Shown here piece by piece: positions 1 to 64,000 of a DNA stretch of 64,000 bases. The notes beneath the pieces were generated by a model. It saw only the letters and a list, made by a program, of their open reading frames with translations, was not told where the DNA came from and searched no databases. The stretch comes from Bacteroidia bacterium (GTDB taxonomy: Bacteria; Bacteroidota; Bacteroidia; AKYH767-A; 2013-40CM-41-45). The stretch lies in the NCBI GenBank assembly GCA_038230515.1, contig JBBRND010000004.1, positions 125,192 to 189,191 on the forward strand. The letters are read 5' to 3'. A program made the position numbers and the translations under genes. Numbering within the stretch: the stretch's first letter is position 1; each line of letters begins with the position of its first letter.

Positions 1-2498
1 AAGAAGCTCTATTGCATTTTGAAAAGTTCACGACTCTGGAATTTGGAACAGCATTTCATTTCACATCCGATAACAAATTTGAATTTCAATTCTCTCCTCA
101 GCCCTCTTTCAATAAGAACTTCGCGCTGCTCACTAAAAATCTTCAACAGAATGCTGAGCTGAAAATAAAGAACCTCATTCTTGTTGATTCTGCCAAACAG
201 AGTGAGCGTCTGTATTCCATCTTCGAAGATTTAGAAAAGAAAAATCCTCGTGAAAATAAAGTAGAGTTCACCTCCATTCCGCTTTCACTGCACGAAGGAT
301 TTATTGATCACGAACTCAAGCTTGCCTGCTATACCGATCACCAGATTTTTGATCGCTACCATCGTTTTCGGTTAAAGAAAAACTACAGCAAGAGCGAAGC
401 AATTACGCTGAAGGAATTGTACGCGCTCAAGCCCGGAGATTTTGTCACGCATATTGATCACGGTATCGGCAGATACGGAGGGCTTGAAATTATTGATGCT
501 GGCGGAACTCCACAGGAAGCGGTGCGATTGATTTATAAAGACAACGACATTCTTTATGTAAGCATTCACTCACTGCATCGCATTGCAAAGTACACGGGAA
601 AAGAAGGAACTGCTCCGTCTCTTCACAAACTCGGCTCTAATACATGGAGCAACCTGAAGCAGAAAACAAAGAAGCGCGTTAAGGATATTGCAAAAGATCT
701 GATTAAACTTTATGCGCAGCGCAGGGCGAAGAAAGGTTTTGCATTCAGTCCTGATACGTACATGCAAACAGAACTTGAGGCCAGTTTTATTTACGAAGAC
801 ACTCCCGACCAGATAAAGAGCACGCGCGATGTGAAGAAGGATATGGAGAAGGAATATCCTATGGATCGTCTTATTTGCGGTGATGTTGGTTTCGGAAAGA
901 CAGAAGTGGCGCTGCGCGCAGCATTCAAGGCAGTGAACGATAGCAAGCAGGTGGCAGTGCTTGTGCCGACTACAATTCTTGCATTGCAGCATTACCAGAC
1001 TTTCAAAGACCGGCTGAAAGATTTTCCATGTACGATTGATTACATCAACCGTTTTAAGACTCCCGCAAAGCAAAAAGAGACACTTCAAAAATTAGCTGAG
1101 GGAAAAATTGATATCATAATCGGCACACATCGCTTGCTCGGCAAGGATGTAAAGTTCAAAGACCTTGGATTAATGATTGTGGACGAAGAACAAAAATTCG
1201 GAGTGGCTGCAAAGGAAAAGCTTCGCGCCCTGAGGGTAGATGTAGATACTCTCACGCTTACTGCTACGCCAATTCCGCGTACGCTGCATTTCTCTTTGAT
1301 GGGCGCACGTGACATGAGCATCATCAACACTCCGCCACCGAATCGTTTTCCAATCACCACTGAACTGCATGTCTTCAACGATCAGCTGATTCGCGAAGCA
1401 ATCAATTATGAAGTGGAAAGAGGCGGCCAGGTTTTTTTCATTCACAATCGCGTGAGCGATATTCATGACATGGCTACAATGATTCAGAAACTTTGTCCGC
1501 AGGTAAGTATTTCTGTCGGACATGGGCAGATGGACGGAGACAAGCTCGAAGAAGTCATGCTGCATTTCATCAGCGGTGAAAGCGATGTACTGATCTCAAC
1601 CACAATCATTGAAAGCGGACTTGACATTGCAAATGCAAATACAATCATCATTAACCAGGCGCAGAATTTCGGTTTGAGTGACATGCACCAGATGCGGGGG
1701 CGTGTGGGGCGTTCAAATAAACATGCGTTCTGTTATTTGCTCACACCGCCAACAACAGTGCTCACCAGCGAAGCGCGGCAGCGACTCAAAGCGATTGAAG
1801 AATTTTCAGATCTCGGAAGCGGCTTCAACATTGCAATGCGTGATCTTGACATCCGCGGAGCAGGAAATTTATTGGGAGGGGAGCAGAGCGGATTCATCAG
1901 CGAAATTGGTTATGAGATGTACCACAAAATTCTTGATGAGGCAATTGCAGAACTTAAGGAAACAGAGTTTGCCGATCTCTTCAAAGAAGAAATTGAATCG
2001 AAACCATTTGTGCGTGATTGTACGATTGAAACCGATCTCGAGATAATGCTGCCGACAGATTACGTGAACAGCGTAAGTGAGCGATTGCTTCTTTACAAAG
2101 AAGTGGATGCGCTTGCTAATGAAGAAGCATTAAAGACATTTGAAAATAATCTTCGTGACCGATTCGGCCCAATGCCAAAACAGGCAAATGAATTGATGGC
2201 AACTATTCGCCTGCGATGGCTGGCAGGGAAACTTGGATTTGAAAAAATATCGCTTCGTAATAAACGTATGACCGGATACTTTGTGAGCAATCCTGCCAGT
2301 CACTTTTACAATTCAGAAATTTTCGCACGCATCATGCAGTTTGTAAAAGAAAATGCTGCGCGATGTAAAATGAAGCAGGAGGGAAATAAACTTTCGCTCA
2401 GTATTCAAAAGGTGGAAACAGTGGATAAGGCGAATGAAGTGTTGGGGAAAATATCAGGTTGGCTTTTTCGCGAGAGTCATTCTTGCCATAGTGAATAA
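1..2498 (+). CDS. mfd: Transcription-repair coupling factor, 5' end outside window
   Basis: CarD/TRCF-type segment (LKPGDFVTHIDHGIGRY), helicase motifs GDVGFGKT, DEEQ, TATPIPRTL, QMRGRVGRS and a C-terminal TRCF domain. The frame is open from the window edge. Confidence 0.97.
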   Translation, partial: EALLHFEKFTTLEFGTAFHFTSDNKFEFQFSPQPSFNKNFALLTKNLQQNAELKIKNLILVDSAKQSERLYSIFEDLEKKNPRENKVEFTSIPLSLHEGFIDHELKLACYTDHQIFDRYHRFRLKKNYSKSEAITLKELYALKPGDFVTHIDHGIGRYGGLEIIDAGGTPQEAVRLIYKDNDILYVSIHSLHRIAKYTGKEGTAPSLHKLGSNTWSNLKQKTKKRVKDIAKDLIKLYAQRRAKKGFAFSPDTYMQTELEASFIYEDTPDQIKSTRDVKKDMEKEYPMDRLICGDVGFGKTEVALRAAFKAVNDSKQVAVLVPTTILALQHYQTFKDRLKDFPCTIDYINRFKTPAKQKETLQKLAEGKIDIIIGTHRLLGKDVKFKDLGLMIVDEEQKFGVAAKEKLRALRVDVDTLTLTATPIPRTLHFSLMGARDMSIINTPPPNRFPITTELHVFNDQLIREAINYEVERGGQVFFIHNRVSDIHDMATMIQKLCPQVSISVGHGQMDGDKLEEVMLHFISGESDVLISTTIIESGLDIANANTIIINQAQNFGLSDMHQMRGRVGRSNKHAFCYLLTPPTTVLTSEARQRLKAIEEFSDLGSGFNIAMRDLDIRGAGNLLGGEQSGFISEIGYEMYHKILDEAIAELKETEFADLFKEEIESKPFVRDCTIETDLEIMLPTDYVNSVSERLLLYKEVDALANEEALKTFENNLRDRFGPMPKQANELMATIRLRWLAGKLGFEKISLRNKRMTGYFVSNPASHFYNSEIFARIMQFVKENAARCKMKQEGNKLSLSIQKVETVDKANEVLGKISGWLFRESHSCHSE

Positions 2499-2733
2499 TC
2501 AAATTTAATTACTTTATTAAGAAAAAGGAGTTCCTTCAAAGGTTTTTTTCCACACGGCATCTTACATATCTCACAAACATACCCTTCAAACCCTGTAAAT
2601 ACGCAAGATGAAAATAGACTCGGCTGATCCATACAGATAACCCAATATTATCATTAAGAAACGGCTGTTCATCTCTTGGATTTTTAACCTTATGCTATTC
2701 GGAACTTTTAATTTTAAATTTCACACGCCCGTA

Positions 2734-3693
2734 ATGAAATCAGTCCGCATCTTTGCAATCCTCGTCATCTATATTCTTCTACAATTTGTGTGGTGGAGTT
2801 ACCTTCTCGTAAAATTAAATGACGAAGTCTATGAGCACAGAATCGAAAATGTATATTTGAAGAATGCGGACGAAGCACAAGCAAGAGCGGAGGAACGAAA
2901 GCTCATCGTAAAACTTCACTCACGCTATTGGATGATTTTGGGCGAAGGAATAGTATTCCTCTCGCTGCTCTCATGGGTAACTTTTCAAACGGTTCGATCA
3001 ATCAGAAAAGAAATGGAACTCGCACGGATGCAGAAAAATTTTCTTCTCAGTATCACGCACGAATTCAAATCGCCACTGGCATCCATCAAACTTTATTTGC
3101 AAACTATACAGAAACATTCGCTCGATAAAGATAAGGAGCAATCGTTTATTGCGAAAGCCATTGCAGATACCGAACGCCTCGACACGCTGGTAGAGAACAC
3201 GCTACTCGCAAATATGATTGATCACAAAGGATATTCATTCAACAAAGATCAGATCAACTTCAGTGCTCTTGTGCGGCTCATCACGCAAAAATTTAATTCG
3301 CTACCCGATTTTGAACAGCGCATTCAGCAGAGGATTGCCGATGACATTTCAATTTACGGAGACAAACTTGCGCTCACACTATTGCTCAATAATCTTTTTG
3401 AGAACGCTTTAAAATATTCTCCGCAGAAAACAGAAGTAAATGTGGAGTTGAAAAAAGAAGGAGAAAAGATTTTGCTAAAAGTATCCGACCACGGACAGGG
3501 AATCTCATCTGCTGAAAAAGAAAAAGTATTCCGCAAATTTTACCGCAGCGGAAACGAAGAAACGCGAAAGACGAAAGGAACCGGCTTGGGATTATTTCTT
3601 GTAAAGTATATTTCCGAAAATCATAACGGGAAAATTTCTGTCAGAGACAACCATCCTCAGGGAAGTATTTTTGAAATTATTTTTTCGGCTTAG
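2734..3693 (+). CDS. Membrane sensor histidine kinase (HisKA + HATPase)
   Basis: Two TM segments, H-box ITHEFKSPL, N-box NLFENALKYS, G-boxes DHGQGI and GTGLGLF. ATG at 2734 preferred over 2692. Confidence 0.92.
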   Translation: MKSVRIFAILVIYILLQFVWWSYLLVKLNDEVYEHRIENVYLKNADEAQARAEERKLIVKLHSRYWMILGEGIVFLSLLSWVTFQTVRSIRKEMELARMQKNFLLSITHEFKSPLASIKLYLQTIQKHSLDKDKEQSFIAKAIADTERLDTLVENTLLANMIDHKGYSFNKDQINFSALVRLITQKFNSLPDFEQRIQQRIADDISIYGDKLALTLLLNNLFENALKYSPQKTEVNVELKKEGEKILLKVSDHGQGISSAEKEKVFRKFYRSGNEETRKTKGTGLGLFLVKYISENHNGKISVRDNHPQGSIFEIIFSA

Positions 3694-3696
3694 CGA

Positions 3697-3849
3697 TTAT
3701 TGCTGACTCGCAAAGAAGCTGACTGCCACAAAAACGAAAGCATAAAATAAAACTACAGCCATCAGGTTCACCATCGGTTTTCTGTAAAGCATATATTTAT
3801 CAAATAAGACCTGATGAAATTCATTTTCGTGTGTGTACATTTTTTCCAT
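3697..3849 (-). CDS. Possible 50-aa small membrane protein
   Basis: MEKMYTHENEF...VVLFYAFVFVAVSFFASQQ has one C-terminal hydrophobic helix. Its stop abuts the convergent kinase stop. Confidence 0.4.
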   Translation of the reverse strand: MEKMYTHENEFHQVLFDKYMLYRKPMVNLMAVVLFYAFVFVAVSFFASQQ

Positions 3850-3984
3850 GCAATAAAAATACGCCTTCAATAAACCCTTGGTAAGAAAAAACCACCTTTC
3901 TCTTACACAACACATTCCAATTCCTTCCATTTTTGTAATTTCGCGCTGCACTCAATTGTTAATTTCAAATTCTAATTCCCCAAT

Positions 3985-6252
3985 ATGGCATTCGACATAA
4001 ACATGATAAAGCAGGTCTATCAGAACCTGCCTTCGCGCATCAGTGCGGCTCGCAAACTTGTAAACCGTCCGCTCACGCTTACTGAAAAAATTCTTTACAC
4101 CCATTTGAGCGAAGAACTTCCTCAAAAACCTTTTCAGCGCGGAACTTCTTATGTTGATTTCAATCCTGATCGTGTGGGAATGCAGGATGCTACTGCGCAA
4201 ATGGCGTTGCTTCAGTTCATGCAGGCGGGAAGACCGAAAGTTGCTGTGCCTTCTACCGTTCATTGCGACCATTTAATACAGGCACAGGTTGGTGCGAAAG
4301 CAGATCTCACAACAGCACTTGATAAAAACAAAGAGGTGTACGATTTTCTTGCATCGGTCTGTAATAAATACGGACTCGGTTTCTGGAAACCCGGAGCAGG
4401 AATTATTCACCAGGTAATTCTTGAGCAGTATGCTTTCCCCGGTGCGTTGATGATCGGAACGGATTCTCACACCGTAAATGCAGGAGGACTCGGAATGATT
4501 GCCATCGGAGTTGGTGGTGCTGATGCATGTGATGTAATGGCAGGACTTCCGTGGGAATTAAAGTTTCCGAAACTCATCGGAGTAAAACTCACGGGTAAAT
4601 TGAGCGGATGGGCTTCTGCGAAAGATGTTATTCTGAAAGTTGCAGGCATCCTAACCGTGAAAGGCGGTACAGATAAAATTCTTGAATACTTTGGCGAAGG
4701 CGCGGAGTCGCTTTCATGCACGGGCAAAGGAACCATCTGCAACATGGGAGCGGAGATCGGAGCGACTACTTCTATTTTCTGCTACGATAAAAAGATGGCT
4801 GATTATCTGAAAGGAACCGATCGCGCTGATGTGGCAGCCGAAGCAGATAAAGTATCTGAGCATCTTCGCGGGGATAAAGAAGTGTATGAATCTCCCGAAA
4901 AATATTTTGATGAAGTGATTGAAATAAATTTGTCAGAACTTGAGCCGCATATCAACGGACCATTCACTCCCGATCTTGCGTGGCCTATTTCAAAGTTTGC
5001 AGCAGCAGTAAAAGAAAATGGTTGGCCCCGTTATTTCGAAGTGGGCTTGATCGGCTCGTGCACCAATTCATCTTACGAAGATCTTACACGCTCTGCTTCC
5101 ATTGCGCGGCTTGCCATCAAAAATAAATTAAAATCAAAATCAGAATTTACAATTACTCCCGGTTCGGAGCAGGTGCGTTACACTGCCGAACGTGACGGGC
5201 TGCTTCAGGAGTTTGAAGAAATTGGCGGAGTAGTTCTTGCCAATGCCTGCGGTCCGTGCATCGGGCAGTGGGCGCGGCATCGCAAGAGTGGTGAGCCGAA
5301 AAATTCCATCATCACTTCTTACAACCGCAATTTTGCAAAACGAAATGACGGTGATCCGAACACACATGCTTTTGTTGCATCGCCTGAAATTGTAACTGCC
5401 ATGGTTCTCTCTGGCGATCTTTGTTTCAACCCGATGACGGACACGCTCACTAACGGTGCGGGCGAAAAAATAAAACTTCCTGAACCGATGGGAATGGAAC
5501 TTCCTCCAAAAGGTTTTGCAGTTGATGATGCCGGCTATCAGCAACCTGCGAAGGATGGAAACAATATTCAGGTGATCGTGTCACCAACTTCCGATCGTTT
5601 GCAAATTCTCGATCCGTTTGCTCCATGGGAAGGAACCGATCTGAAGGGATTAAAACTTTTGATAAAAGCAAAAGGAAAATGCACAACCGATCACATCTCC
5701 ATGGCGGGTCCGTGGCTGAAGTATCGCGGACATCTCGACAATATTTCAAACAACATGCTCATCGGTGCGCTCAATGCTTTCAATGATAAAACGGATTCAG
5801 TAAAAAATCAATTGACCGGTGCGTATGATACTGTGCCGAAAGTTCAGCGTGCATACAAAGCAGCGCATGTCGGTAGCATTGTAGTGGGCGATGAAAATTA
5901 TGGCGAAGGTTCTTCGCGCGAACATGCAGCGATGGAGCCGCGCCATCTCGGTGTGCGCGCCATTCTTGTAAAATCTTTTGCGCGCATTCACGAAACCAAT
6001 CTCAAGAAGCAAGGAATGTTGGCAATCACGTTTGCAAACAAAGCGGACTACGATAAAATTAAAGAAGACGATACCATTGACATTCTCGGACTGCAATCAT
6101 TCGCTCCCGATTCTCATCTCACTGTTGCTTTTCATCATGCTGACGGAACAACAGACGAAATAAAAGTGAACCACACCTACAACGAAAATCAGATTGAGTG
6201 GTTTAAAGCCGGAGGTGCATTGAATATTATCCGCTCACAAGTTGGGGCGTAA
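3985..6252 (+). CDS. acnA: Aconitate hydratase, mitochondrial-like type
   Basis: [18 protein letters not shown], Fe-S cysteines GSCTNSS and ACGPCIG, swivel motif [11 protein letters not shown]. 755 aa. Confidence 0.95.
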
Positions 6253-6257
6253 TATTT

Positions 6258-6932
6258 TTATGCCTGCCGGTTTTTGAGAATTGTTTCTGCAAGCATCAGA
6301 TCAACAGGAAAAGTGATCTTGATGTTTTCGCGCTCACCTTCTATCAGATTTATTTTTTCTCCTGATGATTCTGTTACTGACGCATCATCAGTAAAAATGT
6401 TTTTAAATTCTGATTGATATGCTTTCTTCAGAATTTCTGAATTAAAATATTGCGGGGTTTGAATGATGACGAATGAATTTCGGTCTGCAATTTTGCTTCC
6501 CTCCTCCTCTACTTTTCTAATTGACTCATTGATGCGAATGCATGGCACTGCATTTCCTTTTTGTTCTGCCTCAACAAAACATTTTTTTATCAGCGCAACG
6601 CTTGCAAACGGGCGCACTCCGTCATGTATGGCTACAATGCTTTCTTCTTTTACAAACTCAAGCCCGTTCTTTACTGAATGAAACCGTGTTTCGCCTCCGG
6701 CTGCAAGCTGATGGGGAATGTTGAAATTATGTTTTGCACAAAGTGTTTTCCATTCTTCCATTTCTTTTTGCGGCAGCACAACGATGAGTTGCATCTGTGC
6801 ATCGGCTTCGTGAAACCGCGCAATGGTGTGCATGAGGATGGGCTTGCCGTCTAGCAGCAGAAACTGTTTGGGGGTTTCTGCTTTCATTCGGCTGCCGCTG
6901 CCGCCTGCTACTATGATGATGTAGTGTTTCAA
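6258..6932 (-). CDS. ispD: 2-C-methyl-D-erythritol 4-phosphate cytidylyltransferase
   Basis: AGGSGSRM..PKQF, GGETRFHSV, IHDGVRPF, QTPQ, TDDAS, NIKIT. TTG start. Confidence 0.95.
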   Translation of the reverse strand: MKHYIIIVAGGSGSRMKAETPKQFLLLDGKPILMHTIARFHEADAQMQLIVVLPQKEMEEWKTLCAKHNFNIPHQLAAGGETRFHSVKNGLEFVKEESIVAIHDGVRPFASVALIKKCFVEAEQKGNAVPCIRINESIRKVEEEGSKIADRNSFVIIQTPQYFNSEILKKAYQSEFKNIFTDDASVTESSGEKINLIEGERENIKITFPVDLMLAETILKNRQA

Positions 6933-7024
6933 ATCGGGGTATTATTTTTTGTAACCATGAAAGGGTTTAAAACCTTTTCGGATTATTTTTCACTTAAACT
7001 CCCCGCAACAAATCTACAAACTTT

Positions 7025-7056
7025 CGTTTATTCAACACCCGTATGTTGAATAAACG
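7025..7056. repeat. Perfect 13-bp inverted repeat
   Basis: CGTTTATTCAACA-CCCGTA-TGTTGAATAAACG, just upstream of the TAGATTTG -7 box of ispD (minus strand, ~7009-7016). Confidence 0.85.
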
Positions 7057-7116
7057 CAACTTCCCAACGTGTCAGCCCCCTAACGGAAATAAACAACACC
7101 TTTTCTCTTTTACGTT

Positions 7117-7368
7117 TCATACATTTCTTTAGAAGGCACATGCAAAAGGAAAGTATAATCATACAAAAGGAATGTATAGTCATGCAAGTAAAATGTATGA
7201 TCATACAAAAGGAATGTACGGTCATACATTCGTCCTGAAGGTACATACAAAGGAAATGTTTGATCATACATTCGCCCTGAAGGTACATACAAAGGAAATG
7301 TTTGATCATACATTCGCCCTGAAGGTACATACAAAGGGAATGTATGACCATACAAGCTTTGTAAAGCA
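7117..7368. repeat. Tandem array A: 12 x 21-bp palindromic units
   Basis: Consensus TCATACA-N7-TGTATGA. Units start at 7117 and every 21 bp to 7348. 7222-7347 is a near-perfect 3 x 42-bp higher-order repeat. Confidence 0.95.
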
Positions 7369-7544
7369 TCTTTTTGAACTAAAAATGCCATTTTGTGAAA
7401 TTTCTATAAAAACTAATGCCCCCTTCGGGATTATGACTCACATCCCAACTCACAACATCTGACGGCTCAGCAATGCGAAATCCCAACTTCTACCCCACTG
7501 TAGCGGCAGAAAGACTTTAGGAGATGGATTTGCAGGGCTGCATT

Positions 7545-7580
7545 AAAAAAAAAGGACTGCCTTGCCAGCAATCCTTCTTT
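7545..7580 (-). terminator. Intrinsic terminator after queA
   Basis: Minus strand AAGGATTGC-TGGCAAG-GCAGTCCTT followed by a T-run. Confidence 0.75.
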
Positions 7581-7641
7581 CAAATAAATCAATAAAATAA
7601 TTAACCTGTTTCTTCTTCTCTCCCCCTTCAGGGCATTGGGT

Positions 7642-8691
7642 TTAGATAATCAGCATGGCATCGCCATAGCTGTAAAACTTATACTTTTCTTTCACCGCTA
7701 CTTTATACGCATTCATCACGTTGTCGTATCCACCAAAGGCAGCCACCATCATCAGCAACGTACTTTCCGGCATGTGAAAATTTGTGATCATTGCATTTGC
7801 CACGCTGAAATCATAAGGAGGAAAAATAAATTTGTTTGTCCAGCCGTCAAATGGTTTCACATCGCCCTGCGTAGAAACTGATGTTTCGATAGAGCGCATT
7901 ACCGTAGTGCCCACCGCGCAAACTCTTTTCTTGAGCGCGCGCGCTTTGTTTACAATCTCACAACACTCCGCAGGAATAATAACCTGCTCGCTATCCATTT
8001 TATGTTTGGTAAGGTCTTCCACTTCCACCGGGCGGAAAGTTCCAAGCCCAATATGCAGCGTAAGTTCAGCAAAGGTTACACCCTTCAGCTCCATGCGCTT
8101 CATCATCTCCATGCTGATGTGCAAGCCCGCAGTAGGTGCAGCCACAGCACCTTCATGCTTTGCAAACACAGTTTGATAACGCTCTTCATCCTCCGGTTCT
8201 GCTTTGCGCTTTATATATTTCGGAAGCGGAGTGTTGCCAAGCACAGTAATCGCCTTTTTAAATTCCTCATAAGGACCATCGAACAGGAATCGCAGTGTGC
8301 GTCCGCGCGAAGTGGTATTGTCAATCACTTCAGCAACCAGCAAATCATCATCGCCAAAATAAAGTTTGTTGCCGATGCGGATCTTTCGTGCAGGATCAAC
8401 CAACACATCCCACAATCGGCTCTCACGATTCAGTTCGCGCAGAAGAAACACTTCAATCTTTGCACCGGTCTTTTCCTTGTTGCCATAAAGACGCGCAGGA
8501 AATACGCGCGTGTTGTTGAGGATTAAACAATCGCCCTCACCAAAATAACCGAGCGCATCTTTGAACTTCTTGTGTTCAATCTTTCCGGTCTTTTTATCGA
8601 GCACCATTAAACGGGAATCTCCACGGAACTTTGGCGGATGCGTAGCAATTAACACATCAGGCACGTGGGTTTTAAACTGAGATAATTTCAT
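7642..8691 (-). CDS. queA: S-adenosylmethionine:tRNA ribosyltransferase-isomerase
   Basis: [55 protein letters not shown]. Confidence 0.96.
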
Positions 8692-8849
8692 TTTATAATT
8701 TTGGTTTGGAGACTAAAGGGGGTTATTCAGAGGATCACTTTTCCTGAAAATCGGGCGGCAAATATACATTAGCCACCCCCCCTTTGTAAAGGGTTTGTAA
8801 AGAAATATTTTGAGGAGATAATTCAGCCCTTAATGGTTTCGTCCTCAGA

Positions 8850-9497
8850 CTACTTACGGCTGAATTGTGAAGGATCGAGTGCATCTTTCAGTAAAAAAGT
8901 TCCGATTCGGGTACGGCATAAAGAGGCGAGAAACGCCCCGCAGCCCAGTTCCCTTCCGAAGTCATTTGCCAGCGAACGTATGTAAGTTCCCTTACTGCAA
9001 ACTACCCGGAAATGAACCAACGGAAGCTCGATTTTAACAATCTCAAATTCGGTAATCGTCAGTTTCTTCGGCTTCAACTCAAACACTTCCTCGTTGCGTG
9101 CCATTGCATACGCCCTTCTCCCACCAATTTTAACCGCTGAATGTTGAGGAGGCGTTTGCAAAATCTCCCCGATAAACTTTTTTGAAGTTTGATGAACGAG
9201 TTCTTCAGTAATGTGAGAAATGTCTCTTTGCTCCGTTACTTCCGTTTCAAGATCGTAAGAAGCAGTTGTAGCGCCAAGAGAAAAAGTCCCGGTGTATTCC
9301 TTCTCCGCATCCTGAATTTCAGAAATTTTTTTTGTCATCGCGCCAGTGCAAAGAATCAGCAACCCAGTTGCAAGCGGATCGAGCGTACCGGCATGACCGA
9401 TTTTTTCTCCGCGCAACCCATTGCGTATGTATTTCACCACATCGAAAGAAGTCCAGTTGTATGGCTTGTTGATCAGAATTATTTTGTCGGATGTCAT
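8850..9497 (-). CDS. truB: tRNA pseudouridine(55) synthase
   Basis: NKPYNWTSFDVV, GHAGTLDPLATG, CSKGTYIRSLA. Confidence 0.96.
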   Translation of the reverse strand: MTSDKIILINKPYNWTSFDVVKYIRNGLRGEKIGHAGTLDPLATGLLILCTGAMTKKISEIQDAEKEYTGTFSLGATTASYDLETEVTEQRDISHITEELVHQTSKKFIGEILQTPPQHSAVKIGGRRAYAMARNEEVFELKPKKLTITEFEIVKIELPLVHFRVVCSKGTYIRSLANDFGRELGCGAFLASLCRTRIGTFLLKDALDPSQFSRK

Positions 9498-9617
9498 AAG
9501 GGCGGCAAATATAGTCCGTAGATATTAGTTCGTAGTTCACAGTAATAATCAGGCATTTTATTTGAGCACTGTTTCTCAGTTCATGATCAGTTAATAATAT
9601 TCTGTTCACCTTGCACC

Positions 9618-10535
9618 ATGAATATTTTCAGAATTCTACTTCTCCAGTTATTGCTTGTCTCGTTTCTTTCATGCACACCTCAGGCAAATCACACGCCCGG
9701 CTTTCAATATGATCTGCAGCATCCCGTTGCCCACTATGAATTGCCTCATTCGCTTCGCGAGATTTCAGGAATTACTTTTTACAGCGATCACAAACTCGCC
9801 TGTGTCCAGGATGAGAAAGGAAAGATTTATATCTACAACCTGAAAAAAGAAGAAGTAAAAGAAAGCGTTCCCTTCGGTCCCGATCATGATTACGAAGCCG
9901 TGGCACTTGTGAATGATACATTCTATGTACTTCACAGCACAGGAACTTTATTTGAAATTACTCATTTCGATTCTGAAAGCCAGCAAACAAAAAAGTACGA
10001 CACCTTTCTGAAAAAAGAAAATAACACGGAAGGATTGTGTTACGATAGCACCACACACAGTTTGCTTGTTGCATGCAAAGGTGTTTCGCATAAAAAAGCG
10101 AAAGAGGATATAAAAGAAATTTATATGTTCAGTTTGCTTACTGATAAATTAGATAAGAAACCGCAATACAAAATCCATTTAAACGACCTCGAAAAATTTA
10201 TGCATGATCATCACGTTGCAAAGCCGGAGGATGAGCAAGAGCATGAAGCACAAAGCGACAAGTTGAATTCGTTTTTCGAACCATCAGAAATTGCCGTACA
10301 CCCACAGAGTCATGATATTTATGTGTTGAGCAGTGTCGGAAAAATGATCGTTGTTCTAAATCGAAACGGAGAAATAAAAGACGTTGCTACTCTTGATCCC
10401 GCAATAGCCGAACACCCAGAAGGAATGACTTTTTCAAATGACGGTCATCTATTTATTTCTTCAGAAGGAAAGGGCGCGAAGAAAGAGATACTTGAATTTT
10501 CAATATCTACGAATAATGATTTGAAAACGAATTAA
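9618..10535 (+). CDS. SdiA-regulated (YjiK-like) beta-propeller lipoprotein
   Basis: Lipobox FLSC; motifs LREISGI, QDEKG, DYEAV, NTEGLC, HPEGMTF, ISSEG. Confidence 0.75.
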   Translation: MNIFRILLLQLLLVSFLSCTPQANHTPGFQYDLQHPVAHYELPHSLREISGITFYSDHKLACVQDEKGKIYIYNLKKEEVKESVPFGPDHDYEAVALVNDTFYVLHSTGTLFEITHFDSESQQTKKYDTFLKKENNTEGLCYDSTTHSLLVACKGVSHKKAKEDIKEIYMFSLLTDKLDKKPQYKIHLNDLEKFMHDHHVAKPEDEQEHEAQSDKLNSFFEPSEIAVHPQSHDIYVLSSVGKMIVVLNRNGEIKDVATLDPAIAEHPEGMTFSNDGHLFISSEGKGAKKEILEFSISTNNDLKTN

Positions 10536-10571
10536 ATCAATTAGTGAATATCCGTTATGTTAGGGCTCTTG

Positions 10572-11798
10572 TTAGTTATTATAAATTTCTTTATATATAT
10601 TTTCAGCTATACTGAAATTTCTATACCTGATTGCAAAAGATCTTATTTTTTCCGAAAGTAAAGTCAATTCCTTTTCTTTTAAAAGCAAATCAATTTCTTT
10701 AACAACTGTTAAACAGTTTGAATAGTCAAAGTTAAGCATCACAGAACCTATTCCATTTTCTCGAATAATATCTGAATCATCCGAAATATTTTCAGGTATT
10801 ACCACCGGCAAACCAAGAGCCCAATATTCTCCGTCCTTGATTGGGGTACAATATCTCTTTGCCGGAATTGGCTTTACCGGTGAAATTGCAAAATCACCCA
10901 AACCCATGTAAATCGGTACATCCGCATGAGGAACAAAACGAATAACTAACTTATTCAAATCAAATCCACTTTCAGTACACCAATGCTGAATTTCATGCTT
11001 TTCATGAGAAGTCAGAAGTAGCACTCTGAACTTATCTCCCCAAAAGTCTTCTGCCGCCTTAAAAAAATCAAATACCTCTGTCGTATAATAAATGCCCCCA
11101 AACTTGCCAGCATATACACATACAATTTTTTTGTCAAAACAAAATTGCCTCAAAAGTTCATTATTCTTTCGGTTAACCATACAAAATTTCTCTGTATCTA
11201 CACAAGCGGGTTTTACGTAAAATCTTTTAAATAACACACCATATTTTTCCAAGGCATAATCTCTCATTTTTTTTGTAGCACTAATAATTATGGAAGCCCT
11301 TCTTGACAAAAGTTTTTCAAAAAAGAAAAGCAATTTAAACTGAAAACCATTCTCCTTCCATGTTTGATTTTCTACCATTGCTTCAGCATGCGGCTCATAA
11401 CTATCAATAATAAGAGATCTTCCAGAAAAAACAGATAAAAAATATCCAATAGATCCAGCAGGCGTGCACCATGAATGAATAAATTTAATACTTCGAAAAA
11501 AAATAATCAACAACAAGTAAATACTAATTAGAATCCAGTACAGTACACTAAAAATATTTAATTTTCTATAAGGAATGGTAATTAATCTGATTCCTTTAAG
11601 TAATAGCATTTTTTTTACCTGACTTTTCTCATCAATGCTCATTTTCTGGCCAGTTTGCTCCAAAGTGATTAAAAATATCCTACTTCCTAACGGCAATTGA
11701 TCATATATTATATATAAGTAAGGAAGTGTGTACGCTTGAATTAAAGCTTCTTTATAACTCCAAAATGTAATTATTAATATATTCTTTCTTTTTCCCAT
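10572..11798 (-). CDS. Glycosyltransferase (GT-B, GT4-like)
   Basis: KPACVD, VYAGKFGG, PIKDGEYWALGLPVV. Distal gene of the glycan locus. Confidence 0.8.
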   Translation of the reverse strand: MGKRKNILIITFWSYKEALIQAYTLPYLYIIYDQLPLGSRIFLITLEQTGQKMSIDEKSQVKKMLLLKGIRLITIPYRKLNIFSVLYWILISIYLLLIIFFRSIKFIHSWCTPAGSIGYFLSVFSGRSLIIDSYEPHAEAMVENQTWKENGFQFKLLFFFEKLLSRRASIIISATKKMRDYALEKYGVLFKRFYVKPACVDTEKFCMVNRKNNELLRQFCFDKKIVCVYAGKFGGIYYTTEVFDFFKAAEDFWGDKFRVLLLTSHEKHEIQHWCTESGFDLNKLVIRFVPHADVPIYMGLGDFAISPVKPIPAKRYCTPIKDGEYWALGLPVVIPENISDDSDIIRENGIGSVMLNFDYSNCLTVVKEIDLLLKEKELTLLSEKIRSFAIRYRNFSIAENIYKEIYNN

Positions 11799-11897
11799 GG
11801 AAAAAATTTAAATATCTGATCTTATTTAGTGGGTTATTAATTAAATTTTTGTAAGAGCTGAATTTTACAGCATTGAAACATTATGTTTATTTAAATA

Positions 11898-12830
11898 CTA
11901 TTTTTTAAACATATAAAACATAAGTTCTAATGATTTTCTCCCTATTAAAATTTTAATAAGCAAAACAATATATTTAAGTCTTAATCCTCCTAAATAAATT
12001 GCTCCAATTATAAATCTCAGCCCTGTAATTTGTTGAAAGTCCAAATAACTATGAATTGCACAAAAATAATTTACATGTGCGCTTAATGCCTTTCGTTCAA
12101 TAACATTTAAATTAATATTCGACACGATCCAGGCCATTGCTAGGAAGGTTTTCTCAATTAATAATTCGTTATTCCCGCGCATGGAACGCCTCTCATGATC
12201 CAACATAAGTATCGTTACCTGATCTACCAAATACAGTTTTTGATGTCTTAAATTTTGAAGAAAAAAAACCCAGTCCTCCTTAATAGAATATCGTCTGTCT
12301 TCAAAAAACAAATAAAGTTTTGAATTTGATTTTTTTACACAGACATTACAAGCCAATGGATTTCCCTCTAGAAAAAGTCGGTAATCATAATAGCCTTCTG
12401 GATATTTAACAATTGAAGAGTCTTTTCTTTTATTATTTCTAAGAAATTGAAACTTCGCTGCAATGAAATCAGGGAAATCACATTCTTCTATCTTACTTTT
12501 TAAAACACTCAAATGGTTAGAAGTCAATCGATCGTCAGAGTCCAGAAATACAACATACAGTCCGTTAGATTCTTTAAATCCGCGGTTCCGCGCTGCTGCA
12601 CGTTCCAAATTTTGTTGATTTATTAATCTTACTTTAATATTTAAACAAAAGGTCAATTCCAATTTTTCTCTCGTTCCATCAGTGCTTCCATCATTAACAA
12701 TAATTATTTCAAAATTTTCATACTTTTGATCAAAAATACTTTTTACAGTTTCAATAACTAATTCATATCGATTATATATCGGGATAACAATACTAAAGAA
12801 AGGTAAATTAATATCACAAGGTTTGATCAT
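11898..12830 (-). CDS. Glycosyltransferase family 2
   Basis: FSIVIPIYNR, VNDGSTD, AARNRG, FLDSDD. Confidence 0.9.
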   Translation of the reverse strand: MIKPCDINLPFFSIVIPIYNRYELVIETVKSIFDQKYENFEIIIVNDGSTDGTREKLELTFCLNIKVRLINQQNLERAAARNRGFKESNGLYVVFLDSDDRLTSNHLSVLKSKIEECDFPDFIAAKFQFLRNNKRKDSSIVKYPEGYYDYRLFLEGNPLACNVCVKKSNSKLYLFFEDRRYSIKEDWVFFLQNLRHQKLYLVDQVTILMLDHERRSMRGNNELLIEKTFLAMAWIVSNINLNVIERKALSAHVNYFCAIHSYLDFQQITGLRFIIGAIYLGGLRLKYIVLLIKILIGRKSLELMFYMFKK

Positions 12831-12952
12831 CTGGTAATTCTTCTCATTGGATTAATTATAAATGTTGGAACATAATTATTACACGAAATGAAATAGGTTT
12901 AAGTTGTCTCTCATTGTAAAATTCTAAGTCAGGTTCCCTAGTAAAATTTATA

Positions 12953-13917
12953 GGATTACCCATTTAGTTCGCAAAGTCTAATTTTATTGTAAGGCATTGG
13001 AGACGTTAGCACCGCTTTTTTGATCAGTTTTTGAAAAATATTTTCTCTGCGATTGATGTGAAAATGAAATTCATCTAAGTATTTCTCCAATCGATGCGAA
13101 GAACATTTATGATGAATTCCCCGAAACCAATACTTGATGTTCATAATGTGAATATGCAAGAGCTGAAAATTAGTTCCGCCTTCACTTTTTTTTTGACTCA
13201 CCTTCCAAACTCCTTTCATGGATTCATACCCGTGACATCCATCGGTGGTGATGTCCGCATTCTCATCCAGGTGTGCATGAAAAAAATCTGCAAGTTCCGG
13301 TGCGCTCGAAGCATCAATGGTTTGCGCGTATGCCCTGCCGATGGTTTCTTTTCCTTTTTTATTTGTGACCCACTCAATTCCTAGCACGACCAGTTTTTTC
13401 TTTCCGAGACTGCGTCCGGGCTCGTCTTGCTCAGGTCCGGCTATTACAAATTCATCTACTTCCATTTGTGACTCTAAAGGATGACGACCGCTGCTCTTCA
13501 TGGCTTCCTGTACTTTGGCTTTGAATAGCCATGCACTTTTTTGTTGGCAACCAAACTCACGTGCCAGTTCGCAACTGGACAAGCCTTTCTTTTTTACCAC
13601 GATCCTGAATACCATTTCGAATGCGATTTCCAATCCCAGTTTACACTGATGAAAAAGAGTACCCGCTGTCGCAGATTCATCGTAGGTGCATTTACGGCAT
13701 CTGCAGTAATGCCATTTTCTGCCCTTATGAAACTGATCGTGTCCGCACCGGATACATCGGTAACCAGCGCCCCACTTGAGTTCAACTAAATACTCCAAAC
13801 AAGAGAGTTCTCTTCCAAATCGCTCTTGAAATTCCTTTGACGTGAGTCCTTTTATCATTCTTATTTTTGACGGCTAAACTAACATTTTGATAGCTTTGCG
13901 AAACAACTACATAATCC
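12953..13917 (-). mobile_element. IS1595-family insertion sequence (~965 bp)
   Basis: Imperfect terminal IRs GGATTACCCATTTAGTTCGCAAAG (12953) and GGATTATGTAGTTGTTTCGCAAAG (reverse complement ending 13917). The transposase stop lies inside the IR. No exact direct-repeat TSD seen. Confidence 0.85.
12956..13858 (-). CDS. IS1595-family (ISXO2-like) transposase
   Basis: Zn ribbon CIRC...CRKC, TAGTLFH, HTH (SSCELAREFG), EVDE, TDG, HIHIMNIKYWFRGIHH, YLDEFHF. Confidence 0.92.
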   Translation of the reverse strand: MIKGLTSKEFQERFGRELSCLEYLVELKWGAGYRCIRCGHDQFHKGRKWHYCRCRKCTYDESATAGTLFHQCKLGLEIAFEMVFRIVVKKKGLSSCELAREFGCQQKSAWLFKAKVQEAMKSSGRHPLESQMEVDEFVIAGPEQDEPGRSLGKKKLVVLGIEWVTNKKGKETIGRAYAQTIDASSAPELADFFHAHLDENADITTDGCHGYESMKGVWKVSQKKSEGGTNFQLLHIHIMNIKYWFRGIHHKCSSHRLEKYLDEFHFHINRRENIFQKLIKKAVLTSPMPYNKIRLCELNG

Positions 13918-14110
13918 TAAAAATTTAATATTCTCCTAGTATGCAATTTTCTATCAAAGGCATAATGCATTTGAATCATTAAATCGAGATAATTTAACAC
14001 AATTTTTTAAAAAGTCTCGTGATCAAAAATCAAGCTATGTTTATACAAATAATCGCTTCCTCCCAATAAATCATATTCCTTGAAGACATCATAATATGCC
14101 TCTCCTCCAT

Positions 14111-14790
14111 TCACAAAGCGCAGAAAATTCGAGAATACATTAATCCACTCCATTCTAAATGAAGTCTGCTGGGAGACGTATTGCTGAACCTTCGCAATCT
14201 ATATTTCGAAATAATTTCATTTGTAGCAACAATTTCGTAATTCAGTATTGTCTTTACAAGAAGATCATAATCCATTACAAAGTTGAGATTCTCATTTAAA
14301 AATCCTTGCTCTTTTAAAAGATGTCTTCTGAAAAAAGAAGAAGGTTGTAGAAATGTAATTTTTGAAAAACACCTAATCCATAAATCCTTAGAACTAGCAC
14401 CACTAATCTTTTCTTTTTTTTTCATTAAATAGAATTTATTTACCATAAATCATTGTAACATTAAAATCATTCCGAAAAAGTGCAGCAACTTTTTATGAGC
14501 ATCGGATGTATAAAGATCATCACTACAAAGCCACCCGATAACATCTCCCGAGGACAGCTTTATCCCTTCATTAATTGCATAACTTTGTCCGCTATCTGGC
14601 TCACTAACCCAATATTTAATCTTGCTTTGATACTTGCGCATAATATCAATCGAGTTATCAGAACTCCCACCATCAATAATAATATATTCCAAGTTAAGAT
14701 AATCTTGACCTAATACTGAATTAATCGTTTCGTCACTAAACTGCCATTGATTAAAGGACGGAGTTATTATTGAAATTTAGGGTAAATCAT
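14111..14790 (-). pseudogene. Frameshifted glycosyltransferase family 2
   Basis: ATG at 14790 gives MIYPK, then a frameshift to IITPSFNQ...LEYIIIDGGSSDNS...SEPDSGQSYAINEG...WLCSDD, then another shift to LQPSSFFRR...MDYDL. Decays toward the IS. Confidence 0.85.
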
Positions 14791-14796
14791 AAAAAC

Positions 14797-15681
14797 TTAA
14801 ACCTATTTATTTTGATCCCAGGCTTGAATTGAATCTCCAAGTTTGGTAATACTAAAGAGTCCATTTGCACTGCTTTTTAGAATTTTTAATGCGCAAGACG
14901 ACTCTCTTTGTTGTCCTAACATCTGGTCTGTATTCCTAATCTCGCCTGTAGAATTTATTTCCTCATTCCCCTTTGATGTAAAGTTTGAAATAAGACGCCA
15001 AGGGCTAACTCTTCTCTCATTAATGATAATTTTTCAAAACCGTTTTCTTAAACAGCTTAGTGATAGTTGTAGTTGTATAGTAGGCAAGATGTTCAGGATA
15101 ACAAATCACATTCAAGTTAATCCAAGAATTCTTCTGGAAAAAGCATTGAAATTGGGTGTAGTAATAAAAATAATTCCACCAGGCCCTCAAAGAGAAACCA
15201 CATTTTTGATCTCGTCCATCAAATTATTGATGTGTTCAATTACTTTAATATAGGTAATCACATCAAATGATTCCAACTCGTAATTAGTTGAATCTAATTT
15301 CCCTTTATACATATTTAATCCTTTCTTCGAACATTGGTTAATCTATTTGTCTGCATATTCAATTCACGCACATCCCAATTTTTAGTCATAGCATGAAAAA
15401 GTAAATGCCCGTTACCACACCTGACCTCTAGGAACCGATTTGCCCTTCGAAATTTTTCAAATTCTTCAATCCATTCGTCATGTCTGCTTAATATGATTTG
15501 ATTTACATAATCATAGTCTGTATAATCCATTTAGTATCCTTAAGTTGTTTTCCTCCGGAATCCATTGGCTGAAAACAAAGTGATAATCTACTCATTTAAG
15601 CAGTCACGACTTTTTAGCTTTATTCAAGAGCATAAGATACTCACTATTGCAAATTAAACAATGCGTAATTTTATTTACCAT
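14797..15681 (-). pseudogene. Degraded class I SAM-dependent methyltransferase
   Basis: Fragments MVNKITHCLICNS, RFLEVRCGNGHLL, FDVITYIKVIEHI and GPGGIIFITTPN are separated by stops and frameshifts. Confidence 0.75.
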
Positions 15682-15758
15682 AGCATTACTTAAATAATAT
15701 TTTGAACTTTTGACTTGTCTCTGTTTAAGACCTAATTCTATTATATTTTGAAATTTTT

Positions 15759-17057
15759 TCAATCAATTTGCTTATTGAAAAATTTGTCTTTTTCTATTTG
15801 ACTGTTTTCAACTAAGTTAATACTTTTAAAGTTATTCCAATATTTATATTTGAATGTATCATGATATAGGTTCAAATATTCTTGACATGCAACAGCAAGA
15901 GAAAACTTTTTCTGAACGCGAATCTTAGCCAACAAACCTTTTTCATGGGCCTTATCTAAATTAGATAGTGCTTCATTAATCTTTTGCAAACATTCATCCT
16001 TACTCTTAGGATCAAAAAGATAGCCGCATGTTTCGTCAAGCATTTCTGAAATTCCACCGACATTGGAACTGATAACACAAACTCCGCAAGACATAGCTTC
16101 TAAAAGAGTAAGTGGAAAATTTTCAGCAAGCGATGGAAAAATGAGAAAATCTACTTCATTATAAAGTTCACTTAACACTTCTCTGCTTTCAATATAATTT
16201 ACAAAATAAGATGAAGACTTTGCTTTCAATTTCTCTCCCACAATATAAAGCTCAAAATCGACAGAAACCTTAGTTAAAATTTCGGCGAAAACTTGTGACC
16301 CTTTAAAAGGATTAACTAAGTTAAAAAAAAGCAACCTCGGTTTACTCCATAAGCGCTTATTTTTATTAACAAAAATATTAGTATCAATGCCATTGTGAAT
16401 AACTTGCAGACGCAAATGAGAATTGTAAACAAATGCTTGTTTGAAATTGCTATTGAGCCAATGGCTGACAGGAACAAAAATAATTGACTGATATATTTTT
16501 TCGTAAATATATTTCTTCTTTTCCAAAAAATACTGTCGTCGGTCTAAAATTGGGTTGAGTAATGGATAGATATTGATGTATGGAGTAGTTGCAATCCCTT
16601 TTTTGTAATTTTCGTTTTCAAACGTGTGTGCCTCACCTCCAGTGATTGCCCACATATCATGAAGTGTCCAGATAATTTTTTTTTCATTCGCGATTTTTTC
16701 AAGCGTTATAAAATCGAAAAAACCGCCATGAATATTGTGCAAATGAATGACGTTAGCTTCGCGATACTCCTTAAGTTTGATCAGTTTTTCATAGGTATAA
16801 TTAAACTCATTGTCCAAAGTAAGTAGGGTTCTTATTGGAGTACGCATTCCTAAACGCCAATTCACTTTATCAATGAGAAAAAAGAGCCAGTCAACATAAT
16901 TTTTTTTTAGTTTGATGACCTTGCTATTCCCTGAATGCCTTTTTAATGTTACCAAATGACAGCCTGCATCCAATTGAGAAATAAGATCAATTGCTACTTG
17001 TGATGCCCCGCCCTGTGTGTCCAGAGTATTAATATGAAGAACTTTCAAATTTCCCAT
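15759..17057 (-). CDS. Glycosyltransferase family 4 (WcaC-like)
   Basis: GGA, IHLHNIHG, WTLHDMW, IHNGID, PSLAENFPLTLLEAMSCG, VGGISE. Confidence 0.9.
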   Translation of the reverse strand: MGNLKVLHINTLDTQGGASQVAIDLISQLDAGCHLVTLKRHSGNSKVIKLKKNYVDWLFFLIDKVNWRLGMRTPIRTLLTLDNEFNYTYEKLIKLKEYREANVIHLHNIHGGFFDFITLEKIANEKKIIWTLHDMWAITGGEAHTFENENYKKGIATTPYINIYPLLNPILDRRQYFLEKKKYIYEKIYQSIIFVPVSHWLNSNFKQAFVYNSHLRLQVIHNGIDTNIFVNKNKRLWSKPRLLFFNLVNPFKGSQVFAEILTKVSVDFELYIVGEKLKAKSSSYFVNYIESREVLSELYNEVDFLIFPSLAENFPLTLLEAMSCGVCVISSNVGGISEMLDETCGYLFDPKSKDECLQKINEALSNLDKAHEKGLLAKIRVQKKFSLAVACQEYLNLYHDTFKYKYWNNFKSINLVENSQIEKDKFFNKQID

Positions 17058-17059
17058 AG

Positions 17060-17980
17060 TTATAGCCGGTTTGCGATTCTAGTTAGTTTACCAACAATTC
17101 GTTGCAAAATACTTTTCTTGCCGTTTAAGGTCCTATAGAATTTCTCAATAAGAATCCGGGCATTATTGCTTTGGTATATAATATTTTTTGACAATTCAAC
17201 TTTATCGGCCAGATTTTGTAAATCATAAATTAAGGTTTGATCGCTATGTTCACCAGAGCCATCATTTCCAGTATTTAGCACTAAGGTCGGAAAAGGATGA
17301 AGAGTCAAGCCGTTTTTCAAGAATACGCTTGTCTGCCATTTTATAGCCCAAGTTTTTATATGTCCGGTAGTATTAGCCACTAAGTGGTTGTAAAAAGGTG
17401 CAGCACCGTTGAAGGTAAATTCAGACATTCTACCTGATTGTTCAAGTCCGTCAAGTAATGCTTCTGCAGAAGGGATGTAAAAATCCCACGCCCGTTTCCA
17501 TGTGGCCCATCCCCAGCATGTAGTGATGCCAAGAAAAAAAGAGGGAGGCAATTTTCCCTTCACTGGATACATATAGCCAGAAATGTGCATAACCTTTTCT
17601 TCCTCACTATACATATTCAAAGCATTATTCATATAGGTCAAAAAAAATGGTGATAGTATCAAATCATCCTCAAGAACAATGACTTTATCATATCTCTTTA
17701 AAATGTCTGTAACTCCCTCAATAATAGAATCGGCAAGCCCTTTGTTAGTTTTATGCTCAACTATTGAAACTTTTAGTGTCCATTTTTCTTTTCGTATTAT
17801 CCTTCTCACTTCTGCAATTGATTGTAACATTTCTTCATCGGCATTTGTTTTAGGCCCGTCACAATAAATAAACAATTCCGATTGCTCATGGAACGGATTA
17901 TTAAGCAAACTTCTTAGCAATTTGCAAGTATGGAGCGGGCGATTGTAAACAAATAATATTATGGGGGCTGGAGAAAACAT
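17060..17980 (-). CDS. Glycosyltransferase family 2/GT-A
   Basis: APIILFVYNRP, VLEDD, CWGWATW, NTGNDGSG. ATG at 17980. Confidence 0.85.
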   Translation of the reverse strand: MFSPAPIILFVYNRPLHTCKLLRSLLNNPFHEQSELFIYCDGPKTNADEEMLQSIAEVRRIIRKEKWTLKVSIVEHKTNKGLADSIIEGVTDILKRYDKVIVLEDDLILSPFFLTYMNNALNMYSEEEKVMHISGYMYPVKGKLPPSFFLGITTCWGWATWKRAWDFYIPSAEALLDGLEQSGRMSEFTFNGAAPFYNHLVANTTGHIKTWAIKWQTSVFLKNGLTLHPFPTLVLNTGNDGSGEHSDQTLIYDLQNLADKVELSKNIIYQSNNARILIEKFYRTLNGKKSILQRIVGKLTRIANRL

Positions 17981-18000
17981 TTCAGACAGGCAATTCAAGA

Positions 18001-19089
18001 TTAAAATTTATTCATTACCTCACACACTTTTAAAATTTCCTCTTCTGAATGAAAGTAAGAAATGGGTAAACTTAAAATACAACTATGAATTTCATCACTG
18101 ACCGGAAACTTTTGTCCGCTGAAAAAAATCTTTAGCGCATTTTGCTGATAAGGCGCAAGTGGATAGTGAATTTCTGTTTTTATTCCGTTTTCATATAAAT
18201 ACTTTTTCAATAAATCGCGCCTTGCATGTCGAATTGCATAGATGTGATATACATCAGAATAGTCCGGATGAATAGCTGGTTTAATAAAGCATTCTTTCAA
18301 AAAACCATTATAAATGGCTGCCAATTTCTTTTTGTGCACTATAATTTTATTTAATTTCTTCAATTTTATTTGAAGGAATGCCGCCTGGATTTCATCCAGT
18401 CGTGAATTGAATCCTATAATTTCATTATAATATTTTTTATCCGATCCGTAATTCCTCAGTCGTTTTAGTGCATGCGCATATTCATCCTCGTTGGTCACAA
18501 CAGCTCCTGCATCACCAAGCGCCCCTAGATTTTTTGTGGGATAAAAACTGTATGCCCCGAAGTGTCCGAAAGAACCAGCAATCTTATTCTTATAAGTTGC
18601 ACCGTGCGCCTGAGCGCAATCTTCAATAGTGAATAATTTATATTTTTTAGCTATTTCAACAATGCTTTTCATATCACAAACTTTACCATAGAGATGAACC
18701 GGCATAATGGCAAGTGTTCTTTTGGATATATGCTCTTCAATTTTTAATGGGTCGAGATTGTATGTATTAATATCCGGTTCAACCAGTACAGGTTTTAATC
18801 CCGCATTGATAATGGAAAGGATGCTGGCGACATAAGCGTTAGAGGCAACTATGACTTCGGTTTTCTCTTTTGAATAATCAATTGCTTTGAGAGAAAGAAA
18901 GAGGGCGTCCAAACCGGACGCAACACCTATACAATGCTGCATCCTGCAAGTTTCCGCGAACGATTGTTCGAAAAGTTCCACCTGTTTGCCAAGTATAAAC
19001 CATCCGCTTGATATTACTTCCTCGAATGCAGTTTTGTATTCGTTAATGAATTCTTTATTAAATAAATATAAGTTCTCGTACTCTATCAT
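18001..19089 (-). CDS. fdtB: DegT/DnrJ/EryC1 sugar aminotransferase (FdtB/QdtB-like)
   Basis: SGLDAL, PVHLYG, EDCAQAHG, SFYPTKNLGALGDAG, NSRLDEIQAA. Follows an fdtA-like gene. Confidence 0.8.
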   Translation of the reverse strand: MIEYENLYLFNKEFINEYKTAFEEVISSGWFILGKQVELFEQSFAETCRMQHCIGVASGLDALFLSLKAIDYSKEKTEVIVASNAYVASILSIINAGLKPVLVEPDINTYNLDPLKIEEHISKRTLAIMPVHLYGKVCDMKSIVEIAKKYKLFTIEDCAQAHGATYKNKIAGSFGHFGAYSFYPTKNLGALGDAGAVVTNEDEYAHALKRLRNYGSDKKYYNEIIGFNSRLDEIQAAFLQIKLKKLNKIIVHKKKLAAIYNGFLKECFIKPAIHPDYSDVYHIYAIRHARRDLLKKYLYENGIKTEIHYPLAPYQQNALKIFFSGQKFPVSDEIHSCILSLPISYFHSEEEILKVCEVMNKF

Positions 19090-19454
19090 TATTTATATGG
19101 TTCAAAAATATAATCTGTCCGGTCAAAATTTTCTGACGCAATCACAAGTAAGATCGCATCAGGGGTGAATTCCCGCATACTGTGCCAGTCTTTTGGAAGT
19201 ACAATAAGGCATTGGTCGGGTTTAGAAAGAAAAATTGTTTCTTCTTTTTCTCCGTCATCAAGGTAGATTCTACAACTTCCCTGTATGCAAATGATGGCCT
19301 GAATCGTTGAATGATGGCGATGTTTGCCTCGTACCGAATCATCAACTCCGTAGATATAAAATACCCTCTTAACATCAAAGGGCAATACTTTTTCTATCAC
19401 GGTAAGATTTCCTTTCGCTTCACTAAATGTAGTTAACTGGATTAGTTTTGCCAA
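19089..19454 (-). CDS. fdtA: dTDP-6-deoxy-3,4-keto-hexulose isomerase (FdtA/QdtA cupin)
   Basis: GNLTVIE..PFDVKRVFYIY, RGKHRH, WHSM, LLVIAS..DYI. Confidence 0.85.
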   Translation of the reverse strand: MAKLIQLTTFSEAKGNLTVIEKVLPFDVKRVFYIYGVDDSVRGKHRHHSTIQAIICIQGSCRIYLDDGEKEETIFLSKPDQCLIVLPKDWHSMREFTPDAILLVIASENFDRTDYIFEPYK

Positions 19455-19484
19455 TGGATGATTTTATAAATAAATTATTTCTCC

Positions 19485-20477
19485 TTACAATTCTGCTTTG
19501 CCACCTGTAAGAATTCGTTTTACCTTACTCTCAAGTTTTCGATGGCGGGTAATTAAAGCGTGTATATTCAATCCTTCTCCAAAAAATTTTAGCTCATTAC
19601 CCGATCTCAATAGATGAGTAAGATAAGGCGTGTACACCTGATCAATAAATTCTTTGGAAATTTTGTAATAACTGTAATTAAGAATCCGGTTTTTAAATAT
19701 TGCAATATTGAATAGCGAGTAAATCTCTTCACTGATTGTTAATCCATGAAAATGAAAAAAAATCATCTCCCACTGAAGGTCAGTTTTTTTTTCTTGTACA
19801 ATAAATTTATTTTGGCTCCTTTTCAGATCGAATTTCTCGGCATTCCACGGAGCTACACCGGCACCTCTGTTTTTAAGTACATACACTTTTTCAAATCGTT
19901 CTGTCCAGTCGTCAAGGTATTTCTGATCCCCGAATTTTCCATCCTCAGCGCGTTGATAGCACCATTCATTACAAGCATTGCGCCACCATTGAAGAGCTTT
20001 TAGACCAACACTCTCATTGCGAAAAGTCATGAACTGCACACAATATTTTCCACTCTTCTCTGTCAAATCATATTGACGAGAGTAGTTGTGTTCAGTGAGT
20101 AAAATGGAATTTAATTCCATTTCTTCAACCAACACTTTGGGATCTGAATAAAAATAAAGATCGGCATCAATGTAGGTGCAATGATCTATATCAAATTTTT
20201 TAAGTGAGTATAAAACGATGGATGGGGTACAAGTCCAACAATATTCAGTTGAAGAACGTGTTTTTTTTACTTCCAAAAGTTCCGGATCTTCGAACTCACC
20301 AAGAGAAATTATTGTGGCCGAAGGAAGGTCAAGTTCAAGAAGTATTTTGTTCGACAACTCATCAAAAGCAAATATGAAGAGATGAAAATCAGAGGCACAA
20401 TGAACAAGAGACTCATACATGGCCATTGCACGTGACAGGTACCTGGAGTCAAAAAGGGTGCAGTAATTGTATTTCAT
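19485..20477 (-). CDS. Glycosyltransferase (GT-A fold)
   Basis: CTLFDSRYL, EYCWTCTP, YIDADLYF, FGDQKYLD, APWN, FFHFHG. Confidence 0.75.
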   Translation of the reverse strand: MKYNYCTLFDSRYLSRAMAMYESLVHCASDFHLFIFAFDELSNKILLELDLPSATIISLGEFEDPELLEVKKTRSSTEYCWTCTPSIVLYSLKKFDIDHCTYIDADLYFYSDPKVLVEEMELNSILLTEHNYSRQYDLTEKSGKYCVQFMTFRNESVGLKALQWWRNACNEWCYQRAEDGKFGDQKYLDDWTERFEKVYVLKNRGAGVAPWNAEKFDLKRSQNKFIVQEKKTDLQWEMIFFHFHGLTISEEIYSLFNIAIFKNRILNYSYYKISKEFIDQVYTPYLTHLLRSGNELKFFGEGLNIHALITRHRKLESKVKRILTGGKAEL

Positions 20478-21310
20478 TTTTTCTTCTCCAATATAAATCC
20501 TTTGTAAAAGGCATCTGAGGATTGACTTAATTTGGCAAGCATTCCGTTATAACAATCAAACTCAGTAAGTAGCAAAAAATTATTACTAAACAAATTCTTT
20601 AATCCTGAATAACTGAATATTCTTATTGGATAACTTGCTTTGTAAATATGATCAGGAACGAACTGTATACGCACCTGGTCTTCTTCTTCATTCGTGCAAA
20701 GGGTTTTGTTTACAATGATATAAGTTGAGTTCAATTGCACGAGTAGTTGAACATTCTTTTTGAGATCGGGTAGGTACTGAAGAACTGACGAGAGAATAAT
20801 AACATCAGGTTTGTTCGAAGCTGTTGCATCTTCAATCGATGTGAAGAATTTAAGTTCCTTGTTTTCAAAGTTTTCTTTTCCTGTTTTTACATAATTCGGT
20901 TGTTCAACTATGCTCCATTCAACTTGTATTCCATTTCCAAGAAATTTGCGATGCTGAAAGTATATAGTGCCAAGCGAACCACCAAAATCCAACACTCGAA
21001 GTGTTCCTTTGTTTATGAAAAGGGTTTTAAAAAGCAACGACAGAACCGGGAAATCGAACTCCGGTTTTGTGAAAAGAATGGAGTCTCGTTCAAATGCAGC
21101 TTCTCCGTTTTTTACTTTTAGCATTGACTCTTTTACTTTTTCAAGAATTTCTGAAGATTGGTACCCTCCTGATTTTTTTTCAGCTTCAGACCACGACTTG
21201 CAACGATCGGAAAATTTGTTGTCACCATTATCAGGTGAAGAAAATTTTCTCCAGGCCGGAAGAAGCACCGATGGGATAAACAACTTTGCAACTTCTTTAA
21301 TCCAATTCAT
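20474..21310 (-). CDS. Putative methyltransferase (TIGR04325-like)
   Basis: AFERDS, VLDFGGSLG, WSIVEQ, SSVLQY, ASYP. Confidence 0.75.
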   Translation of the reverse strand: MNWIKEVAKLFIPSVLLPAWRKFSSPDNGDNKFSDRCKSWSEAEKKSGGYQSSEILEKVKESMLKVKNGEAAFERDSILFTKPEFDFPVLSLLFKTLFINKGTLRVLDFGGSLGTIYFQHRKFLGNGIQVEWSIVEQPNYVKTGKENFENKELKFFTSIEDATASNKPDVIILSSVLQYLPDLKKNVQLLVQLNSTYIIVNKTLCTNEEEDQVRIQFVPDHIYKASYPIRIFSYSGLKNLFSNNFLLLTEFDCYNGMLAKLSQSSDAFYKGFILEKKK

Positions 21311-22215
21311 TTGGCAATAATGTTCTTCAGGAAGTGTTTTATCTGCGACACGACAGATGAATGCTGTAATTTATTCAGAGATAAAAAATAGTTTTCAAAA
21401 AAAGTACGTACCTGTTTATTTTCTTTGAGATCATTTCTTCTCAATTCCATTTTTGAAGAGCAAAGACTCACATCAAAAGCAGTGGATTGTTCCGCATGGG
21501 TACCACTTTTATCATTGCCGGTATTTTTGACAAATGATTGGGAAGGATAAAGTGTTAGTTGATTTTTGAGAAATGCAGATGCATACCAACGAACTGCCCA
21601 TGAATCATTCCTGCCTTCTATTTGGCGAAGCAACATTTCGGAGTAAGGGTAACTACTATTAAAATTAAATTCTGAAATCAAATTCTGATCAGTCAATTCC
21701 TTCAATAATTTTCTTCCATCCTTTTCAAAGGTATTCCAACTTCTTTTCCACGTTGCCCAGCCCCAGCAATCAGCACCGCGAATAAAAAATGTTTCGGGTG
21801 GCTTTTCTAAAAGCGGATAAATGTACCCGCTGATACATGCAACTTCCTGATCATGCTCGTACATATTGAGTGCATCGTTTGCATAGTCAAGAAAATACTC
21901 CGATAAAATCATGTCGTCTTCAAGAACGATTACCTTTTCAAACTCTTTGAAAACACTCGTTACACCCAACATAACCGAATGCGAAAGCCCTTTGTTTTCT
22001 AATGATTCAACAATGCGCACATTTTTGGCAAACCCAACTTGGTGAATTATTTTTCTTACTTGTTTTATTTTTTCTTCGTCACCATTATTTTTTGCCCCAT
22101 CAGAAAAGACAATCAATGATGATGAGGAAATTATTTTGTTTTGCGATAGCGATTGAAGGATTTGCTCCAAATGCAATGGGCGGTTGTAACAAAATAAAAC
22201 AATTGGGGCCGTCAT
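21307..22215 (-). CDS. Glycosyltransferase family 2/GT-A
   Basis: APIVLFCYNRP, VLEDD, DCWGWATW, NTGNDKSGTH. ATG at 22215 overlaps the upstream TGA (ATGA). Confidence 0.85.
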   Translation of the reverse strand: MTAPIVLFCYNRPLHLEQILQSLSQNKIISSSSLIVFSDGAKNNGDEEKIKQVRKIIHQVGFAKNVRIVESLENKGLSHSVMLGVTSVFKEFEKVIVLEDDMILSEYFLDYANDALNMYEHDQEVACISGYIYPLLEKPPETFFIRGADCWGWATWKRSWNTFEKDGRKLLKELTDQNLISEFNFNSSYPYSEMLLRQIEGRNDSWAVRWYASAFLKNQLTLYPSQSFVKNTGNDKSGTHAEQSTAFDVSLCSSKMELRRNDLKENKQVRTFFENYFLSLNKLQHSSVVSQIKHFLKNIIAK

Positions 22216-22922
22216 TTTATCTTTCTCCAAATTGTTGTTTTGGAAAACTCCAATAAAAAAGGTGCCGGACCGCTCTGATCGCAAACTATTTTAAATCTTT
22301 GATCAAAATCAATAGGAAGATTTTCGAGGTAATATTCGCGGTTCGAATTGTCTAGAAGTAAGTATCCCCCCTGCTTTAACTTAGGAATTGCATGCTTAAG
22401 ACAAGATGGCCGAGCTCTTCCGTCAACAAGAATCCAGTCAAAGGATTCATAAGGATAGTTATCAACATAGCTGCAATAAGTTTTAAAATCATATTTAAGA
22501 AATTCTTGGGCTGATGATCGGTACTGCATTGCGTCTGCATTGGAAGTTCCTGTTTCTCCAACAAATTTTGGCTCGATTAAAAACCCTTTCCATTTTTTGA
22601 TGTTCTCGGTTTTTATTTTCTCACGCAAGGTATCAAACCATCGCTTGTCATGCTCTACAGAAATAACTTCTTCGACACGCTTGCATAAAAACAAGGTAGA
22701 ACCCCCACTTCCATATTCAAATACCTTCATAGTGCGGTGAAGATGCTTTTCCATAAACCGGATGGCTTCAAAAGTGACCCATGGCATTGCGTTCCCCACC
22801 GGTGTTTGGTATGGTGGAAGAAATCGCTTCCATCTAAAATAATCTTTAGCGAAAACAAGCCAATGAAGCAATCCCGCATTCGATTTTAAAATCTCTTTAA
22901 TATAAATTTTTGGATATTTCAC
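22212..22922 (-). CDS. Class I SAM-dependent methyltransferase
   Basis: PWVT, VFEYGSGGST, SVEHD, ILVDGRAR, GGYLLLDNS. Confidence 0.85.
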   Translation of the reverse strand: MKYPKIYIKEILKSNAGLLHWLVFAKDYFRWKRFLPPYQTPVGNAMPWVTFEAIRFMEKHLHRTMKVFEYGSGGSTLFLCKRVEEVISVEHDKRWFDTLREKIKTENIKKWKGFLIEPKFVGETGTSNADAMQYRSSAQEFLKYDFKTYCSYVDNYPYESFDWILVDGRARPSCLKHAIPKLKQGGYLLLDNSNREYYLENLPIDFDQRFKIVCDQSGPAPFLLEFSKTTIWRKIK

Positions 22923-24160
22923 TACTGATTTATTAAACGAAAATGGTGATCGATAAAAAAATTTCCCTGCCCTGCCGGAGGTAGCTTTCCAGTGGCATAA
23001 TAATCCCCTGCTTCTACGTGAAAGCTGCCTGCATTTTGTATCCAGTCGGTTACTTCATTATTTACTTTTGAATAAATGGTGAATGTATAAAGACCTGCAC
23101 GAAATGGTATTTTGCTCAATGCAATTTCAACAGTGCCGGATTCACCTTTCACTTGATTAAACTGCTGATTTGTCACCTCGTTGCTAAAGATAGTTATTCG
23201 GTGCCCGTTCTGATCGTCCACACCAACAGATACATGAAAATTATTCAACTCGGAACTGCTGGTAATATTAAAGTTCAAATTTAGCGAACCGCTCTTTCCA
23301 CTTTGCAGCAAATCTACCTGATTTCCCGCCTCATCTTTTAATGTTACTGAAACAAAGCGGATAGCACCGTTGCCGCTTCGATCTTTTCTGTTTGCTAATT
23401 CAATGGAATGGTTGGCCGTAGAGGGCTGCAAATATTGAGAAACGATTTGGTCGGTAGTGCCTGCCCTTACGAGCGAACCTGATCTCAGGAAAATACATTT
23501 AAGGCAAAGATTTTGAATTGCTGCCATGTTATGGCTTACAAAAAGAATCGTTCGCCCGCTTTTGCTTACCTCATCCATTTTACCCATACATTTTTTCTGA
23601 AACTCTGTATCACCTACAGCAAGAACTTCATCAATGATGAGGATTTCAGGTTCCAGAAAAGCAGCTACGGCAAATGCAAGCCGAAGCTGCATGCCGCTTG
23701 AGTAGTGCTTTAAGGGAGTATCAAGAAATTTTGCAACACTTGAGAACTCGACAATTTCATCAAACTTATCTTGAATTTCAATGCGCTTCATTCCAAGAAT
23801 GGAGCCATTGAGAAAAATATTTTCTCTCCCCGATAATTCGGGATGGAAGCCAGTTCCTACTTCAAGTAAACTGGCGATGCGTCCGCGGGAAATAATTTTA
23901 CCTGAAGTGGGTGGCGTAATCTTAGACAGAATCTTAAGTAGGGTACTTTTACCTGCACCGTTCTTGCCGATAATGCCAACGCTTTCTCCTGCATTTACAT
24001 TGAACGAAATATCTTTAAGCGCCCAGAATTCTTCTGTTCTCTTTGACTTTTTTCCACTGAACAACTGACCCACCTGCTCCCTTAAACTGAGATAAGGTTG
24101 CAGTTCATGCGAGATGCGGAAGCGTTTGGAAATATTTTCAATCTGTAGGATAGGGTTCAT
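22922..24160 (-). CDS. wzt: Polysaccharide ABC transporter ATP-binding protein with C-terminal carbohydrate-binding domain
   Basis: GKNGAGKST, LEVGTGFHPELSGREN, YSSGM, IIDEVLAVGD, plus a ~160-aa Wzt_C-like extension. Confidence 0.93.
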   Translation of the reverse strand: MNPILQIENISKRFRISHELQPYLSLREQVGQLFSGKKSKRTEEFWALKDISFNVNAGESVGIIGKNGAGKSTLLKILSKITPPTSGKIISRGRIASLLEVGTGFHPELSGRENIFLNGSILGMKRIEIQDKFDEIVEFSSVAKFLDTPLKHYSSGMQLRLAFAVAAFLEPEILIIDEVLAVGDTEFQKKCMGKMDEVSKSGRTILFVSHNMAAIQNLCLKCIFLRSGSLVRAGTTDQIVSQYLQPSTANHSIELANRKDRSGNGAIRFVSVTLKDEAGNQVDLLQSGKSGSLNLNFNITSSSELNNFHVSVGVDDQNGHRITIFSNEVTNQQFNQVKGESGTVEIALSKIPFRAGLYTFTIYSKVNNEVTDWIQNAGSFHVEAGDYYATGKLPPAGQGNFFIDHHFRLINQ

Positions 24161-24190
24161 AAATATCAGATCAGCAATTCAAGATAACCA

Positions 24191-25129
24191 TCAACTGCGG
24201 TTTAGTTTATCTTTTTTTAGAAATGGATTTTCGGGAATGTCAATAAAAGAAAAACCTTCAGCTTCCAGTTTTACTCTTAACCCAGCATCTGCTTTCCTTT
24301 TAAAAAGAATAACAGTAATGCTGGAATACGTCTGCATACCCAGTGTGCACTTAAGATTATCCTTTCTGATTTTATTTTTTACTTTTTCAAACAAATTATT
24401 TCCTAAAACTGCTTTTTCAAACTCCACTCCTTTTTCATAATAATCATTATAATAGCGGTAGGCAATTGCGGGAAGCTGAATTCCAAGTGCTACTTTTTCC
24501 ATCTCATCTTTTGATACGCAGTAAATGTAATTGCCGCTTTCTTCAAAACTCCATGTTTCAAGATGCGCGATTGATTTTCCCAAAAGTTTCTTAATAGGAT
24601 TTACAAGCAGCTTGGTGATTCTTTCCGGAATTTTTTTATTTCTGCGTTCATTCGGTTCTACAAGAATGACTCCTTCTTTTGCTACGCGGAGCATTTCATA
24701 CAAGGCAATGTAAGGGCGGGGAAAATGATGAAACGATTCTTTGCAAAAACAAAAATCAAATTCATCGTCACGAAATGAAAGCGCTTCGGCATTTTCTTCG
24801 TTGTATTCTTTTATGAGATTTTTTTCTTTTGCTTCCTTGAGTAAAGCAATGTCTATATCAGTAGGAAGTATTTCGAGCTCAGGTTGCAATTGCTTGAGCC
24901 TAATAGAGTCCAGCCCGAATCGGCCATCTCCGAGGGTGACCCATTTTGTTTTTTTATACTGATCGAACAATGGCTGGAGCGGCTTTACACCTTGCAGATG
25001 CCGCCAGAAGTCCACCGTGTCTTCCTGAAACCAGGATGCTTCAAGGCGCCTGGATTCTTCGTCACGATTTGCATAGTGTTCGCGATGCATCTCGTAACTT
25101 AGTTCTATATTATTTTTAATCTCATCCAT
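24191..25129 (-). CDS. SAM-dependent methyltransferase (type 11-like)
   Basis: TLGDGRFG, ENAEALSF, FDFCFCKESFHH, EMLRV, LVEPN. Confidence 0.8.
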   Translation of the reverse strand: MDEIKNNIELSYEMHREHYANRDEESRRLEASWFQEDTVDFWRHLQGVKPLQPLFDQYKKTKWVTLGDGRFGLDSIRLKQLQPELEILPTDIDIALLKEAKEKNLIKEYNEENAEALSFRDDEFDFCFCKESFHHFPRPYIALYEMLRVAKEGVILVEPNERRNKKIPERITKLLVNPIKKLLGKSIAHLETWSFEESGNYIYCVSKDEMEKVALGIQLPAIAYRYYNDYYEKGVEFEKAVLGNNLFEKVKNKIRKDNLKCTLGMQTYSSITVILFKRKADAGLRVKLEAEGFSFIDIPENPFLKKDKLNRS

Positions 25130-25141
25130 AGTCAAATAATA

Positions 25142-25960
25142 TTATGCAAGATCTGCGAAGTAGTATTCTGTTTTCCTGAAATAATAAATGCCGATGATGA
25201 AGAGAAGGATGGCAACCAAGGTGCTTTGATAAAAAAGAAACCATTGAACAGGCGTACCAGTTAGTACACTCCGAGTAAGATCAATGGCTCCCGCCATGGG
25301 GTTCAGTTGAAGGATTTGCAGCACCCAAGGAATTTTAATAACAGACACTGGGTAGATGACAGGCGTTAGAAACATCATGATCTGAATCATGAATGGAATT
25401 ATGTACCTGAAGTCGCGGTACTTGATATTTAGTGCTGCAAAAAAACTTCCTAATCCGAAAGTGGTTATTACGCAAATGAAAACGCTGGCGGGAATTGCAA
25501 GCAGCAACATGGGAATGGTGCGCTGATAATGGTAATAAAACAGGATGCCGGCATACACTACAAGCGTCATGCAGAAATCAACAAGCGTGGATAGGATGGA
25601 GGAGATGGGAATGATGAGTCGAGGGAAATAAATTTTCTTGATGATATTTGAATTGTTCACCATGCTGTTACCCGCATTAGCAAGCCCGGTAGAAAATATT
25701 GTCCAGAGCATGAGACCGGAATAAACAAAAACGGGGTATGGAATATCTCCGCTCTCCACATGGAGGGCTGTAGAAAAGAACAGGGTGAAGACAACCATTA
25801 AAAGAAACGGCTGCAGGATGGCCCATGCAGCGCCAAGTACGGTTTGCTTGTACTTTATTTTGATGTCGCGCCAGGTAAAAAAGAAAATGAGTTCACGGTA
25901 TTCCCACAATTCTCGAAGATTGAGCGAAAATTTTCCTGTAGGTTTTATTTCGTATTCCAT
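25142..25960 (-). CDS. wzm: Polysaccharide ABC transporter permease
   Basis: RDIKIKYKQTVLG.AWAILQP, KIYFPR, KYRD, TPVIYP, LNPM, FAD. Confidence 0.93.
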   Translation of the reverse strand: MEYEIKPTGKFSLNLRELWEYRELIFFFTWRDIKIKYKQTVLGAAWAILQPFLLMVVFTLFFSTALHVESGDIPYPVFVYSGLMLWTIFSTGLANAGNSMVNNSNIIKKIYFPRLIIPISSILSTLVDFCMTLVVYAGILFYYHYQRTIPMLLLAIPASVFICVITTFGLGSFFAALNIKYRDFRYIIPFMIQIMMFLTPVIYPVSVIKIPWVLQILQLNPMAGAIDLTRSVLTGTPVQWFLFYQSTLVAILLFIIGIYYFRKTEYYFADLA

Positions 25961-26047
25961 TGAAACAGTTTTAATTTAGAGATTTATCGTTTGAGTTTTG
26001 AAGTTTAATTCGAAACTTCAAAACTTAAACCAGAAATCTAACGGAAG

Positions 26048-26078
26048 CAAACCTAACGGAATTATTTTTGAATGCAAA
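26048..26078 (-). promoter_or_regulatory. Bacteroidota sigma-A promoter of the wzm operon
   Basis: Minus strand TTTG-N19-TAGGTTTG, matching the TTTG / TAnnTTTG consensus. Confidence 0.75.
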
Positions 26079-26203
26079 TGAAGAATTTGGCGGACGAATC
26101 TTTTTCGGTTGCGAAGTTGTGATTTTATGGAGTGAGCCAATCTAAAAAAAAATTGAAAATATTTTTATGAAGGAATGCTGTTCAGAATTTCTATTCACCA
26201 GTT

Positions 26204-26974
26204 TTATTTCCTTGTTCCGTATTTCCAGTTTTGATCGAAGGGCAACGCATCATCAGATGCAAAGAAATAAAAGTTATGCCGTGATGGATACTTGGTTTCA
26301 AACACAAGTACATTTTTGAAATGAGGGACGAAAAATCGTTTCAGATCTTCTTTCGATTTGAATTCATATTCATGATGCACTAATTGTTTGGTGCCAGTCT
26401 CTAGCTCCTTCAACGTATATCCACTAAGGACTCCGCCCGGGGCTATTCTGCTTTTGGTGGTTGCTACTACTGCATCAATTTCTTCGGGAGTAAAATGTTC
26501 GATGGATCCATCCCAGATAATATTTGAGAAAAGTCCTTCGGGCATTTGCGTTCGTATATCGGCTTCGGTGAACTGCACGTTGGGTGCATGATTATAGCGA
26601 AGTGCGTGGTGTATTGCTGCGCTGTCAAAATCTACACTGACTACTTTTGAAGCACGAATGGAATAAAAATGACAGGCATTGAATCCGTCTCCACAGCAAA
26701 GTTCAAGCACCTTGCATCCGGCTTCCATAACAAGCAAGTTGAAGATGCCACGCTCCACCCAAAACGGTATACGTGTTTCGTGCCATTGAAAGGCAAGGTC
26801 GCAATAGTGATCATGCCATTCGGGGGGGGGGGCAACGCCCCAGTCAAAGTTAAACTGCTCGCGGTGCGCGCGCGCTGCTTTTTCGCGCATGTTGTAACTT
26901 CGTTGCTTGATATATGCACCCACTTTTTTTTTACCGAAAATTTTAACGAGTAACAGGTAGATGCGCCATCTCAT
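26204..26974 (-). CDS. Class I SAM-dependent methyltransferase with internal C11 tract
   Basis: VLELCCGDG, VSVDFD, ADIR, IEHF, PGGVLSG. Confidence 0.85.
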   Translation of the reverse strand: MRWRIYLLLVKIFGKKKVGAYIKQRSYNMREKAARAHREQFNFDWGVAPPPEWHDHYCDLAFQWHETRIPFWVERGIFNLLVMEAGCKVLELCCGDGFNACHFYSIRASKVVSVDFDSAAIHHALRYNHAPNVQFTEADIRTQMPEGLFSNIIWDGSIEHFTPEEIDAVVATTKSRIAPGGVLSGYTLKELETGTKQLVHHEYEFKSKEDLKRFFVPHFKNVLVFETKYPSRHNFYFFASDDALPFDQNWKYGTRK

Positions 26975-26994
26975 AGTGTATTTTGTTTAGGAAG

Positions 26995-27025
26995 CAAACC
27001 TAACGGAATTATTTCTTACCGCAAA
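26995..27025 (-). promoter_or_regulatory. Bacteroidota sigma-A promoter of the methyltransferase gene
   Basis: Minus strand TTTG-N19-TAGGTTTG. Near copy of the wzm promoter. Confidence 0.75.
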
Positions 27026-27165
27026 AGAAGAAGCGAATATACAAGTACGACAATCACCAACAGAATCTCATTCGTATCTATAAGATATTTTTCTCCCGCA
27101 AAATTTTGGCTAAAAGAAAACCCTGCTCGTGATAACAGTGCATGAGAAATCTTAGTTTGCAAATT

Positions 27166-27612
27166 TTACTCCGCGACTACTTCAAAAGTAATTTTTGCTT
27201 TGATCTCCTTATGAAGATTTACCGTTGCTGTGTAAGTGCCGATAGCTTTGATATGTTCACCATCAATACGAATGCGTTTGCGATCAACATTCACTCCGAG
27301 TTTGCTGAGAGCATCAGCAATCTGCAACGCAGTTATTGAACCATAGATTTTTCCGGTCTCACTCGCTTTCGCCCCGATGCGTAGTGTTGTTGCTTCGAGT
27401 TGTTTTGCAACCGCTTCTGCATCACCTTTTATTTTTTGTGCTTTATGGCTGCGCTGCTTCTGTGTTTCAGTAAGCATCTTGCGGTTGGCTTCACTTGCAA
27501 TGGATGCAAGTCCGCGCGGGATAAGAAAGTTACGGGCGTAACCGGCTTTTACTTTTACGATTTCATCGGCATAACCGAGGTTGTCGAGATCTTGTTTAAG
27601 AATAACTTCCAT
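27166..27612 (-). CDS. rplI: 50S ribosomal protein L9
   Basis: MEVILKQD..LG...VKVKAGYARNFLIP, GKIYGSIT. Confidence 0.98.
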   Translation of the reverse strand: MEVILKQDLDNLGYADEIVKVKAGYARNFLIPRGLASIASEANRKMLTETQKQRSHKAQKIKGDAEAVAKQLEATTLRIGAKASETGKIYGSITALQIADALSKLGVNVDRKRIRIDGEHIKAIGTYTATVNLHKEIKAKITFEVVAE

Positions 27613-27688
27613 GGGAAAGTTTAATGTTTAAGGTCTAACGTTTTATGTTGGAAACCAAGACAGGATTTGTCCCAGTACTTGATACTTT

Positions 27689-27955
27689 CTACTTATACAG
27701 ATCAGCTACATACGGCATCAAAGCAATGTGGCGGGCACGTTTGATTGCCTGACCTACTTTGCGTTGATATTTGAGTGATGTGCCGGTTAATCTGCGAGGA
27801 AGAACCTTGCCTTGCTCATTTACAAACTTTGCAAGAAAGTTCGGGTCTTTGTAGTCAATATACTTAATGCCTGACTTTTTAAAGCGGCAGTATTTTTTCC
27901 TTTGTGTATCTACCTGCGGTGGGGCAAGGTATCTTACTTCATTCGGGTTTGCCAT
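27689..27955 (-). CDS. rpsR: 30S ribosomal protein S18
   Basis: [27 protein letters not shown]. Confidence 0.98.
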
Positions 27956-27975
27956 TTGTTTCTTTCGGATTTCTG

Positions 27976-28341
27976 TTAAGCTGCTGTTTGTTGTTCTTCT
28001 TCTTTTTTCACAGAAGCATTTTTACGCTTCTTTTCATTGTATGCAATTGCGTGTTTGTCGAGGGCAACGGTTAGAAAGCGCATGATCCGTTCATCGCGGG
28101 TAAATTCGACTTCAAGCTTGTTGATCAGCTCGCCTTCGCATTTATACTCGATAAGATAATAGAACCCTGTATTCTTTTTCTGAATAGGGTATGCCAGCTT
28201 GCGCAATCCCCAATTGTTCTCATGAACAATCTCGGTTCCGTTGTCGGTGAGGATTTTCTTGAATTTGGTAACGGTATCCATCATTTGATCTTCGGAAAGA
28301 ACCGGAGTCATGATGAACACTGTTTCATAATGATGTAACAT
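27976..28341 (-). CDS. rpsF: 30S ribosomal protein S6
   Basis: [27 protein letters not shown]. Confidence 0.98.
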
Positions 28342-28385
28342 GCTGGATTTGATTTGATTTATTTGATTTTCTTAAAAATGGGATG

Positions 28386-28415
28386 CAAATGTAAGAAGAT
28401 TTTGCAACCTGCAAA
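28386..28415 (-). promoter_or_regulatory. Promoter of rpsF-rpsR-rplI
   Basis: Minus strand TTTG-N18-TACATTTG. Confidence 0.7.
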
Positions 28416-28548
28416 ATGGAGTTAAAAATAAATTTAGAATATTGAGTATCGAATCGTTTTAGAAAGAAATTTAGGCACATAATGACTGGTTACTTTCTTA
28501 AACGCTAAACGGGAAAAAAAATTTGAAAAATTTCAGAATTATTTCTGA

Positions 28549-31500
28549 TTACATCTTCACAATCTTCTTCGTTGTAACAGAAAAACCTGTAATAAGATTA
28601 AGTTGATACACATCAGGCGGAAGTGAAGAAAGATCAAGAAGAAGTTTTTGCAACCCGTCCTTAAGAGAAATTTCTTTTTCAATCACGATTTGTCCGATAG
28701 CATTTGATAAAACAAACTTCACGCTTCCACCTTCAGTTAAATTCAGATCAATGGAAACTGCCGAGTAAGTAGGATTCGGATAGATTCCGATGATTTCATG
28801 ATGATTGGAAGGATCGCAATTGGCAAGAATATTAACTGAGTAAGAAATCTTTCCGTCATAATCCACTTGCTTCAAACGATAGTAAACGTTCTGAGCTACT
28901 GCTTTATCATTTGCTTCGTAATAATGCTGTTCTGTTGAAGTACCGTTACCTTTCACAATTGCAATTTTTTCAAAATTTTCTCCGTCAAAACTTTTCTCCA
29001 ATTCAAAGTGATCGTTGTTTATTTCGCTCGCTGTTGTCCAGTTGAGAATGACATTTTCATTATTGCAATCAGAAGTAAAGCTTATTAGTTCTATCGGAAG
29101 CGGAATGGATTGGGGAGAAATGTTGAAGTTTTCAGTGTTGAAAATATTCCATGCTGATTTTGTCACACTTGATAATGCAGGAGAACCTGCGCCTGTGTTC
29201 GCAACAAGTCCCAGATCATTCCATCTCACCGGAGGAGCCATTGGCCCCCACTCTGTCATCAGGTTGGTGGCAAAACTTACTACGCCATCAGCCACGTTAT
29301 CATAATAAAGTTTGATGTCAGTTACTGTTGTACCGCTTATTTTATTGATTCGCTGATACCATAGCGGATTAATAACCCCTAAACTCGGATCTTTTACTGC
29401 GCGGTTGTATCCCTGAGTATTCGGATCGTTGTTTACAAACCGAACACCAAATGTAGAAGTAACGGTACTTGTCGGTTTTATTTCTACAGGACGATAGCGT
29501 GCCACGCCAAGGGCAGAGCCAACGGGATAAACATACGCACCTGTGCTGTTTGTATTTCTCCAAAGCTTCCCGTTATTTGTGCTGCTTACAAAACCTTGAA
29601 CGGGTATAGAATTAAACCCTCCTGTTCGAGTGATCGCACCAACTGCGGTGTTGGTTACATACATCACATAATCATTTGTAGCAAGTTCGAGATCATTCAA
29701 AGCAAGTGTACCTTCAGTGTGTGCATCCACTGCCTGAGATTTTACCCCCGTTCCTAGCAACGTGAGGTTATAATAATAAGTAGGCGTTGATCCGAGAATT
29801 CCCTGCGCGCTTCCGCCAAATATTGTAGTACCAGGACTTGAATTGATGAAACAATTGCTCGCAGAATTATTTGTCCAGTCACCTTGCAATTGGAATGTTC
29901 CGCTATTATCAATGTTGCCGATGTTTACTCCATTGTCCTGATTAATGAACCCGCCTTCATCGTAAATCAATGCACCGGGTTGAAGGAAAATGAGAGATCC
30001 ATCATTCACAATCAATCCGCTTCCAGCGCTTGGGCAATTCTGAACAGTGATATAATTGACGGTCGTCTTTGTATTATTTCCAAATGCATTCGTAGCTGTA
30101 AGCGAAACCGTATAGGTCCCTGCCGCTGCATAATTCACTACAGGATTTTGTAAAGCAGATGCACCGGGTGCTCCACCTGCAAACGTCCAACTCCACGAAG
30201 CAGGTCCTCCGGTAGAAAGATCAAAAAAGTTTACATCCTGTCCCGCACATATAGTCGTTGGTGCACCTGCAAAATTTGCAGTTGGTGCCGAACATGCATT
30301 GACAGTAATATAATTGGTACGGGTTAAAAAGCTTGTACCACTTCCATTGGAACATATTAGTGTAACCGTGTAAACTCCTGTTGCATTGTATGTGATCACC
30401 GGATTTTGTGCAAGTGATGTAGTGGGAGTTCCTCCGGCAAATGTCCACTGCCAAGAATTCGGAAAGCCGGTAGAAAGATCGCTGTATGTTACACTACTGC
30501 CAACACAAACCGTAGTTGGTGTTCCGGTAAAATTACAAACCGGTGGAGGCGGACAATTATTAACCGTGATGTAATTTACTATTGTTTTCGTATCAGTACC
30601 GTAAGCGTTTGTAACCTGAAGCGTAACGTTGTAAACTCCGGCTGCTGCATAACTTACAACAGGATTTTGCAATCCAGAAGCCGCGGGAACTCCACCAGGA
30701 AATGTCCATGCCCACGTGGTTGGTGTGTTCGTACTCGCATCAAAAAAAGAAACTGATTGCCCTGCACATAATGTAGTTGGCGATCCCGTAAAGTTAGATG
30801 TAGGCGCACAATTATTTACTGTGATATAACTTGTCTTTGTTCTCGTATCAGAGCCGGAAGCATTGGTTGCAGTAAGTGTTACCGTATAAACACCGGGTGC
30901 ACCGTAAGTAACTGTCGGATTTTGTGCACCAGAAGCGGCAGGTGCTCCTCCGGGGAATGTCCAACTCCATGATGTAGGAGTATTCAAACTTGCATCTGTA
31001 AAATTGACGGTGAGGGGAGCACAACCTGATAACGGATTACCAATAAAATCTGCGGTAGGCGCATTAAGTGTGCAGTTAGCTGGAGTCAATGCAATCATTG
31101 GAGCAGGACCACATGCATTTGCAATTACACTTCTGCTCATGATGTCATTGCCGCCTGCGACCTCACTTCCTGCGGTGAGTACGCGTCTTGTAATTCCATT
31201 CGAAATAGCATAGTTCATTACTGTTACGGGAAGAATCGTATGACCTAATTGATGACTATGGCCCAATTCATGAACACAAACCGATTCAAAATCATATTCT
31301 GCAAAAGCAGGAAGGGCAGGACCATACTGCCATGTAATTCCTCCGGTACCATTTGTGCGGAACTTCAAATCATTTTCATTGAGATACCAAACGCCTGCTC
31401 CACAACCTGCATAATAGCTGTATGAAATTCCGAGCACGCCTGCGGGTACTGCACACGAACCGTCAAACGTTACAATGTTGCTGCCATCCAACGCCTGACA

Positions 31501-32583
31501 GGTAATAGGAGTGGTTCCGCTTCGCGTAAAGTTTACATAAGTGGCGCAACGCCATGTCTGCAATGCACGTTCCCATGCCTGCACCGCAGCAGGAACAGCA
31601 TTAAATGTTGTGTTGTATTTAAAAGTATAGCCACCCGCCCCATTCTGATTGATCAAATGAGGTTGATAGTAAACTCCGCCACTTACTACGTTTGATTCAT
31701 TGTAATTGATGGTGAGATTAATTCCTGAAACTGTGGTTTGATTCAGATCATTGGTGATGCGAATAAATCCACTTCCTGCACCTGTTGGCACCCATGCCTG
31801 AATGGTTGTTGCGTTCCAACTGATGATGTGATTTGCGGGAGTAGAAATATATCCTGCTCCTCCATTGTTCGCATCTGGAAATTCAAGATTGGTAGTCCCC
31901 GCATAAGCAGGACCAAAGTTTGATCCGGAAATGGTAATGGTGGAAAATGTTCCCGCTGTTGTTGCAGCAGGAGCGATTCCTGTAATAGTAGGAAACGCCT
32001 GTATTTGGTTTCCTCCGCCACCATTGCTCTGTGAAGGAAACACGAGTGAAGCAATCTGTAAATAGCTGCTTCCTGTTTGTTGCTCAATTACATCAATCAA
32101 ATCGTTTTGAATATCTGCGTAGGAAGAATAAAGATCAAACGCTGAATGATTACTGAGATCGTACTTTACAAATGATTGTTGTGATGATGTTCCTTTGAAC
32201 TGAAGATTGGTTGAGAGCGTTGATGTCGTGTTGAAAACATCGGGCGAAGTCAAAAAGAAAATTCCGGTTTCGTTGTCGTTCAATTCAAGATTCGGCTCAG
32301 CAACAATTTTTGTATTGCCGATTTCACCTCCTTCATTGATGAGTTCAATGTGCGTAGAATTTATTCCTCCCTTGAAAACTTTGTAAACATCAATCTGAAA
32401 ACTTGTGTAAATAAAATCGTGATTCGCATTCCAGAAACTCTGCTGTGAAATTACTTTGCCTTCTACAATGGCTGTTGCGTCACTTATTCTTTGCGTGAAA
32501 GGAACAGGAAAGGTGAGGCATTGAGAATAAATTCTCAATGAATAAGCAAACAGAAAAAAGAGAATGAATAATTTTTTCATCAA
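28549..32583 (-). CDS. T9SS-secreted metzincin-type metallopeptidase with IPT/TIG-like and four PKD domains
   Basis: Signal peptide; HELGHSHQLGH with Met-turn VMNY; four repeats of F.D.S...PT.W.WTFPGG...QNP.V.Y...G.Y.V.L; PLPIELISF; IYPNP...KIVK type A CTD. Confidence 0.85.
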   Translation of the reverse strand: MMKKLFILFFLFAYSLRIYSQCLTFPVPFTQRISDATAIVEGKVISQQSFWNANHDFIYTSFQIDVYKVFKGGINSTHIELINEGGEIGNTKIVAEPNLELNDNETGIFFLTSPDVFNTTSTLSTNLQFKGTSSQQSFVKYDLSNHSAFDLYSSYADIQNDLIDVIEQQTGSSYLQIASLVFPSQSNGGGGNQIQAFPTITGIAPAATTAGTFSTITISGSNFGPAYAGTTNLEFPDANNGGAGYISTPANHIISWNATTIQAWVPTGAGSGFIRITNDLNQTTVSGINLTINYNESNVVSGGVYYQPHLINQNGAGGYTFKYNTTFNAVPAAVQAWERALQTWRCATYVNFTRSGTTPITCQALDGSNIVTFDGSCAVPAGVLGISYSYYAGCGAGVWYLNENDLKFRTNGTGGITWQYGPALPAFAEYDFESVCVHELGHSHQLGHTILPVTVMNYAISNGITRRVLTAGSEVAGGNDIMSRSVIANACGPAPMIALTPANCTLNAPTADFIGNPLSGCAPLTVNFTDASLNTPTSWSWTFPGGAPAASGAQNPTVTYGAPGVYTVTLTATNASGSDTRTKTSYITVNNCAPTSNFTGSPTTLCAGQSVSFFDASTNTPTTWAWTFPGGVPAASGLQNPVVSYAAAGVYNVTLQVTNAYGTDTKTIVNYITVNNCPPPPVCNFTGTPTTVCVGSSVTYSDLSTGFPNSWQWTFAGGTPTTSLAQNPVITYNATGVYTVTLICSNGSGTSFLTRTNYITVNACSAPTANFAGAPTTICAGQDVNFFDLSTGGPASWSWTFAGGAPGASALQNPVVNYAAAGTYTVSLTATNAFGNNTKTTVNYITVQNCPSAGSGLIVNDGSLIFLQPGALIYDEGGFINQDNGVNIGNIDNSGTFQLQGDWTNNSASNCFINSSPGTTIFGGSAQGILGSTPTYYYNLTLLGTGVKSQAVDAHTEGTLALNDLELATNDYVMYVTNTAVGAITRTGGFNSIPVQGFVSSTNNGKLWRNTNSTGAYVYPVGSALGVARYRPVEIKPTSTVTSTFGVRFVNNDPNTQGYNRAVKDPSLGVINPLWYQRINKISGTTVTDIKLYYDNVADGVVSFATNLMTEWGPMAPPVRWNDLGLVANTGAGSPALSSVTKSAWNIFNTENFNISPQSIPLPIELISFTSDCNNENVILNWTTASEINNDHFELEKSFDGENFEKIAIVKGNGTSTEQHYYEANDKAVAQNVYYRLKQVDYDGKISYSVNILANCDPSNHHEIIGIYPNPTYSAVSIDLNLTEGGSVKFVLSNAIGQIVIEKEISLKDGLQKLLLDLSSLPPDVYQLNLITGFSVTTKKIVKM

Positions 32584-32589
32584 TGAAAA

Positions 32590-34074
32590 TTATTTTTTCA
32601 CTTCCTCTTTTTTCACCGGCAGTGGTTCCTGTTTAGGAAGGTCATATCCATAAACTACATTATCAGAAGGCCAGTGCCAGATCTTTGAGTATTCGGGTTG
32701 ATTTTTCGCTTTAGCTTTCATCGGTTCTTTATCTGCTTTTAAACCGGCAGGGCCTGGTGCCTGCATAAAGCGTCCTTCTCCATAATTTGTTTTGGGTTTA
32801 ACAACTAACTGATATTCGAGAGTTCCGGAATGAGTTCCTCCGTTAAGTTCTAATATGTCGAATCCTCTTTCTGTGCGGTTTGTAATTGTTACTCCGTTAA
32901 AGGTCGGCATATCAACGGGTGTGCAGAATACGCGAAGCGGGTTTTCTTCATTCACAAAAATAATATCTGCAAGAATGGGATCCAGATCAACGTGCGTTCT
33001 GCCATTTGTCAACACAGCAGAGCCATAATCCTGGTACCAGTATTCCGGTGACTCAGGACAAGTTAAAATAATTCTTCCATGATCAGGAGTTGGAACAATT
33101 TCGCTCACGGTTCCGCTACCTGCAATCTTTCTGTTTAGTCCTGCATTTGCAACATACGCAAATGCAAGATTTGCACCTCCATAAGTATTCGATTCAAAAT
33201 AACCGCCCGTATTCAGGTTACCGCCAATATCACAATACGTGCGACCGATAACTCCTAATGCATCCTGAAACTGACTGCTTGCAATGCCTGTTTCTCCCAC
33301 GCTATAGGCCGTATTTCCTGCAATTGCTCCTCTGTTCAAATATCCGGTTACCGCAGACTCAAATGAAGCAGATCCGAAGTTCACAATTTCATTCAACTGC
33401 CCGTATAACGCAGGAGGATTAAGTGTTGTGCTTGAATTATCAGTACCGAAATATCCGCCAATCCAAACATCTGAATAAGCAATGTTAGCTGCATAAGATG
33501 CCGGATTGCGCGTAACTGCTATTAAAGATGGATTGTTTGTTGCGGTTCCTTCTTCAGAATAAACTACTGCACCATTTGTGACTCCAAAAGTTCCCAATGA
33601 GATTGCACCCCCAAAACCAAGATAGCCAGAACCAAAACCAGTTTGAGTTCCTCTTATTGCAACTCCTGCTGCAACTTGTACGTGAAATTTTGCCAATGGA
33701 GCAACCAATCCAATTCCAACATTTCCGGTAGCTAAAACTCGCATCTGTTCAGTGTTATTTGTTTTTACAACAAAATCATTTCCATCAACTGTTCCGATGA
33801 AATTTGTTGCTGCCGTAGTTCCTGCATTTCCCAAAATAGTCCATGCCGGATTTGTAGTGCCGGGAGCAACGGAAATAATAAGCGTTCCATTCGGATCTGC
33901 CATCACTATTCGATTACCAATACCGGCAAGTGTAGTAGAGCGAATATTGCCTACCACATGAAGTTTGTCGAGAGGAACTCCGGTTCCTATTCCAACATTT
34001 TGTGAAAATACAGAAGATGTAATACTGACAATACAAAACACCAGCGCTAAGCGCGAAATGAAAAATGATTTCAT
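32590..34074 (-). CDS. Secreted Gly-rich fibre/adhesin-like hypothetical protein
   Basis: Signal peptide, NVGIG...KLHV repeats, W.ILGNAGT...NFIGT...KTNN, C-terminal PESPE.WYQDYG...LDP domain. ATG at 34074. Confidence 0.7.
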   Translation of the reverse strand: MKSFFISRLALVFCIVSITSSVFSQNVGIGTGVPLDKLHVVGNIRSTTLAGIGNRIVMADPNGTLIISVAPGTTNPAWTILGNAGTTAATNFIGTVDGNDFVVKTNNTEQMRVLATGNVGIGLVAPLAKFHVQVAAGVAIRGTQTGFGSGYLGFGGAISLGTFGVTNGAVVYSEEGTATNNPSLIAVTRNPASYAANIAYSDVWIGGYFGTDNSSTTLNPPALYGQLNEIVNFGSASFESAVTGYLNRGAIAGNTAYSVGETGIASSQFQDALGVIGRTYCDIGGNLNTGGYFESNTYGGANLAFAYVANAGLNRKIAGSGTVSEIVPTPDHGRIILTCPESPEYWYQDYGSAVLTNGRTHVDLDPILADIIFVNEENPLRVFCTPVDMPTFNGVTITNRTERGFDILELNGGTHSGTLEYQLVVKPKTNYGEGRFMQAPGPAGLKADKEPMKAKAKNQPEYSKIWHWPSDNVVYGYDLPKQEPLPVKKEEVKK

Positions 34075-34347
34075 ACTATGAAGTTTTAAGCACATTAAAT
34101 AACGTTACAAAACTATAAATAATAATCATAGATTGAAAACATACTATTTAAATACTTATCAGATTTTGGCGAACAGCGGTATTTAATTGGTAAAACAGCA
34201 GAAAAGAAAGGCGAAAATTGAAATTGTTATCATCTTCGATTTTCAACATTTAATCGTTTGTTTTTTATCTTAGATAAGCTTTGCTGCAACTTCTTGATTT
34301 AGTCGGCTTAATTGATATTTACATCAAAAACAATTTTTTTGATCTGA

Positions 34348-34635
34348 AATAGTGCTATTTATACTACCCAAAGCACTATTTATACTATCCAGAACACTAT
34401 TTCTGAAAGACAGTGTACTATTTGTTTTATCAAGGGTGCTTTCTCTAATCTCTAAAGTACTACAGAGAGATTGATACTACTATTTCTATTATGCAGAATG
34501 CTTTTGTTAATATCAAATAGTACTCAGAAGATTCTAAATTGTGCGATGGAGGTTACGCAGAGTACGATAGCAATTGCTGATAGCACGTTCTGTATTATCA
34601 AAAGCACTCTTGACGATAAATGTAGTGCGATAAAA
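34348..34635. repeat. Tandem array B: ~14 x 21-bp degenerate palindromic units
   Basis: AGTACT/AGTGCT/AGCACT-type cores at 34351, 34372, 34393, 34414, 34435, 34456, 34476, 34497, 34519, 34540, 34561, 34582, 34603 and 34624. Consensus AATAGTACTATT + 9 nt. Confidence 0.8.
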
Positions 34636-34794
34636 AGAAGTAAAATTATTTGTTGACATAATAAAAAAGTTCCGGTTACGACTCATAAATATAAGGGCTG
34701 AGATTTTTACTGAAAGACATACTTTACTTTTAGAGGTATGGAAGTTAATTGAAAGTATGAAAGATGAAATACTGTCAGTTATTTTCAACTGGGC

Positions 34795-35541
34795 ATGATA
34801 AGTGACAACCCATGTACTTCATCATCCGTACAAGAAATCATCGTGGACGAGAAAAAACATTTTCGTAATAGCGTTATTCCTCCGCTTATTTTTGTCGGGA
34901 TCCTCTGGTTTATTAAATTTTGTGAAGAGTACTTTCATTTCAATTTGGTTTTTCTTGGAATAAGACCTCTCACTACAGAAGGATTGATAGGAATTTTCAC
35001 AGCGCCATTCATTCACGCTAATTATGATCACCTTCTTTCAAACACGCTGCCTCTACTCGTAGTGGGCACCGGATTGATTTATTTCTACAAAGAAATTTCC
35101 TTTTATGTAATTGCAATGATCTGGCTGTTCACTAATTTTTGGGTGTGGCTTGCTGCACGACCAGATTCGCACATTGGAGCCAGCGGATTGATTTATGGTT
35201 TCGTGTGCTTTTTATTTTTCAGCGGCATCATCCGAAGAAATAAAAACCTACTTGCTATCTCCATGCTTGTAACTTTTCTTTATGGGAGCATGGTATGGGG
35301 CTTGCTTCCGGTTAATCAAACAATCTCGTGGGAATCGCATCTGTTCGGAAGCTTAGCAGGAATTTTTGCAGCCATTTATTTCCGAAAAGAAGGTCCGCAG
35401 CGAATTGTAAAAGTATGGGAAGAAGAAAAAGACCCCATCGAACCGGAATACTGGATGACGGAAGAGCAGAAGAAAAAATTCCCTCAGCAATCAACACCTG
35501 AAGAACCCACAATCAATTATATTTTTAAAGAGAAGGAATAA
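34795..35541 (+). CDS. Rhomboid family intramembrane serine protease
   Basis: PFIHANYDHLLSN, HIGASG, SWESHLFG. The true start may be slightly downstream. Confidence 0.9.
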   Translation: MISDNPCTSSSVQEIIVDEKKHFRNSVIPPLIFVGILWFIKFCEEYFHFNLVFLGIRPLTTEGLIGIFTAPFIHANYDHLLSNTLPLLVVGTGLIYFYKEISFYVIAMIWLFTNFWVWLAARPDSHIGASGLIYGFVCFLFFSGIIRRNKNLLAISMLVTFLYGSMVWGLLPVNQTISWESHLFGSLAGIFAAIYFRKEGPQRIVKVWEEEKDPIEPEYWMTEEQKKKFPQQSTPEEPTINYIFKEKE

Positions 35542-35555
35542 GGGTTGATTCCGAA

Positions 35556-36332
35556 TCAAATTTCCAATTCCAATCCTATCGGACAATGATCGCTTCCCAT
35601 TACATCAGGATGAATGGTTGCGTTGGAAATTAATTCCCTCATTTCTTTTGATGCCATGTAGTAGTCAATTCTCCAGCCAACATTACGTTCGCGCGCCCTG
35701 GTTATTTGATCCCAGTAAGTATATTGACTCGGTTCCTTGTTGTATTCGCGGAAGGCGTCAATATAATCCATCTCAATAATTTTGTCTAACCATGCGCGTT
35801 CTTCAGGAAGAAACCCTGATGTACGAACATTTTCTTTCGGCCGTGCAAGATCAATTTCTTTATGAGCCGTATTGTAATCGCCACAGATCACAATGTTTTT
35901 TTGTCGCTTGCGTAACCCTTCAGTGCGTTTAAAAAGTTCTCCATAAAAATCTAATTTGTATTTCACTCGTTCAGGCCCTCTGCCTCCATTTGGAAAATAC
36001 ACATTGAAGAGAATGAATTTTTCAAACTCCATTTCAAGCACTCGCCCTTCATTGTCGAACTGCGGATTATTAAACCCCGCATTGATCCGAAGTGGTTTAT
36101 GCTTAGTCCAGATACCTACACCCGAGTAACCTTTCTTCTCGGCTGAGAAAAAATAACTTTTATAATCCTTAAAGTTTTTTACCTCATCATCGAGTTGATC
36201 GGGTTGTGCTTTGGTTTCCTGTACACACAATAAGTCAGGTAATTCTTTTGCAAACCACTCAGGAAAACCCTTTTTCCAGATGGCACGGATGCCGTTTACA
36301 TTCCAGCAGAGGATTCGGAAATTGTTAGCCAT
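35556..36332 (-). CDS. xth: Exodeoxyribonuclease III / AP endonuclease
   Basis: WNVNGIRA, QETK, GYSGV, CGDYN, GWRIDY, GSDHCP. Confidence 0.95.
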   Translation of the reverse strand: MANNFRILCWNVNGIRAIWKKGFPEWFAKELPDLLCVQETKAQPDQLDDEVKNFKDYKSYFFSAEKKGYSGVGIWTKHKPLRINAGFNNPQFDNEGRVLEMEFEKFILFNVYFPNGGRGPERVKYKLDFYGELFKRTEGLRKRQKNIVICGDYNTAHKEIDLARPKENVRTSGFLPEERAWLDKIIEMDYIDAFREYNKEPSQYTYWDQITRARERNVGWRIDYYMASKEMRELISNATIHPDVMGSDHCPIGLELEI

Positions 36333-36707
36333 AAAAAATATTTTGCGTCAAAGATAATTTTGATCGTTGAAAAAGCGAAGAAAGAATTTGTAAATAAAAA
36401 AAATCAATACAACACATTAAAAAACTGCGTTTCTCCTCTCGAAATCTCTTAAAAATTATTTTCACTTTTTTCCAAAAATTCAGGGAAAACCCTTAGGGTA
36501 GGAAGTTTTATCGTCAGAGATTTGCATCGATCGTTCTTTAAATTCTATTCCCCGTTAAGTCTGTTCGCTCTTTTCAATAACCAATTTTTTTTCTCGGATG
36601 ATTTCGCAGGTCATCTCCGGTTAATGTAAATTCCCAGCGAACGGGCTTTTCTTTTTCAGTCGAATAAATAATTTTTTCCGATCTTCACCACTTCTTAAAA
36701 TAAAACA

Positions 36708-37022
36708 ATGGAACAGAATCAAAACCCAAACAACCAACTGAATATCGAACTTTCAGAAGAAGTAGCTGAAGGAATTTATTCAAACCTTGCAATCATTACG
36801 CACAGCAATTCCGAATTTGTACTGGATTTTGTAAAAGTGATGCCGGGCGTGCCGAAAGCAAAAGTAAAAGCAAGAATTCTTCTCACACCTCAGCACGCTA
36901 AGCGGCTGTTTGCTGCGCTCCAAGATAATATTTCGAAGTACGAACAGGTGCATGGGCCCATCAAGCAAACAGAAGGTTTTGGAATACCAATGAACTTTGG
37001 CGGACCAACAGCACAAGCGTGA
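36708..37022 (+). CDS. DUF3467 domain protein
   Basis: IELSEEVAEGIYSNLAII.HS.SEFVLDF...PG.PKAKV..RI.LTPQHAKR. Confidence 0.9.
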   Translation: MEQNQNPNNQLNIELSEEVAEGIYSNLAIITHSNSEFVLDFVKVMPGVPKAKVKARILLTPQHAKRLFAALQDNISKYEQVHGPIKQTEGFGIPMNFGGPTAQA

Positions 37023-37050
37023 ATTAGTTGAGCATTTTACCTTGGAAAAT

Positions 37051-37083
37051 AAAAAAAGCCATCAGCAAAGCGATGACTTTTTT
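37051..37083. terminator. Bidirectional intrinsic terminator between DUF3467 gene and tssD
   Basis: A7-GCCATC-AGCAAAGC-GATGAC-T6. Confidence 0.75.
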
Positions 37084-37088
37084 AGATT

Positions 37089-37180
37089 GGGATCTTACGG
37101 GATCCTGATTTTGAAGAAACAATCTTACGGGATTGCTTTTTATTGTTCTCCCCTACAATTGAAAGAGACCTTACGGGATC
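37089..37180 (-). repeat. Three copies of an ATCCCGTAAG(A/G)T hairpin motif
   Basis: Plus strand GGATC-TTACGG-GATCC (37090-37105), CAATC-TTACGG-GATTG (37120-37135), GACC-TTACGG-GATC (37167-37180). Confidence 0.85.
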
Positions 37181-37207
37181 AACTTCCTTGAAGAGGTGTT
37201 TTGCAGA

Positions 37208-37606
37208 TTACGTGTTAGCAGGCCAAGGATTCTCGTGCTCTGCAGTACCCATCTTGATCTTCTTTGCAGAGATCACGAAGTGAGTAGTCATCGGGTTGCT
37301 GCCAACGGTGTCAATGCTCTCGCTGAACTGGATGATGTAAGCTTCTTCAAACTCAAGAGTTTTCAGAGCGGCTGCATCACTACGTTTGTAGAAAGTAATT
37401 TTTCCGTTTTTCACCTTGTGCGGATCAGCCATCCATTCAAGAACGCTGTTGTCTTCGGTAGCTTCAACTTCACATTGAATAGTACCACCATAAAGAACAG
37501 AAGAAGGGCGACCTGATGCATCAGTATCTCTGCGAAGAGCGTAGTCGCAATGGAGGAGGTTAATTTCGTCTCCGCCATCAATGCTAAGGGTTGATTTGAA
37601 TGCCAT
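37208..37606 (-). CDS. tssD: Type VI secretion (T6SS-iii) tube protein, Hcp-like
   Basis: MAFK..L, D.SGRPSS...GG.I, EWM, GKITF, LEF..AY, PM...F.ISA, HEN.WP. This is the Bacteroidota TssD pattern. Confidence 0.9.
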   Translation of the reverse strand: MAFKSTLSIDGGDEINLLHCDYALRRDTDASGRPSSVLYGGTIQCEVEATEDNSVLEWMADPHKVKNGKITFYKRSDAAALKTLEFEEAYIIQFSESIDTVGSNPMTTHFVISAKKIKMGTAEHENPWPANT

Positions 37607-37846
37607 TTTTTTTTTGGTTTTTTAAAGATTAAATTATTTGTTTGATTTATGATGCAAATAAACAGCAAATGCGAAGTGTTGTAAATGACAAATGAGCAAT
37701 TGGTAACGCTGGAAGGATAATTAGCAGCAGGGGAATGTAGTTTGTAAAATTATTTGCAGTTCAGATTCTGCCTTCCGCTTTATCACTTCCCCTAATGGGA
37801 GGCATTGCACGCCTTTTACTTTCTTACTTTTGTTCGCACTTCTTCC

Positions 37847-39952
37847 ATGTTACATTCCGATTTTTTTTCTTCTCCTATTGAATACCTAAAAGGCGTAGGT
37901 CCGCAACGCGCAGATTTGCTGAAGAAGGAAAGCAGCATTTTTACTTTCGGAGATCTGCTCTCTTACTTTCCGTTCCGGTATGTGGACCGCACAAAATTTT
38001 ACAAGATAAAAGAAGTGCAGAGCGATTTGCCTTATGTGCAGATAAAAGGAAAACTCGTAAGCATTGCAACAATGGGAGAAAAGCGGAAGAAGCGTTTGGT
38101 AGGAAAACTTCAGGATGAAACAGGTGCGATCGAACTTGTATGGTTTGTTGGATTGCGATGGGTTGCAGAATCTCTTCAACTCAACAAAGAATACATCGTG
38201 TTCGGGCGCATCAACGAATACAAGGGTCACTTCAATATTCCGCACCCCGAGATGGAACCTGCTGCAGAAGCAGACAACCAACCTGTATCTGCCTTACAGC
38301 CGGTTTACAATACATCGGATAAATTAAAATCGAGAGGTCTTGACAGCCGCGGCATTCTCCGACTTCAGAAAACTTTGCAGCAGCAACTTCCGCAAATTCC
38401 CGAATTGCTTCCTCAAACTATTACGGAAAGTTTGCGTCTGCTAAGCCGCCAGGAAGCATATATCAACATTCATTTTCCGGAGAGTGAAGAGAAATTAAAA
38501 AAGGCAACCTTCCGGCTGAAGTTCGAAGAGTTCTTTTTTCTTCAGTTGAAACTTTTAATCAACAAAGTAATCCGAACAGAAAAAATTTCAGGAATGAAAT
38601 TTGAAAAGGTGGGAGAATTTTTCAATCAGTTTTACAAAGAGAAACTTCCGTTCCCACTGACCGAAGCTCAGAAGCGGGTGATAAGGGAGATACGAACGGA
38701 CTGCGGTTCGGGCAGGCAGATGAACCGCTTGCTCCAAGGCGATGTAGGCAGCGGAAAAACAATTGTTGCTTTGCTTAGCATGTTGATCGCTATTGACAAT
38801 GGCTACCAGGCATGCCTGATGGCACCTACAGAAATTCTTGCCGCGCAACACACAGAAACAATTTCTGAGCTGGTTAAGGGAATAAATGTGACTGTTGCGC
38901 TACTCACAGGATCAACAAAAGCAAAACCGCGCAAGCATTTATTAGAAGAACTTGAAAACGGAAACATCAATATCCTGATTGGCACTCATGCTCTCATAGA
39001 AGAAAAAGTGCAATTCAAAAAGCAGGGATTGGTTGTTATTGATGAACAACACCGCTTTGGAGTCGAGCAGCGTGCTAGACTATGGACAAAAGATGCTTCT
39101 TTCCCCCACGTTCTGGTAATGACTGCCACTCCCATTCCTCGCACACTTGCCATGACATTGTATGGCGATCTTGATGTTTCTGCAATTGATGAAATGCCAC
39201 CGGGCAGAAAACTGATTCAGACAGTTCATCGTAAGGACACGCACCGCCTTGCCGTGTGGGGATTTCTGAAAAAACAAATTGCTGAAGGCAGACAGATTTA
39301 CATTGTGTATCCGCTCATAGAAGAATCAGCAAAGCTTGATTTGAAAAATCTGGAGGACGGATTCCAAGCCATCTGCCATGATTTTCCGATGCCTCAATAT
39401 CAGGTAAGTATTCTGCATGGAAGAATGAAAGCGAAAGACAAAGAATACGAAATGCAGCGCTTCGTGAAAGGACAAACAAACATGATGGTTGCAACAACGG
39501 TGATTGAAGTAGGTGTAAACGTTCCGAATGCAAGTGTGATGGTGATTGAAAGTGCAGAACGGTTCGGCTTGTCGCAACTGCATCAGCTAAGAGGAAGAGT
39601 TGGCAGAGGCGCTTCGCAATCGTTTTGCATTTTGATGACGAAAGATAACCTCGGTACGGATTCTTACCAACGGATTAAAACAATGTGCGAAACAAATGAC
39701 GGTTTCAAAATTGCCGAAGTGGATTTGCAGCTTCGTGGGGCGGGTAACATTGAAGGTACGCAACAAAGCGGAAGTGTTGAACTGAAAATCGGAAACCTTG
39801 CCACCGATGGAACCATTCTGCAAACCGCGCGCGATGCGGCTCTCAAAATTTTAGAAAGCGATCCGCATCTTCAAAAGCAGGAAAACCTTATGGTGAACAA
39901 AAAACTTTCTGGCATCATGAAAGGAGAATTTCAATGGGGAAGAGTTGGATAG
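37847..39952 (+). CDS. recG: ATP-dependent DNA helicase RecG
   Basis: LKGVGP, RLLQGDVGSGKT, DEQHRFG, TATPIPRTL, AERFGLSQLHQLRGRVGRG. ATG at 37847. Confidence 0.97.
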   Translation: MLHSDFFSSPIEYLKGVGPQRADLLKKESSIFTFGDLLSYFPFRYVDRTKFYKIKEVQSDLPYVQIKGKLVSIATMGEKRKKRLVGKLQDETGAIELVWFVGLRWVAESLQLNKEYIVFGRINEYKGHFNIPHPEMEPAAEADNQPVSALQPVYNTSDKLKSRGLDSRGILRLQKTLQQQLPQIPELLPQTITESLRLLSRQEAYINIHFPESEEKLKKATFRLKFEEFFFLQLKLLINKVIRTEKISGMKFEKVGEFFNQFYKEKLPFPLTEAQKRVIREIRTDCGSGRQMNRLLQGDVGSGKTIVALLSMLIAIDNGYQACLMAPTEILAAQHTETISELVKGINVTVALLTGSTKAKPRKHLLEELENGNINILIGTHALIEEKVQFKKQGLVVIDEQHRFGVEQRARLWTKDASFPHVLVMTATPIPRTLAMTLYGDLDVSAIDEMPPGRKLIQTVHRKDTHRLAVWGFLKKQIAEGRQIYIVYPLIEESAKLDLKNLEDGFQAICHDFPMPQYQVSILHGRMKAKDKEYEMQRFVKGQTNMMVATTVIEVGVNVPNASVMVIESAERFGLSQLHQLRGRVGRGASQSFCILMTKDNLGTDSYQRIKTMCETNDGFKIAEVDLQLRGAGNIEGTQQSGSVELKIGNLATDGTILQTARDAALKILESDPHLQKQENLMVNKKLSGIMKGEFQWGRVG

Positions 39953-40071
39953 GCATGAATATTAAAGGACATTATTTCAAAAAAGGTTAAAAAAAATCTT
40001 TTTAATTTTGCTTAACAATATCCGCTGATCATCGTTAAAATGAGCAATCACATTATCAAAAACAATTAAAA

Positions 40072-40671
40072 ATGAAAAAGGCAATTCTAAAAAATCTCTC
40101 TTTCCTAGTGTTACTTGCAGCGCTTGGTATTTCAACAACGAGCAAAGGAAACGATCCTGCGTTTGACAAGGGCTCTAATACGATTGGTATTTCCATTGGC
40201 TTAGGCAGACCTTACGATTATGATTTTCTTGCACCTGCTTTCGCAGTTAGTTTCGACCATGGTTTTTTTGGCCATGTTGGTCCTGGTACAATTGGTATTG
40301 GGGGAATTGTTGGTTTGAAAATGAGCTATGATAGATTAGGGGAATTTGATCGCAGTTTGACAAGCATTATTATTTGTGCAAGAGGCGCTTATCATCTTAC
40401 GATTCTAAAAGATAAAAATAATAAGTTTGATCCTTACGCTGGAATTTGCTTGGGTTTAAGAATAAATCATTATTCTGACCCTTACTATGATAACTATTAT
40501 GGTGCCCATCACTCTTATCCTTATTCAAATTCTCACCATGGTGCTGATCCGATTATTGGCCCTTTTGTTGGAGCGAAGTATAATTTTACACCTTACTTCG
40601 GAGCATTTGTAGAAGTGGCATATGATTTTTCTAATTTGAGAGGAGGTCTCAATTTCAACTTCGGGAAATAA
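40072..40671 (+). CDS. Outer-membrane beta-barrel protein
   Basis: Signal peptide, alternating beta strands, DPYAG, terminal GLNFNF. Confidence 0.75.
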   Translation: MKKAILKNLSFLVLLAALGISTTSKGNDPAFDKGSNTIGISIGLGRPYDYDFLAPAFAVSFDHGFFGHVGPGTIGIGGIVGLKMSYDRLGEFDRSLTSIIICARGAYHLTILKDKNNKFDPYAGICLGLRINHYSDPYYDNYYGAHHSYPYSNSHHGADPIIGPFVGAKYNFTPYFGAFVEVAYDFSNLRGGLNFNFGK

Positions 40672-40695
40672 AAATCAGAAGAAAAACTATTCAAT

Positions 40696-40725
40696 AAAAC
40701 CCCCGGCAAGTTGTTGGGGGTTTTT
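40696..40725. terminator. Bidirectional intrinsic terminator
   Basis: AAAACCCCCGGCAA-G-TTGTTGGGGGTTTTT between convergent genes. Confidence 0.75.
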
Positions 40726-40815
40726 AATGCAGAATGAAAAGTCGGATTTTTTGCTAAACTGAAAAGTTGAATTGCCTTGCTAAAACCTGATAGAACTAGC
40801 CAGAGAATTTTAGTG

Positions 40816-41715
40816 CTACTTCTTCGCCATTGCTTCGCTCTTCACCACTTCAATCTCATATATCAACGTGGAAAAAGGCGGGATGAAATACGTGAATGTA
40901 TTTGGTTTTTTTATCCCTTCACTTCCGTAAGCAAGCGAAGATGGAATAATGAGTGTTGCTTTATCTCCCTCGTGAAGTTTTTGAATAGCCCAATCCCATG
41001 TCTTCATCACTTCCTTGCGACCGGCAGTAAATGAGTAGGGCTTCGGAGATTTTACATTGCTGTCGAACACGGCACCGTTTAAAAAATACCCGGAATAAAT
41101 TACCGAAACCCTTGTGCCGGCTGTTATGAGTTTTCCTTTTCCGGCAGTGGTTATGTTGAGGTAATATCCTTCCGGCTGTTTTTCAGCAGGGATATTTTTT
41201 TCTTTCATGTATTCTTCGAGCGCCTTTTTTTCTGCCTGTTCCTGTTTACTTTCATTCATGGCAATTTCCATTTCAGCTTCCCGGGAGGATTGCACGCGTT
41301 CGAGCGAAACATCAAACTTTAACACGCTACCTTTCTCAGGACGGTTTTTAAGAGGGTCGTTCGCTTCCTTGCTGATTACTTTTTCGAACATGGAGTCCGC
41401 GGAAATAAAAAATGTGGCGCTGTCGCCTTCGCCAATACAGGCAATTCCTTCTTCGAAGCTGCCGATAAATTTTGGAGCCGGCAATGCAAAGCGCAATGGC
41501 TTACCGAACTTGCGAGAATCGAAAAGCACAGAGTTTTTATTGTCACTGTAAACCATATTTACCGTTACCCAATCGCCTGTGTTCGGTTTTTTGCCGTTAG
41601 CTTCACGATAGACACGGTATTTCATTCCCGATTTTGTTTTCAACTCTTTTCCTTTTTGGCAAGAAAAGAAAACGAAAACAAATGCAGAGAGAAAAATGAT
41701 ACTGAAGTATTTCAT
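40816..41715 (-). CDS. FKBP-type peptidyl-prolyl isomerase, two domains, lipoprotein
   Basis: FFSC lipobox, LFDS, FEEGI, Y.GYFLNG.VFDSN, IIPSSLAYG, IPPFSTLIYEIE. Confidence 0.9.
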   Translation of the reverse strand: MKYFSIIFLSAFVFVFFSCQKGKELKTKSGMKYRVYREANGKKPNTGDWVTVNMVYSDNKNSVLFDSRKFGKPLRFALPAPKFIGSFEEGIACIGEGDSATFFISADSMFEKVISKEANDPLKNRPEKGSVLKFDVSLERVQSSREAEMEIAMNESKQEQAEKKALEEYMKEKNIPAEKQPEGYYLNITTAGKGKLITAGTRVSVIYSGYFLNGAVFDSNVKSPKPYSFTAGRKEVMKTWDWAIQKLHEGDKATLIIPSSLAYGSEGIKKPNTFTYFIPPFSTLIYEIEVVKSEAMAKK

Positions 41716-41718
41716 TTT

Positions 41719-42249
41719 TTATTTTGTTGGTATTTCTGTTTTCAGGAGATGCACATCGTAGTACAACGGAACGCCTGCAGGAATTTTTGTTTCGTCACTG
41801 GTGATGCCATGCGTGAGGTGAGAGGGAATTACAAACCGTGCGTGCGCGCCCTCAGTCATAAGCATCAAACCCTCTTCAAGCCCTAACGTTTGTGCTCCGG
41901 TGCCGGGAACAAATTTTTCAGGACGCTGTTCGTCTGCATCGTAAATTAATTTCGCATCGAGAAGAAAAACTTTGTAGGAAATAGTGAGGATGCATTTTGA
42001 AACCGGCTGCTTCCCGTTTCCCTGCCCGTAAACTTCATAGCGCAAGCCGGTGCCTGTCATCTGCATTTTCCATTCGTGCCTTGCAATGAATTCCTGAATT
42101 TCTTTCGCTTCGTCATGAACAAGAATTTTATTTGCATTCACCAAATGCTCTTGCAGCTCGGCATCCGATTTTTTTTCTTCAGGGTAATGGCGCTGGCAAC
42201 CGTATTCAACAAAAAGAAGAAGGCAGGAGAAAATAAAAAAATTTTTCAT
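41719..42249 (-). CDS. FKBP-type peptidyl-prolyl isomerase (GldI-like lipoprotein)
   Basis: TGLRYE, GLEEGL, VIPSHL..G, IP..PLYYDV. Confidence 0.8.
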   Translation of the reverse strand: MKNFFIFSCLLLFVEYGCQRHYPEEKKSDAELQEHLVNANKILVHDEAKEIQEFIARHEWKMQMTGTGLRYEVYGQGNGKQPVSKCILTISYKVFLLDAKLIYDADEQRPEKFVPGTGAQTLGLEEGLMLMTEGAHARFVIPSHLTHGITSDETKIPAGVPLYYDVHLLKTEIPTK

Positions 42250-42255
42250 CTCTTG

Positions 42256-43278
42256 CTACACCAGTTGCGCTTTATACTCCGGCAATAGTTGAATAAACTT
42301 CTGAATGGTTTCTTCCAACGTAAGATTTGATTTTCCACCTGCTGCATTCTTGTGCCCTCCACCTTCAAAATGTTTTTGAGAAAGTTGGTTGGCAGGGAAA
42401 TCGTCCTTAGAGCGGAAAGAAATTTTTATCAACCCATCGCGATCAGAGAAAAATGCAGCGAGTTTCACGTTGTTAATGCTGAGTGCATAATTCACGATGC
42501 CTTCTGTATCTCCCGTTTCAAAATGATACTTGTTTAATTCTTCCTCGCTGAGAGAAATGTAGGCAGTGTTAAATTCGCGGAGCACAACCAACTTATCATT
42601 CAGGCAATGCCCAAGCAAACGCAAGCGGTCTTCTGTGTTTGTATCATACACCAACTCATGAATTTTGTAATTCACTGCTCCGGCTTCCATTAGTTTGGCA
42701 ACAGTGCGGTGCGTGTCGGCTTTCATGCTTGCAAAGCGGAACGATGCGGTGTCCGTCATGATGCCGGTGTACAAACACTCGGCAACATTTTTATTCAGCA
42801 GCGGACGATCGTCCATGGCAATCATAAATTCGTAAATCAATTCTGATGTTGCGCATGAATCAGGAAATGAATACGAATGATCAAAAGAATTTTCCGGATT
42901 GAGATGATGATCTATCAAAACTTTTACAGCTTTTGATTCACGAACGCTCTTCTCCATTTTCTCAACGCGCCTCATGTCATTAAAGTCAAGACAAAAAATT
43001 AGTTCTGCTTCGCTGATGAGCTGATCCGATTTTGCAACTGCCGCTTCGTAATTGATGACAACATCATTGCCCTGCATCCATTTCAGAAACGCAGGATAAT
43101 CACTCGGCACAATTACATTCACATCATGATTTTTCTGAATTAAATAATTGTAAAGCCCTAGCGAAGAACCAATGGCATCGCCATCAGGACGGTGATGTGT
43201 GGTAATCACAATCTTTTTCTTTTCACGCAAAAGAATTTTTATGGGAGCAATGAGCTTGACTTGAAAACGTGGATCCAT
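42256..43278 (-). CDS. nrnA: DHH/DHHA1 phosphoesterase (NrnA-like oligoribonuclease)
   Basis: HHRPDGDAIGS, IDHH, GIMTDT, SFRS, GGGHKNAAG. Confidence 0.9.
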   Translation of the reverse strand: MDPRFQVKLIAPIKILLREKKKIVITTHHRPDGDAIGSSLGLYNYLIQKNHDVNVIVPSDYPAFLKWMQGNDVVINYEAAVAKSDQLISEAELIFCLDFNDMRRVEKMEKSVRESKAVKVLIDHHLNPENSFDHSYSFPDSCATSELIYEFMIAMDDRPLLNKNVAECLYTGIMTDTASFRFASMKADTHRTVAKLMEAGAVNYKIHELVYDTNTEDRLRLLGHCLNDKLVVLREFNTAYISLSEEELNKYHFETGDTEGIVNYALSINNVKLAAFFSDRDGLIKISFRSKDDFPANQLSQKHFEGGGHKNAAGGKSNLTLEETIQKFIQLLPEYKAQLV

Positions 43279-43515
43279 TGGGGCGTAAAAGTAACTGAAT
43301 TCTTATTCTGGAAAAGAGATTTGGGTGATTAGGAAATGAATCAGTTTGAACAAAAATAATTGGTCATCTACGAATACGAACAGGATCGAATATACGAATG
43401 AATGCAGATTCATAAATTAATAAAGATTCGTTGATGAAACAGCTAAAACCAAACCGAGTCACAACCAATTAACTTAATCAACTAAATTACTACTTTCGCC
43501 ACCCGAAATAAAATT

Positions 43516-43932
43516 ATGTCGAACAAAACATTTACAATGATAAAGCCCGATGGCATTGCCAACGGACATGCAGGTGCCATACTTGATAAAATAATTAAAG
43601 CAGGTTTCCGGATTGCTGCGATGAAATACCTTCAGCTTACTCCGGAACGTGCAGGGCAGTTTTATGCCGTTCATAAAGAGCGCCCGTTTTACAACGACCT
43701 GGCGAAGTACATGAGTTCAGGCGCCATCATTGCCGCTGTTCTTGAAAAAGCAAATGCTGTGGAAGATTTCCGCACGCTTATCGGAGCTACCGATCCGGCT
43801 AAGGCAGCGCCCGGAACCATTCGCAATCTTTTTGCAAAAAGCATTGATGCAAACGCTGTACATGGAAGCGACAGCGATGCGAATGCAGACATTGAAGCAA
43901 ATTTTTTCTTCTCCCGGTTTGAGAGGTTTTAA
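43516..43932 (+). CDS. ndk: Nucleoside-diphosphate kinase
   Basis: [28 protein letters not shown]. Confidence 0.98.
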
Positions 43933-43947
43933 CCACTCACTGCTTTT

Positions 43948-44304
43948 CTAAATCTTCGGAATCAGTTTCATAATTTTTGTTTTTTGCTGGCGGGCTACCG
44001 GCAGTGTGCTGCCGTCTTTCAGGACAAGGTAACCGCCATTTCCGCGCGTATATTTTTTTATAAAGTCCGGATTTACGAGGTAAGAATGATGGGTGCGTAT
44101 AAAATGATGAGCTACCAGGAACTCTTCAAATTGTATAAGCTTGCGTGTCACAAAAATATTTTTTCCTCCGGTGATGTACACACTCGCATAATTACCGTCC
44201 GCTTTGCAATACATAATCTGGCTTACGTTCAGAAATTCAAACCCGTCAGCCACCGGAACGGCAATGGCATCAGGAAAATGTTTGTTGGTTTTTTTTGGTT
44301 TCAT
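43948..44304 (-). CDS. Stand-alone LytTR DNA-binding domain protein
   Basis: IMYCKADGNY, FIRTHHSYLVN, LPVAR. No receiver domain. ATG at 44304. Confidence 0.85.
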   Translation of the reverse strand: MKPKKTNKHFPDAIAVPVADGFEFLNVSQIMYCKADGNYASVYITGGKNIFVTRKLIQFEEFLVAHHFIRTHHSYLVNPDFIKKYTRGNGGYLVLKDGSTLPVARQQKTKIMKLIPKI

Positions 44305-44565
44305 TACTGAGATGGATTTAATTGATTGGATTATTTTTTTCAAAAAAAATAAAACTGCATCAATCAATAAAAATATTTTGGCGAGTGTACGTTTTCAATA
44401 GGCGGACAACTGCATTAAATATACTACCAACCGTACATCCGTTTCGACATGCTGCATACTTTCGGTATGCATGCGCAAAGCGTGCATATACTTTTGGCGG
44501 CATATTTTAATTGTGACAACTGAAAAATGAAACGCAGCAGAACTTTACTGAAAAATATTCAAGCA

Positions 44566-44722
44566 CCCGGGAGGTTTGTTGAAGCGTTCCACAAGCTTAT
44601 GGAAGGTTTCCACAGGTTTGTGGAAGGGTTCCACAAGCGTATAGAATGGTTCCATAAGCTTATGGAGAGTTCCAATAACCTTATGGAAGGGTTCCACAAG
44701 CTTGTGGAAAGTTTCCATAAGC
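44566..44722. repeat. Tandem array C: ~7 x 21-bp palindromic units
   Basis: Consensus TTCCACAAGCTTGTGGAA + 3 nt. Units at 44587, 44608, 44629, 44650, 44671, 44692, partial at 44713 and degenerate at 44566. Confidence 0.95.
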
Positions 44723-44760
44723 ACCAAAACACTGTTATTACATCAAAAATCAATAATATC

Positions 44761-44830
44761 TCCCCGAACCCCTGCCCCTAAAGGGGAAAACCTGCGCGCA
44801 GTTCCCTTTAGGGAGAAATGGGGAGCGCGG
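44761..44830. repeat. REP-like palindromic element, copy 1
   Basis: ACCCCTGCCCCTAAAGGGGAAAACCTGCGCGCAGTTCCCTTTAGGGAG. Confidence 0.85.
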
Positions 44831-44894
44831 GCAAATCATCACTTAAAATGTAAATTAAACAGTTAATAAATTAAACAATTAAACCCAACCAAAA

Positions 44895-45584
44895 ATGGCA
44901 ACATTTATTGAAAACCCTGACGAGTCTTTTGCATCGCAACTCGACACCTTCTGTTTAAAAATTGACACCTATGCGGCAGTGCTTGCCCTTGATGCAGCCA
45001 AGGTAACGCAGATTAAAAAAGACAATCTTTTTTACAAGTACACCTTTGCAGGCGCTGATGCGTTCAAAACATTTTCGCAGAACATGATCGGCTATAAGGA
45101 TTTGCTTCGCAGAGGTCATCTTGATGAAGTGCTTCCTGCATTTCCGGCAACGCCTGTGCTTGCAGCAGCACCTACGCTGGTGCCTGCCAATGTGCAAAAG
45201 CGTTTTGCCGATCTCATTCAGGACTGCGTGCGCAGCAACAACTACACCACCAGCATTGGCGAGGACTTAGGCATTCAAAAACCCGAAAGTCCTTTTGTAC
45301 CTAATGATGGTAAACCGAAATTTAAAATTGAATTCAGCAGTGGCGGGCATCCGAACCTGATCTGGACAAAAGGAAAATTTCAGGGCGTTGAAATATGGAA
45401 AGATGACGGAGCAGGATGGAAAAAATTAGACCGCGATTTCAACCCCGACTACATTGACAAAACCGATTTGCCCCTGGTAGGCACCAGCAAAGTTTGGAAA
45501 TATAAAATGATCTACATCTACAAAGATGAAATTGTAGGAGCGTGGAGCGTGGAAATTTCTATAACAGTATATGGAAATGTGTAA
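44895..45584 (+). CDS. Uncharacterised 229-aa cytoplasmic protein (helical N-terminus, beta-rich Ig/FnIII-like C-terminus)
   Basis: Long ORF with an A-rich Bacteroidota-type initiation region and no signal peptide. Motifs NYTTSIGEDLGI, W.K...GVEIW, P.YID, W.YK.IY, G.WS. Confidence 0.85.
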   Translation: MATFIENPDESFASQLDTFCLKIDTYAAVLALDAAKVTQIKKDNLFYKYTFAGADAFKTFSQNMIGYKDLLRRGHLDEVLPAFPATPVLAAAPTLVPANVQKRFADLIQDCVRSNNYTTSIGEDLGIQKPESPFVPNDGKPKFKIEFSSGGHPNLIWTKGKFQGVEIWKDDGAGWKKLDRDFNPDYIDKTDLPLVGTSKVWKYKMIYIYKDEIVGAWSVEISITVYGNV

Positions 45585-45591
45585 CGGAATA

Positions 45592-45663
45592 CCTCGCCCG
45601 CACCCCTGCCGGTGAAGGGGAAATCTGCGCGCAGCCCCCTTTAGGGGATGGGGTGTGCGCAGG
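45592..45663. repeat. REP-like palindromic element, copy 2
   Basis: ACCCCTGCCGGTGAAGGGGAAATCTGCGCGCAGCCCCCTTTAGGGG, in direct orientation to copy 1. Confidence 0.85.
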
Positions 45664-45688
45664 AAATTTGAAAGATAACCCCCCAATG

Positions 45689-45720
45689 AAAAACCGTTTC
45701 GTGAGAAGCGGTTTTTTTTT
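45689..45720 (+). terminator. Intrinsic terminator after the 229-aa gene
   Basis: AAAAACCGTTTC-GTGA-GAAGCGG-T9. Confidence 0.8.
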
Positions 45721-45767
45721 GTGAGCAGAAATGGGTTACATTTGGTGAACGAATTATTTTTTTTGAT

Positions 45768-47837
45768 GTGATGAAAAAAGTTTTACTCGGAGTTTTTATT
45801 TTTTCTTTTTGGTTGCAAAATTCTTTTGCGCAAGCGGGAGAGTGGACATGGATGCATGGAGACAGCGTCACTAATCAACCCGGCAATTTTGGAATACAGG
45901 GACTACCAAGCCCTTCGAATATACCACCCTGCTTGTATGAACCTTGCGAATGGACTGACCTGAACGGAAACTTCTGGTTGTATGGCGGAGCAGATGGAGT
46001 CAGCAATCAGTACGCTGATCTTTGGAAATATAATCCTGCAGCCAATGAATGGACGTGGATGAAAGGTCCTGGGACAACGGGCTATCCGGGCAACTTTGGA
46101 ATTATGGGTGTTCCATCTGCTGTGAATAATCCTGATTGCCGTTCGCATGGAATTATTTCGTGGGTTGACAACCAAAATAATCTCTGGATGTTTGGCGGTG
46201 TTCAATTCAGTTTGGGAGATTACAACAATCTTTGGAAATATGACATCGCCACCAATGAATGGACTTGGATGCAAGGTCCGGCTCTTCCCGGTCAGCCGTC
46301 TGTTTACGGAACCAAGGGTGTGCCTGATATTTCAAACCGTCCTTCATGCCGTGCAGAAACATCTGCCTCATGGACTGACGGTGCCGATGACCTTTGGCTT
46401 TTTGGCGGACAGGGAATTTCGATGAGTACCGATTTCATGAATGACTTATGGCGTTTCAATATTGCATCCAATACATGGACATGGATGAATGGTGATTCCA
46501 CATATCAGCTTCCTGTATATGGCGTGCGTGGAGTGGCTAACAGTACCAATAATCCCGGTTCGCGCTGGTCATATTCACATTGGAAAGACAATGCCGGAAA
46601 CTTCTGGCTGTTCGGTGGCAACAGGGATTGGCTTGTAACGGATTATCGCAATGACATGTGGAGGTATTCTCCCTTTACAAATGAATGGACATGGATGGGC
46701 GGAGATACAATACCTAATTCGCCCGGTACGTATGGAACGCTTTGTACTTTTGCTTCTGCAAATGTTCCGAGAAGCCGCTTTGAAAACCGCGCTTGCTGGA
46801 CAGACCCCAATGGTAACCTCTGGATGTTCGGAGGAATGGCTGTTTACCTGAATGACTTATGGATGTACTGTGTTTCTACAAATCAATGGGCATGGATAAA
46901 CGGTGACAATTCCTGGAGCGGAACCGGAAGCTGGGGCAATTTAGGTGTTTCAAGTCCTTCTAATAAACCTGACGGAAGAGCCGGGTCAGCGGGATGGACA
47001 GACGGTAACAATCATCTTTATTTATTCGGAGGAATAGGGAACCCGGGACGTTACAACGATTTATGGAAATATACTATTGATACTTCCTGTACACTTTGTT
47101 ACTCACCGGTTCAAGCTCTCTTTACAGCAGCCAATCAAATTTGCCCCGGTGCCTGCGTAGATTTTTTTAATCTCTCTTTTAGTGCCACAAGCTATCAATG
47201 GAATTTCCCCGGAGCCACACCCGATACAAGCACAGCCACCAACCCAACAAACATTTGCTATGCAAACCCCGGTAGCTACTATGTGCAACTCATAGCTGCC
47301 AATGCAACTGGCAGCGATACACTTTTACTTAGCAATTACATTACTGTTTATCCTTCGCCAGCACCACAAGGAATTTCGCAAAGCGGAGATACTCTCTTTG
47401 CAAATGCAGGAGCAGCAACTTATCAATGGTACTTCAACACTACTATTATTAACGGAGCAACAGAATCTTTTTATTTAGCACCAGCGATGGGAGATTACAA
47501 TGTAGTATGTACAGATGCGAACGGCTGCGAGGTGGAGGCGGCAGTGTTTAATGTAATAGCAGCAAGCCCCACCCAACCTCCCCAAAGGGGAGGAGTTGAA
47601 ATCCATCCTAACCCTGTTGGCGATATGTTAGTAGTCACTGGTTCGTTGTTAGTTGGAGCACCCATTGAGATTACAATTTACAATATGCTTGGCGAAAAGG
47701 TATTGGCTATTTCTCCTCTCTCCTTTGGAGAGGGGCAAGGGGGAGAGGCCGATGTTTCCGTGTTGACTTCCGCCATGTACTACCTGGAAGTAAAGTCTAA
47801 CAATAAAATTTTCAGAACTAAATTTGTGAAGCAGTAA
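45768..47837 (+). CDS. T9SS-secreted Kelch-like beta-propeller protein with PKD domain
   Basis: Signal peptide; about 7 repeats WTWM.G...WTD..GN.WLFGG...NDLWKY; PKD segment; IHPNP...KFVKQ CTD. Confidence 0.88.
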   Translation: MMKKVLLGVFIFSFWLQNSFAQAGEWTWMHGDSVTNQPGNFGIQGLPSPSNIPPCLYEPCEWTDLNGNFWLYGGADGVSNQYADLWKYNPAANEWTWMKGPGTTGYPGNFGIMGVPSAVNNPDCRSHGIISWVDNQNNLWMFGGVQFSLGDYNNLWKYDIATNEWTWMQGPALPGQPSVYGTKGVPDISNRPSCRAETSASWTDGADDLWLFGGQGISMSTDFMNDLWRFNIASNTWTWMNGDSTYQLPVYGVRGVANSTNNPGSRWSYSHWKDNAGNFWLFGGNRDWLVTDYRNDMWRYSPFTNEWTWMGGDTIPNSPGTYGTLCTFASANVPRSRFENRACWTDPNGNLWMFGGMAVYLNDLWMYCVSTNQWAWINGDNSWSGTGSWGNLGVSSPSNKPDGRAGSAGWTDGNNHLYLFGGIGNPGRYNDLWKYTIDTSCTLCYSPVQALFTAANQICPGACVDFFNLSFSATSYQWNFPGATPDTSTATNPTNICYANPGSYYVQLIAANATGSDTLLLSNYITVYPSPAPQGISQSGDTLFANAGAATYQWYFNTTIINGATESFYLAPAMGDYNVVCTDANGCEVEAAVFNVIAASPTQPPQRGGVEIHPNPVGDMLVVTGSLLVGAPIEITIYNMLGEKVLAISPLSFGEGQGGEADVSVLTSAMYYLEVKSNNKIFRTKFVKQ

Positions 47838-47849
47838 TTCTTCCTCCGT

Positions 47850-48143
47850 TTAAGAAAACACAATCTCGTTCACAATCTCCATTCCTGCTTCTTCGTTTAA
47901 AAGTTGTTTTATTTTTTCGCGTTCATTAAAAAGTTCTTCGCGCAGCGAAGCAGAGCTGAGATAAACAAAAAGTTTTTTGTCGCGGAAAATAAGCTCGGTG
48001 GTGCGATGTGCCACGGCAAGCCCCATAATAGTCTCCCACGAAGTAACTATTTTCTTCTGCCGGAATTTATGATCAAGCCGAAACGTTTGCAGCATTTCCT
48101 GCAAAGCATCTTTCAGAGATTGGTCGTTGTATTTGCGTTGCAT
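47850..48143 (-). CDS. DUF721 / DciA family protein
   Basis: W..IMG..VA..T, L.V...SA.LR.EL. Downstream of recF. Confidence 0.85.
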   Translation of the reverse strand: MQRKYNDQSLKDALQEMLQTFRLDHKFRQKKIVTSWETIMGLAVAHRTTELIFRDKKLFVYLSSASLREELFNEREKIKQLLNEEAGMEIVNEIVFS

Positions 48144-48153
48144 TGATACTATT

Positions 48154-49275
48154 TTATTCAACACTATTGCTTACTATGGAATGAACAACTCCGTTCTCCA
48201 CTTCAAAAATCTGAATATCCACCTCAATGTCTTCAAAAATTTTCTTCACGCGCTCTGGATGTGTATCTGAAATAAAAATCTGCCCGAAGTTTTCCCTGCT
48301 TACCAATTCCATCAAGCGTTTCACTCTTGAATCATCGAGCTTGTCGAAAATGTCATCAAGAAGAAGAATGGGTTTTATATTTTTAATTTCTTTGATGAAA
48401 TCAAACTGCGCCAGCTTCAAGGCAATCAGAAAAGATTTCTGCTGACCTTGTGAAGCAAACCGTTTCACTGGAAAATTTCCGATAGAGAAAACCAAATCAT
48501 CTTTATGAATTCCAACCGTGCTGAACTGCATCATCCGATCCCTCTCCAATGCTGATTTAAGCGTGTCGGAAAACTTTCCATCCTGCAGATGCGATTCGTA
48601 AATGACTTCTACATTCTCCTTCGCTTCAGAAATGTATTTGTAATGATCCTGAAAAATTGGCGTGAAGCGCTCAATAAATTCATGCCGCTTCGCAAAAAGT
48701 TTTTCTGCAAGCGGGATCAATTGTTCGTCCCAGATTTCAAGTGAGGCAAGATCAAAACTTCTGCTTTGTGCAAACTGCTTAAGCAAGGCATTGCGGTGAG
48801 CAACTACTTTGTTGTAAGTAATCAGGTCATCGAGATACAGTTTGTCGTATTGAGAAATGATACTGTCAATAAATTTTCTGCGCTCTTCGCTTCCTTCTGT
48901 AATCAACATTGAATCAACAGGAGAAATCATAACCACAGGAAGCAAGCCGATGTGATCGGCCAGCCGTTCGTACTCTTTGTTGTTCCGTTTAAAAACTTTT
49001 CGCTGGTTGCGTTTCAGTCCACAATGAATTAATTCTTCAGAACCGTTCACTTCATAATTTCCCTGCACCATAAAAAACTCCGCACCGTGTTTGATGTTCT
49101 GATTGTCTGCCGGATTGAAATAACTTTTGCAAAGTGAGAGGTAATGAATGGCATCAAGTAGATTTGTCTTCCCCGAACCGTTATTACCTACAAAAGCATT
49201 TGCACCGCTGCTGAAATCCAGACCGGCATCAGCGTAGTTTTTGAAATTGAGGATGGAAAGTTTCTGCAAATACAT
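48154..49275 (-). CDS. recF: DNA replication and repair protein RecF
   Basis: NFKNY, GNNGSGKTNLLDAI, ERRKFID, GIHKDDL, SQGQQK, LLLDDIFDKLD. Confidence 0.97.
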   Translation of the reverse strand: MYLQKLSILNFKNYADAGLDFSSGANAFVGNNGSGKTNLLDAIHYLSLCKSYFNPADNQNIKHGAEFFMVQGNYEVNGSEELIHCGLKRNQRKVFKRNNKEYERLADHIGLLPVVMISPVDSMLITEGSEERRKFIDSIISQYDKLYLDDLITYNKVVAHRNALLKQFAQSRSFDLASLEIWDEQLIPLAEKLFAKRHEFIERFTPIFQDHYKYISEAKENVEVIYESHLQDGKFSDTLKSALERDRMMQFSTVGIHKDDLVFSIGNFPVKRFASQGQQKSFLIALKLAQFDFIKEIKNIKPILLLDDIFDKLDDSRVKRLMELVSRENFGQIFISDTHPERVKKIFEDIEVDIQIFEVENGVVHSIVSNSVE

Positions 49276-49398
49276 TGGGTTGCGAAGATACTAAATACGT
49301 ATACGTACGAATATACGAATGGATGCGGGGAGAAAATTAAATTCCTCCATTCAAATAATTCCACAGAAAGTTCGTTCTTTGAAAAATAATTCTTTGAA

Positions 49399-50274
49399 GT
49401 GAAATTGAAACGAATTGTATTTATTGTTCTGCTTGCGTTTTGTTTTTGCAAGGCATATTCTCAAAGCGGACAGGAGCGCGTGTTTCAATACAAAGATTCA
49501 CTCAATCATCTTGCGCGCAATATGCAGCGGGGAGAAAATGATTCTGTGCGCACTGCATCGCAAACGGTTTACTATTCCATTCTCAACTTTCTTCTTACGG
49601 ATTCATCTTCGTTCAATGCTTCTTTTGATTCAGTTCCGAATCTCTCGGTAAAAGCTTCTCCTGATAAAGCATTCCGATTGTACACATGGGTTGCAGCAAA
49701 CTACGAGGGTTCTGTTTACAGGTATCATGGATTTATTCAGACACAAAATCAACGCACCAAAAAAACAACGTTGATTCCGCTTGCTGATTCTACTGAGGTA
49801 ATTGAAAAACCGTTGAACAAAAAACTAAAACCTGATCACTGGTACGGTGCTGTTTATTACAGCATCATTTTGCAAATTCGCTCAGGAAAAAAGTTTTATA
49901 CGTTGCTGGGATGGAAAGGAAAAGATCAAGCGCTCACGCAGAAAGTGATGGATGTACTTTCTTTCGACAACGGCAAGCCATTATTCGGGCTACCTGTTTT
50001 TGAAGCAAAGAATGTTCTTTACCACCGCGTTATTTTTGAATTCACTGCGCAGGCAACAATGAGTTTGAAATTTGTGAGCGAAAAGAAAACAATCGTCTTT
50101 GATCACATCGGGCGATCAACGCTTACAGGGATTGTTGGACCGGAAGGAACATACGATGCATTTAAGTTCGACAAAGATCATTGGGAACTTTCGGAAGATG
50201 TAGATGTGGACAATGGTTTTACTCCAAAGAAAAAAGAAGTGAGACTTTTCAAGGATGAAGAACTCAAGAAATAG
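49399..50274 (+). CDS. Conserved secreted hypothetical protein
   Basis: Signal peptide; SPD..FRLYTW, WYGAVYY, YTLLGW, IVFDH, GPEGTYDA. Confidence 0.75.
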   Translation: MKLKRIVFIVLLAFCFCKAYSQSGQERVFQYKDSLNHLARNMQRGENDSVRTASQTVYYSILNFLLTDSSSFNASFDSVPNLSVKASPDKAFRLYTWVAANYEGSVYRYHGFIQTQNQRTKKTTLIPLADSTEVIEKPLNKKLKPDHWYGAVYYSIILQIRSGKKFYTLLGWKGKDQALTQKVMDVLSFDNGKPLFGLPVFEAKNVLYHRVIFEFTAQATMSLKFVSEKKTIVFDHIGRSTLTGIVGPEGTYDAFKFDKDHWELSEDVDVDNGFTPKKKEVRLFKDEELKK

Positions 50275-50367
50275 TTAATTGGTTGATTAAGTTAATTGAG
50301 TTGATTGGAAAATCCGGGAATCACTTTTTACCTATTCAACTTAATTCACTCAATCAACTTAGTCAAC
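50274..50367. repeat. Inverted pair of 9-bp tandem repeat arrays
   Basis: 4 x GTTRATTRR (50274-50308) facing 4 x YYAATYAAC-like units (50332-50367). Confidence 0.8.
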
Positions 50368-50371
50368 AAAG

Positions 50372-50977
50372 ATGCTGCTCTCTTATTTTCAAACTGAACT
50401 CACCGAAGCCGGTTGCGATGAAGCAGGCCGCGGATGTCTTGCGGGACCCGTGTTTGCTGCTGCTGTAATTCTTCCGAAAGATTTTCGTCATCCGGTGTTG
50501 AATGATTCAAAACAACTCACGCATAAGCAGCGCGAAGAACTCCGCCCAGTCATTGAGGAAAGTGCCATTGCATTTGCAGTTGCAAAAGTTGATCATTCAG
50601 AAATTGATGAAATCAATATTCTGAATGCTTCGTTTCTTGCCATGCACCGTGCTCTCAACAAACTAAAACACAAACCGGAACTCCTGATCATTGACGGAAA
50701 CCGTTTTAAGAAATACAAAGACATTCCTCACCAATGCATCGTGGAGGGCGATGCAAAATATTTAAGTATTGCTGCCGCATCAGTTCTTGCAAAAACATAC
50801 CGCGATGATTTTATGCTGGCGTTACACAAAAAATTCCCTCACTACTCCTGGAATAAAAACAAAGGATACGGAACCCGCGAACATCGTGCAGCCATTGAGC
50901 AACATGGCGTGAATGAATTTCACCGGAAAAGCTTCAGGTTGCTGCCCGATCAGTTGGAGGTTGAGTTTAGAGGGTAG
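50372..50977 (+). CDS. rnhB: Ribonuclease HII
   Basis: [43 protein letters not shown]. Confidence 0.97.
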
Positions 50978-51065
50978 TTTCCGCTTCCTTTTCAACATGA
51001 CTTTGTACACAAGTAGGCACCACAATTTCTCTTTGCTCTATCTGTACGGATAGCTTTGCAGAAAT

Positions 51066-53762
51066 ATGAATCGTCTTGTTGGTGCCTCTGTGCTAACTCT
51101 CATTCTGCTCGCAATGCTTGCTACGGGAGTTTATTTTTATCAGCGCTACTCCATTATTCTCCTCGACCCCATGCGGGCAGTCCCGAATGACGCGGCTGTA
51201 ATTGTTGAAGTAAAAAATCCTTCTGCATCTCTCCATAATTTTTTCTCAGGATCGTTCCGCAAAAACATGAGAGATGATAAATGGATGGAGGAGCAGGAAA
51301 AAAGATATTTACTGTTCGATTCATTGCTGAAACAGGATGGCGATGTTTCTGAAATATGGGAAGATCAATCGCTCGTGATTTCCACGCACCTGGTGAAAGC
51401 AGGCACTTTTGATTTTCTCTACCTCACCAATCTTCCACGTGGATGGACAGAACAAAAGCTGAAAAAATTTATTGAGCTGACATGGGGACTGAAGAATGAA
51501 TTTTCGAAACGGGAATATGAAAACGTAAACCTCTACGAGTCGCGCGTGAATGATTCAACCGACTTTACTTTTGCATCAGATAAAAGTGTAGCAATGTTCA
51601 GCTTCTCATCCCTGCTCGTTGAGCAAGCCATCAGGCAGTTGAAACATGGAGATGGAATCGTCATCACGAAATCGTTCCGAAAAGTTATTCCTCCCGCTTC
51701 TGCCGGACCTTCCATTCAGATTTACGTGAACAACCAATCGTTTGGAGATATTGCCACTTCCATTTCTACTGACTTTGGAAATCAGTTTTTCAAAATGTCT
51801 TCTTTGTTTGCAAGATGGAGCGGATATAAATTAGAAGATGATTCGGAATTTCTTCTTCTGAAAGGAAGTACCACTACGTTTGACACTACAGATCATCTTT
51901 CCTTTTTAAGAAACCAGAAACCGCAGTTGATGAATGTGGCTGCTATTGCTCCTTCGCGTACAGCACTATTGTACGAATTCAGTTGTACAAATTTTCCTGA
52001 ATATTATAGTCATCTCAAATCAAATTCAGGATTATCGCTCAATTCAGATGATCAGAAAAAAGTGCTGACTGATTTGCAGAAAAAATATACTGTTTCGTTT
52101 GAAAGCAGTTTCACTTCGTGGATCGGCAATGAAATGGCTTTGGTAATTACGGAGCCGGCAGGGAACTCGATTGATAACAATGTATATGGATGTGTGAGAG
52201 CAAAAGATATTACGCAGGCAGTGAATCAACTCAACCTGCTGCGCGATGCGGTGACAAAACAATCAGGGATGAATTTACCTGAAGAAAAATACAGAAACTA
52301 TTCTATCTCTTCCATCAGCGTGAAAGGAATTATTCCTCTTTTGTTCGGGCAAGTATTTTCGCGCCTGTCGAATTGCTACTACACTTCGTTAAATGGCTAC
52401 CTTGTTTTTGCAAATCAATCTTCTTCTTTAAAATCATTCATTGATGAAAACATGGAAGCAAAAGTTTTATCGAAAGATGTTTTGTTTCACGATGCTGCCG
52501 ATCATCTTGATGGCTCATGCAATGCGATGCTGTTTGTAAATCCGGAGCGGTCAACGAATCTTTATCTTCCCTCTCAGGTAAATTCTTTTCTACCGACACT
52601 CTACAAATGCAGTGGCATTTATTCACAATGGACTTACAGCGGGGCATCCATCCAATCACAAATCCTTTTTGACTTTCATAAAAAAACAATGAAGGAACCT
52701 GTTCTGTTCTGGTCCACGCAGTTGGATACTGTTCTCTCCTCCATACCGGTTACAATAAATGATGAACAGGGACGTGCTTTTCTTTTTGTACAGGACGCAA
52801 AAAATAATTTTTACAAGATTGACGAATCGGGAAATATAGTGTGGAAGAAAAATCTTGAATCAAAAATCCGTTCTGAAATTTTCGCAGTTGATTTTTATCA
52901 TGACGGCAGGCATCAGCTTTTATTCAATACTGAAAAGCAATTATTTCTTTTCGATCTTGAAGGGAATAACACCGGCAACTACCCGATAAGGCTTCCGGCA
53001 TCAGCAACAAACGGTTGTTGCCTCTTGCCTTCTTCATCGGGCTTCAACATGTATGTGGCTTGCAGCAATCATTTCATTTATGCTTATGAGGCAGGCGGCA
53101 AGCCGGTGATTGATTGGAATTACATTCATACAGAATCTTTGGTAAATAAACCAATTCAATCATTTTCCATTTTGCAAAACTCTTACCTGATTGTTTCTGA
53201 AGACAACGGAACAGTTTCCGTAACCGACAAAAAAGGAAATCAGAAAATTTCTTTCAAAGATAAATTCTATCAATCGGTAAACGGAAGGAGTTTTGTTTCC
53301 GAAGCTGATTCATCAGGAAATGTAAAATGGATTACCACTGATAGTACAGGTGCTGTTATTCTATTTTCACTTGCAGGAGAAGTTTCAAAAAAAGAAACTG
53401 AATCATTCTCGCCAACTCATAAATTTGTTTATACAAAATATGCCGGTTCATCGGAAGGAGAACTGTTTTTTTCTGACAGCACAATGCTCGGCATTTTTAC
53501 AGAAAGGGGGCAAAAAGAATGGACGAAACCCAACTCAACATTTATATCGTTGGTTTCATCGGTGCGACTTCCAGATGGCACCAATGGTTTCCTTGTGTCA
53601 TCATCAGGCAATGATGTTTTCTTTCTCCTCAATTCAAAAGGAGAAACTGAAAAAGGATTTCCGCTGAAAGGAAGCATCAATCCGGTGATGACAGAAATGA
53701 ATCGTGCAGTAATTATATGCGGAAACAAAGAAGGAATTGTGAATTGCTACAAGACGGAGTGA
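51066..53762 (+). CDS. Large membrane-anchored hypothetical protein (DUF3352-like, C-terminal beta-propeller)
   Basis: N-terminal TM anchor, 898 aa, C-terminal G..W/GFP-type propeller repeats. Confidence 0.65.
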   Translation: MNRLVGASVLTLILLAMLATGVYFYQRYSIILLDPMRAVPNDAAVIVEVKNPSASLHNFFSGSFRKNMRDDKWMEEQEKRYLLFDSLLKQDGDVSEIWEDQSLVISTHLVKAGTFDFLYLTNLPRGWTEQKLKKFIELTWGLKNEFSKREYENVNLYESRVNDSTDFTFASDKSVAMFSFSSLLVEQAIRQLKHGDGIVITKSFRKVIPPASAGPSIQIYVNNQSFGDIATSISTDFGNQFFKMSSLFARWSGYKLEDDSEFLLLKGSTTTFDTTDHLSFLRNQKPQLMNVAAIAPSRTALLYEFSCTNFPEYYSHLKSNSGLSLNSDDQKKVLTDLQKKYTVSFESSFTSWIGNEMALVITEPAGNSIDNNVYGCVRAKDITQAVNQLNLLRDAVTKQSGMNLPEEKYRNYSISSISVKGIIPLLFGQVFSRLSNCYYTSLNGYLVFANQSSSLKSFIDENMEAKVLSKDVLFHDAADHLDGSCNAMLFVNPERSTNLYLPSQVNSFLPTLYKCSGIYSQWTYSGASIQSQILFDFHKKTMKEPVLFWSTQLDTVLSSIPVTINDEQGRAFLFVQDAKNNFYKIDESGNIVWKKNLESKIRSEIFAVDFYHDGRHQLLFNTEKQLFLFDLEGNNTGNYPIRLPASATNGCCLLPSSSGFNMYVACSNHFIYAYEAGGKPVIDWNYIHTESLVNKPIQSFSILQNSYLIVSEDNGTVSVTDKKGNQKISFKDKFYQSVNGRSFVSEADSSGNVKWITTDSTGAVILFSLAGEVSKKETESFSPTHKFVYTKYAGSSEGELFFSDSTMLGIFTERGQKEWTKPNSTFISLVSSVRLPDGTNGFLVSSSGNDVFFLLNSKGETEKGFPLKGSINPVMTEMNRAVIICGNKEGIVNCYKTE

Positions 53763-53942
53763 ACAGCTAAATATGGAATTTCTTATTCCCGATTTTGAAT
53801 TTACAACCAAAAAGAATTCCAACATTTCATCGTTACAACATTCCATAAGTGCAAACTTTATATTCTATTCTTCCTTTATATTTGCAGTGAAATAAAGTCA
53901 AAAACACAGGTCATACATTTATTCTTACTATAAACCACCACT

Positions 53943-56261
53943 ATGAAAAAACTCTACATCATTCTCTTTTTCGTTCTGATGATTACATCAGCCCGCTCGC
54001 AGGAAATGCTTGGTATTGCAAACAGTAATTATGCCGGCACAAACGGACTAAGTTTAAATCCAAGTTCAATGGTTGATTCCCGATTGGAAACTGATGTAAA
54101 CCTGTTGACAATTGGCGTGAGTGCAGACAATGACTACCTTTTTATTCCAAAAGACAGTTTAAAATTTTTCGGTTTCAAACGCATTGTGGACCTATCTGGC
54201 AATCGCGGATATCTCGATAAATTTAGTTTCGGCAGCACCAACAAAGAGTATAGCGCAACAGAGTATGCAACAGTAAGAGGTCCGTCTGCAATTTTTCACG
54301 TTAAAAAACACTGGATCGGGCTTGTATCACAGATGCGTGCCGGAACTTCAATCAGTGGTGTTGGAGCTCCTATTGCAAAGTTTGCTTACGAAAAAGATGG
54401 CCTGAAATATCATCCGCTCCAAGAAGCCACTTTTACGGATCCAGCATTCGATATTGCTGCCATGGTATGGAGCGAAATCGGCTTGAGTTACGGGCATGAG
54501 ATTTATAATAAAGACCAACATTATTTGAAAGGTGCATTTACTGTGAAGCGTTTGTTTGGATACGGTTCGGCATTTGTGAAGAACAGGGGAATGATTTACA
54601 ACGTAACAAGTGATTCTCTTTTTACAATTACTAAAGCAGACGTCCAATATGGTCACTCATTTGACAATGACGTTAAGAACACTCATTATAAAGACTTGGT
54701 GAATGGAACAGGATGGGGATTCGATTTCGGACTAGCGTACGAGTACCGTCCAAAATATGAGGAAACAAGATATGAAATAGATGGGGCGAAAATAGAAGAC
54801 CCATTGCAAAATCATTACAAGTTGCGGGTGGGTTTAAGCGTTTACGACATTGGCAAAATAACTTTCAAGCAGGACGCAGGATTGTTTGATCTTAGTCAAT
54901 CTACCGGCTCTTTTTGGACTAAATACGATACCATTAATTTTAGTAGCATCAATGACTTTGATAAACGGGTGAGCGCATACTCATTTAATGGAGATTCGAC
55001 TGCCTCGCACAAAGCAGACCAATATTCTGTGGGACTGCCTCATGCTTTAAGTATGCAGGTTGATTACAACATTTGGAAAGGAGCGTATGCAAACCTTACG
55101 TGGATACAAAGAATAAAGAATGACAATGTTTCACTCGTTGCAGCTAATTTAATTTCCATTACTCCGCGTTACGAATGGGATTGGCTTGAAGTAGCAGTTC
55201 CACTCTCCATGTATCAATATTCTGCTTTCCGCGCGGGGCTTGCGTTCCGGCTTGGAAGTTTGATCATTGGTTCTGATAAATTCGGAAGCTTGCTCGGCTT
55301 GAGCGATCTCGGAGGAATGGATGTGTATCTCGGTTTGAAATTCTCACTCCCCCGCAAGCGCATTAAAGACAGCGATGGTGATGGCGTTTCTGACAAGAGA
55401 GATAAATGCAAAATGGATCGTGGCACATGGGCTACGCTTGGTTGTCCTGATCGTGATGGAGATGGTATTCTTGATAAAGAAGATGCATGTCCTGATGTAA
55501 AAGGCATTGCTAAGTTCCAGGGTTGTCCTGATACAGATGGTGATGGCATACAAGATAAGGATGACGATTGTCCATTGGTGGCAGGTTTGCCGCAGTTCAA
55601 AGGTTGTCCGGATACAGATGGTGACGGCATTCCTGATCCACAGGATTCATGCCCAACTGTTGCAGGTATTCCAGAGTTTGATGGTTGCCCTGATACAGAT
55701 GGCGATCACATTCCAGACAAGAACGACTCCTGCCCTACCGAAAAAGGGTTGCTGCAATTCAACGGTTGTCCTGATACAGACGGTGATGGTTTGATTGATA
55801 AAATAGACTCTTGTCCGCAGGTTCCGGGACCTGCATCCAATCACGGTTGTCCTGTAGTAGAAAAAGTAGAGCCGAAGAAGGAACCTACTAAAGTTGAACT
55901 CACTAAAGAAGAAGAGGATGTGATCAACAAAGTATTTAAGAATCTTGAATTCGAAACCGGCAAGGCAGTCATACGCGATGCATCGTTTGCTTCTCTCAAT
56001 GAGCTCAGTGTGTTAATGAAGAAGAAACCGAAATTCAAATTGTTGATTGACGGTCATACAGACAATGTTGGCAAGGCACCTTACAACATGAAGCTTTCTC
56101 AAAACCGTGCTGATGCGGTAAAGAAATATTTAGTTGAAAAAGGAATTGATCCTTCAAGAATAACTGCCAAGGGTTATGGTATGACGAAACCGGTTGCTTC
56201 AAACAAAACTCCTGAAGGTCGCCAGAAAAACCGCAGGGTTGAGTTTACAATTGTTGAATAA
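53943..56261 (+). CDS. DUF5723-type beta-barrel + TSP3 Ca-binding repeats + OmpA peptidoglycan-binding domain
   Basis: SNYAG...NPS; about 6 GCPDTDGDG..D..D.CP repeats; GHTDNVG, LSQNRA, NRRVEF. Confidence 0.9.
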   Translation: MKKLYIILFFVLMITSARSQEMLGIANSNYAGTNGLSLNPSSMVDSRLETDVNLLTIGVSADNDYLFIPKDSLKFFGFKRIVDLSGNRGYLDKFSFGSTNKEYSATEYATVRGPSAIFHVKKHWIGLVSQMRAGTSISGVGAPIAKFAYEKDGLKYHPLQEATFTDPAFDIAAMVWSEIGLSYGHEIYNKDQHYLKGAFTVKRLFGYGSAFVKNRGMIYNVTSDSLFTITKADVQYGHSFDNDVKNTHYKDLVNGTGWGFDFGLAYEYRPKYEETRYEIDGAKIEDPLQNHYKLRVGLSVYDIGKITFKQDAGLFDLSQSTGSFWTKYDTINFSSINDFDKRVSAYSFNGDSTASHKADQYSVGLPHALSMQVDYNIWKGAYANLTWIQRIKNDNVSLVAANLISITPRYEWDWLEVAVPLSMYQYSAFRAGLAFRLGSLIIGSDKFGSLLGLSDLGGMDVYLGLKFSLPRKRIKDSDGDGVSDKRDKCKMDRGTWATLGCPDRDGDGILDKEDACPDVKGIAKFQGCPDTDGDGIQDKDDDCPLVAGLPQFKGCPDTDGDGIPDPQDSCPTVAGIPEFDGCPDTDGDHIPDKNDSCPTEKGLLQFNGCPDTDGDGLIDKIDSCPQVPGPASNHGCPVVEKVEPKKEPTKVELTKEEEDVINKVFKNLEFETGKAVIRDASFASLNELSVLMKKKPKFKLLIDGHTDNVGKAPYNMKLSQNRADAVKKYLVEKGIDPSRITAKGYGMTKPVASNKTPEGRQKNRRVEFTIVE

Positions 56262-56291
56262 TTAATCCTCCAACAGGAGGGAATAAATTAA

Positions 56292-56328
56292 TGACAAGGG
56301 CTGCTTTGATTGGCAGCCCTTGTTAATT
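56292..56328 (+). terminator. Stem-loop/terminator after the OmpA-family gene
   Basis: TGACAAGGGCTGC-TTTGATTG-GCAGCCCTTGTTA. Confidence 0.7.
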
Positions 56329-56420
56329 TGAAAGGCATGTTTGTTTGAAATTAATATTTTTGCAGAACTTTTATTTTGGTTGTTTAATTACCAGTTACAT
56401 ACTGCTTACCGCCTCCTGAA

Positions 56421-57710
56421 ATGAGTGCCTTAACCATTGTCATCATCACTCTCATTGCTTCTGCGCTTGCATCCGGCACTGAGATTGCTTTTCTCTCAGC
56501 AAACAAATTCCGAATTGAACTTGACCGCAAGCAGGGCGCCTTTCCTGCGCGCATTATCTGGAATTTTGTAAAGAATCCCTCGCACTTTATTGCCACCATG
56601 TTATTGGCGAATAATGTGGCGCTGGTTATTTACGGAATTGCCATGAGCGAAGAAATTCTCACTCCTGAACGTTTGCAGAATTATCTTCCTGCTGCCATGC
56701 ATACACAAGCGTGGACGCTGGTTGTGCAAACGTTTTTCTCAACGTTGTTGATTTTAGTTGCTGCGGAATTTATTCCTAAAGTTCTTTTCCGTATTGACCC
56801 CAATCGCATTCTCAATTTTCTCGCACTCCCAATTCAACTCATCTATTATTTTCTCTATCCCGTAGTGATTTTCATTCTGGGCATTTCAAAATTTGTATTG
56901 AAGAAAATTGTGCGCGTGGAATTTGCTGAGGAGAAACCCGTGTTCGGAAGAGTAGATCTTGACTTTTACATCCGCGACCTCAGCACCAAGAATAATCAGG
57001 AAGAAGAAATGAATGCCGGCATACAAATGTTTCAGAATGCGCTTGACTTCACTCAGGTTCGTGTGCGCGAGTGCATGGTTCCGCGCAAAGAAATTGTTGC
57101 TATACAGGTAGAGGAGCCGATTGAAAACCTCCTGAAACTTTTTACGGAAACAAAACATTCACGCATACTCGTGTATCGCGAATCCATTGACAATATTACC
57201 GGCTTTGTACACAGCAGCGAAATGTTCAAGCAGCCGGCAGACATTACAAGCACTCTTTTACCTATTGCTATCGTGCCCGAAGTAATGGCCGCAAATGAAC
57301 TGCTGCAGCTTTTCATTGATCAACATCGTACTATTGCAGTAGTCGTTGACGAGTTTGGCGGCACGGCAGGAGTGGTTACGATGGAAGATGTGATGGAAGA
57401 AATTTTCGGAGAGATGCAGGATGAGCATGATGTTACTGAAACCACTGAAAAGAAAATAAGCAATACGGAATTTATTTTCAGCGGACGACTGAAAATCGAT
57501 TCGCTCAATAAAAAATACGAACTCCGTATTCCAAAAGGCGAAGGAGAAGGATATGAAACCCTCGCAGGGTTTATCTTTCATCATCATGAAAACATTCCTC
57601 TGGCCAATGAGGAAATAATTATCTCTCCTTTTATATTTACTATCATGTATGTAAAAGACAACAGGATTGAACTGGTGCGCATGAAGGTGGAAAGAGAGAA
57701 AGCTAATTAG
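56421..57710 (+). CDS. HlyC/CorC (CNNM-CBS-CorC) family transporter
   Basis: SGTEIAF, AEFIPK, VRECMVPR, HSRI, VVDEFGGTAGVVTMED, YETLAG. Confidence 0.9.
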   Translation: MSALTIVIITLIASALASGTEIAFLSANKFRIELDRKQGAFPARIIWNFVKNPSHFIATMLLANNVALVIYGIAMSEEILTPERLQNYLPAAMHTQAWTLVVQTFFSTLLILVAAEFIPKVLFRIDPNRILNFLALPIQLIYYFLYPVVIFILGISKFVLKKIVRVEFAEEKPVFGRVDLDFYIRDLSTKNNQEEEMNAGIQMFQNALDFTQVRVRECMVPRKEIVAIQVEEPIENLLKLFTETKHSRILVYRESIDNITGFVHSSEMFKQPADITSTLLPIAIVPEVMAANELLQLFIDQHRTIAVVVDEFGGTAGVVTMEDVMEEIFGEMQDEHDVTETTEKKISNTEFIFSGRLKIDSLNKKYELRIPKGEGEGYETLAGFIFHHHENIPLANEEIIISPFIFTIMYVKDNRIELVRMKVEREKAN

Positions 57711-57779
57711 AAAAGATCCGTACTTCATTTTTCAAAAACCCGAGCATACGAAAAATGAAATTCTAATTAAAAGATAAAT

Positions 57780-58403
57780 ATGCCTTCAAAAGACAAACGC
57801 ATAGACACTTACATAACAAAAGCGCTGCCCTTCGCGCAGCCCGTCCTGAAAAAGCTGCGCGAACTGGTTCATAAAGCATGTCCTGAAGTAACCGAGACAA
57901 TTAAATGGGGAATGCCGAGCTTTGAATACAAAGGACCGATGTTCGGGTTTGCGGCCTTCAAGCAACACTGCGTGGCCATGTTCTGGAAATCAAACCTGCT
58001 CAATGATCCGAACGGGGATCTGAAAGAGCGTGCCAACAAAGGTGGAGAAGCAATGGGTAATATGGGTCGCATGACTTCGTTAAAAGATTTACCTCCCGAC
58101 AAAGCAATTATTGATTTCGTAAAGCAACACATGAAGCTAAATAACGAAGGAATTAAGATTGAAAAAAAAACAAAGCCCAAAAAGGAACTTCTTGTACCAG
58201 AAGAATTAACCGAAGCTATCAGCAAAAATAAAAAGGCAAAAGAAACTTTTGAAAATTTTTCACCTTCTAATAAGAGGGAATATGTAGATTGGATTTCTGA
58301 AGCTAAAACTCCAGCTACAAAAAATAAAAGATTGGAAGAAGCTGTTCAATGGATGAGCGAAGGAAAGCCAAGGTTGTGGAAGTATCTGAAAGAATATAAA
58401 TAG
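57780..58403 (+). CDS. YdeI/OmpD-associated (DUF1801) protein
   Basis: ETIKWGMP, AFKQH, FSPS..REY..WI..AK...T...R. Confidence 0.85.
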   Translation: MPSKDKRIDTYITKALPFAQPVLKKLRELVHKACPEVTETIKWGMPSFEYKGPMFGFAAFKQHCVAMFWKSNLLNDPNGDLKERANKGGEAMGNMGRMTSLKDLPPDKAIIDFVKQHMKLNNEGIKIEKKTKPKKELLVPEELTEAISKNKKAKETFENFSPSNKREYVDWISEAKTPATKNKRLEEAVQWMSEGKPRLWKYLKEYK

Positions 58404-58408
58404 CAATA

Positions 58409-61400
58409 TTAATAAGCAAGGACGCTTCCTAACCACCTTTCTACTTCTTCCACTTTCATGTTTTTTCTTTTTGCATAATCTTCCACCTGGTCCTTTTCTA
58501 ATTTGCCAACTGAGAAATAATTTGCATCAGGATGTGCAAAGTATAAACCGCTGACCGCAGCAGTAGGATACATGGCGAGACTTTCGGTAAGCGTGATGCC
58601 GGTGTTTTTTTCTACATCCAATAATTTCCACAACGTGGTTTTCTCCGTGTGATCGGGTTGCGCAGGATAACCCGGAGCAGGGCGAATCCCCTGGTATTTT
58701 TCTTTGATGACTTCTTCATTGGAAAGATTTTCGTCCTTGGCATAACCCCAGATTTCAGTGCGTACTTTTTTGTGCATCAGTTCTGCAAAGGCTTCGGCTA
58801 ATCTATCTGCTAATGCTTTCAGCATGATAGAAGAATAATCGTCATGATCCTTTTCAAATTTTTCAATCCATTTTTCAATTCCGAAACCTGTGCTCAAAGC
58901 AAATGCTCCAACGAAATCATTTTCCGATTTTAAAAAATCAGCGAGTGCTGTATTTTTATGTCCATCAGGTTTTTGAGTTTGCTGCCTAATAGAATGAAAA
59001 GACGCAATCTTATTTTTAGCAGTCTCATCATAAACTTCAATATCATCTTTCAAAGAATTGGCAGGAAAAATTCCAATCACTGCTTTTGCAGTCAGCCACT
59101 TTTCTTTGATGATGCGTTGCAACATTGCCTGCGCCTCATCAAATAATTTCTGAGCTTCCTTTCCTCTAATAGGGTCCTTTAGAATTTTTGGATAGCTGCC
59201 TTTCATTTCCCATGAAATGAAAAAAGGAGTCCAGTCAATGTATTCGGCTATCTCTTTTAAATCATAATCTTCAAAAACTTTTGTTCCGAGAAATTCCGGT
59301 TTGGAAACAACAGTAGCGTTCAATTCAAATTTATTCTCTCTTGCTTTCCCTATCGTGATGTAATTAGATTTTGCACGGTCTGCTTTATGGTATCCGCGTG
59401 TTCGTTCATTTTCTTCACGCACTTCCTTAATATAATTTTCTCTCAAATCCTTTGAAAGTAAATTACTCACAACAGGTACGCTTCGCGAAGCATCGTTTAC
59501 GTGCACTACAGGATGCGCATAATGAGGTTCAATCTTTACAGCAGTGTGAACTTTACTCGTAGTTGCTCCACCAATCAATAATGGAATGGTAAAACCTTCG
59601 CGTGTCATTTCTTTTGCAACGTGAACCATTTCATCGAGAGATGGAGTAATCAATCCACTCAAACCAATAATATCAACCTGCTCTTCCTTTGCTTTGGCAA
59701 GAATCTTTTCAGCAGAGACCATCACCCCCAAATCAACAATATCATATCCATTGCAAGCCATCACAACTCCGACAATATTTTTTCCGATGTCGTGTACATC
59801 ACCTTTCACTGTTGCCAATAAGACTTTTCCGTTTTTAGACCCAACCACTTTATCTTTTTCTAAATACGGTTCTAAATACGCAACAGCCTTTTTCATCACG
59901 CGTGCACTCTTTACCACTTGCGGCAGAAACATTTTTCCTGCACCGAATAAATCACCGACCACATTCATTCCGACCATCAGCGGTCCTTCAATAATGTGAA
60001 GCGGTTTTTCATATTTGTTTCGCGCCTCTTCAATATCCACTTCGATGTAATCGGTGATACCTTTTACAAGGGAGTGAGAAATACGTTCTTCAACAGTTCC
60101 TTTTCTCCACTCCTCATCCTTCACATCTTTTTCTTTTCCCGCACCTCTAACTTTTTCGGCATGATTAATTAATCGTTCGGTTGCGTCATCTCTTCTATCC
60201 AACAAAACATCTTCAACCAGCTCCAGTAATTCTTTTTCAATTTCATCATATACGATTAATTGTCCTGGGTTTACAATGCCCATATCCATTCCATGTTTTA
60301 CAGCATGATATAAAAACGCTGCATGAATAGCTTCGCGTACATGGTCGTTGCCGCGAAACGAAAAAGAAACATTGCTTATACCACCCGAAACTTTTGCAAA
60401 AGGAAGATTTTCTTTAATCCATTTTGTTGCAAGAAAAAAATCCAAAGCATTTTTACGATGCTCATCCATTCCTGTTGCAACAGGAAAAATATTTGGGTCG
60501 AAAATAATATCCTGCGGTGCGAAGTGAACTTGATTGACAAGAATATCATAAGCACGTTTGCAGATTTCTATTCTGCGTCCTAACGAATCTGCTTGCCCTT
60601 GTTCATCAAACGCCATTACTATAACCGCAGCACCATACTTCTTTACAATCTTAGCCTGACGGATGAATTCTTCTTCGCCACCTTTCATTGAAATGGAATT
60701 TACAATTGATTTCCCCTGTGTGCATTTCAGTCCCGCTTCAATTGCTTCAAACTTTGAAGAGTCAATCATTATGGGAACTTTTGAAATGTCGGGCTCGCTT
60801 GCAATAAGGTTTAAATATTTTGTCATTGCATAATTTGCATCCAACATTCCTTCGTCCATGTTAATGTCAATGGCCTGCGCACCGCCTTCCACCTGGTCGC
60901 GGGCAACACTTAATGCTTCATCGTATTTATCTTCTTTAATTAAGCGAAGAAATTTTTTAGAACCGGTAACATTTGTCCGCTCACCCACATTCATAAAATT
61001 TGAATCAGGACGATACGTCACTGCTTCCAATCCACTCAATCGCAAATATTTTTCTATTGTCGGAATTTTTCTTGGCTGAGTTTTGCGAGCGTGTTCTGCA
61101 ATGTGTTTGATATGTTCAGGAGTTGTGCCGCAACATCCGCCAACAATATTGATGAAACCACATTGTAAAAAATCATCAATTTGCACACACATTTGCGCAG
61201 GTGTTTCATCATACTCACCAAACTGATTTGGCAAACCTGCATTGGGATAACACGAAACAAAGAAAGGTGCTTTCTCACTCAACTCTTCCAGATAAGGACG
61301 CATATCTTTCGCGCCAAGCGCACAATTTAAACCGACACTCAACAGATCAACATGCGAAACTGAATTTAAAAATGCTTCAACAGTTTGCCCTGATAAAGTA

Positions 61401-62041
61401 CGACCGCTTGCATCTGTTATCGTTCCCGAAATCATAACGGGCAACGAAATATTTTTTTCTTCAAACACAGTTTGCACTGCGAACAATGCAGCTTTTGAAT
61501 TGAGTGTATCAAAAATTGTTTCAATCAGAATTAAATCTACACCACCGTCAATCAATCCGCTGGTCTGTTCTATGTATGCATCAACCACTTCATCAAAAGT
61601 AACAGCACGAAAACCGGGATCACTGACTTTGGGAGATAAACTTAATGTTCTGTTTGTAGGTCCTAATGCTCCCGCAACATATTTTGGAGTTGAACTTTTA
61701 AAATTCTTAACAGCATCCTTTGCAATTTTTGCTGATTCAAAATTTAATTCATACGCCAACTCCTCCATGTGATAATCAGCAAGAGAAATTTTTTGGGCGT
61801 TGAACGTATTGGTCTCAATGATATCAGCACCTGCATTCAAGTATTCCAAATGAATTGCTTTTATGATTTCTGGTTTGGTCAATGACAACAAATCATTGTT
61901 TCCTTTCAAATCACTCTTCCAATCTTTGAAACGTTCACCACGGTAATCTGCTTCAGTCAATTTGTATTGCTGAATCATGGTGCCCATTGCACCGTCAATT
62001 ACTAGAATTCTTTTCTCTAATTCTTTTTTTATGTCACTCAT
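58409..62041 (-). CDS. metH: Cobalamin-dependent methionine synthase
   Basis: [55 protein letters not shown]. Confidence 0.98.
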
Positions 62042-62047
62042 AAATAT

Positions 62048-62725
62048 TTAATTTTTAATCGCCCTTATCATCTCTCTTTTCCCTTTCGAACCGGATAAAG
62101 TTTCAACATCAAATCCAACTGCTTTCAAGGTACGTTTTACGTCTCCCTTTGCACAGTACGTAACAAGCATTGCATTGTTCTTACATACATCATAAATTTT
62201 ATGAAGCACTTCAAATGTCCACAATTCGGGCTGGTGAACGGGAGAAAATGCGTCATAGTAAACCAAGTCGAATGCTCCATCAAGTTGAAGTTCGAGCATA
62301 TCTGCCTGAATTTTATACAAAACAAAATTCTCAAACGAAATATTCTCAAACCATTTGGATGAATGCATTTTCTCAAATACCGGTTGAAGCGGTTTCCCGA
62401 AGTATTCAAAATAATTCAACTTGTCCGTGACAGTTGAAGGCAATGGAAATGCCTCCACTGTTGTGTAATGAATATGTTTGCGCAAAATCTGGTTTTCACG
62501 ATAGGTGAGAATTGCATTTAATCCTGTTCCAAAACCCATTTCAAGAAGGGAAATCTCAGGCAGGTTCTTATTCAGTGCGTCCAGCCCGTTGCGGATAAAT
62601 ACATGCATACTTTCCTGCATCGAGCCGTGCAATGAACGGTAATGTTCATTCAAACGGTTGCTGATAAGGGTATGTATCCCTTCTTTTGTTTCTACAATTT
62701 CTAAAACTTCTTTTTCAGTTCTCAT
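62048..62725 (-). CDS. mnmD: tRNA mnm5s2U34 methyltransferase (MnmC N-terminal / MnmD type)
   Basis: EHYRS.HG...ES.HVFI, LEMGFGTGLN, YYDAFSP..QPELW, TYCAKG, KREM. Confidence 0.88.
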   Translation of the reverse strand: MRTEKEVLEIVETKEGIHTLISNRLNEHYRSLHGSMQESMHVFIRNGLDALNKNLPEISLLEMGFGTGLNAILTYRENQILRKHIHYTTVEAFPLPSTVTDKLNYFEYFGKPLQPVFEKMHSSKWFENISFENFVLYKIQADMLELQLDGAFDLVYYDAFSPVHQPELWTFEVLHKIYDVCKNNAMLVTYCAKGDVKRTLKAVGFDVETLSGSKGKREMIRAIKN

Positions 62726-62742
62726 TGTTTCTATTTTTTGGT

Positions 62743-62778
62743 CAAAAAAAAATCTCCTCCGTAAGCCGAAAGAGATTT
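62743..62778 (-). terminator. Riboswitch expression-platform terminator
   Basis: Minus strand AAATCTC-TTTCGGCTTACGGAG-GAGATTT followed by a T-run. Confidence 0.7.
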
Positions 62779-62810
62779 ATTGTAACTGAATTTTTTAGAA
62801 TCTGTTTTCG

Positions 62811-62929
62811 ACTTATCTATCTCCGCATTGAAGCGGGGCAAGAATTGGCACCTTTTCTCTCCGATTAGCTCGGAGAAAGAGGTTGTCAAGGTTTCCAAGG
62901 GCTTTATCCCTCCACCTTTCTTGATAAGT
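62811..62929 (-). ncRNA. SAM-I riboswitch
   Basis: Minus strand ACTTATCAAGAAAGGTGGAGGGA...GCCC...GAAACCTTGACAACC...AAGGTGCCAATTC...GATAAGT. P1 is ACTTATC/GATAAGT; lies upstream of metH; TACATTTG -7 box at 62949-62956. Confidence 0.93.
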
Positions 62930-62984
62930 TTTTTTAAAGAACGCGGTGCAAATGTAACAACAATATTTTACATCAAAAATTTTC

Positions 62985-64000
62985 TCATACATTCTTTTCT
63001 GAAAGCAACTTGCGAAGGTTCGGGCGCAGGCGGCTTTTGTAAACAGAATGCGCATCATGCTTCACTTTTCCTTTGCGGAGTTTTATCTGCTCTTCAAGAG
63101 GGAGAGAAAATATCTCAACACACTTCGGGGTGCAGCATCCTTTCATTTTTTCAGAACAATCATCGCACTGTATAAACAGAAGATGGCAATCATCGTTCGA
63201 ACAATTTACATGGCGGTTGCTTGGCTTGCTACACTGATGACACACGCTGATGATTTCCTCCGTTATCCTCTCCCCCATCCTGTCATCAAACACAAAATTC
63301 TTCCCTACAAATTTTGTTTCCAGTCCGTCCGCCTTTACCTGACGTGCATAATCAATAATACCTCCGTACAACTGGTTTACATCTTCAAATCCGTTATGGC
63401 GTAAGTATGCGCTTGCTTTCTCGCAGCGAATGCCGCCTGTGCAATACAGCAAAATCTTTTTATCCTTTTTATCTTTGAGCAAATCAACAACCATGGGGAG
63501 TTCCTGTTTGAAAGTATCTGCATCAGGAAGAAGGGCTTCTTTAAAATGCCCGACTTCACTTTCATAATGATTACGCATGTCAACTACAATCGACTCAGGA
63601 CTTTTCATTGCATCATTCCACTCCCTCGCAGAAAGATGATTGCCTACGTTCGTAACATCAAAAGTATCGTCACTTAATCCATCCGCCACAATCTTATTTT
63701 TAATGCGCACAATCAGTTTGTAGAACGATTTGCCATCATCTTCCACAGCAATTTTAAATTCTACGTTTGCAAACTGAACATACGTATCAATAAGCGTTCT
63801 GAACTTTTCAAAATTAAACTCAGGCACTGACAACTGTGCGTTAATACCCTCCGCAGCAATGTATATTCTGCCTAAAACATTCAATTCCTGAAACCTGAGA
63901 TACAACTCATCACGAAGTTCTTCCGTGTTTTCAAGCAATACGTAACGGTAAAACGAAAGCGTCACGCGCTTGAAATTTTCAGCTAAAAGGTGCTTGCGGA
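62985..64000 (-). CDS. trhO: Rhodanese-domain tRNA uridine(34) hydroxylase, 5' end outside window
   Basis: [46 protein letters not shown]. Confidence 0.92.

Follow-up and report, generated by a model that had tools for sequence, protein, structure and literature searches.

The window, the whole 64,000-nt stretch of DNA that was analysed, contains three arrays of short repeats, designated A, B and C. The arrays and the neighbouring genes on which the argument turns are the following.

7117..7368, no strand assigned: array A, ~11 units, each of 21 bp, in a higher-order repeat of 42 bp, with the dyad TGTATGATCATACA as conserved core
28549-32583, minus strand: 1344-aa T9SS-sorted protein, the next gene after the 501-aa gene, away from array B
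32590-34095, minus strand: 501-aa protein of no family, leading away from array B (with the preceding gene it spans 28549..34095)
34348..34635, no strand assigned: array B, ~14 degenerate units, of which only the 5-nt core GYRCK (part of AGYRCT) keeps the 21-nt register
43948..44367, minus strand: short stand-alone LytTR-domain DNA-binding protein (Pfam LytTR, E 1.1e-16; pI 9.9), divergent from array C
44566..44722, no strand assigned: array C, 6.8 units of 21 bp, each a dyad TTCCACAAGCTTGTGGAA plus 3 nt
44895..45584, plus strand: family A gene (229 aa), N-terminal helical bundle and C-terminal FN3-like sandwich
45768..47837, plus strand: Kelch/PKD protein with a T9SS C-terminal sorting domain (Pfam), a secreted cargo encoded downstream of the family A gene

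The original prediction described three intergenic arrays, unrelated in sequence, that share a 21-nt period and are each built on a palindrome. The period, the location (all three lie between ORFs of at least 100 aa) and the mutual lack of sequence relation are borne out. TRF assigns period 21 to array A (7139-7354, with a 42-nt higher order; 3.6 copies, 91% matches, score 243) and to array C (44581-44722; 6.8 copies, 76% matches). In array B, TRF calls only 34355-34402 (2.3 copies), and the period is carried by the core GYRCK, which keeps a strict spacing of 21 nt between 34352 and 34629; a pattern of three cores at this spacing has 15 matches in the window, 13 of them inside the array (34351-34629), with 0.38 expected in the whole window. 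The palindromes fared less evenly. Those of arrays A and C are read in the sequence as claimed, TGTATGATCATACA at 7194-7207 and TTCCACAAGCTTGTGGAA at 44692-44709, whereas that of array B is weak: the proposed 12-mer, AATAGTACTATT, is an idealised consensus with only two copies in the array at two mismatches or fewer, and the best real copy is AATAGTGCTATT at 34348-34359.

Array A lies between the 3' end of queA and the 5' end of ispD and has paralogues at C5:147765 and C31:22527 of the same genome, with ~60-nt flanks in common. Array B is flanked by the 501-aa gene and a rhomboid gene, both diverging from it. Array C ends 172 nt before the start codon of the family A gene. At Rfam gathering thresholds none of the three window arrays was matched, the sole match in the window being a SAM riboswitch. 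An assembly artefact was considered and rejected. Logan contigs (an independent k=31 assembly of two runs, both of which may be the source of this DNA) reproduce array B whole and array C with a contig break at 44613-44625, without letter differences in either; isolate genomes and assemblies with varied contig naming share the design, and the copies are imperfect with higher-order structure.

Arrays A, B and C are members of one class, namely locus-specific direct repeats with a unit of 21 bp or a multiple of it. The period scan proposed with the prediction returned this class throughout the 4.37-Mb Bacteroidota genome (G000), where 269 TRF loci with a period multiple of 21 account for 1.2% of the DNA. 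The best periods are 21 (82 loci), 42 (89), 63 (34), 84 (37), 105 (4) and 126 (14), and minisatellites of any other period above 20 are almost absent. The typical array has ~10 units and spans ~200 bp, with TRF matches of 51-98% and a composition of A 0.29 and T 0.28; arrays are somewhat richer in GC than spacers and enriched in short palindromic words (CGCG, ACGT). Within the 21-nt unit the variable part comprises ~11 nt and alternates between two or three types. By blastn, 198 arrays group into 93 components, of which 54 contain a single array. No motif common to all array units was found, and no word is enriched in the 150-nt array flanks that could mark a shared leader. Palindromic units are enriched without being universal: a perfect stem of at least 6 occurs in 52 of 175 units against ~16 expected from shuffles, and a consistent inverted repeat of at least 5 bp in 20 of the 43 arrays oriented with a gene, about half.

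Of the 312 array-flanking genes, 59 form one large blastp cluster of secreted-type proteins; since the genome encodes at least 150 T9SS-sorted proteins, the enrichment is mild at most. The family A gene downstream of array C encodes a protein that AF2 models with a pLDDT of 90.5. The protein has no Pfam, NCBIfam, PHROG or PADLOC match, no signal peptide was seen, and the fold search returned nothing beyond FN3 or cupin-like domains, with FN3 alone for this protein. Neither family A nor a second array-linked family, fam6, matched PDB sequences below E 0.3, and the ESM Atlas returned unnamed clusters only. The family is large (2511 representative clusters at 50% identity, E<=0.001). No relatives were found in IMG/VR viral contigs or phage records, nor by tblastn in 72,556 plasmid records.

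Eighty public family A loci were sampled from Bacteroidota, Verrucomicrobiota, Methylococcales and Zoogloea, and 74 upstream regions of 400 nt were scored. In 65 of these 74 the autocorrelation is highest at lag 21 or 42, which bears out the enrichment near homologues of 44895-45584 that had been set beforehand as a check. By group, the lag is found in 33/35 Bacteroidota, 15/18 Verrucomicrobiota, 10/13 Methylococcales and 3/3 Zoogloea, and a z21 of at least 3 is reached upstream of family A in 64/74 regions vs 4/301 control ORFs of the same loci. In four related genomes, 15 of 16 family A loci have lag 21 or 42 upstream. Arrays have a median length of 206 bp and end a median of 98 nt before the start codon. 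In 48 of the 80 loci the family A gene is followed by an ORF on the same strand, many of these ORFs having signal-peptide-like N-termini as judged by eye. A sigma-70 scan upstream of a Methylobacter homologue returned nothing.

Family A is not the only partner. Fam6, unrelated to it, also joins a long helical N-terminal part to a C-terminal beta-sandwich, and at all 12 of its loci in four other genomes a 41-42-nt array lies on the 5' side of the gene. For G000, counting arrays in the 400 nt upstream of each gene gives 13/18 for family A, 6/6 for fam6, 4/9 for fam7, 9/17 for fam8 and 14/24 for fam4b, against a baseline of 191/3248 for all genes. Profile comparison detects no homology among these five families, and fam7 was present in only 3 of 301 genomes sampled from the phylum. 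The 501-aa protein beside array B has no similarity to fam4b or fam8 representatives. Across phyla, at least two uncharacterised accessory families, family A and fam6, consistently have an array upstream. The 21n class throughout one genome and its recurrence upstream of family A in four phylum-level groups support the proposal that a shared constraint fixes the geometry.

Among the genomes sampled, the array-rich ones are those that carry family A or fam6. Arrays per 100 kb number 29 in G028, 17 in G016, 9 in G032 and 9 in G037, densities that may be inflated because these family-positive samples were drawn from contigs also carrying family genes; the value for G000 is 6. Among relatives that lack family A, no 21n arrays occur in the samples of G002 (80 kb), G008 and G011 (100 kb each) or G001 (25 kb), and G004 (71 kb) has only three short ones, two plainly heptamer-built and one of low complexity.

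The arrays are also conserved between orthologous loci. Array C is homologous to the arrays upstream of orthologues at three public loci (L044, L047 and L048), and where the proteins retain 52-62% identity the upstream arrays still show 72% column identity. Dyad pairing holds in 76.1% of cells against 68.0 +/- 1.6 in shuffles (28-42% in slid controls), and double changes that keep the dyad number 31 cells against 14.6; none of 500 shuffles reached the observed pairing or double-change value. Orthologous arrays diverge slowly, and dyad symmetry is retained via double changes.

We tentatively read the arrays, on the basis of sequence, as putative DNA-binding platforms, phased with the helix and specific to their locus, that belong to accessory gene cassettes. 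Of the candidates originally offered (a phased protein-binding platform, a repeat-processed RNA and the product of a unit-building enzyme), this putative platform fits best. The arrays would act as double-stranded DNA in which every unit is a putative binding site, often dyad-symmetric. The two-helical-turn spacing would set all sites on the same face of the helix, so that a cognate factor could bind cooperatively, immediately upstream of the cassette promoter. The bound factor would then set the expression of the family gene and of the secreted-protein gene that often lies downstream. The unit sequence is particular to each cassette and co-diverges with the gene, so that control would be orthogonal, and arrays would change in length by whole units. 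In carrier genomes, arrays would have spread into, or arisen in, many other intergenic regions, arrays A and B being examples. Several observations speak against this reading: the consistent inverted repeat is confined to 20 of the 43 oriented arrays, convergent genes flank 35 arrays, 47 of the 77 arrays in tandem spacers are nearer the end of the upstream gene, arrays of G028 even occur within a nuo operon, the array sequence types far outnumber the candidate regulators, and the family A protein is acidic (pI 5.8) with no recognised DNA-binding fold.

Alternatively, most of the arrays could have been made by a lineage-specific repeat-building process that arrived with the accessory genes, for example slippage, or a polymerase or recombinase that measures out 21 nt. 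Such a process would seed and expand local sequence, most copies being neutral or selfish and some, such as those of family A and fam6, put to use. We consider this unlikely. In its favour, abundance is all-or-none and does not track phylogeny, family A being found in 0/4 same-genus genomes, and both arrays and family A in G016 but not in G008 of the same genus. Unit sequences are unique to their locus, as the many singletons indicate; arrays occupy every spacer type and operon interiors, the nuo operon of G028 among them; and the queA-ispD spacer measures 709 bp with array A vs ~90 bp in the same-genus G001 and G002. For Borgs, tandem repeats that are pervasive, unique to their locus and drawn from local sequence have been described (PMC9879509). 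However, a purely neutral origin leaves unexplained why, in four phylum-level groups, arrays keep a constant position ~100 nt upstream of one family and why arrays at orthologous loci diverge slowly and with their dyads preserved. The array-linked families have no catalytic signature and yielded no candidate enzyme, and selection for helical phase alone would yield the 21n class with no ruler required.

Two further readings were weighed. In one, judged rather improbable, a repeat RNA is made with or ahead of the downstream gene and is bound or cut once per unit, in the manner of type III toxin-antitoxin or protein-sponge RNAs. The fixed place directly upstream of the accompanied gene agrees with it; ToxIN-type systems carry a repeat array upstream of the protein gene, and free-standing arrays, with ~140-200 nt of spacer on each side, resemble small genes. 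In 52 loci the gene's strand has the longer stop-free stretch, in 22 the opposite strand, a hint of a strand-specific property, and there are weak skews of C over G (31/44) and A over T (30/44; p ~0.09). Against it, stem mismatches in arrays oriented with the gene are 25 G-T and 30 A-C, with no wobble bias, 6 of 20 dyads pass through the centre without a loop, and about half of the arrays lack a stem. Units show no complementarity to the downstream 900 nt (1/44 antisense and 3/44 sense at p<=0.05). The window arrays are also without an Rfam match, and the fold search gave the partner proteins no nuclease fold. The other reading, which we regard as very improbable, extends the earlier suggestion of heptad peptides: the arrays would encode small proteins with 7-aa repeats, or be fragments of coiled-coil genes, and the palindromes would be incidental. 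It can draw on the arithmetic (21 nt are seven codons, and all periods are multiples of seven codons), on the strand bias just described, on an 84-aa ORF (44527-44781) that contains array C on the strand of the next gene and on a slight excess of open frames per array (~1.96 vs ~1.66 in the column-permuted null). The coding tests do not support it: arrays with stops in all six frames number 28/177 against 35 in that null, the highest codon score of an open frame is 0.095, compared with 0.092 in the null and 0.25 in real genes, and variation among copies is not patterned by codon position (z -0.09, n=121). No frame of the gene's strand is free of stops in the arrays of L069 and L072, and in L069 none is on either strand; many deduced repeats contain proline. 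A coiled-coil or heptad-repeat gene was rejected on the same grounds, there being no continuous codon-like frame and no third-position variation.

The design was compared with known repeat systems. REP/BIME elements form one palindrome sequence family per genome, dispersed and accompanied by a RAYT transposase, and CRISPR arrays consist of repeats of 21-48 nt with unique spacers of at least 30 nt. Both resemble the present arrays as short palindromic repeats, intergenic and in many copies per genome. REP/BIME was rejected on the array sequences (93 components among 198 arrays, 54 singletons, no shared flank word) and CRISPR on the repeat layout: as had been claimed, the arrays have no unique spacers, the whole unit being 21 nt and its variable part alternating between a few types. 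Type III toxin-antitoxin loci (ToxIN, CptIN, TenpIN) have units of ~34-45 nt in 2-6 copies and an endoribonuclease as the protein. They are alike in that a non-coding array lies directly upstream of, and on the same strand as, the protein gene and in that repeats differ between homologous loci; they are unlike in that the partners here are a helical bundle plus FN3 or beta-sandwich, the stems show no RNA signature and many arrays have no partner. A toxin of the ToxN/AbiQ, CptN or TenpN families was rejected on the lack of matches in the four databases searched (Pfam, NCBIfam, PHROG and PADLOC) and on the AF2 model.

Plasmid partition sites offer a geometric parallel. The F sopC centromere contains 12 repeats of 43 bp, and SopB binds the 16-bp inverted repeat present in each; such centromere and iteron arrays share, in the account cited, units of about two or four helical turns, a palindrome in each, a position beside the partner gene and replicon specificity (PMC3177203). 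They differ in that no ParA/ParB or Rep gene lies at the window arrays, that arrays here number hundreds per chromosome and that the partners belong to no known family. A plasmid centromere or iteron array was rejected, the window neighbours of the arrays including LytTR, family A, ndk and Kelch protein genes and family A having no match in the plasmid records. Borg repeats are described as perfect and A-rich, of many unit lengths, intergenic and genic, and genome-specific (PMC9879509); the arrays here are equally pervasive, but their copies are 55-95% alike, their period is always 21n and they are tied to gene families. A Borg-type origin was rejected on this period, on the TRF matches and on the balanced A and T.

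A further parallel concerns the LytTR gene that adjoins array C. Published LytTR sites consist of 9-10-bp direct repeats with 11-12-bp spacers, a start-to-start period of 21 bp, upstream of promoters regulated by AgrA, ComE, PlnC and SilA type proteins (PMC2766830). Given this period, short LytTR proteins are candidate binders of some arrays in G000, where 7 of the 12 LytTR matches lie within 400 nt of an array (array C and six others), against 15% of all genes lying within 600 nt of one. Known sites are pairs, whereas the arrays here have 5-20 units (7-14 in the window), many of them dyad-symmetric. Nor is the association general: a LytTR gene is found at 3 and absent from 77 of the 80 public family A loci, and the most array-dense genome, G028, has 2 LytTR genes vs 32 arrays in the 109 kb sampled.

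Literature searches, whose scope did not extend to supplementary files, returned no description of bacterial 21n arrays of this kind, in agreement with the original statement that no named system has this design, and we could not find the pairing of array and gene family described anywhere within the same scope. It is conceivable, though doubtful, that a new cross-phylum, horizontally spreading system is at hand, in which helical and beta-sandwich families are each paired with their own 21-bp-phased array as specific nucleic-acid partner and a ruler belonging to the system would build arrays from local sequence, filling ~1% or more of carrier DNA. Were this so, the recognition between protein and array would be of a new class, and the manner in which the repeats are generated would be new as well. 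If confirmed, the arrays would constitute a widespread element invisible to annotation, in which the arrays are uncalled and the partner proteins all 'hypothetical', and would leave the sequence free while holding to a strict physical rule, the two helical turns; many orthogonal protein-site or RNA-site pairs per cell would result from this combination. The subject bears on gene regulation and on how environmental Bacteroidota and Verrucomicrobiota control their secreted and surface proteins, and the element could serve as a source of parts. A further question is how some genomes gain hundreds of unique one-period arrays and close relatives none. Cultured carriers exist, namely Flavobacterium sp. 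SUN046, Zoogloea ramigera NBRC 15342 and Zoogloea oleivorans Buc, which makes the question of array origin accessible at the bench.

The three intergenic arrays of 21-bp period described in the original prediction are each present in the window at the position given to them. They are listed here with the other features of the window.

7117-7368, array A
34348-34635, array B
44566-44722, array C
44755-44840, GC-rich element containing nested palindromes (CCCCTAAAGGGG ... CCCTTTAGGG), 3' of array C and ahead of the family A start codon
44895-45584, plus strand, gene of the 229-aa protein whose relatives form family A, 3' of array C
62810-62930, minus strand, SAM riboswitch (RF00162, 74.6 bits)

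Tandem Repeats Finder (TRF) places array A at 7139-7354, with a period of 21, a 42-nt higher order, 3.6 copies and 91% matches, and array C at 44581-44722, with a period of 21 and 6.8 copies. The palindromes TGTATGATCATACA and TTCCACAAGCTTGTGGAA are found at 7194-7207 (array A) and 44692-44709 (array C), respectively. Array B is degenerate and TRF detects 2.3 copies in it. Its 21-nt register is real, the core GYRCK being in exact register from 34352 to 34629 and 13 of the 15 three-spaced-core matches of the window falling in the array (0.38 expected), whereas the 12-mer quoted for it is an idealised consensus. Arrays B and C are reproduced with zero letter differences in independent k=31 contigs from two runs, each a possible source of this DNA. 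In none of 40 relatives is the array C region conserved. The ispD-queA spacer, the site of array A, measures 709 bp in the source genome (G000) versus about 90 bp in the same-genus genomes G001 and G002.

In another genome, G003, the ispD-queA spacer (L023, G003:C507, 2060-2580) contains a different insert, about 470 bp long, which splits the queA terminator. The sequence AAAAAATCCGTTAC is duplicated on both of its flanks and looks like the target-site duplication left by a small mobile element. The GC-rich element of the window is missing from the orthologous spacer of locus L044, and BLAST finds no second copy in G000 at E<=0.001; a similar-looking stretch adjoins an array on contig C26.

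G000 (4.37 Mb, 69 contigs) belongs to the Bacteroidota and comes from metagenomes of sediment and soil. Across it TRF yields 907 merged loci, 269 of them with periods of 21 nt or a multiple of it (21n arrays), spanning 51,402 bp or 1.2% of the genome, with a median length of 189 bp. The best periods are 21, 42, 63, 84, 105 and 126 in 82, 89, 34, 37, 4 and 14 loci, respectively, and hardly any locus has another period above 20. In a typical unit about 10 nt form a conserved core, and the remainder varies, switching between two or three types; this alternation gives rise to the 42, 63 and 84 orders. The 198 arrays of at least 100 bp form 93 blastn components, including 54 singletons. The central proposal of the original prediction, that sequence-unrelated arrays have one design in common, is strongly supported. 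Its palindromic units are enriched yet not universal, since a perfect stem of at least 6 occurs in 52 of 175 units versus about 16 expected.

Short tandem arrays of heptanucleotides (about 4 copies of 7 nt, in many different sequences) are also common, with 83 loci in G000. They number 11 per 100 kb of G008 and 8 per 100 kb of G011 (TRF rows; loci L032-L041), so they also exist in genomes without 21n arrays, and they are recorded for L028-L031 of G004. All these arrays may be related to the TAACTGA heptamers described from Beggiatoaceae, Cyanobacteria and five Bacteroidetes (PMC4679880).

The family A gene in the window starts 172 nt after the end of array C, and the encoded protein has no match in Pfam, NCBIfam, PHROG or PADLOC; the predicted model is a helical bundle with an FN3-like sandwich (pLDDT 90.5). 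At E<=0.001 the family comprises 2511 representative clusters, nearly all with lengths of 225-235 aa. Its cultured carriers include Flavobacterium sp. SUN046, Zoogloea ramigera NBRC 15342 and Zoogloea oleivorans Buc. Among 80 public loci retrieved, 76 had enough upstream sequence for TRF, and 45 of these have a 21n array within 700 nt upstream of the family A gene. Autocorrelation of the 400 nt upstream is strongest at a lag of 21 or 42 in 65 of 74 loci; 64 of 74 have a z of at least 3, versus 4 of 301 other ORFs of the same loci. The signal is found in Bacteroidota (33/35), Verrucomicrobiota (15/18), Methylococcales (10/13) and Zoogloea (3/3). These upstream arrays are 206 bp long and end 98 nt short of the start codon (medians). 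Within G000, an array lies upstream of 13 of the 18 family A genes versus 191 of 3248 genes overall.

Against the same background, four further families of G000 without known function have upstream arrays in 6/6, 4/9, 9/17 and 14/24 of their genes. No profile similarity is found among the five array-linked families. One of them, fam6, encodes a protein of long helical hairpins and a beta sandwich, and a 41-42-nt array lies on the 5' side of 12/12 homologues from four other genomes; of the five genomes searched for it, G016, G028, G032 and G037 have it and only G002 lacks a match. The distribution of family A is patchy and its carriers have several copies: 5 of 41 related genomes contain it, at 7-12 matches per genome, and none of four same-genus genomes does. 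G038, flagged as unpublished, enters only this 41-genome tally and the 40-relative tally of array C, and no claim is based on it. In background stretches of carriers 21n arrays reach 29, 17, 9 and 9 per 100 kb, densities that may be inflated because the stretches were chosen on contigs also bearing family genes. Samples of G002 (80 kb), G008 (100 kb), G011 (100 kb) and G001 (25 kb) contain none, and that of G004 (71 kb) only three short ones, two plainly heptamer-built and one of low complexity.

The gene divergent from array C encodes a short LytTR protein. Known LytTR sites, as given in the available part of PMC2766830, are direct repeats of 9-10 bp with spacers of 11-12 bp, which gives a 21-bp period. 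Seven of the 12 LytTR matches of G000 lie within 400 nt of an array, versus 501 of 3248 genes within 600 nt. The arrays at C20:155-422 and C61:155-422 have identical coordinates, both adjoin a LytTR gene and may be one locus assembled twice; the count then becomes 6/11, and the binomial tail of 3.8e-4 refers to 7/11, not to 6/11. The LytTR proteins beside arrays are mostly short and stand-alone, forms that are seen in array-rich genomes only. As LytTR genes occur in only three of the 80 public loci, and the genome of G028 has just two such genes, LytTR accounts for some arrays at most.

Among the 198 long arrays, 124 lie between ORFs of at least 100 aa, 48 in mostly-array ORFs and 21 inside larger ORFs, while 5 are partial. 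The spacers are divergent (44), tandem (77) or convergent (35), with 21 more arrays outside any assigned spacer, and the typical array occupies the middle of a 650-bp spacer. The arrays of G000 have no bias towards the start of the downstream gene and no flank word in common, and between paralogous arrays the shared flank is limited to about 60 nt. A by-product built to a ruler is a rather unlikely account of the arrays.

That the arrays are coding is very improbable. In the 177 arrays not within larger ORFs, stop-free frames are as numerous as in column-permuted arrays, and 28 have no such frame versus 35 in that null. Codon scoring of the best open frame gives 0.095, versus 0.092 in the null and 0.25 in real genes, and the copy-to-copy differences lack a period of three (z -0.09, n=121). 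An RNA function is unlikely. The arrays upstream of four family A orthologues (52-62% protein identity) are alignable, with 72% column identity, and their dyad is kept through double changes. Paired cells amount to 76% versus 68 ± 1.6 in shuffles and double-change cells to 31 versus 14.6, values equalled in 0/500 shuffles (slid controls 28-42%), although these counts overstate independence because the aligned rows are related copies. The stem mismatches of gene-oriented arrays are G-T in 25 cases versus A-C in 30; dyads are loop-free in 6/20, and a stem is present in only 20/43 oriented arrays. No unit complementarity to the downstream 900 nt is found, and no frame of the gene's strand is free of stops in the arrays of L069 and L072. 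Taken together, these sequence features favour double-stranded DNA sites. The strand bias of stop-free stretches (52 vs 22) is not accounted for.

The mechanism with the best support, put forward tentatively, is that the arrays serve as helically phased DNA-binding platforms, each specific to its locus and linked to an accessory cassette. The usual order in such a cassette is the array, a helical/beta-sandwich protein and often a secreted protein. No description of comparable arrays was found in the literature searched. LytTR sites and type III toxin-antitoxin arrays are among the nearest analogues, each with at least one defining feature that the arrays do not match. The same applies to sopC-type centromeres (PMC3177203) and Borg repeats (PMC9879509), as represented in the available parts of these sources.

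T9SS-sorted proteins are very numerous in G000, with at least 150 Por_Secre_tail matches above cut-off and 437 first-look candidates. At locus L179 of G028 (G028:C6, 10716-14965), ORFs that resemble nuoL and nuoK, as judged on their N-terminal sequences only, enclose two small genes together with a double 21n array (14258-14627); arrays can therefore occupy the interior of a core operon.

Follow-up and report, generated by a model that had tools for sequence, protein, structure and literature searches.

Arrays of 21-bp repeats precede a family of small genes in scattered Bacteroidota genomes and may serve as helically phased regulatory elements

Results

The window analyzed here is a stretch of 64,000 nucleotides from a Bacteroidia bacterium genome, and all positions given below count from its first letter. 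It holds a variable island with a LytTR gene, an array of 21-bp repeats (array C), a gene for a 229-aa protein, two REP-like copies, a terminator and a gene for a kelch-type T9SS cargo protein. The features are as follows:

43933..47849, no strand, variable island between the ndk and the DUF721-like/recF genes
43948..44367, minus strand, stand-alone LytTR gene (Pfam PF04397, E = 1.1e-16)
44489..44496, plus strand, TACTTTTG promoter-like box of the form TAnnTTTG (Bacteroidota-type -7 box), from reading of the sequence
44527..44781, plus strand, 84-codon open frame that crosses array C and enters REP-like copy 1
44581..44722, no strand, array C (TRF, folding)
44756..44835, plus strand, REP-like palindromic element, copy 1 (nhmmer E = 2.2e-22; fold -35.4 kcal/mol)
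44825..44894, plus strand, A-rich, G-poor leader that ends in AAATTAAACAATTAAACCCAACCAAAA directly before the ATG
44895..45584, plus strand, 229-aa gene (ORF list, homologues)
45589..45668, plus strand, REP-like palindromic element, copy 2 (nhmmer E = 6.6e-21; fold -38.5 kcal/mol)
45684..45721, plus strand, intrinsic terminator (hairpin, then nine T)
45737..45744, plus strand, second box, TACATTTG, which precedes the kelch/T9SS gene
45768..47837, plus strand, kelch/PKD gene of 689 aa with a T9SS C-terminal sorting domain (Pfam)

All the items that an earlier note on this DNA had listed for the block 44489..45720 (box, array C, REP-like copies, 229-aa ORF and terminator) are present. The TACTTTTG box lies 31 nt 5' of the ATG at 44527 and 92 nt upstream of array C, and is the sole plus-strand TAnnTTTG box between the LytTR gene and the ATG of the 229-aa gene. 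Since such words are frequent upstream of genes throughout the genome, with a peak 20-40 nt before the ATG, the box by itself says little. The terminator, which a simple terminator scan overlooked, folds at -18.3 kcal/mol (z = -6.65), a value equalled by 0 of 200 shuffles. In Rfam, positions 45687-45717 weakly match the 3' end of a Bacteroides sRNA model. The kelch/PKD protein matches Por_Secre_tail (E = 9.9e-08) and kelch families (E down to 7e-29). A link of the arrays to the T9SS was considered and rejected: with at least 150 matches to T9SS tails in the genome, arrays do not clearly adjoin cargo genes more often than chance would place them there.

Three genomes of the same genus (G002, G003 and G004) keep the gene order FKBP, nrnA-like, ndk, then DUF721-like and recF. 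At the junction between ndk and the DUF721-like gene, G004 has ~300 bp of non-coding DNA and G003 has ~1.5 kb with HicA/HicB-like ORFs; in G002 only ~6 bp separate the stop codon of ndk from that of DUF721-like/recF, and because of this the whole ~3.9-kb block 43933-47849 is an insertion. The self-contained inserted unit that the earlier note had proposed therefore holds as regards the insertion and its empty site in same-genus genomes; its limits (44489-45720) do not, as the inserted block includes the LytTR and kelch genes.

The two REP-like copies share their orientation and are ~75% alike. A profile built on them gave 32 nhmmer hits, counted as 18 loci in the genome, so that the copies belong to a small family of dispersed palindromes and are no chance resemblance. 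They share with REP/BIME elements a short, GC-rich, imperfectly palindromic sequence and a dispersed, intergenic location; they differ in being few and in having no sequence relation to enterobacterial REP. The earlier note had counted them as part of the module, which is not supported, as they are absent from the other family loci compared; they are later insertions that lie outside it.

Its homologues show the 229-aa ORF to be a real, conserved gene: one search gave 88 relatives, and another gave 924 cluster representatives at E ≤ 0.001. Its product, a predicted homodimer, has in the AF2 model (pLDDT 96.7) a helical domain that carries the predicted dimer interface (residues 1-130) and an FN3-like beta-sandwich domain (residues 133-229). 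The latter has the fibronectin type III fold by structural comparison (6pok_A, Z 10.6, rmsd 2.2 A over 86 residues; Foldseek E = 1.6e-04), nearly all of the best 50 matches being FN3 domains, and Pfam fn3 gives no match to the protein by sequence. For the N-domain (residues 1-132), there was no structural match above Z 5.9 when it was modelled alone, nothing at ≥0.9 in the ESM Atlas and nothing at E ≤ 0.001 in BFVD. The symmetric homodimer scored 0.83, against 0.01 for the best control, with at least 94% of contacts agreeing between runs and a partner pLDDT of at least 89. Among proteins solved as same-chain pairs, 20 of 30 attain this mark, against 1 of 23 among those solved as single chains; these counts hold only roughly here, as the prediction used our own alignment. 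Neither the 229-aa protein nor eight other array-preceded small families had a match in Pfam, NCBIfam, PHROGs or PADLOC, except for a CarboxypepD_reg domain in a ~305-aa family and weak noise matches.

Array C has a period of 21 bp and 6.8 copies (76% matches, TRF score 156). Its unit, GAAGGGTTCCACAAGCTTATG, consists of an 18-bp palindrome, TTCCACAAGCTTGTGGAA, and a 3-bp spacer, and the array folds at about -68 kcal/mol on either strand (z = -9.3 and -11.3 against shuffles). Contingency loci and VNTRs have near-identical units and vary in copy number between strains. The units here match at only 76%, and contigs of two DNA runs, both of them possible sources of this DNA, show no indel but break inside the array. 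On the array, Rfam returned sub-threshold microRNA-like matches only. The 84-codon frame encodes a heptad-repeat peptide (FVEAFHK, LMEGFHR etc.) that has no family match in the profile databases searched, and two antisense frames across the array are open as well; the 84-codon frame may be a uORF or may be open by chance.

A period-21, -42 or -43 array lies 50-391 bp upstream of the family gene at 24 of 25 homologue loci (in G016, G028, G032 and G037), and at none of the 25 was one found in the ~1.5 kb downstream. Upstream arrays are also present at 8 of 13 family loci of five distant genomes and at all six full-length paralogues in the source genome, which are only 25-35% identical; the genome-wide baseline is ~4.6% of called genes preceded by an array (166 pairs among 3585 genes). 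The array and the 229-aa family gene thus belong together, as the earlier note had supposed, since the homologues do associate with period-21 arrays, on their upstream side. We found no description of a module of 21-bp array and small gene in the literature. In G037, an array and a family gene lie between rpoB and rpoC.

The units themselves vary, and each paralogue in the source genome has a different one. The L013 and L021 proteins are 81% identical, yet their array units are unrelated. The G016 orthologue, 62% identical, keeps a TTCCrCAAGCTTGy core with one change on both arms, its unit being alike at 14 of 21 positions (~99th percentile of random pairs). At 34 family loci, the 70 nt before the ATG contain 47% A, 8% G and 30% T, with a AACAATTAAA-like word, and such leader words are also overrepresented in front of other small genes that follow an array. 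Upstream of the arrays, shared flanks were confined to two small groups (AATTAGG runs in G037, and ATGACCACCCC in L025 and L030).

The 21-bp array is not private to the 229-aa family. The source genome has 253 period-21/42 arrays, which also precede other small gene families and genes for T9SS cargo or secreted proteins, response regulators, HTH proteins and housekeeping functions. Array A, for example, lies between ispD and queA; a search of relatives for its seed showed ispD-queA spacers in G003 and G004 that are not alignable with that of the source genome. Clustering of 193 arrays at ≥80% unit identity gave 160 clusters, that is, ~160 unrelated units. No motif is common to all of these units, the best 6-mer being ~4-fold enriched and present in 13-16 of 193, and a conserved core with a variable spacer was seen only as weak clustering within units (mean z 0.8; z > 2 in 13% of 117 arrays). 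More units are self-complementary than expected: 67 of 193 arrays beat all 12 shuffles of their unit, against ~15 expected. Of 188 arrays, 46 have no gene start beside them, and the flanking genes are near-randomly oriented (49 divergent, 83 tandem and 37 convergent). The arrays show no AT or GC skew on the sense strand of the gene and no difference between sense and antisense folding, either genome-wide (43 vs 47 arrays) or in the family (18 vs 12). The possibility that the arrays are coding was tried and rejected, the peptides being unrelated and the open frames showing no sense bias genome-wide (84 vs 92 frames).

Array density tracks the presence of the family across the seven genomes sampled. 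All four family-positive genomes are dense in arrays (G000 40, G016 40, G028 206 and G207 35 per Mb) and all three family-negative genomes are poor in them (G002 2.5, G008 0 and G011 7.5 per Mb), with contrasts inside genera (G000 vs G002; G016 vs G008). At least two family-positive genomes (G207 and G119) are complete.

The LytTR protein encoded beside array C is a stand-alone protein of 118-139 aa without a receiver domain; its likely start is the ATG at 44304 (118 aa, PF04397 E = 8.3e-17 for this form), and the LytTR domain lies 343 bp from the array. Seven of the 12 LytTR matches in the genome fall within 378 bp of an array, against an all-gene baseline of 12-16%, among them all six short stand-alone LytTR genes, which lie at 200-378 bp from one. 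At a G016 family locus, a LytTR gene of 136 aa likewise adjoins the array, and the G016 orthologue of the 229-aa gene, with its similar unit, has no LytTR gene within 1.5 kb on either side.

Discussion

We tentatively favor the reading that the array is a helically phased cis-regulatory DNA element, which at this locus the stand-alone LytTR regulator encoded next to it probably serves. Array C and the 229-aa gene form one copy of a conserved two-part module, in the order 21-bp phased array, A-rich leader, small gene and terminator. This module belongs to a package of array-preceded gene families for small cytoplasmic proteins, which seems limited to scattered Bacteroidota genomes that are also full of 21-bp arrays. 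As the units recur every two helix turns, bound proteins would lie on one face of the DNA, and those on successive units may act together on the adjacent promoter region. The lack of skew and of a folding difference between sense and antisense strands is as expected for duplex DNA. The upstream linkage, the excess of self-complementary units, the genome-wide position of -7 boxes between array and ATG (see below) and the short LytTR genes near arrays also speak for this reading. ARG boxes, the sites of ArgR, are 18-bp palindromes separated by 3 bp that occur in pairs and share a consensus. The unit geometry of array C is identical to theirs (18-bp palindrome, 3-bp spacer, 21-bp period), and the same placement of dimers on one face of the helix would be expected; unlike ARG boxes, the arrays here are long, each with a sequence of its own.

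The binder of array C would most likely be the divergently encoded LytTR protein, which may control the 229-aa gene and probably also its own gene. Stand-alone LytTR regulators are reported to bind 9-bp direct repeats 12 bp apart, just upstream of the -35 element, the sequence of the repeats being unique to each operon (PMC6193735); this spacing would give the 21-bp period. Array C thus resembles LytTR operators (HdrR/BrsR of Streptococcus mutans; AgrA and ComE types) in the 21-bp centre-to-centre distance of its repeats, and LytTR Regulatory Systems in having a stand-alone LytTR gene beside the site. It should be noted that the known sites have two repeats, whereas the arrays here have 7 to 25 units over 140-500 bp, are often palindromic and mostly lack a nearby LytTR gene, and that the LytTR gene here, unlike in LytTR Regulatory Systems, is not followed by a gene for a membrane inhibitor. 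LytTR repeats lie 4-11 bp upstream of the -35 of the promoter they regulate; at this locus no canonical box was found between array C and the 229-aa ATG, the one box present lying 92 nt upstream of the array. LytTR proteins cannot serve most arrays, because ~160 unit families among 193 arrays face 12 LytTR genes, and the unrelated units of L013 and L021 mean that sequence-specific recognition would need very fast turnover. Also counted against an operator are the lone -7 box upstream of array C, the arrays with no gene start beside them, the near-random orientations, the sense-frame bias within the family (see below) and the G016 orthologue without a LytTR gene.

A serious, if doubtful, rival is a lineage-specific minisatellite process, in which mutation or recombination in 21-bp steps makes and replaces intergenic arrays of little function, the small gene families being fellow travellers or possibly agents of the package. 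It would fit a density that is a genome-level trait differing within a genus, the unrelated units of even 81%-identical proteins and the 160 clusters among 193 arrays, and the near-random orientation of flanking genes, with arrays beside housekeeping genes such as those around array A. Several loci carry two or three adjoining arrays with different units, which fits as well. A by-product, however, should not sit upstream at 24 of 25 loci and downstream at none, nor persist before paralogues of 25-35% identity or across the families of a phylum; moreover, there is no TSD-like flank, a unit copy downstream of the gene being found at 0 of 27 loci (≥16 of 21 matches), and we know of no mechanism of 21-bp duplication, which also counts against such a process. 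The BrickBuilt minisatellite MITE of Porphyromonas gingivalis is reported to be intergenic, to lie 49-591 nt from genes, to have promoter activity, and to consist of 19 copies of a single shared 23-nt unit with inverted repeats as leader and tail (PMC4596501). The arrays here are likewise intergenic tandem repeats in a Bacteroidota genome; they differ in their period of 21/42 and in falling into 160 clusters among 193 arrays where BrickBuilt has one shared unit.

A broader proposal, which we hold to be unlikely, is that a transferable Bacteroidota system reads or writes DNA with a sequence-independent 21-bp ruler, spreads hundreds of phased arrays, each specific to its locus, over the chromosome and brings small dimeric proteins with a helical domain and a beta-sandwich, the 229-aa protein among them, that build the arrays or assemble on them. 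If true, this would be a new genome-wide architectural or regulatory system rather than a set of ordinary operators.

It is improbable, in our view, that the array acts as a transcribed leader, with one transcript running from a TACTTTTG promoter at ~44500 to the terminator at 45721 and the array RNA, as a long hairpin or a translated 84-codon uORF, setting the stability or translation of the 229-aa message. Array C may indeed be transcribed, because the only canonical -7 box lies upstream of it, just before the array-crossing frame, with none between array and gene, and L014, L020 and L011 share this layout. The A-rich leader has a strand-specific bias (47% A vs 30% T), the G037 module between rpoB and rpoC would be expected to receive read-through transcription, array C folds at -67.7 kcal/mol, and frames across the family arrays are open more often in sense than in antisense (54 vs 35; 17 vs 3 arrays, p = 0.0026). 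Against this, sense RNA folds no better than antisense, the arrays lack compositional skew, and the encoded peptides are unrelated and of odd composition, rich in Cys, Trp and His. Genome-wide there is no bias towards sense frames, and -7 boxes lie mostly downstream of the arrays: of 166 array-gene pairs, 65 have the box between the array and the ATG (antisense background 16) and 16 have it in the 200 bp upstream of the array (antisense background 22). Two family loci (L028 and C20) also have the box between array and ATG.

The earlier note had seen in the 229-aa protein the best candidate for a binder of the arrays. Two kinds of known system would be models for this. Plasmid iterons (P1, F, R6K and pSC101) are direct repeats of ~19-22 bp directly upstream of the gene for Rep, which binds them. 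Partition centromeres include sopC of F, with 43-bp repeats, and parC of R1. As with iterons, a direct-repeat array lies immediately upstream of the gene; unlike Rep, the 229-aa protein combines a helical with an FN3-like domain, and no match to a winged helix was found (only FN3 matches are listed, for residues 133-229, and residues 1-132 reach at most Z 5.9), and the hundreds of chromosomal arrays have unrelated units and no replication context. As with sopC and parC, a long phased array adjoins the gene for a small dimeric protein (the dimer being predicted here), and many arrays here have a period of ~42 bp; unlike there, no partition ATPase is present, and the arrays are chromosomal and number in the hundreds. 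That the dimer binds its own palindromic array, as an autoregulator or in the manner of iteron-Rep or ParR-parC with a cognate array per paralogue, is very unlikely: the strict, oriented association, the different unit at each paralogue, the predicted symmetric homodimer facing an 18-bp palindromic unit and the core kept by the G016 orthologue would suit it, but fold searches found no DNA- or RNA-binding fold in either domain and the pI is acidic (5.8; family median 6.1), so that array binding is not supported; protein and unit similarity are uncorrelated (rho 0.05, p = 0.26, 494 pairs), and 253 arrays face 13 family genes and also front T9SS cargo, response-regulator, HTH and housekeeping genes.

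For annotation, the arrays mean that gene callers will call spurious repeat "proteins" over them. The array trait appears to be gained or lost as a package with several gene families of no assigned function, and the contrasts within genera (G000/G002 and G016/G008) make the question testable by comparative genomics. If the arrays are functional, with their spacing invariant at two helical turns and their sequence free to vary at hundreds of sites per genome, they would represent a widespread and undescribed mode of gene-control organization in Bacteroidota.

Organization of the locus

Sequence reading, tandem-repeat detection (TRF), and domain matches located each of the parts that the earlier note had described at this locus, and thus confirmed that observation:

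Features of the locus (window positions)
Upstream of array C, divergent: LytTR gene (domain match)
44489-44496: TACTTTTG promoter-like box (sequence read)
44527: start of an 84-codon frame through array C (ORF read)
44581-44722: array C, period 21, 6.8 copies (TRF score 156)
~44756-44835 and ~45589-45668: two REP-like palindromes (sequence read)
44895-45584: ORF of the 229-aa protein (ORF read)
45684-45721: strong terminator (fold -18.3 kcal/mol, z -6.65)
Downstream: kelch/PKD gene encoding a T9SS sorting domain (domain match), preceded by a separate TACATTTG box at 45737

Each unit of array C consists of the 18-bp palindrome TTCCACAAGCTTGTGGAA and a further 3 bp. The two strands of the array fold equally well (-67.7 and -68.5 kcal/mol), and two antisense frames through it are open as well. 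The REP-like copies are part of a small dispersed family (18 loci counted among 32 matches in the genome); none was found at the other loci of the 229-aa family inspected, and we therefore treat them as probable later insertions. A peptide in the T9SS tail of the kelch protein, ISPLSFGEGQGGEADV (C-terminal domain, 47700-47760), resembles a translated REP-like element, and a REP profile search gave no match at this position.

Linkage between the arrays and the gene family

A profile search of this genome (G000) identified 13 members of the 229-aa family. Each of the six full-length members is preceded, at 78-252 bp, by a period-21/42 array. Within 600 bp upstream, TRF detected an array for 9 of the 13 members, and a tenth, C2, has a degenerate array seen by eye only; the proportion for all called genes in G000 is ~4.6% (166 pairs/3585 genes). 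Among 40 relatives, the family was found in only four genomes (G016, G028, G032, and G037), with 9-14 matches each. The association with flanking arrays that the earlier note anticipated is present there: 24 of 25 loci (the exception being L037) carry a period-21/42/43 array 50-391 bp upstream, and none of the 25 carries one in the ~1.5 kb downstream of the gene. In a sample of 400 genomes from across the phylum, five carry the family, and such an upstream array is present at 8 of their 13 loci, one locus of the 13 having upstream DNA limited to 174 bp; one further locus has a period-22 array, and at one locus arrays are found downstream as well. The association of array and gene is genuine and old.

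In G037, runs of 7-bp words adjoin family genes (L013, L017, L027, and L037), with four copies of AATTAGG on the upstream side and inverted pairs (TTATGAG/ACTCATA or AATTAGG/CCTAATT) 3' of the gene. In G000, a fragment at C13:78333-78824 (minus strand) holds the C-terminal domain only (profile positions 154-228), and its open frame continues across an array of 198 bp that is related to the one at C31; this fragment is a truncated or recombined copy.

Location within a variable island

The same-genus genomes G002, G003, and G004 keep the gene order FKBP, nrnA-like, ndk, followed by DUF721-like and recF. The empty site sought in relatives was found in G002, where the stop codons of ndk and the DUF721-like gene are ~6 bp apart; the same junction holds ~300 bp of non-coding DNA in G004 and ~1.5 kb with HicA/HicB-like ORFs in G003 (L155, G003:C276, 1654-2985; HicA-like, 64 aa, and HicB/HTH-like, 131 aa). 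This kept order around a near-empty or different junction shows that window 43933-47849 is a variable island, LytTR and kelch genes included, and the junction itself is an insertion hot spot. Thus, of the earlier proposal of a self-contained inserted unit, the conserved module of array and gene stands, placed within an inserted block that is larger than proposed and takes in the LytTR and kelch genes. In G037, a period-21/42 array and a family gene (L030, G037:C49:2895-6587, at ~1011-2196) occupy the gap between rpoB and rpoC, ~48 bp ahead of the latter, which indicates that the module occurs at unrelated sites. We found no mobility gene, and no flanking duplication of the array unit at any of 27 loci.

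Arrays across the genome

By period, TRF rows over the whole G000 genome numbered 277 (21 bp), 182 (42 bp), 54 (63 bp), and 55 (84 bp), with only three at 28 bp and one at 49 bp. Merging yielded 253 array loci, 196 of them 84 bp or longer. Clustering the units of 193 arrays gave 160 clusters, with no common motif found, and in 67 of the 193 self-complementarity exceeds that of every one of 12 shuffles of the unit (~15 expected). Arrays are not private to the 229-aa gene: they also precede T9SS cargo and housekeeping genes, and small-protein genes from several further paralogous families without signal peptides or known domains; one of these families (226-237 aa) has an N-terminal domain in common with the 229-aa family (hhalign probability 95.7%). 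No gene starts beside 46 of 188 arrays, and the orientations of flanking genes are near random. Array A (window 7139-7354) lies between ispD and queA, in a spacer (6933-7641) that measures ~140 bp in G004 and ~570 bp in G003, neither being alignable with that of G000; intergenic DNA in this genus turns over quickly.

A different G000 repeat, of period 22 (unit AAACACAACAGTGTTTTGCACT, 7-18 copies, 88-96% matches), occurs at C31:47225-47538, C44:1-151, C52:16900-17289, C53:1-233, and C58:15105-15324, often at the ends of contigs; in contrast to the 21-bp arrays, a single sequence recurs at several loci. Of 437 first-look candidates in G000, at least 150 match the T9SS sorting domain, which makes for an unusually large set of secreted cargo.

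Possible role of the arrays

Three properties argue for a duplex-DNA element: the sense strand of the arrays shows no compositional skew, it has no folding advantage (43 vs 47 arrays genome-wide, 18 vs 12 in the family), and in 65 of 166 array-gene pairs genome-wide the -7 box, a Bacteroidota-type promoter word (TAnnTTTG), is located after the array and before the ATG, compared with 16 pairs where it is upstream of the array. Seven of the 12 LytTR matches in G000 have an array no more than 378 bp away, all six short stand-alone genes among them (two of which are possibly one locus assembled twice), against an all-gene baseline of 12-16%. Stand-alone LytTR regulators are reported to bind operon-specific 9-bp direct repeats, 12 bp apart, upstream of the -35 element (PMC6193735), which fits the period and neighbourhood of array C. 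LytTR cannot explain the ~180 arrays that have no LytTR gene nearby. We tentatively favour the reading that array C is a phased cis-regulatory DNA array, one that would be served here by the neighbouring LytTR protein.

Fast turnover of the units is argued by the missing correlation between protein and unit identity (rho 0.05 over 494 pairs) and by proteins that are 81% identical yet have unrelated units; in the G016 orthologue of the array C locus (62% identity), the CAAGCTTG core is retained at 14 of 21 positions, which is borderline only. We consider a lineage-specific 21-bp minisatellite process somewhat unlikely.

A transcribed leader or uORF is an unlikely explanation. What speaks for it in this family is the position of the sole strict box, 66-102 nt ahead of the array at array C and at three further family loci (it is downstream of the array in two family loci, and most have no strict box). 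In addition, A makes up 47% and G 8% of the 70 nt preceding the family ATG, and sense frames through the family arrays are open more often than antisense frames (17 vs 3 arrays, p 0.0026), a bias that is missing genome-wide (84 vs 92 frames).

ARG boxes, iterons, sopC, and parC are known repeat systems that serve for comparison with these arrays. Literature searches gave no description of the module; the nearest paper, on BrickBuilt, deals with a single 23-nt unit (PMC4596501).

Predicted structure of the 229-aa protein

The protein matched no family in Pfam, NCBIfam, PHROG, or PADLOC. Its 88 relatives contain no Pfam domain, and the few that are named are all 'hypothetical protein'; a search at E<=0.001 gave 924 cluster representatives, 425 of them at 1e-10 or better. 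The AlphaFold2 model is confident (pLDDT 96.7), and residues 133-229 are predicted to form an FN3-like sandwich (top match 6pok_A, Z 10.6, rmsd 2.2 A over 86 residues; Foldseek E 1.6e-04). Modelled alone, residues 1-132 reach pLDDT 92.4, with a best Z not above 5.9 against 48,161 chains and no BFVD match at E<=0.001. The protein is predicted to pair as a symmetric homodimer, with contacts through helix 46-75 and residues 95-102 (score 0.83 vs 0.01 for the best control; contact agreement >=94% and partner pLDDT >=89 across runs). Among proteins of solved structure, 20 of 30 one-chain pairs and 1 of 23 single chains attain that mark, counts that are rough only since a custom alignment was the input. 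Fold and charge (pI 5.8; family median 6.1) give no sign of nucleic-acid binding. The earlier proposal that this protein binds the arrays thus draws no support from fold, charge, or co-variation, and binding of the array by the predicted dimer is very unlikely.

Co-occurrence across genomes

Density of arrays 84 bp or longer per Mb of sampled DNA
G000: family present, 40 arrays/Mb (16/400 kb)
G016: family present, 40 arrays/Mb (6/151 kb)
G028: family present, 206 arrays/Mb (33/161 kb)
G207: family present, 35 arrays/Mb (14/400 kb)
G002 (same genus as G000): family absent, 2.5 arrays/Mb (1/400 kb)
G008 (same genus as G016): family absent, 0 arrays/Mb (0/400 kb)
G011: family absent, 7.5 arrays/Mb (3/400 kb)

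Three other array-preceded families have a near-identical phyletic pattern among the 40 relatives: besides G000, the 317-aa family is found in exactly G016, G028, G032, and G037, and the 247-aa family in the same four relatives plus one G012 match with an internal stop, while the 243-aa family is found in G000 and G016 only. Tallies over relatives include the unpublished genome G038, counted as lacking the small families, and no claim depends on it. The family and the arrays are a genome-level package.
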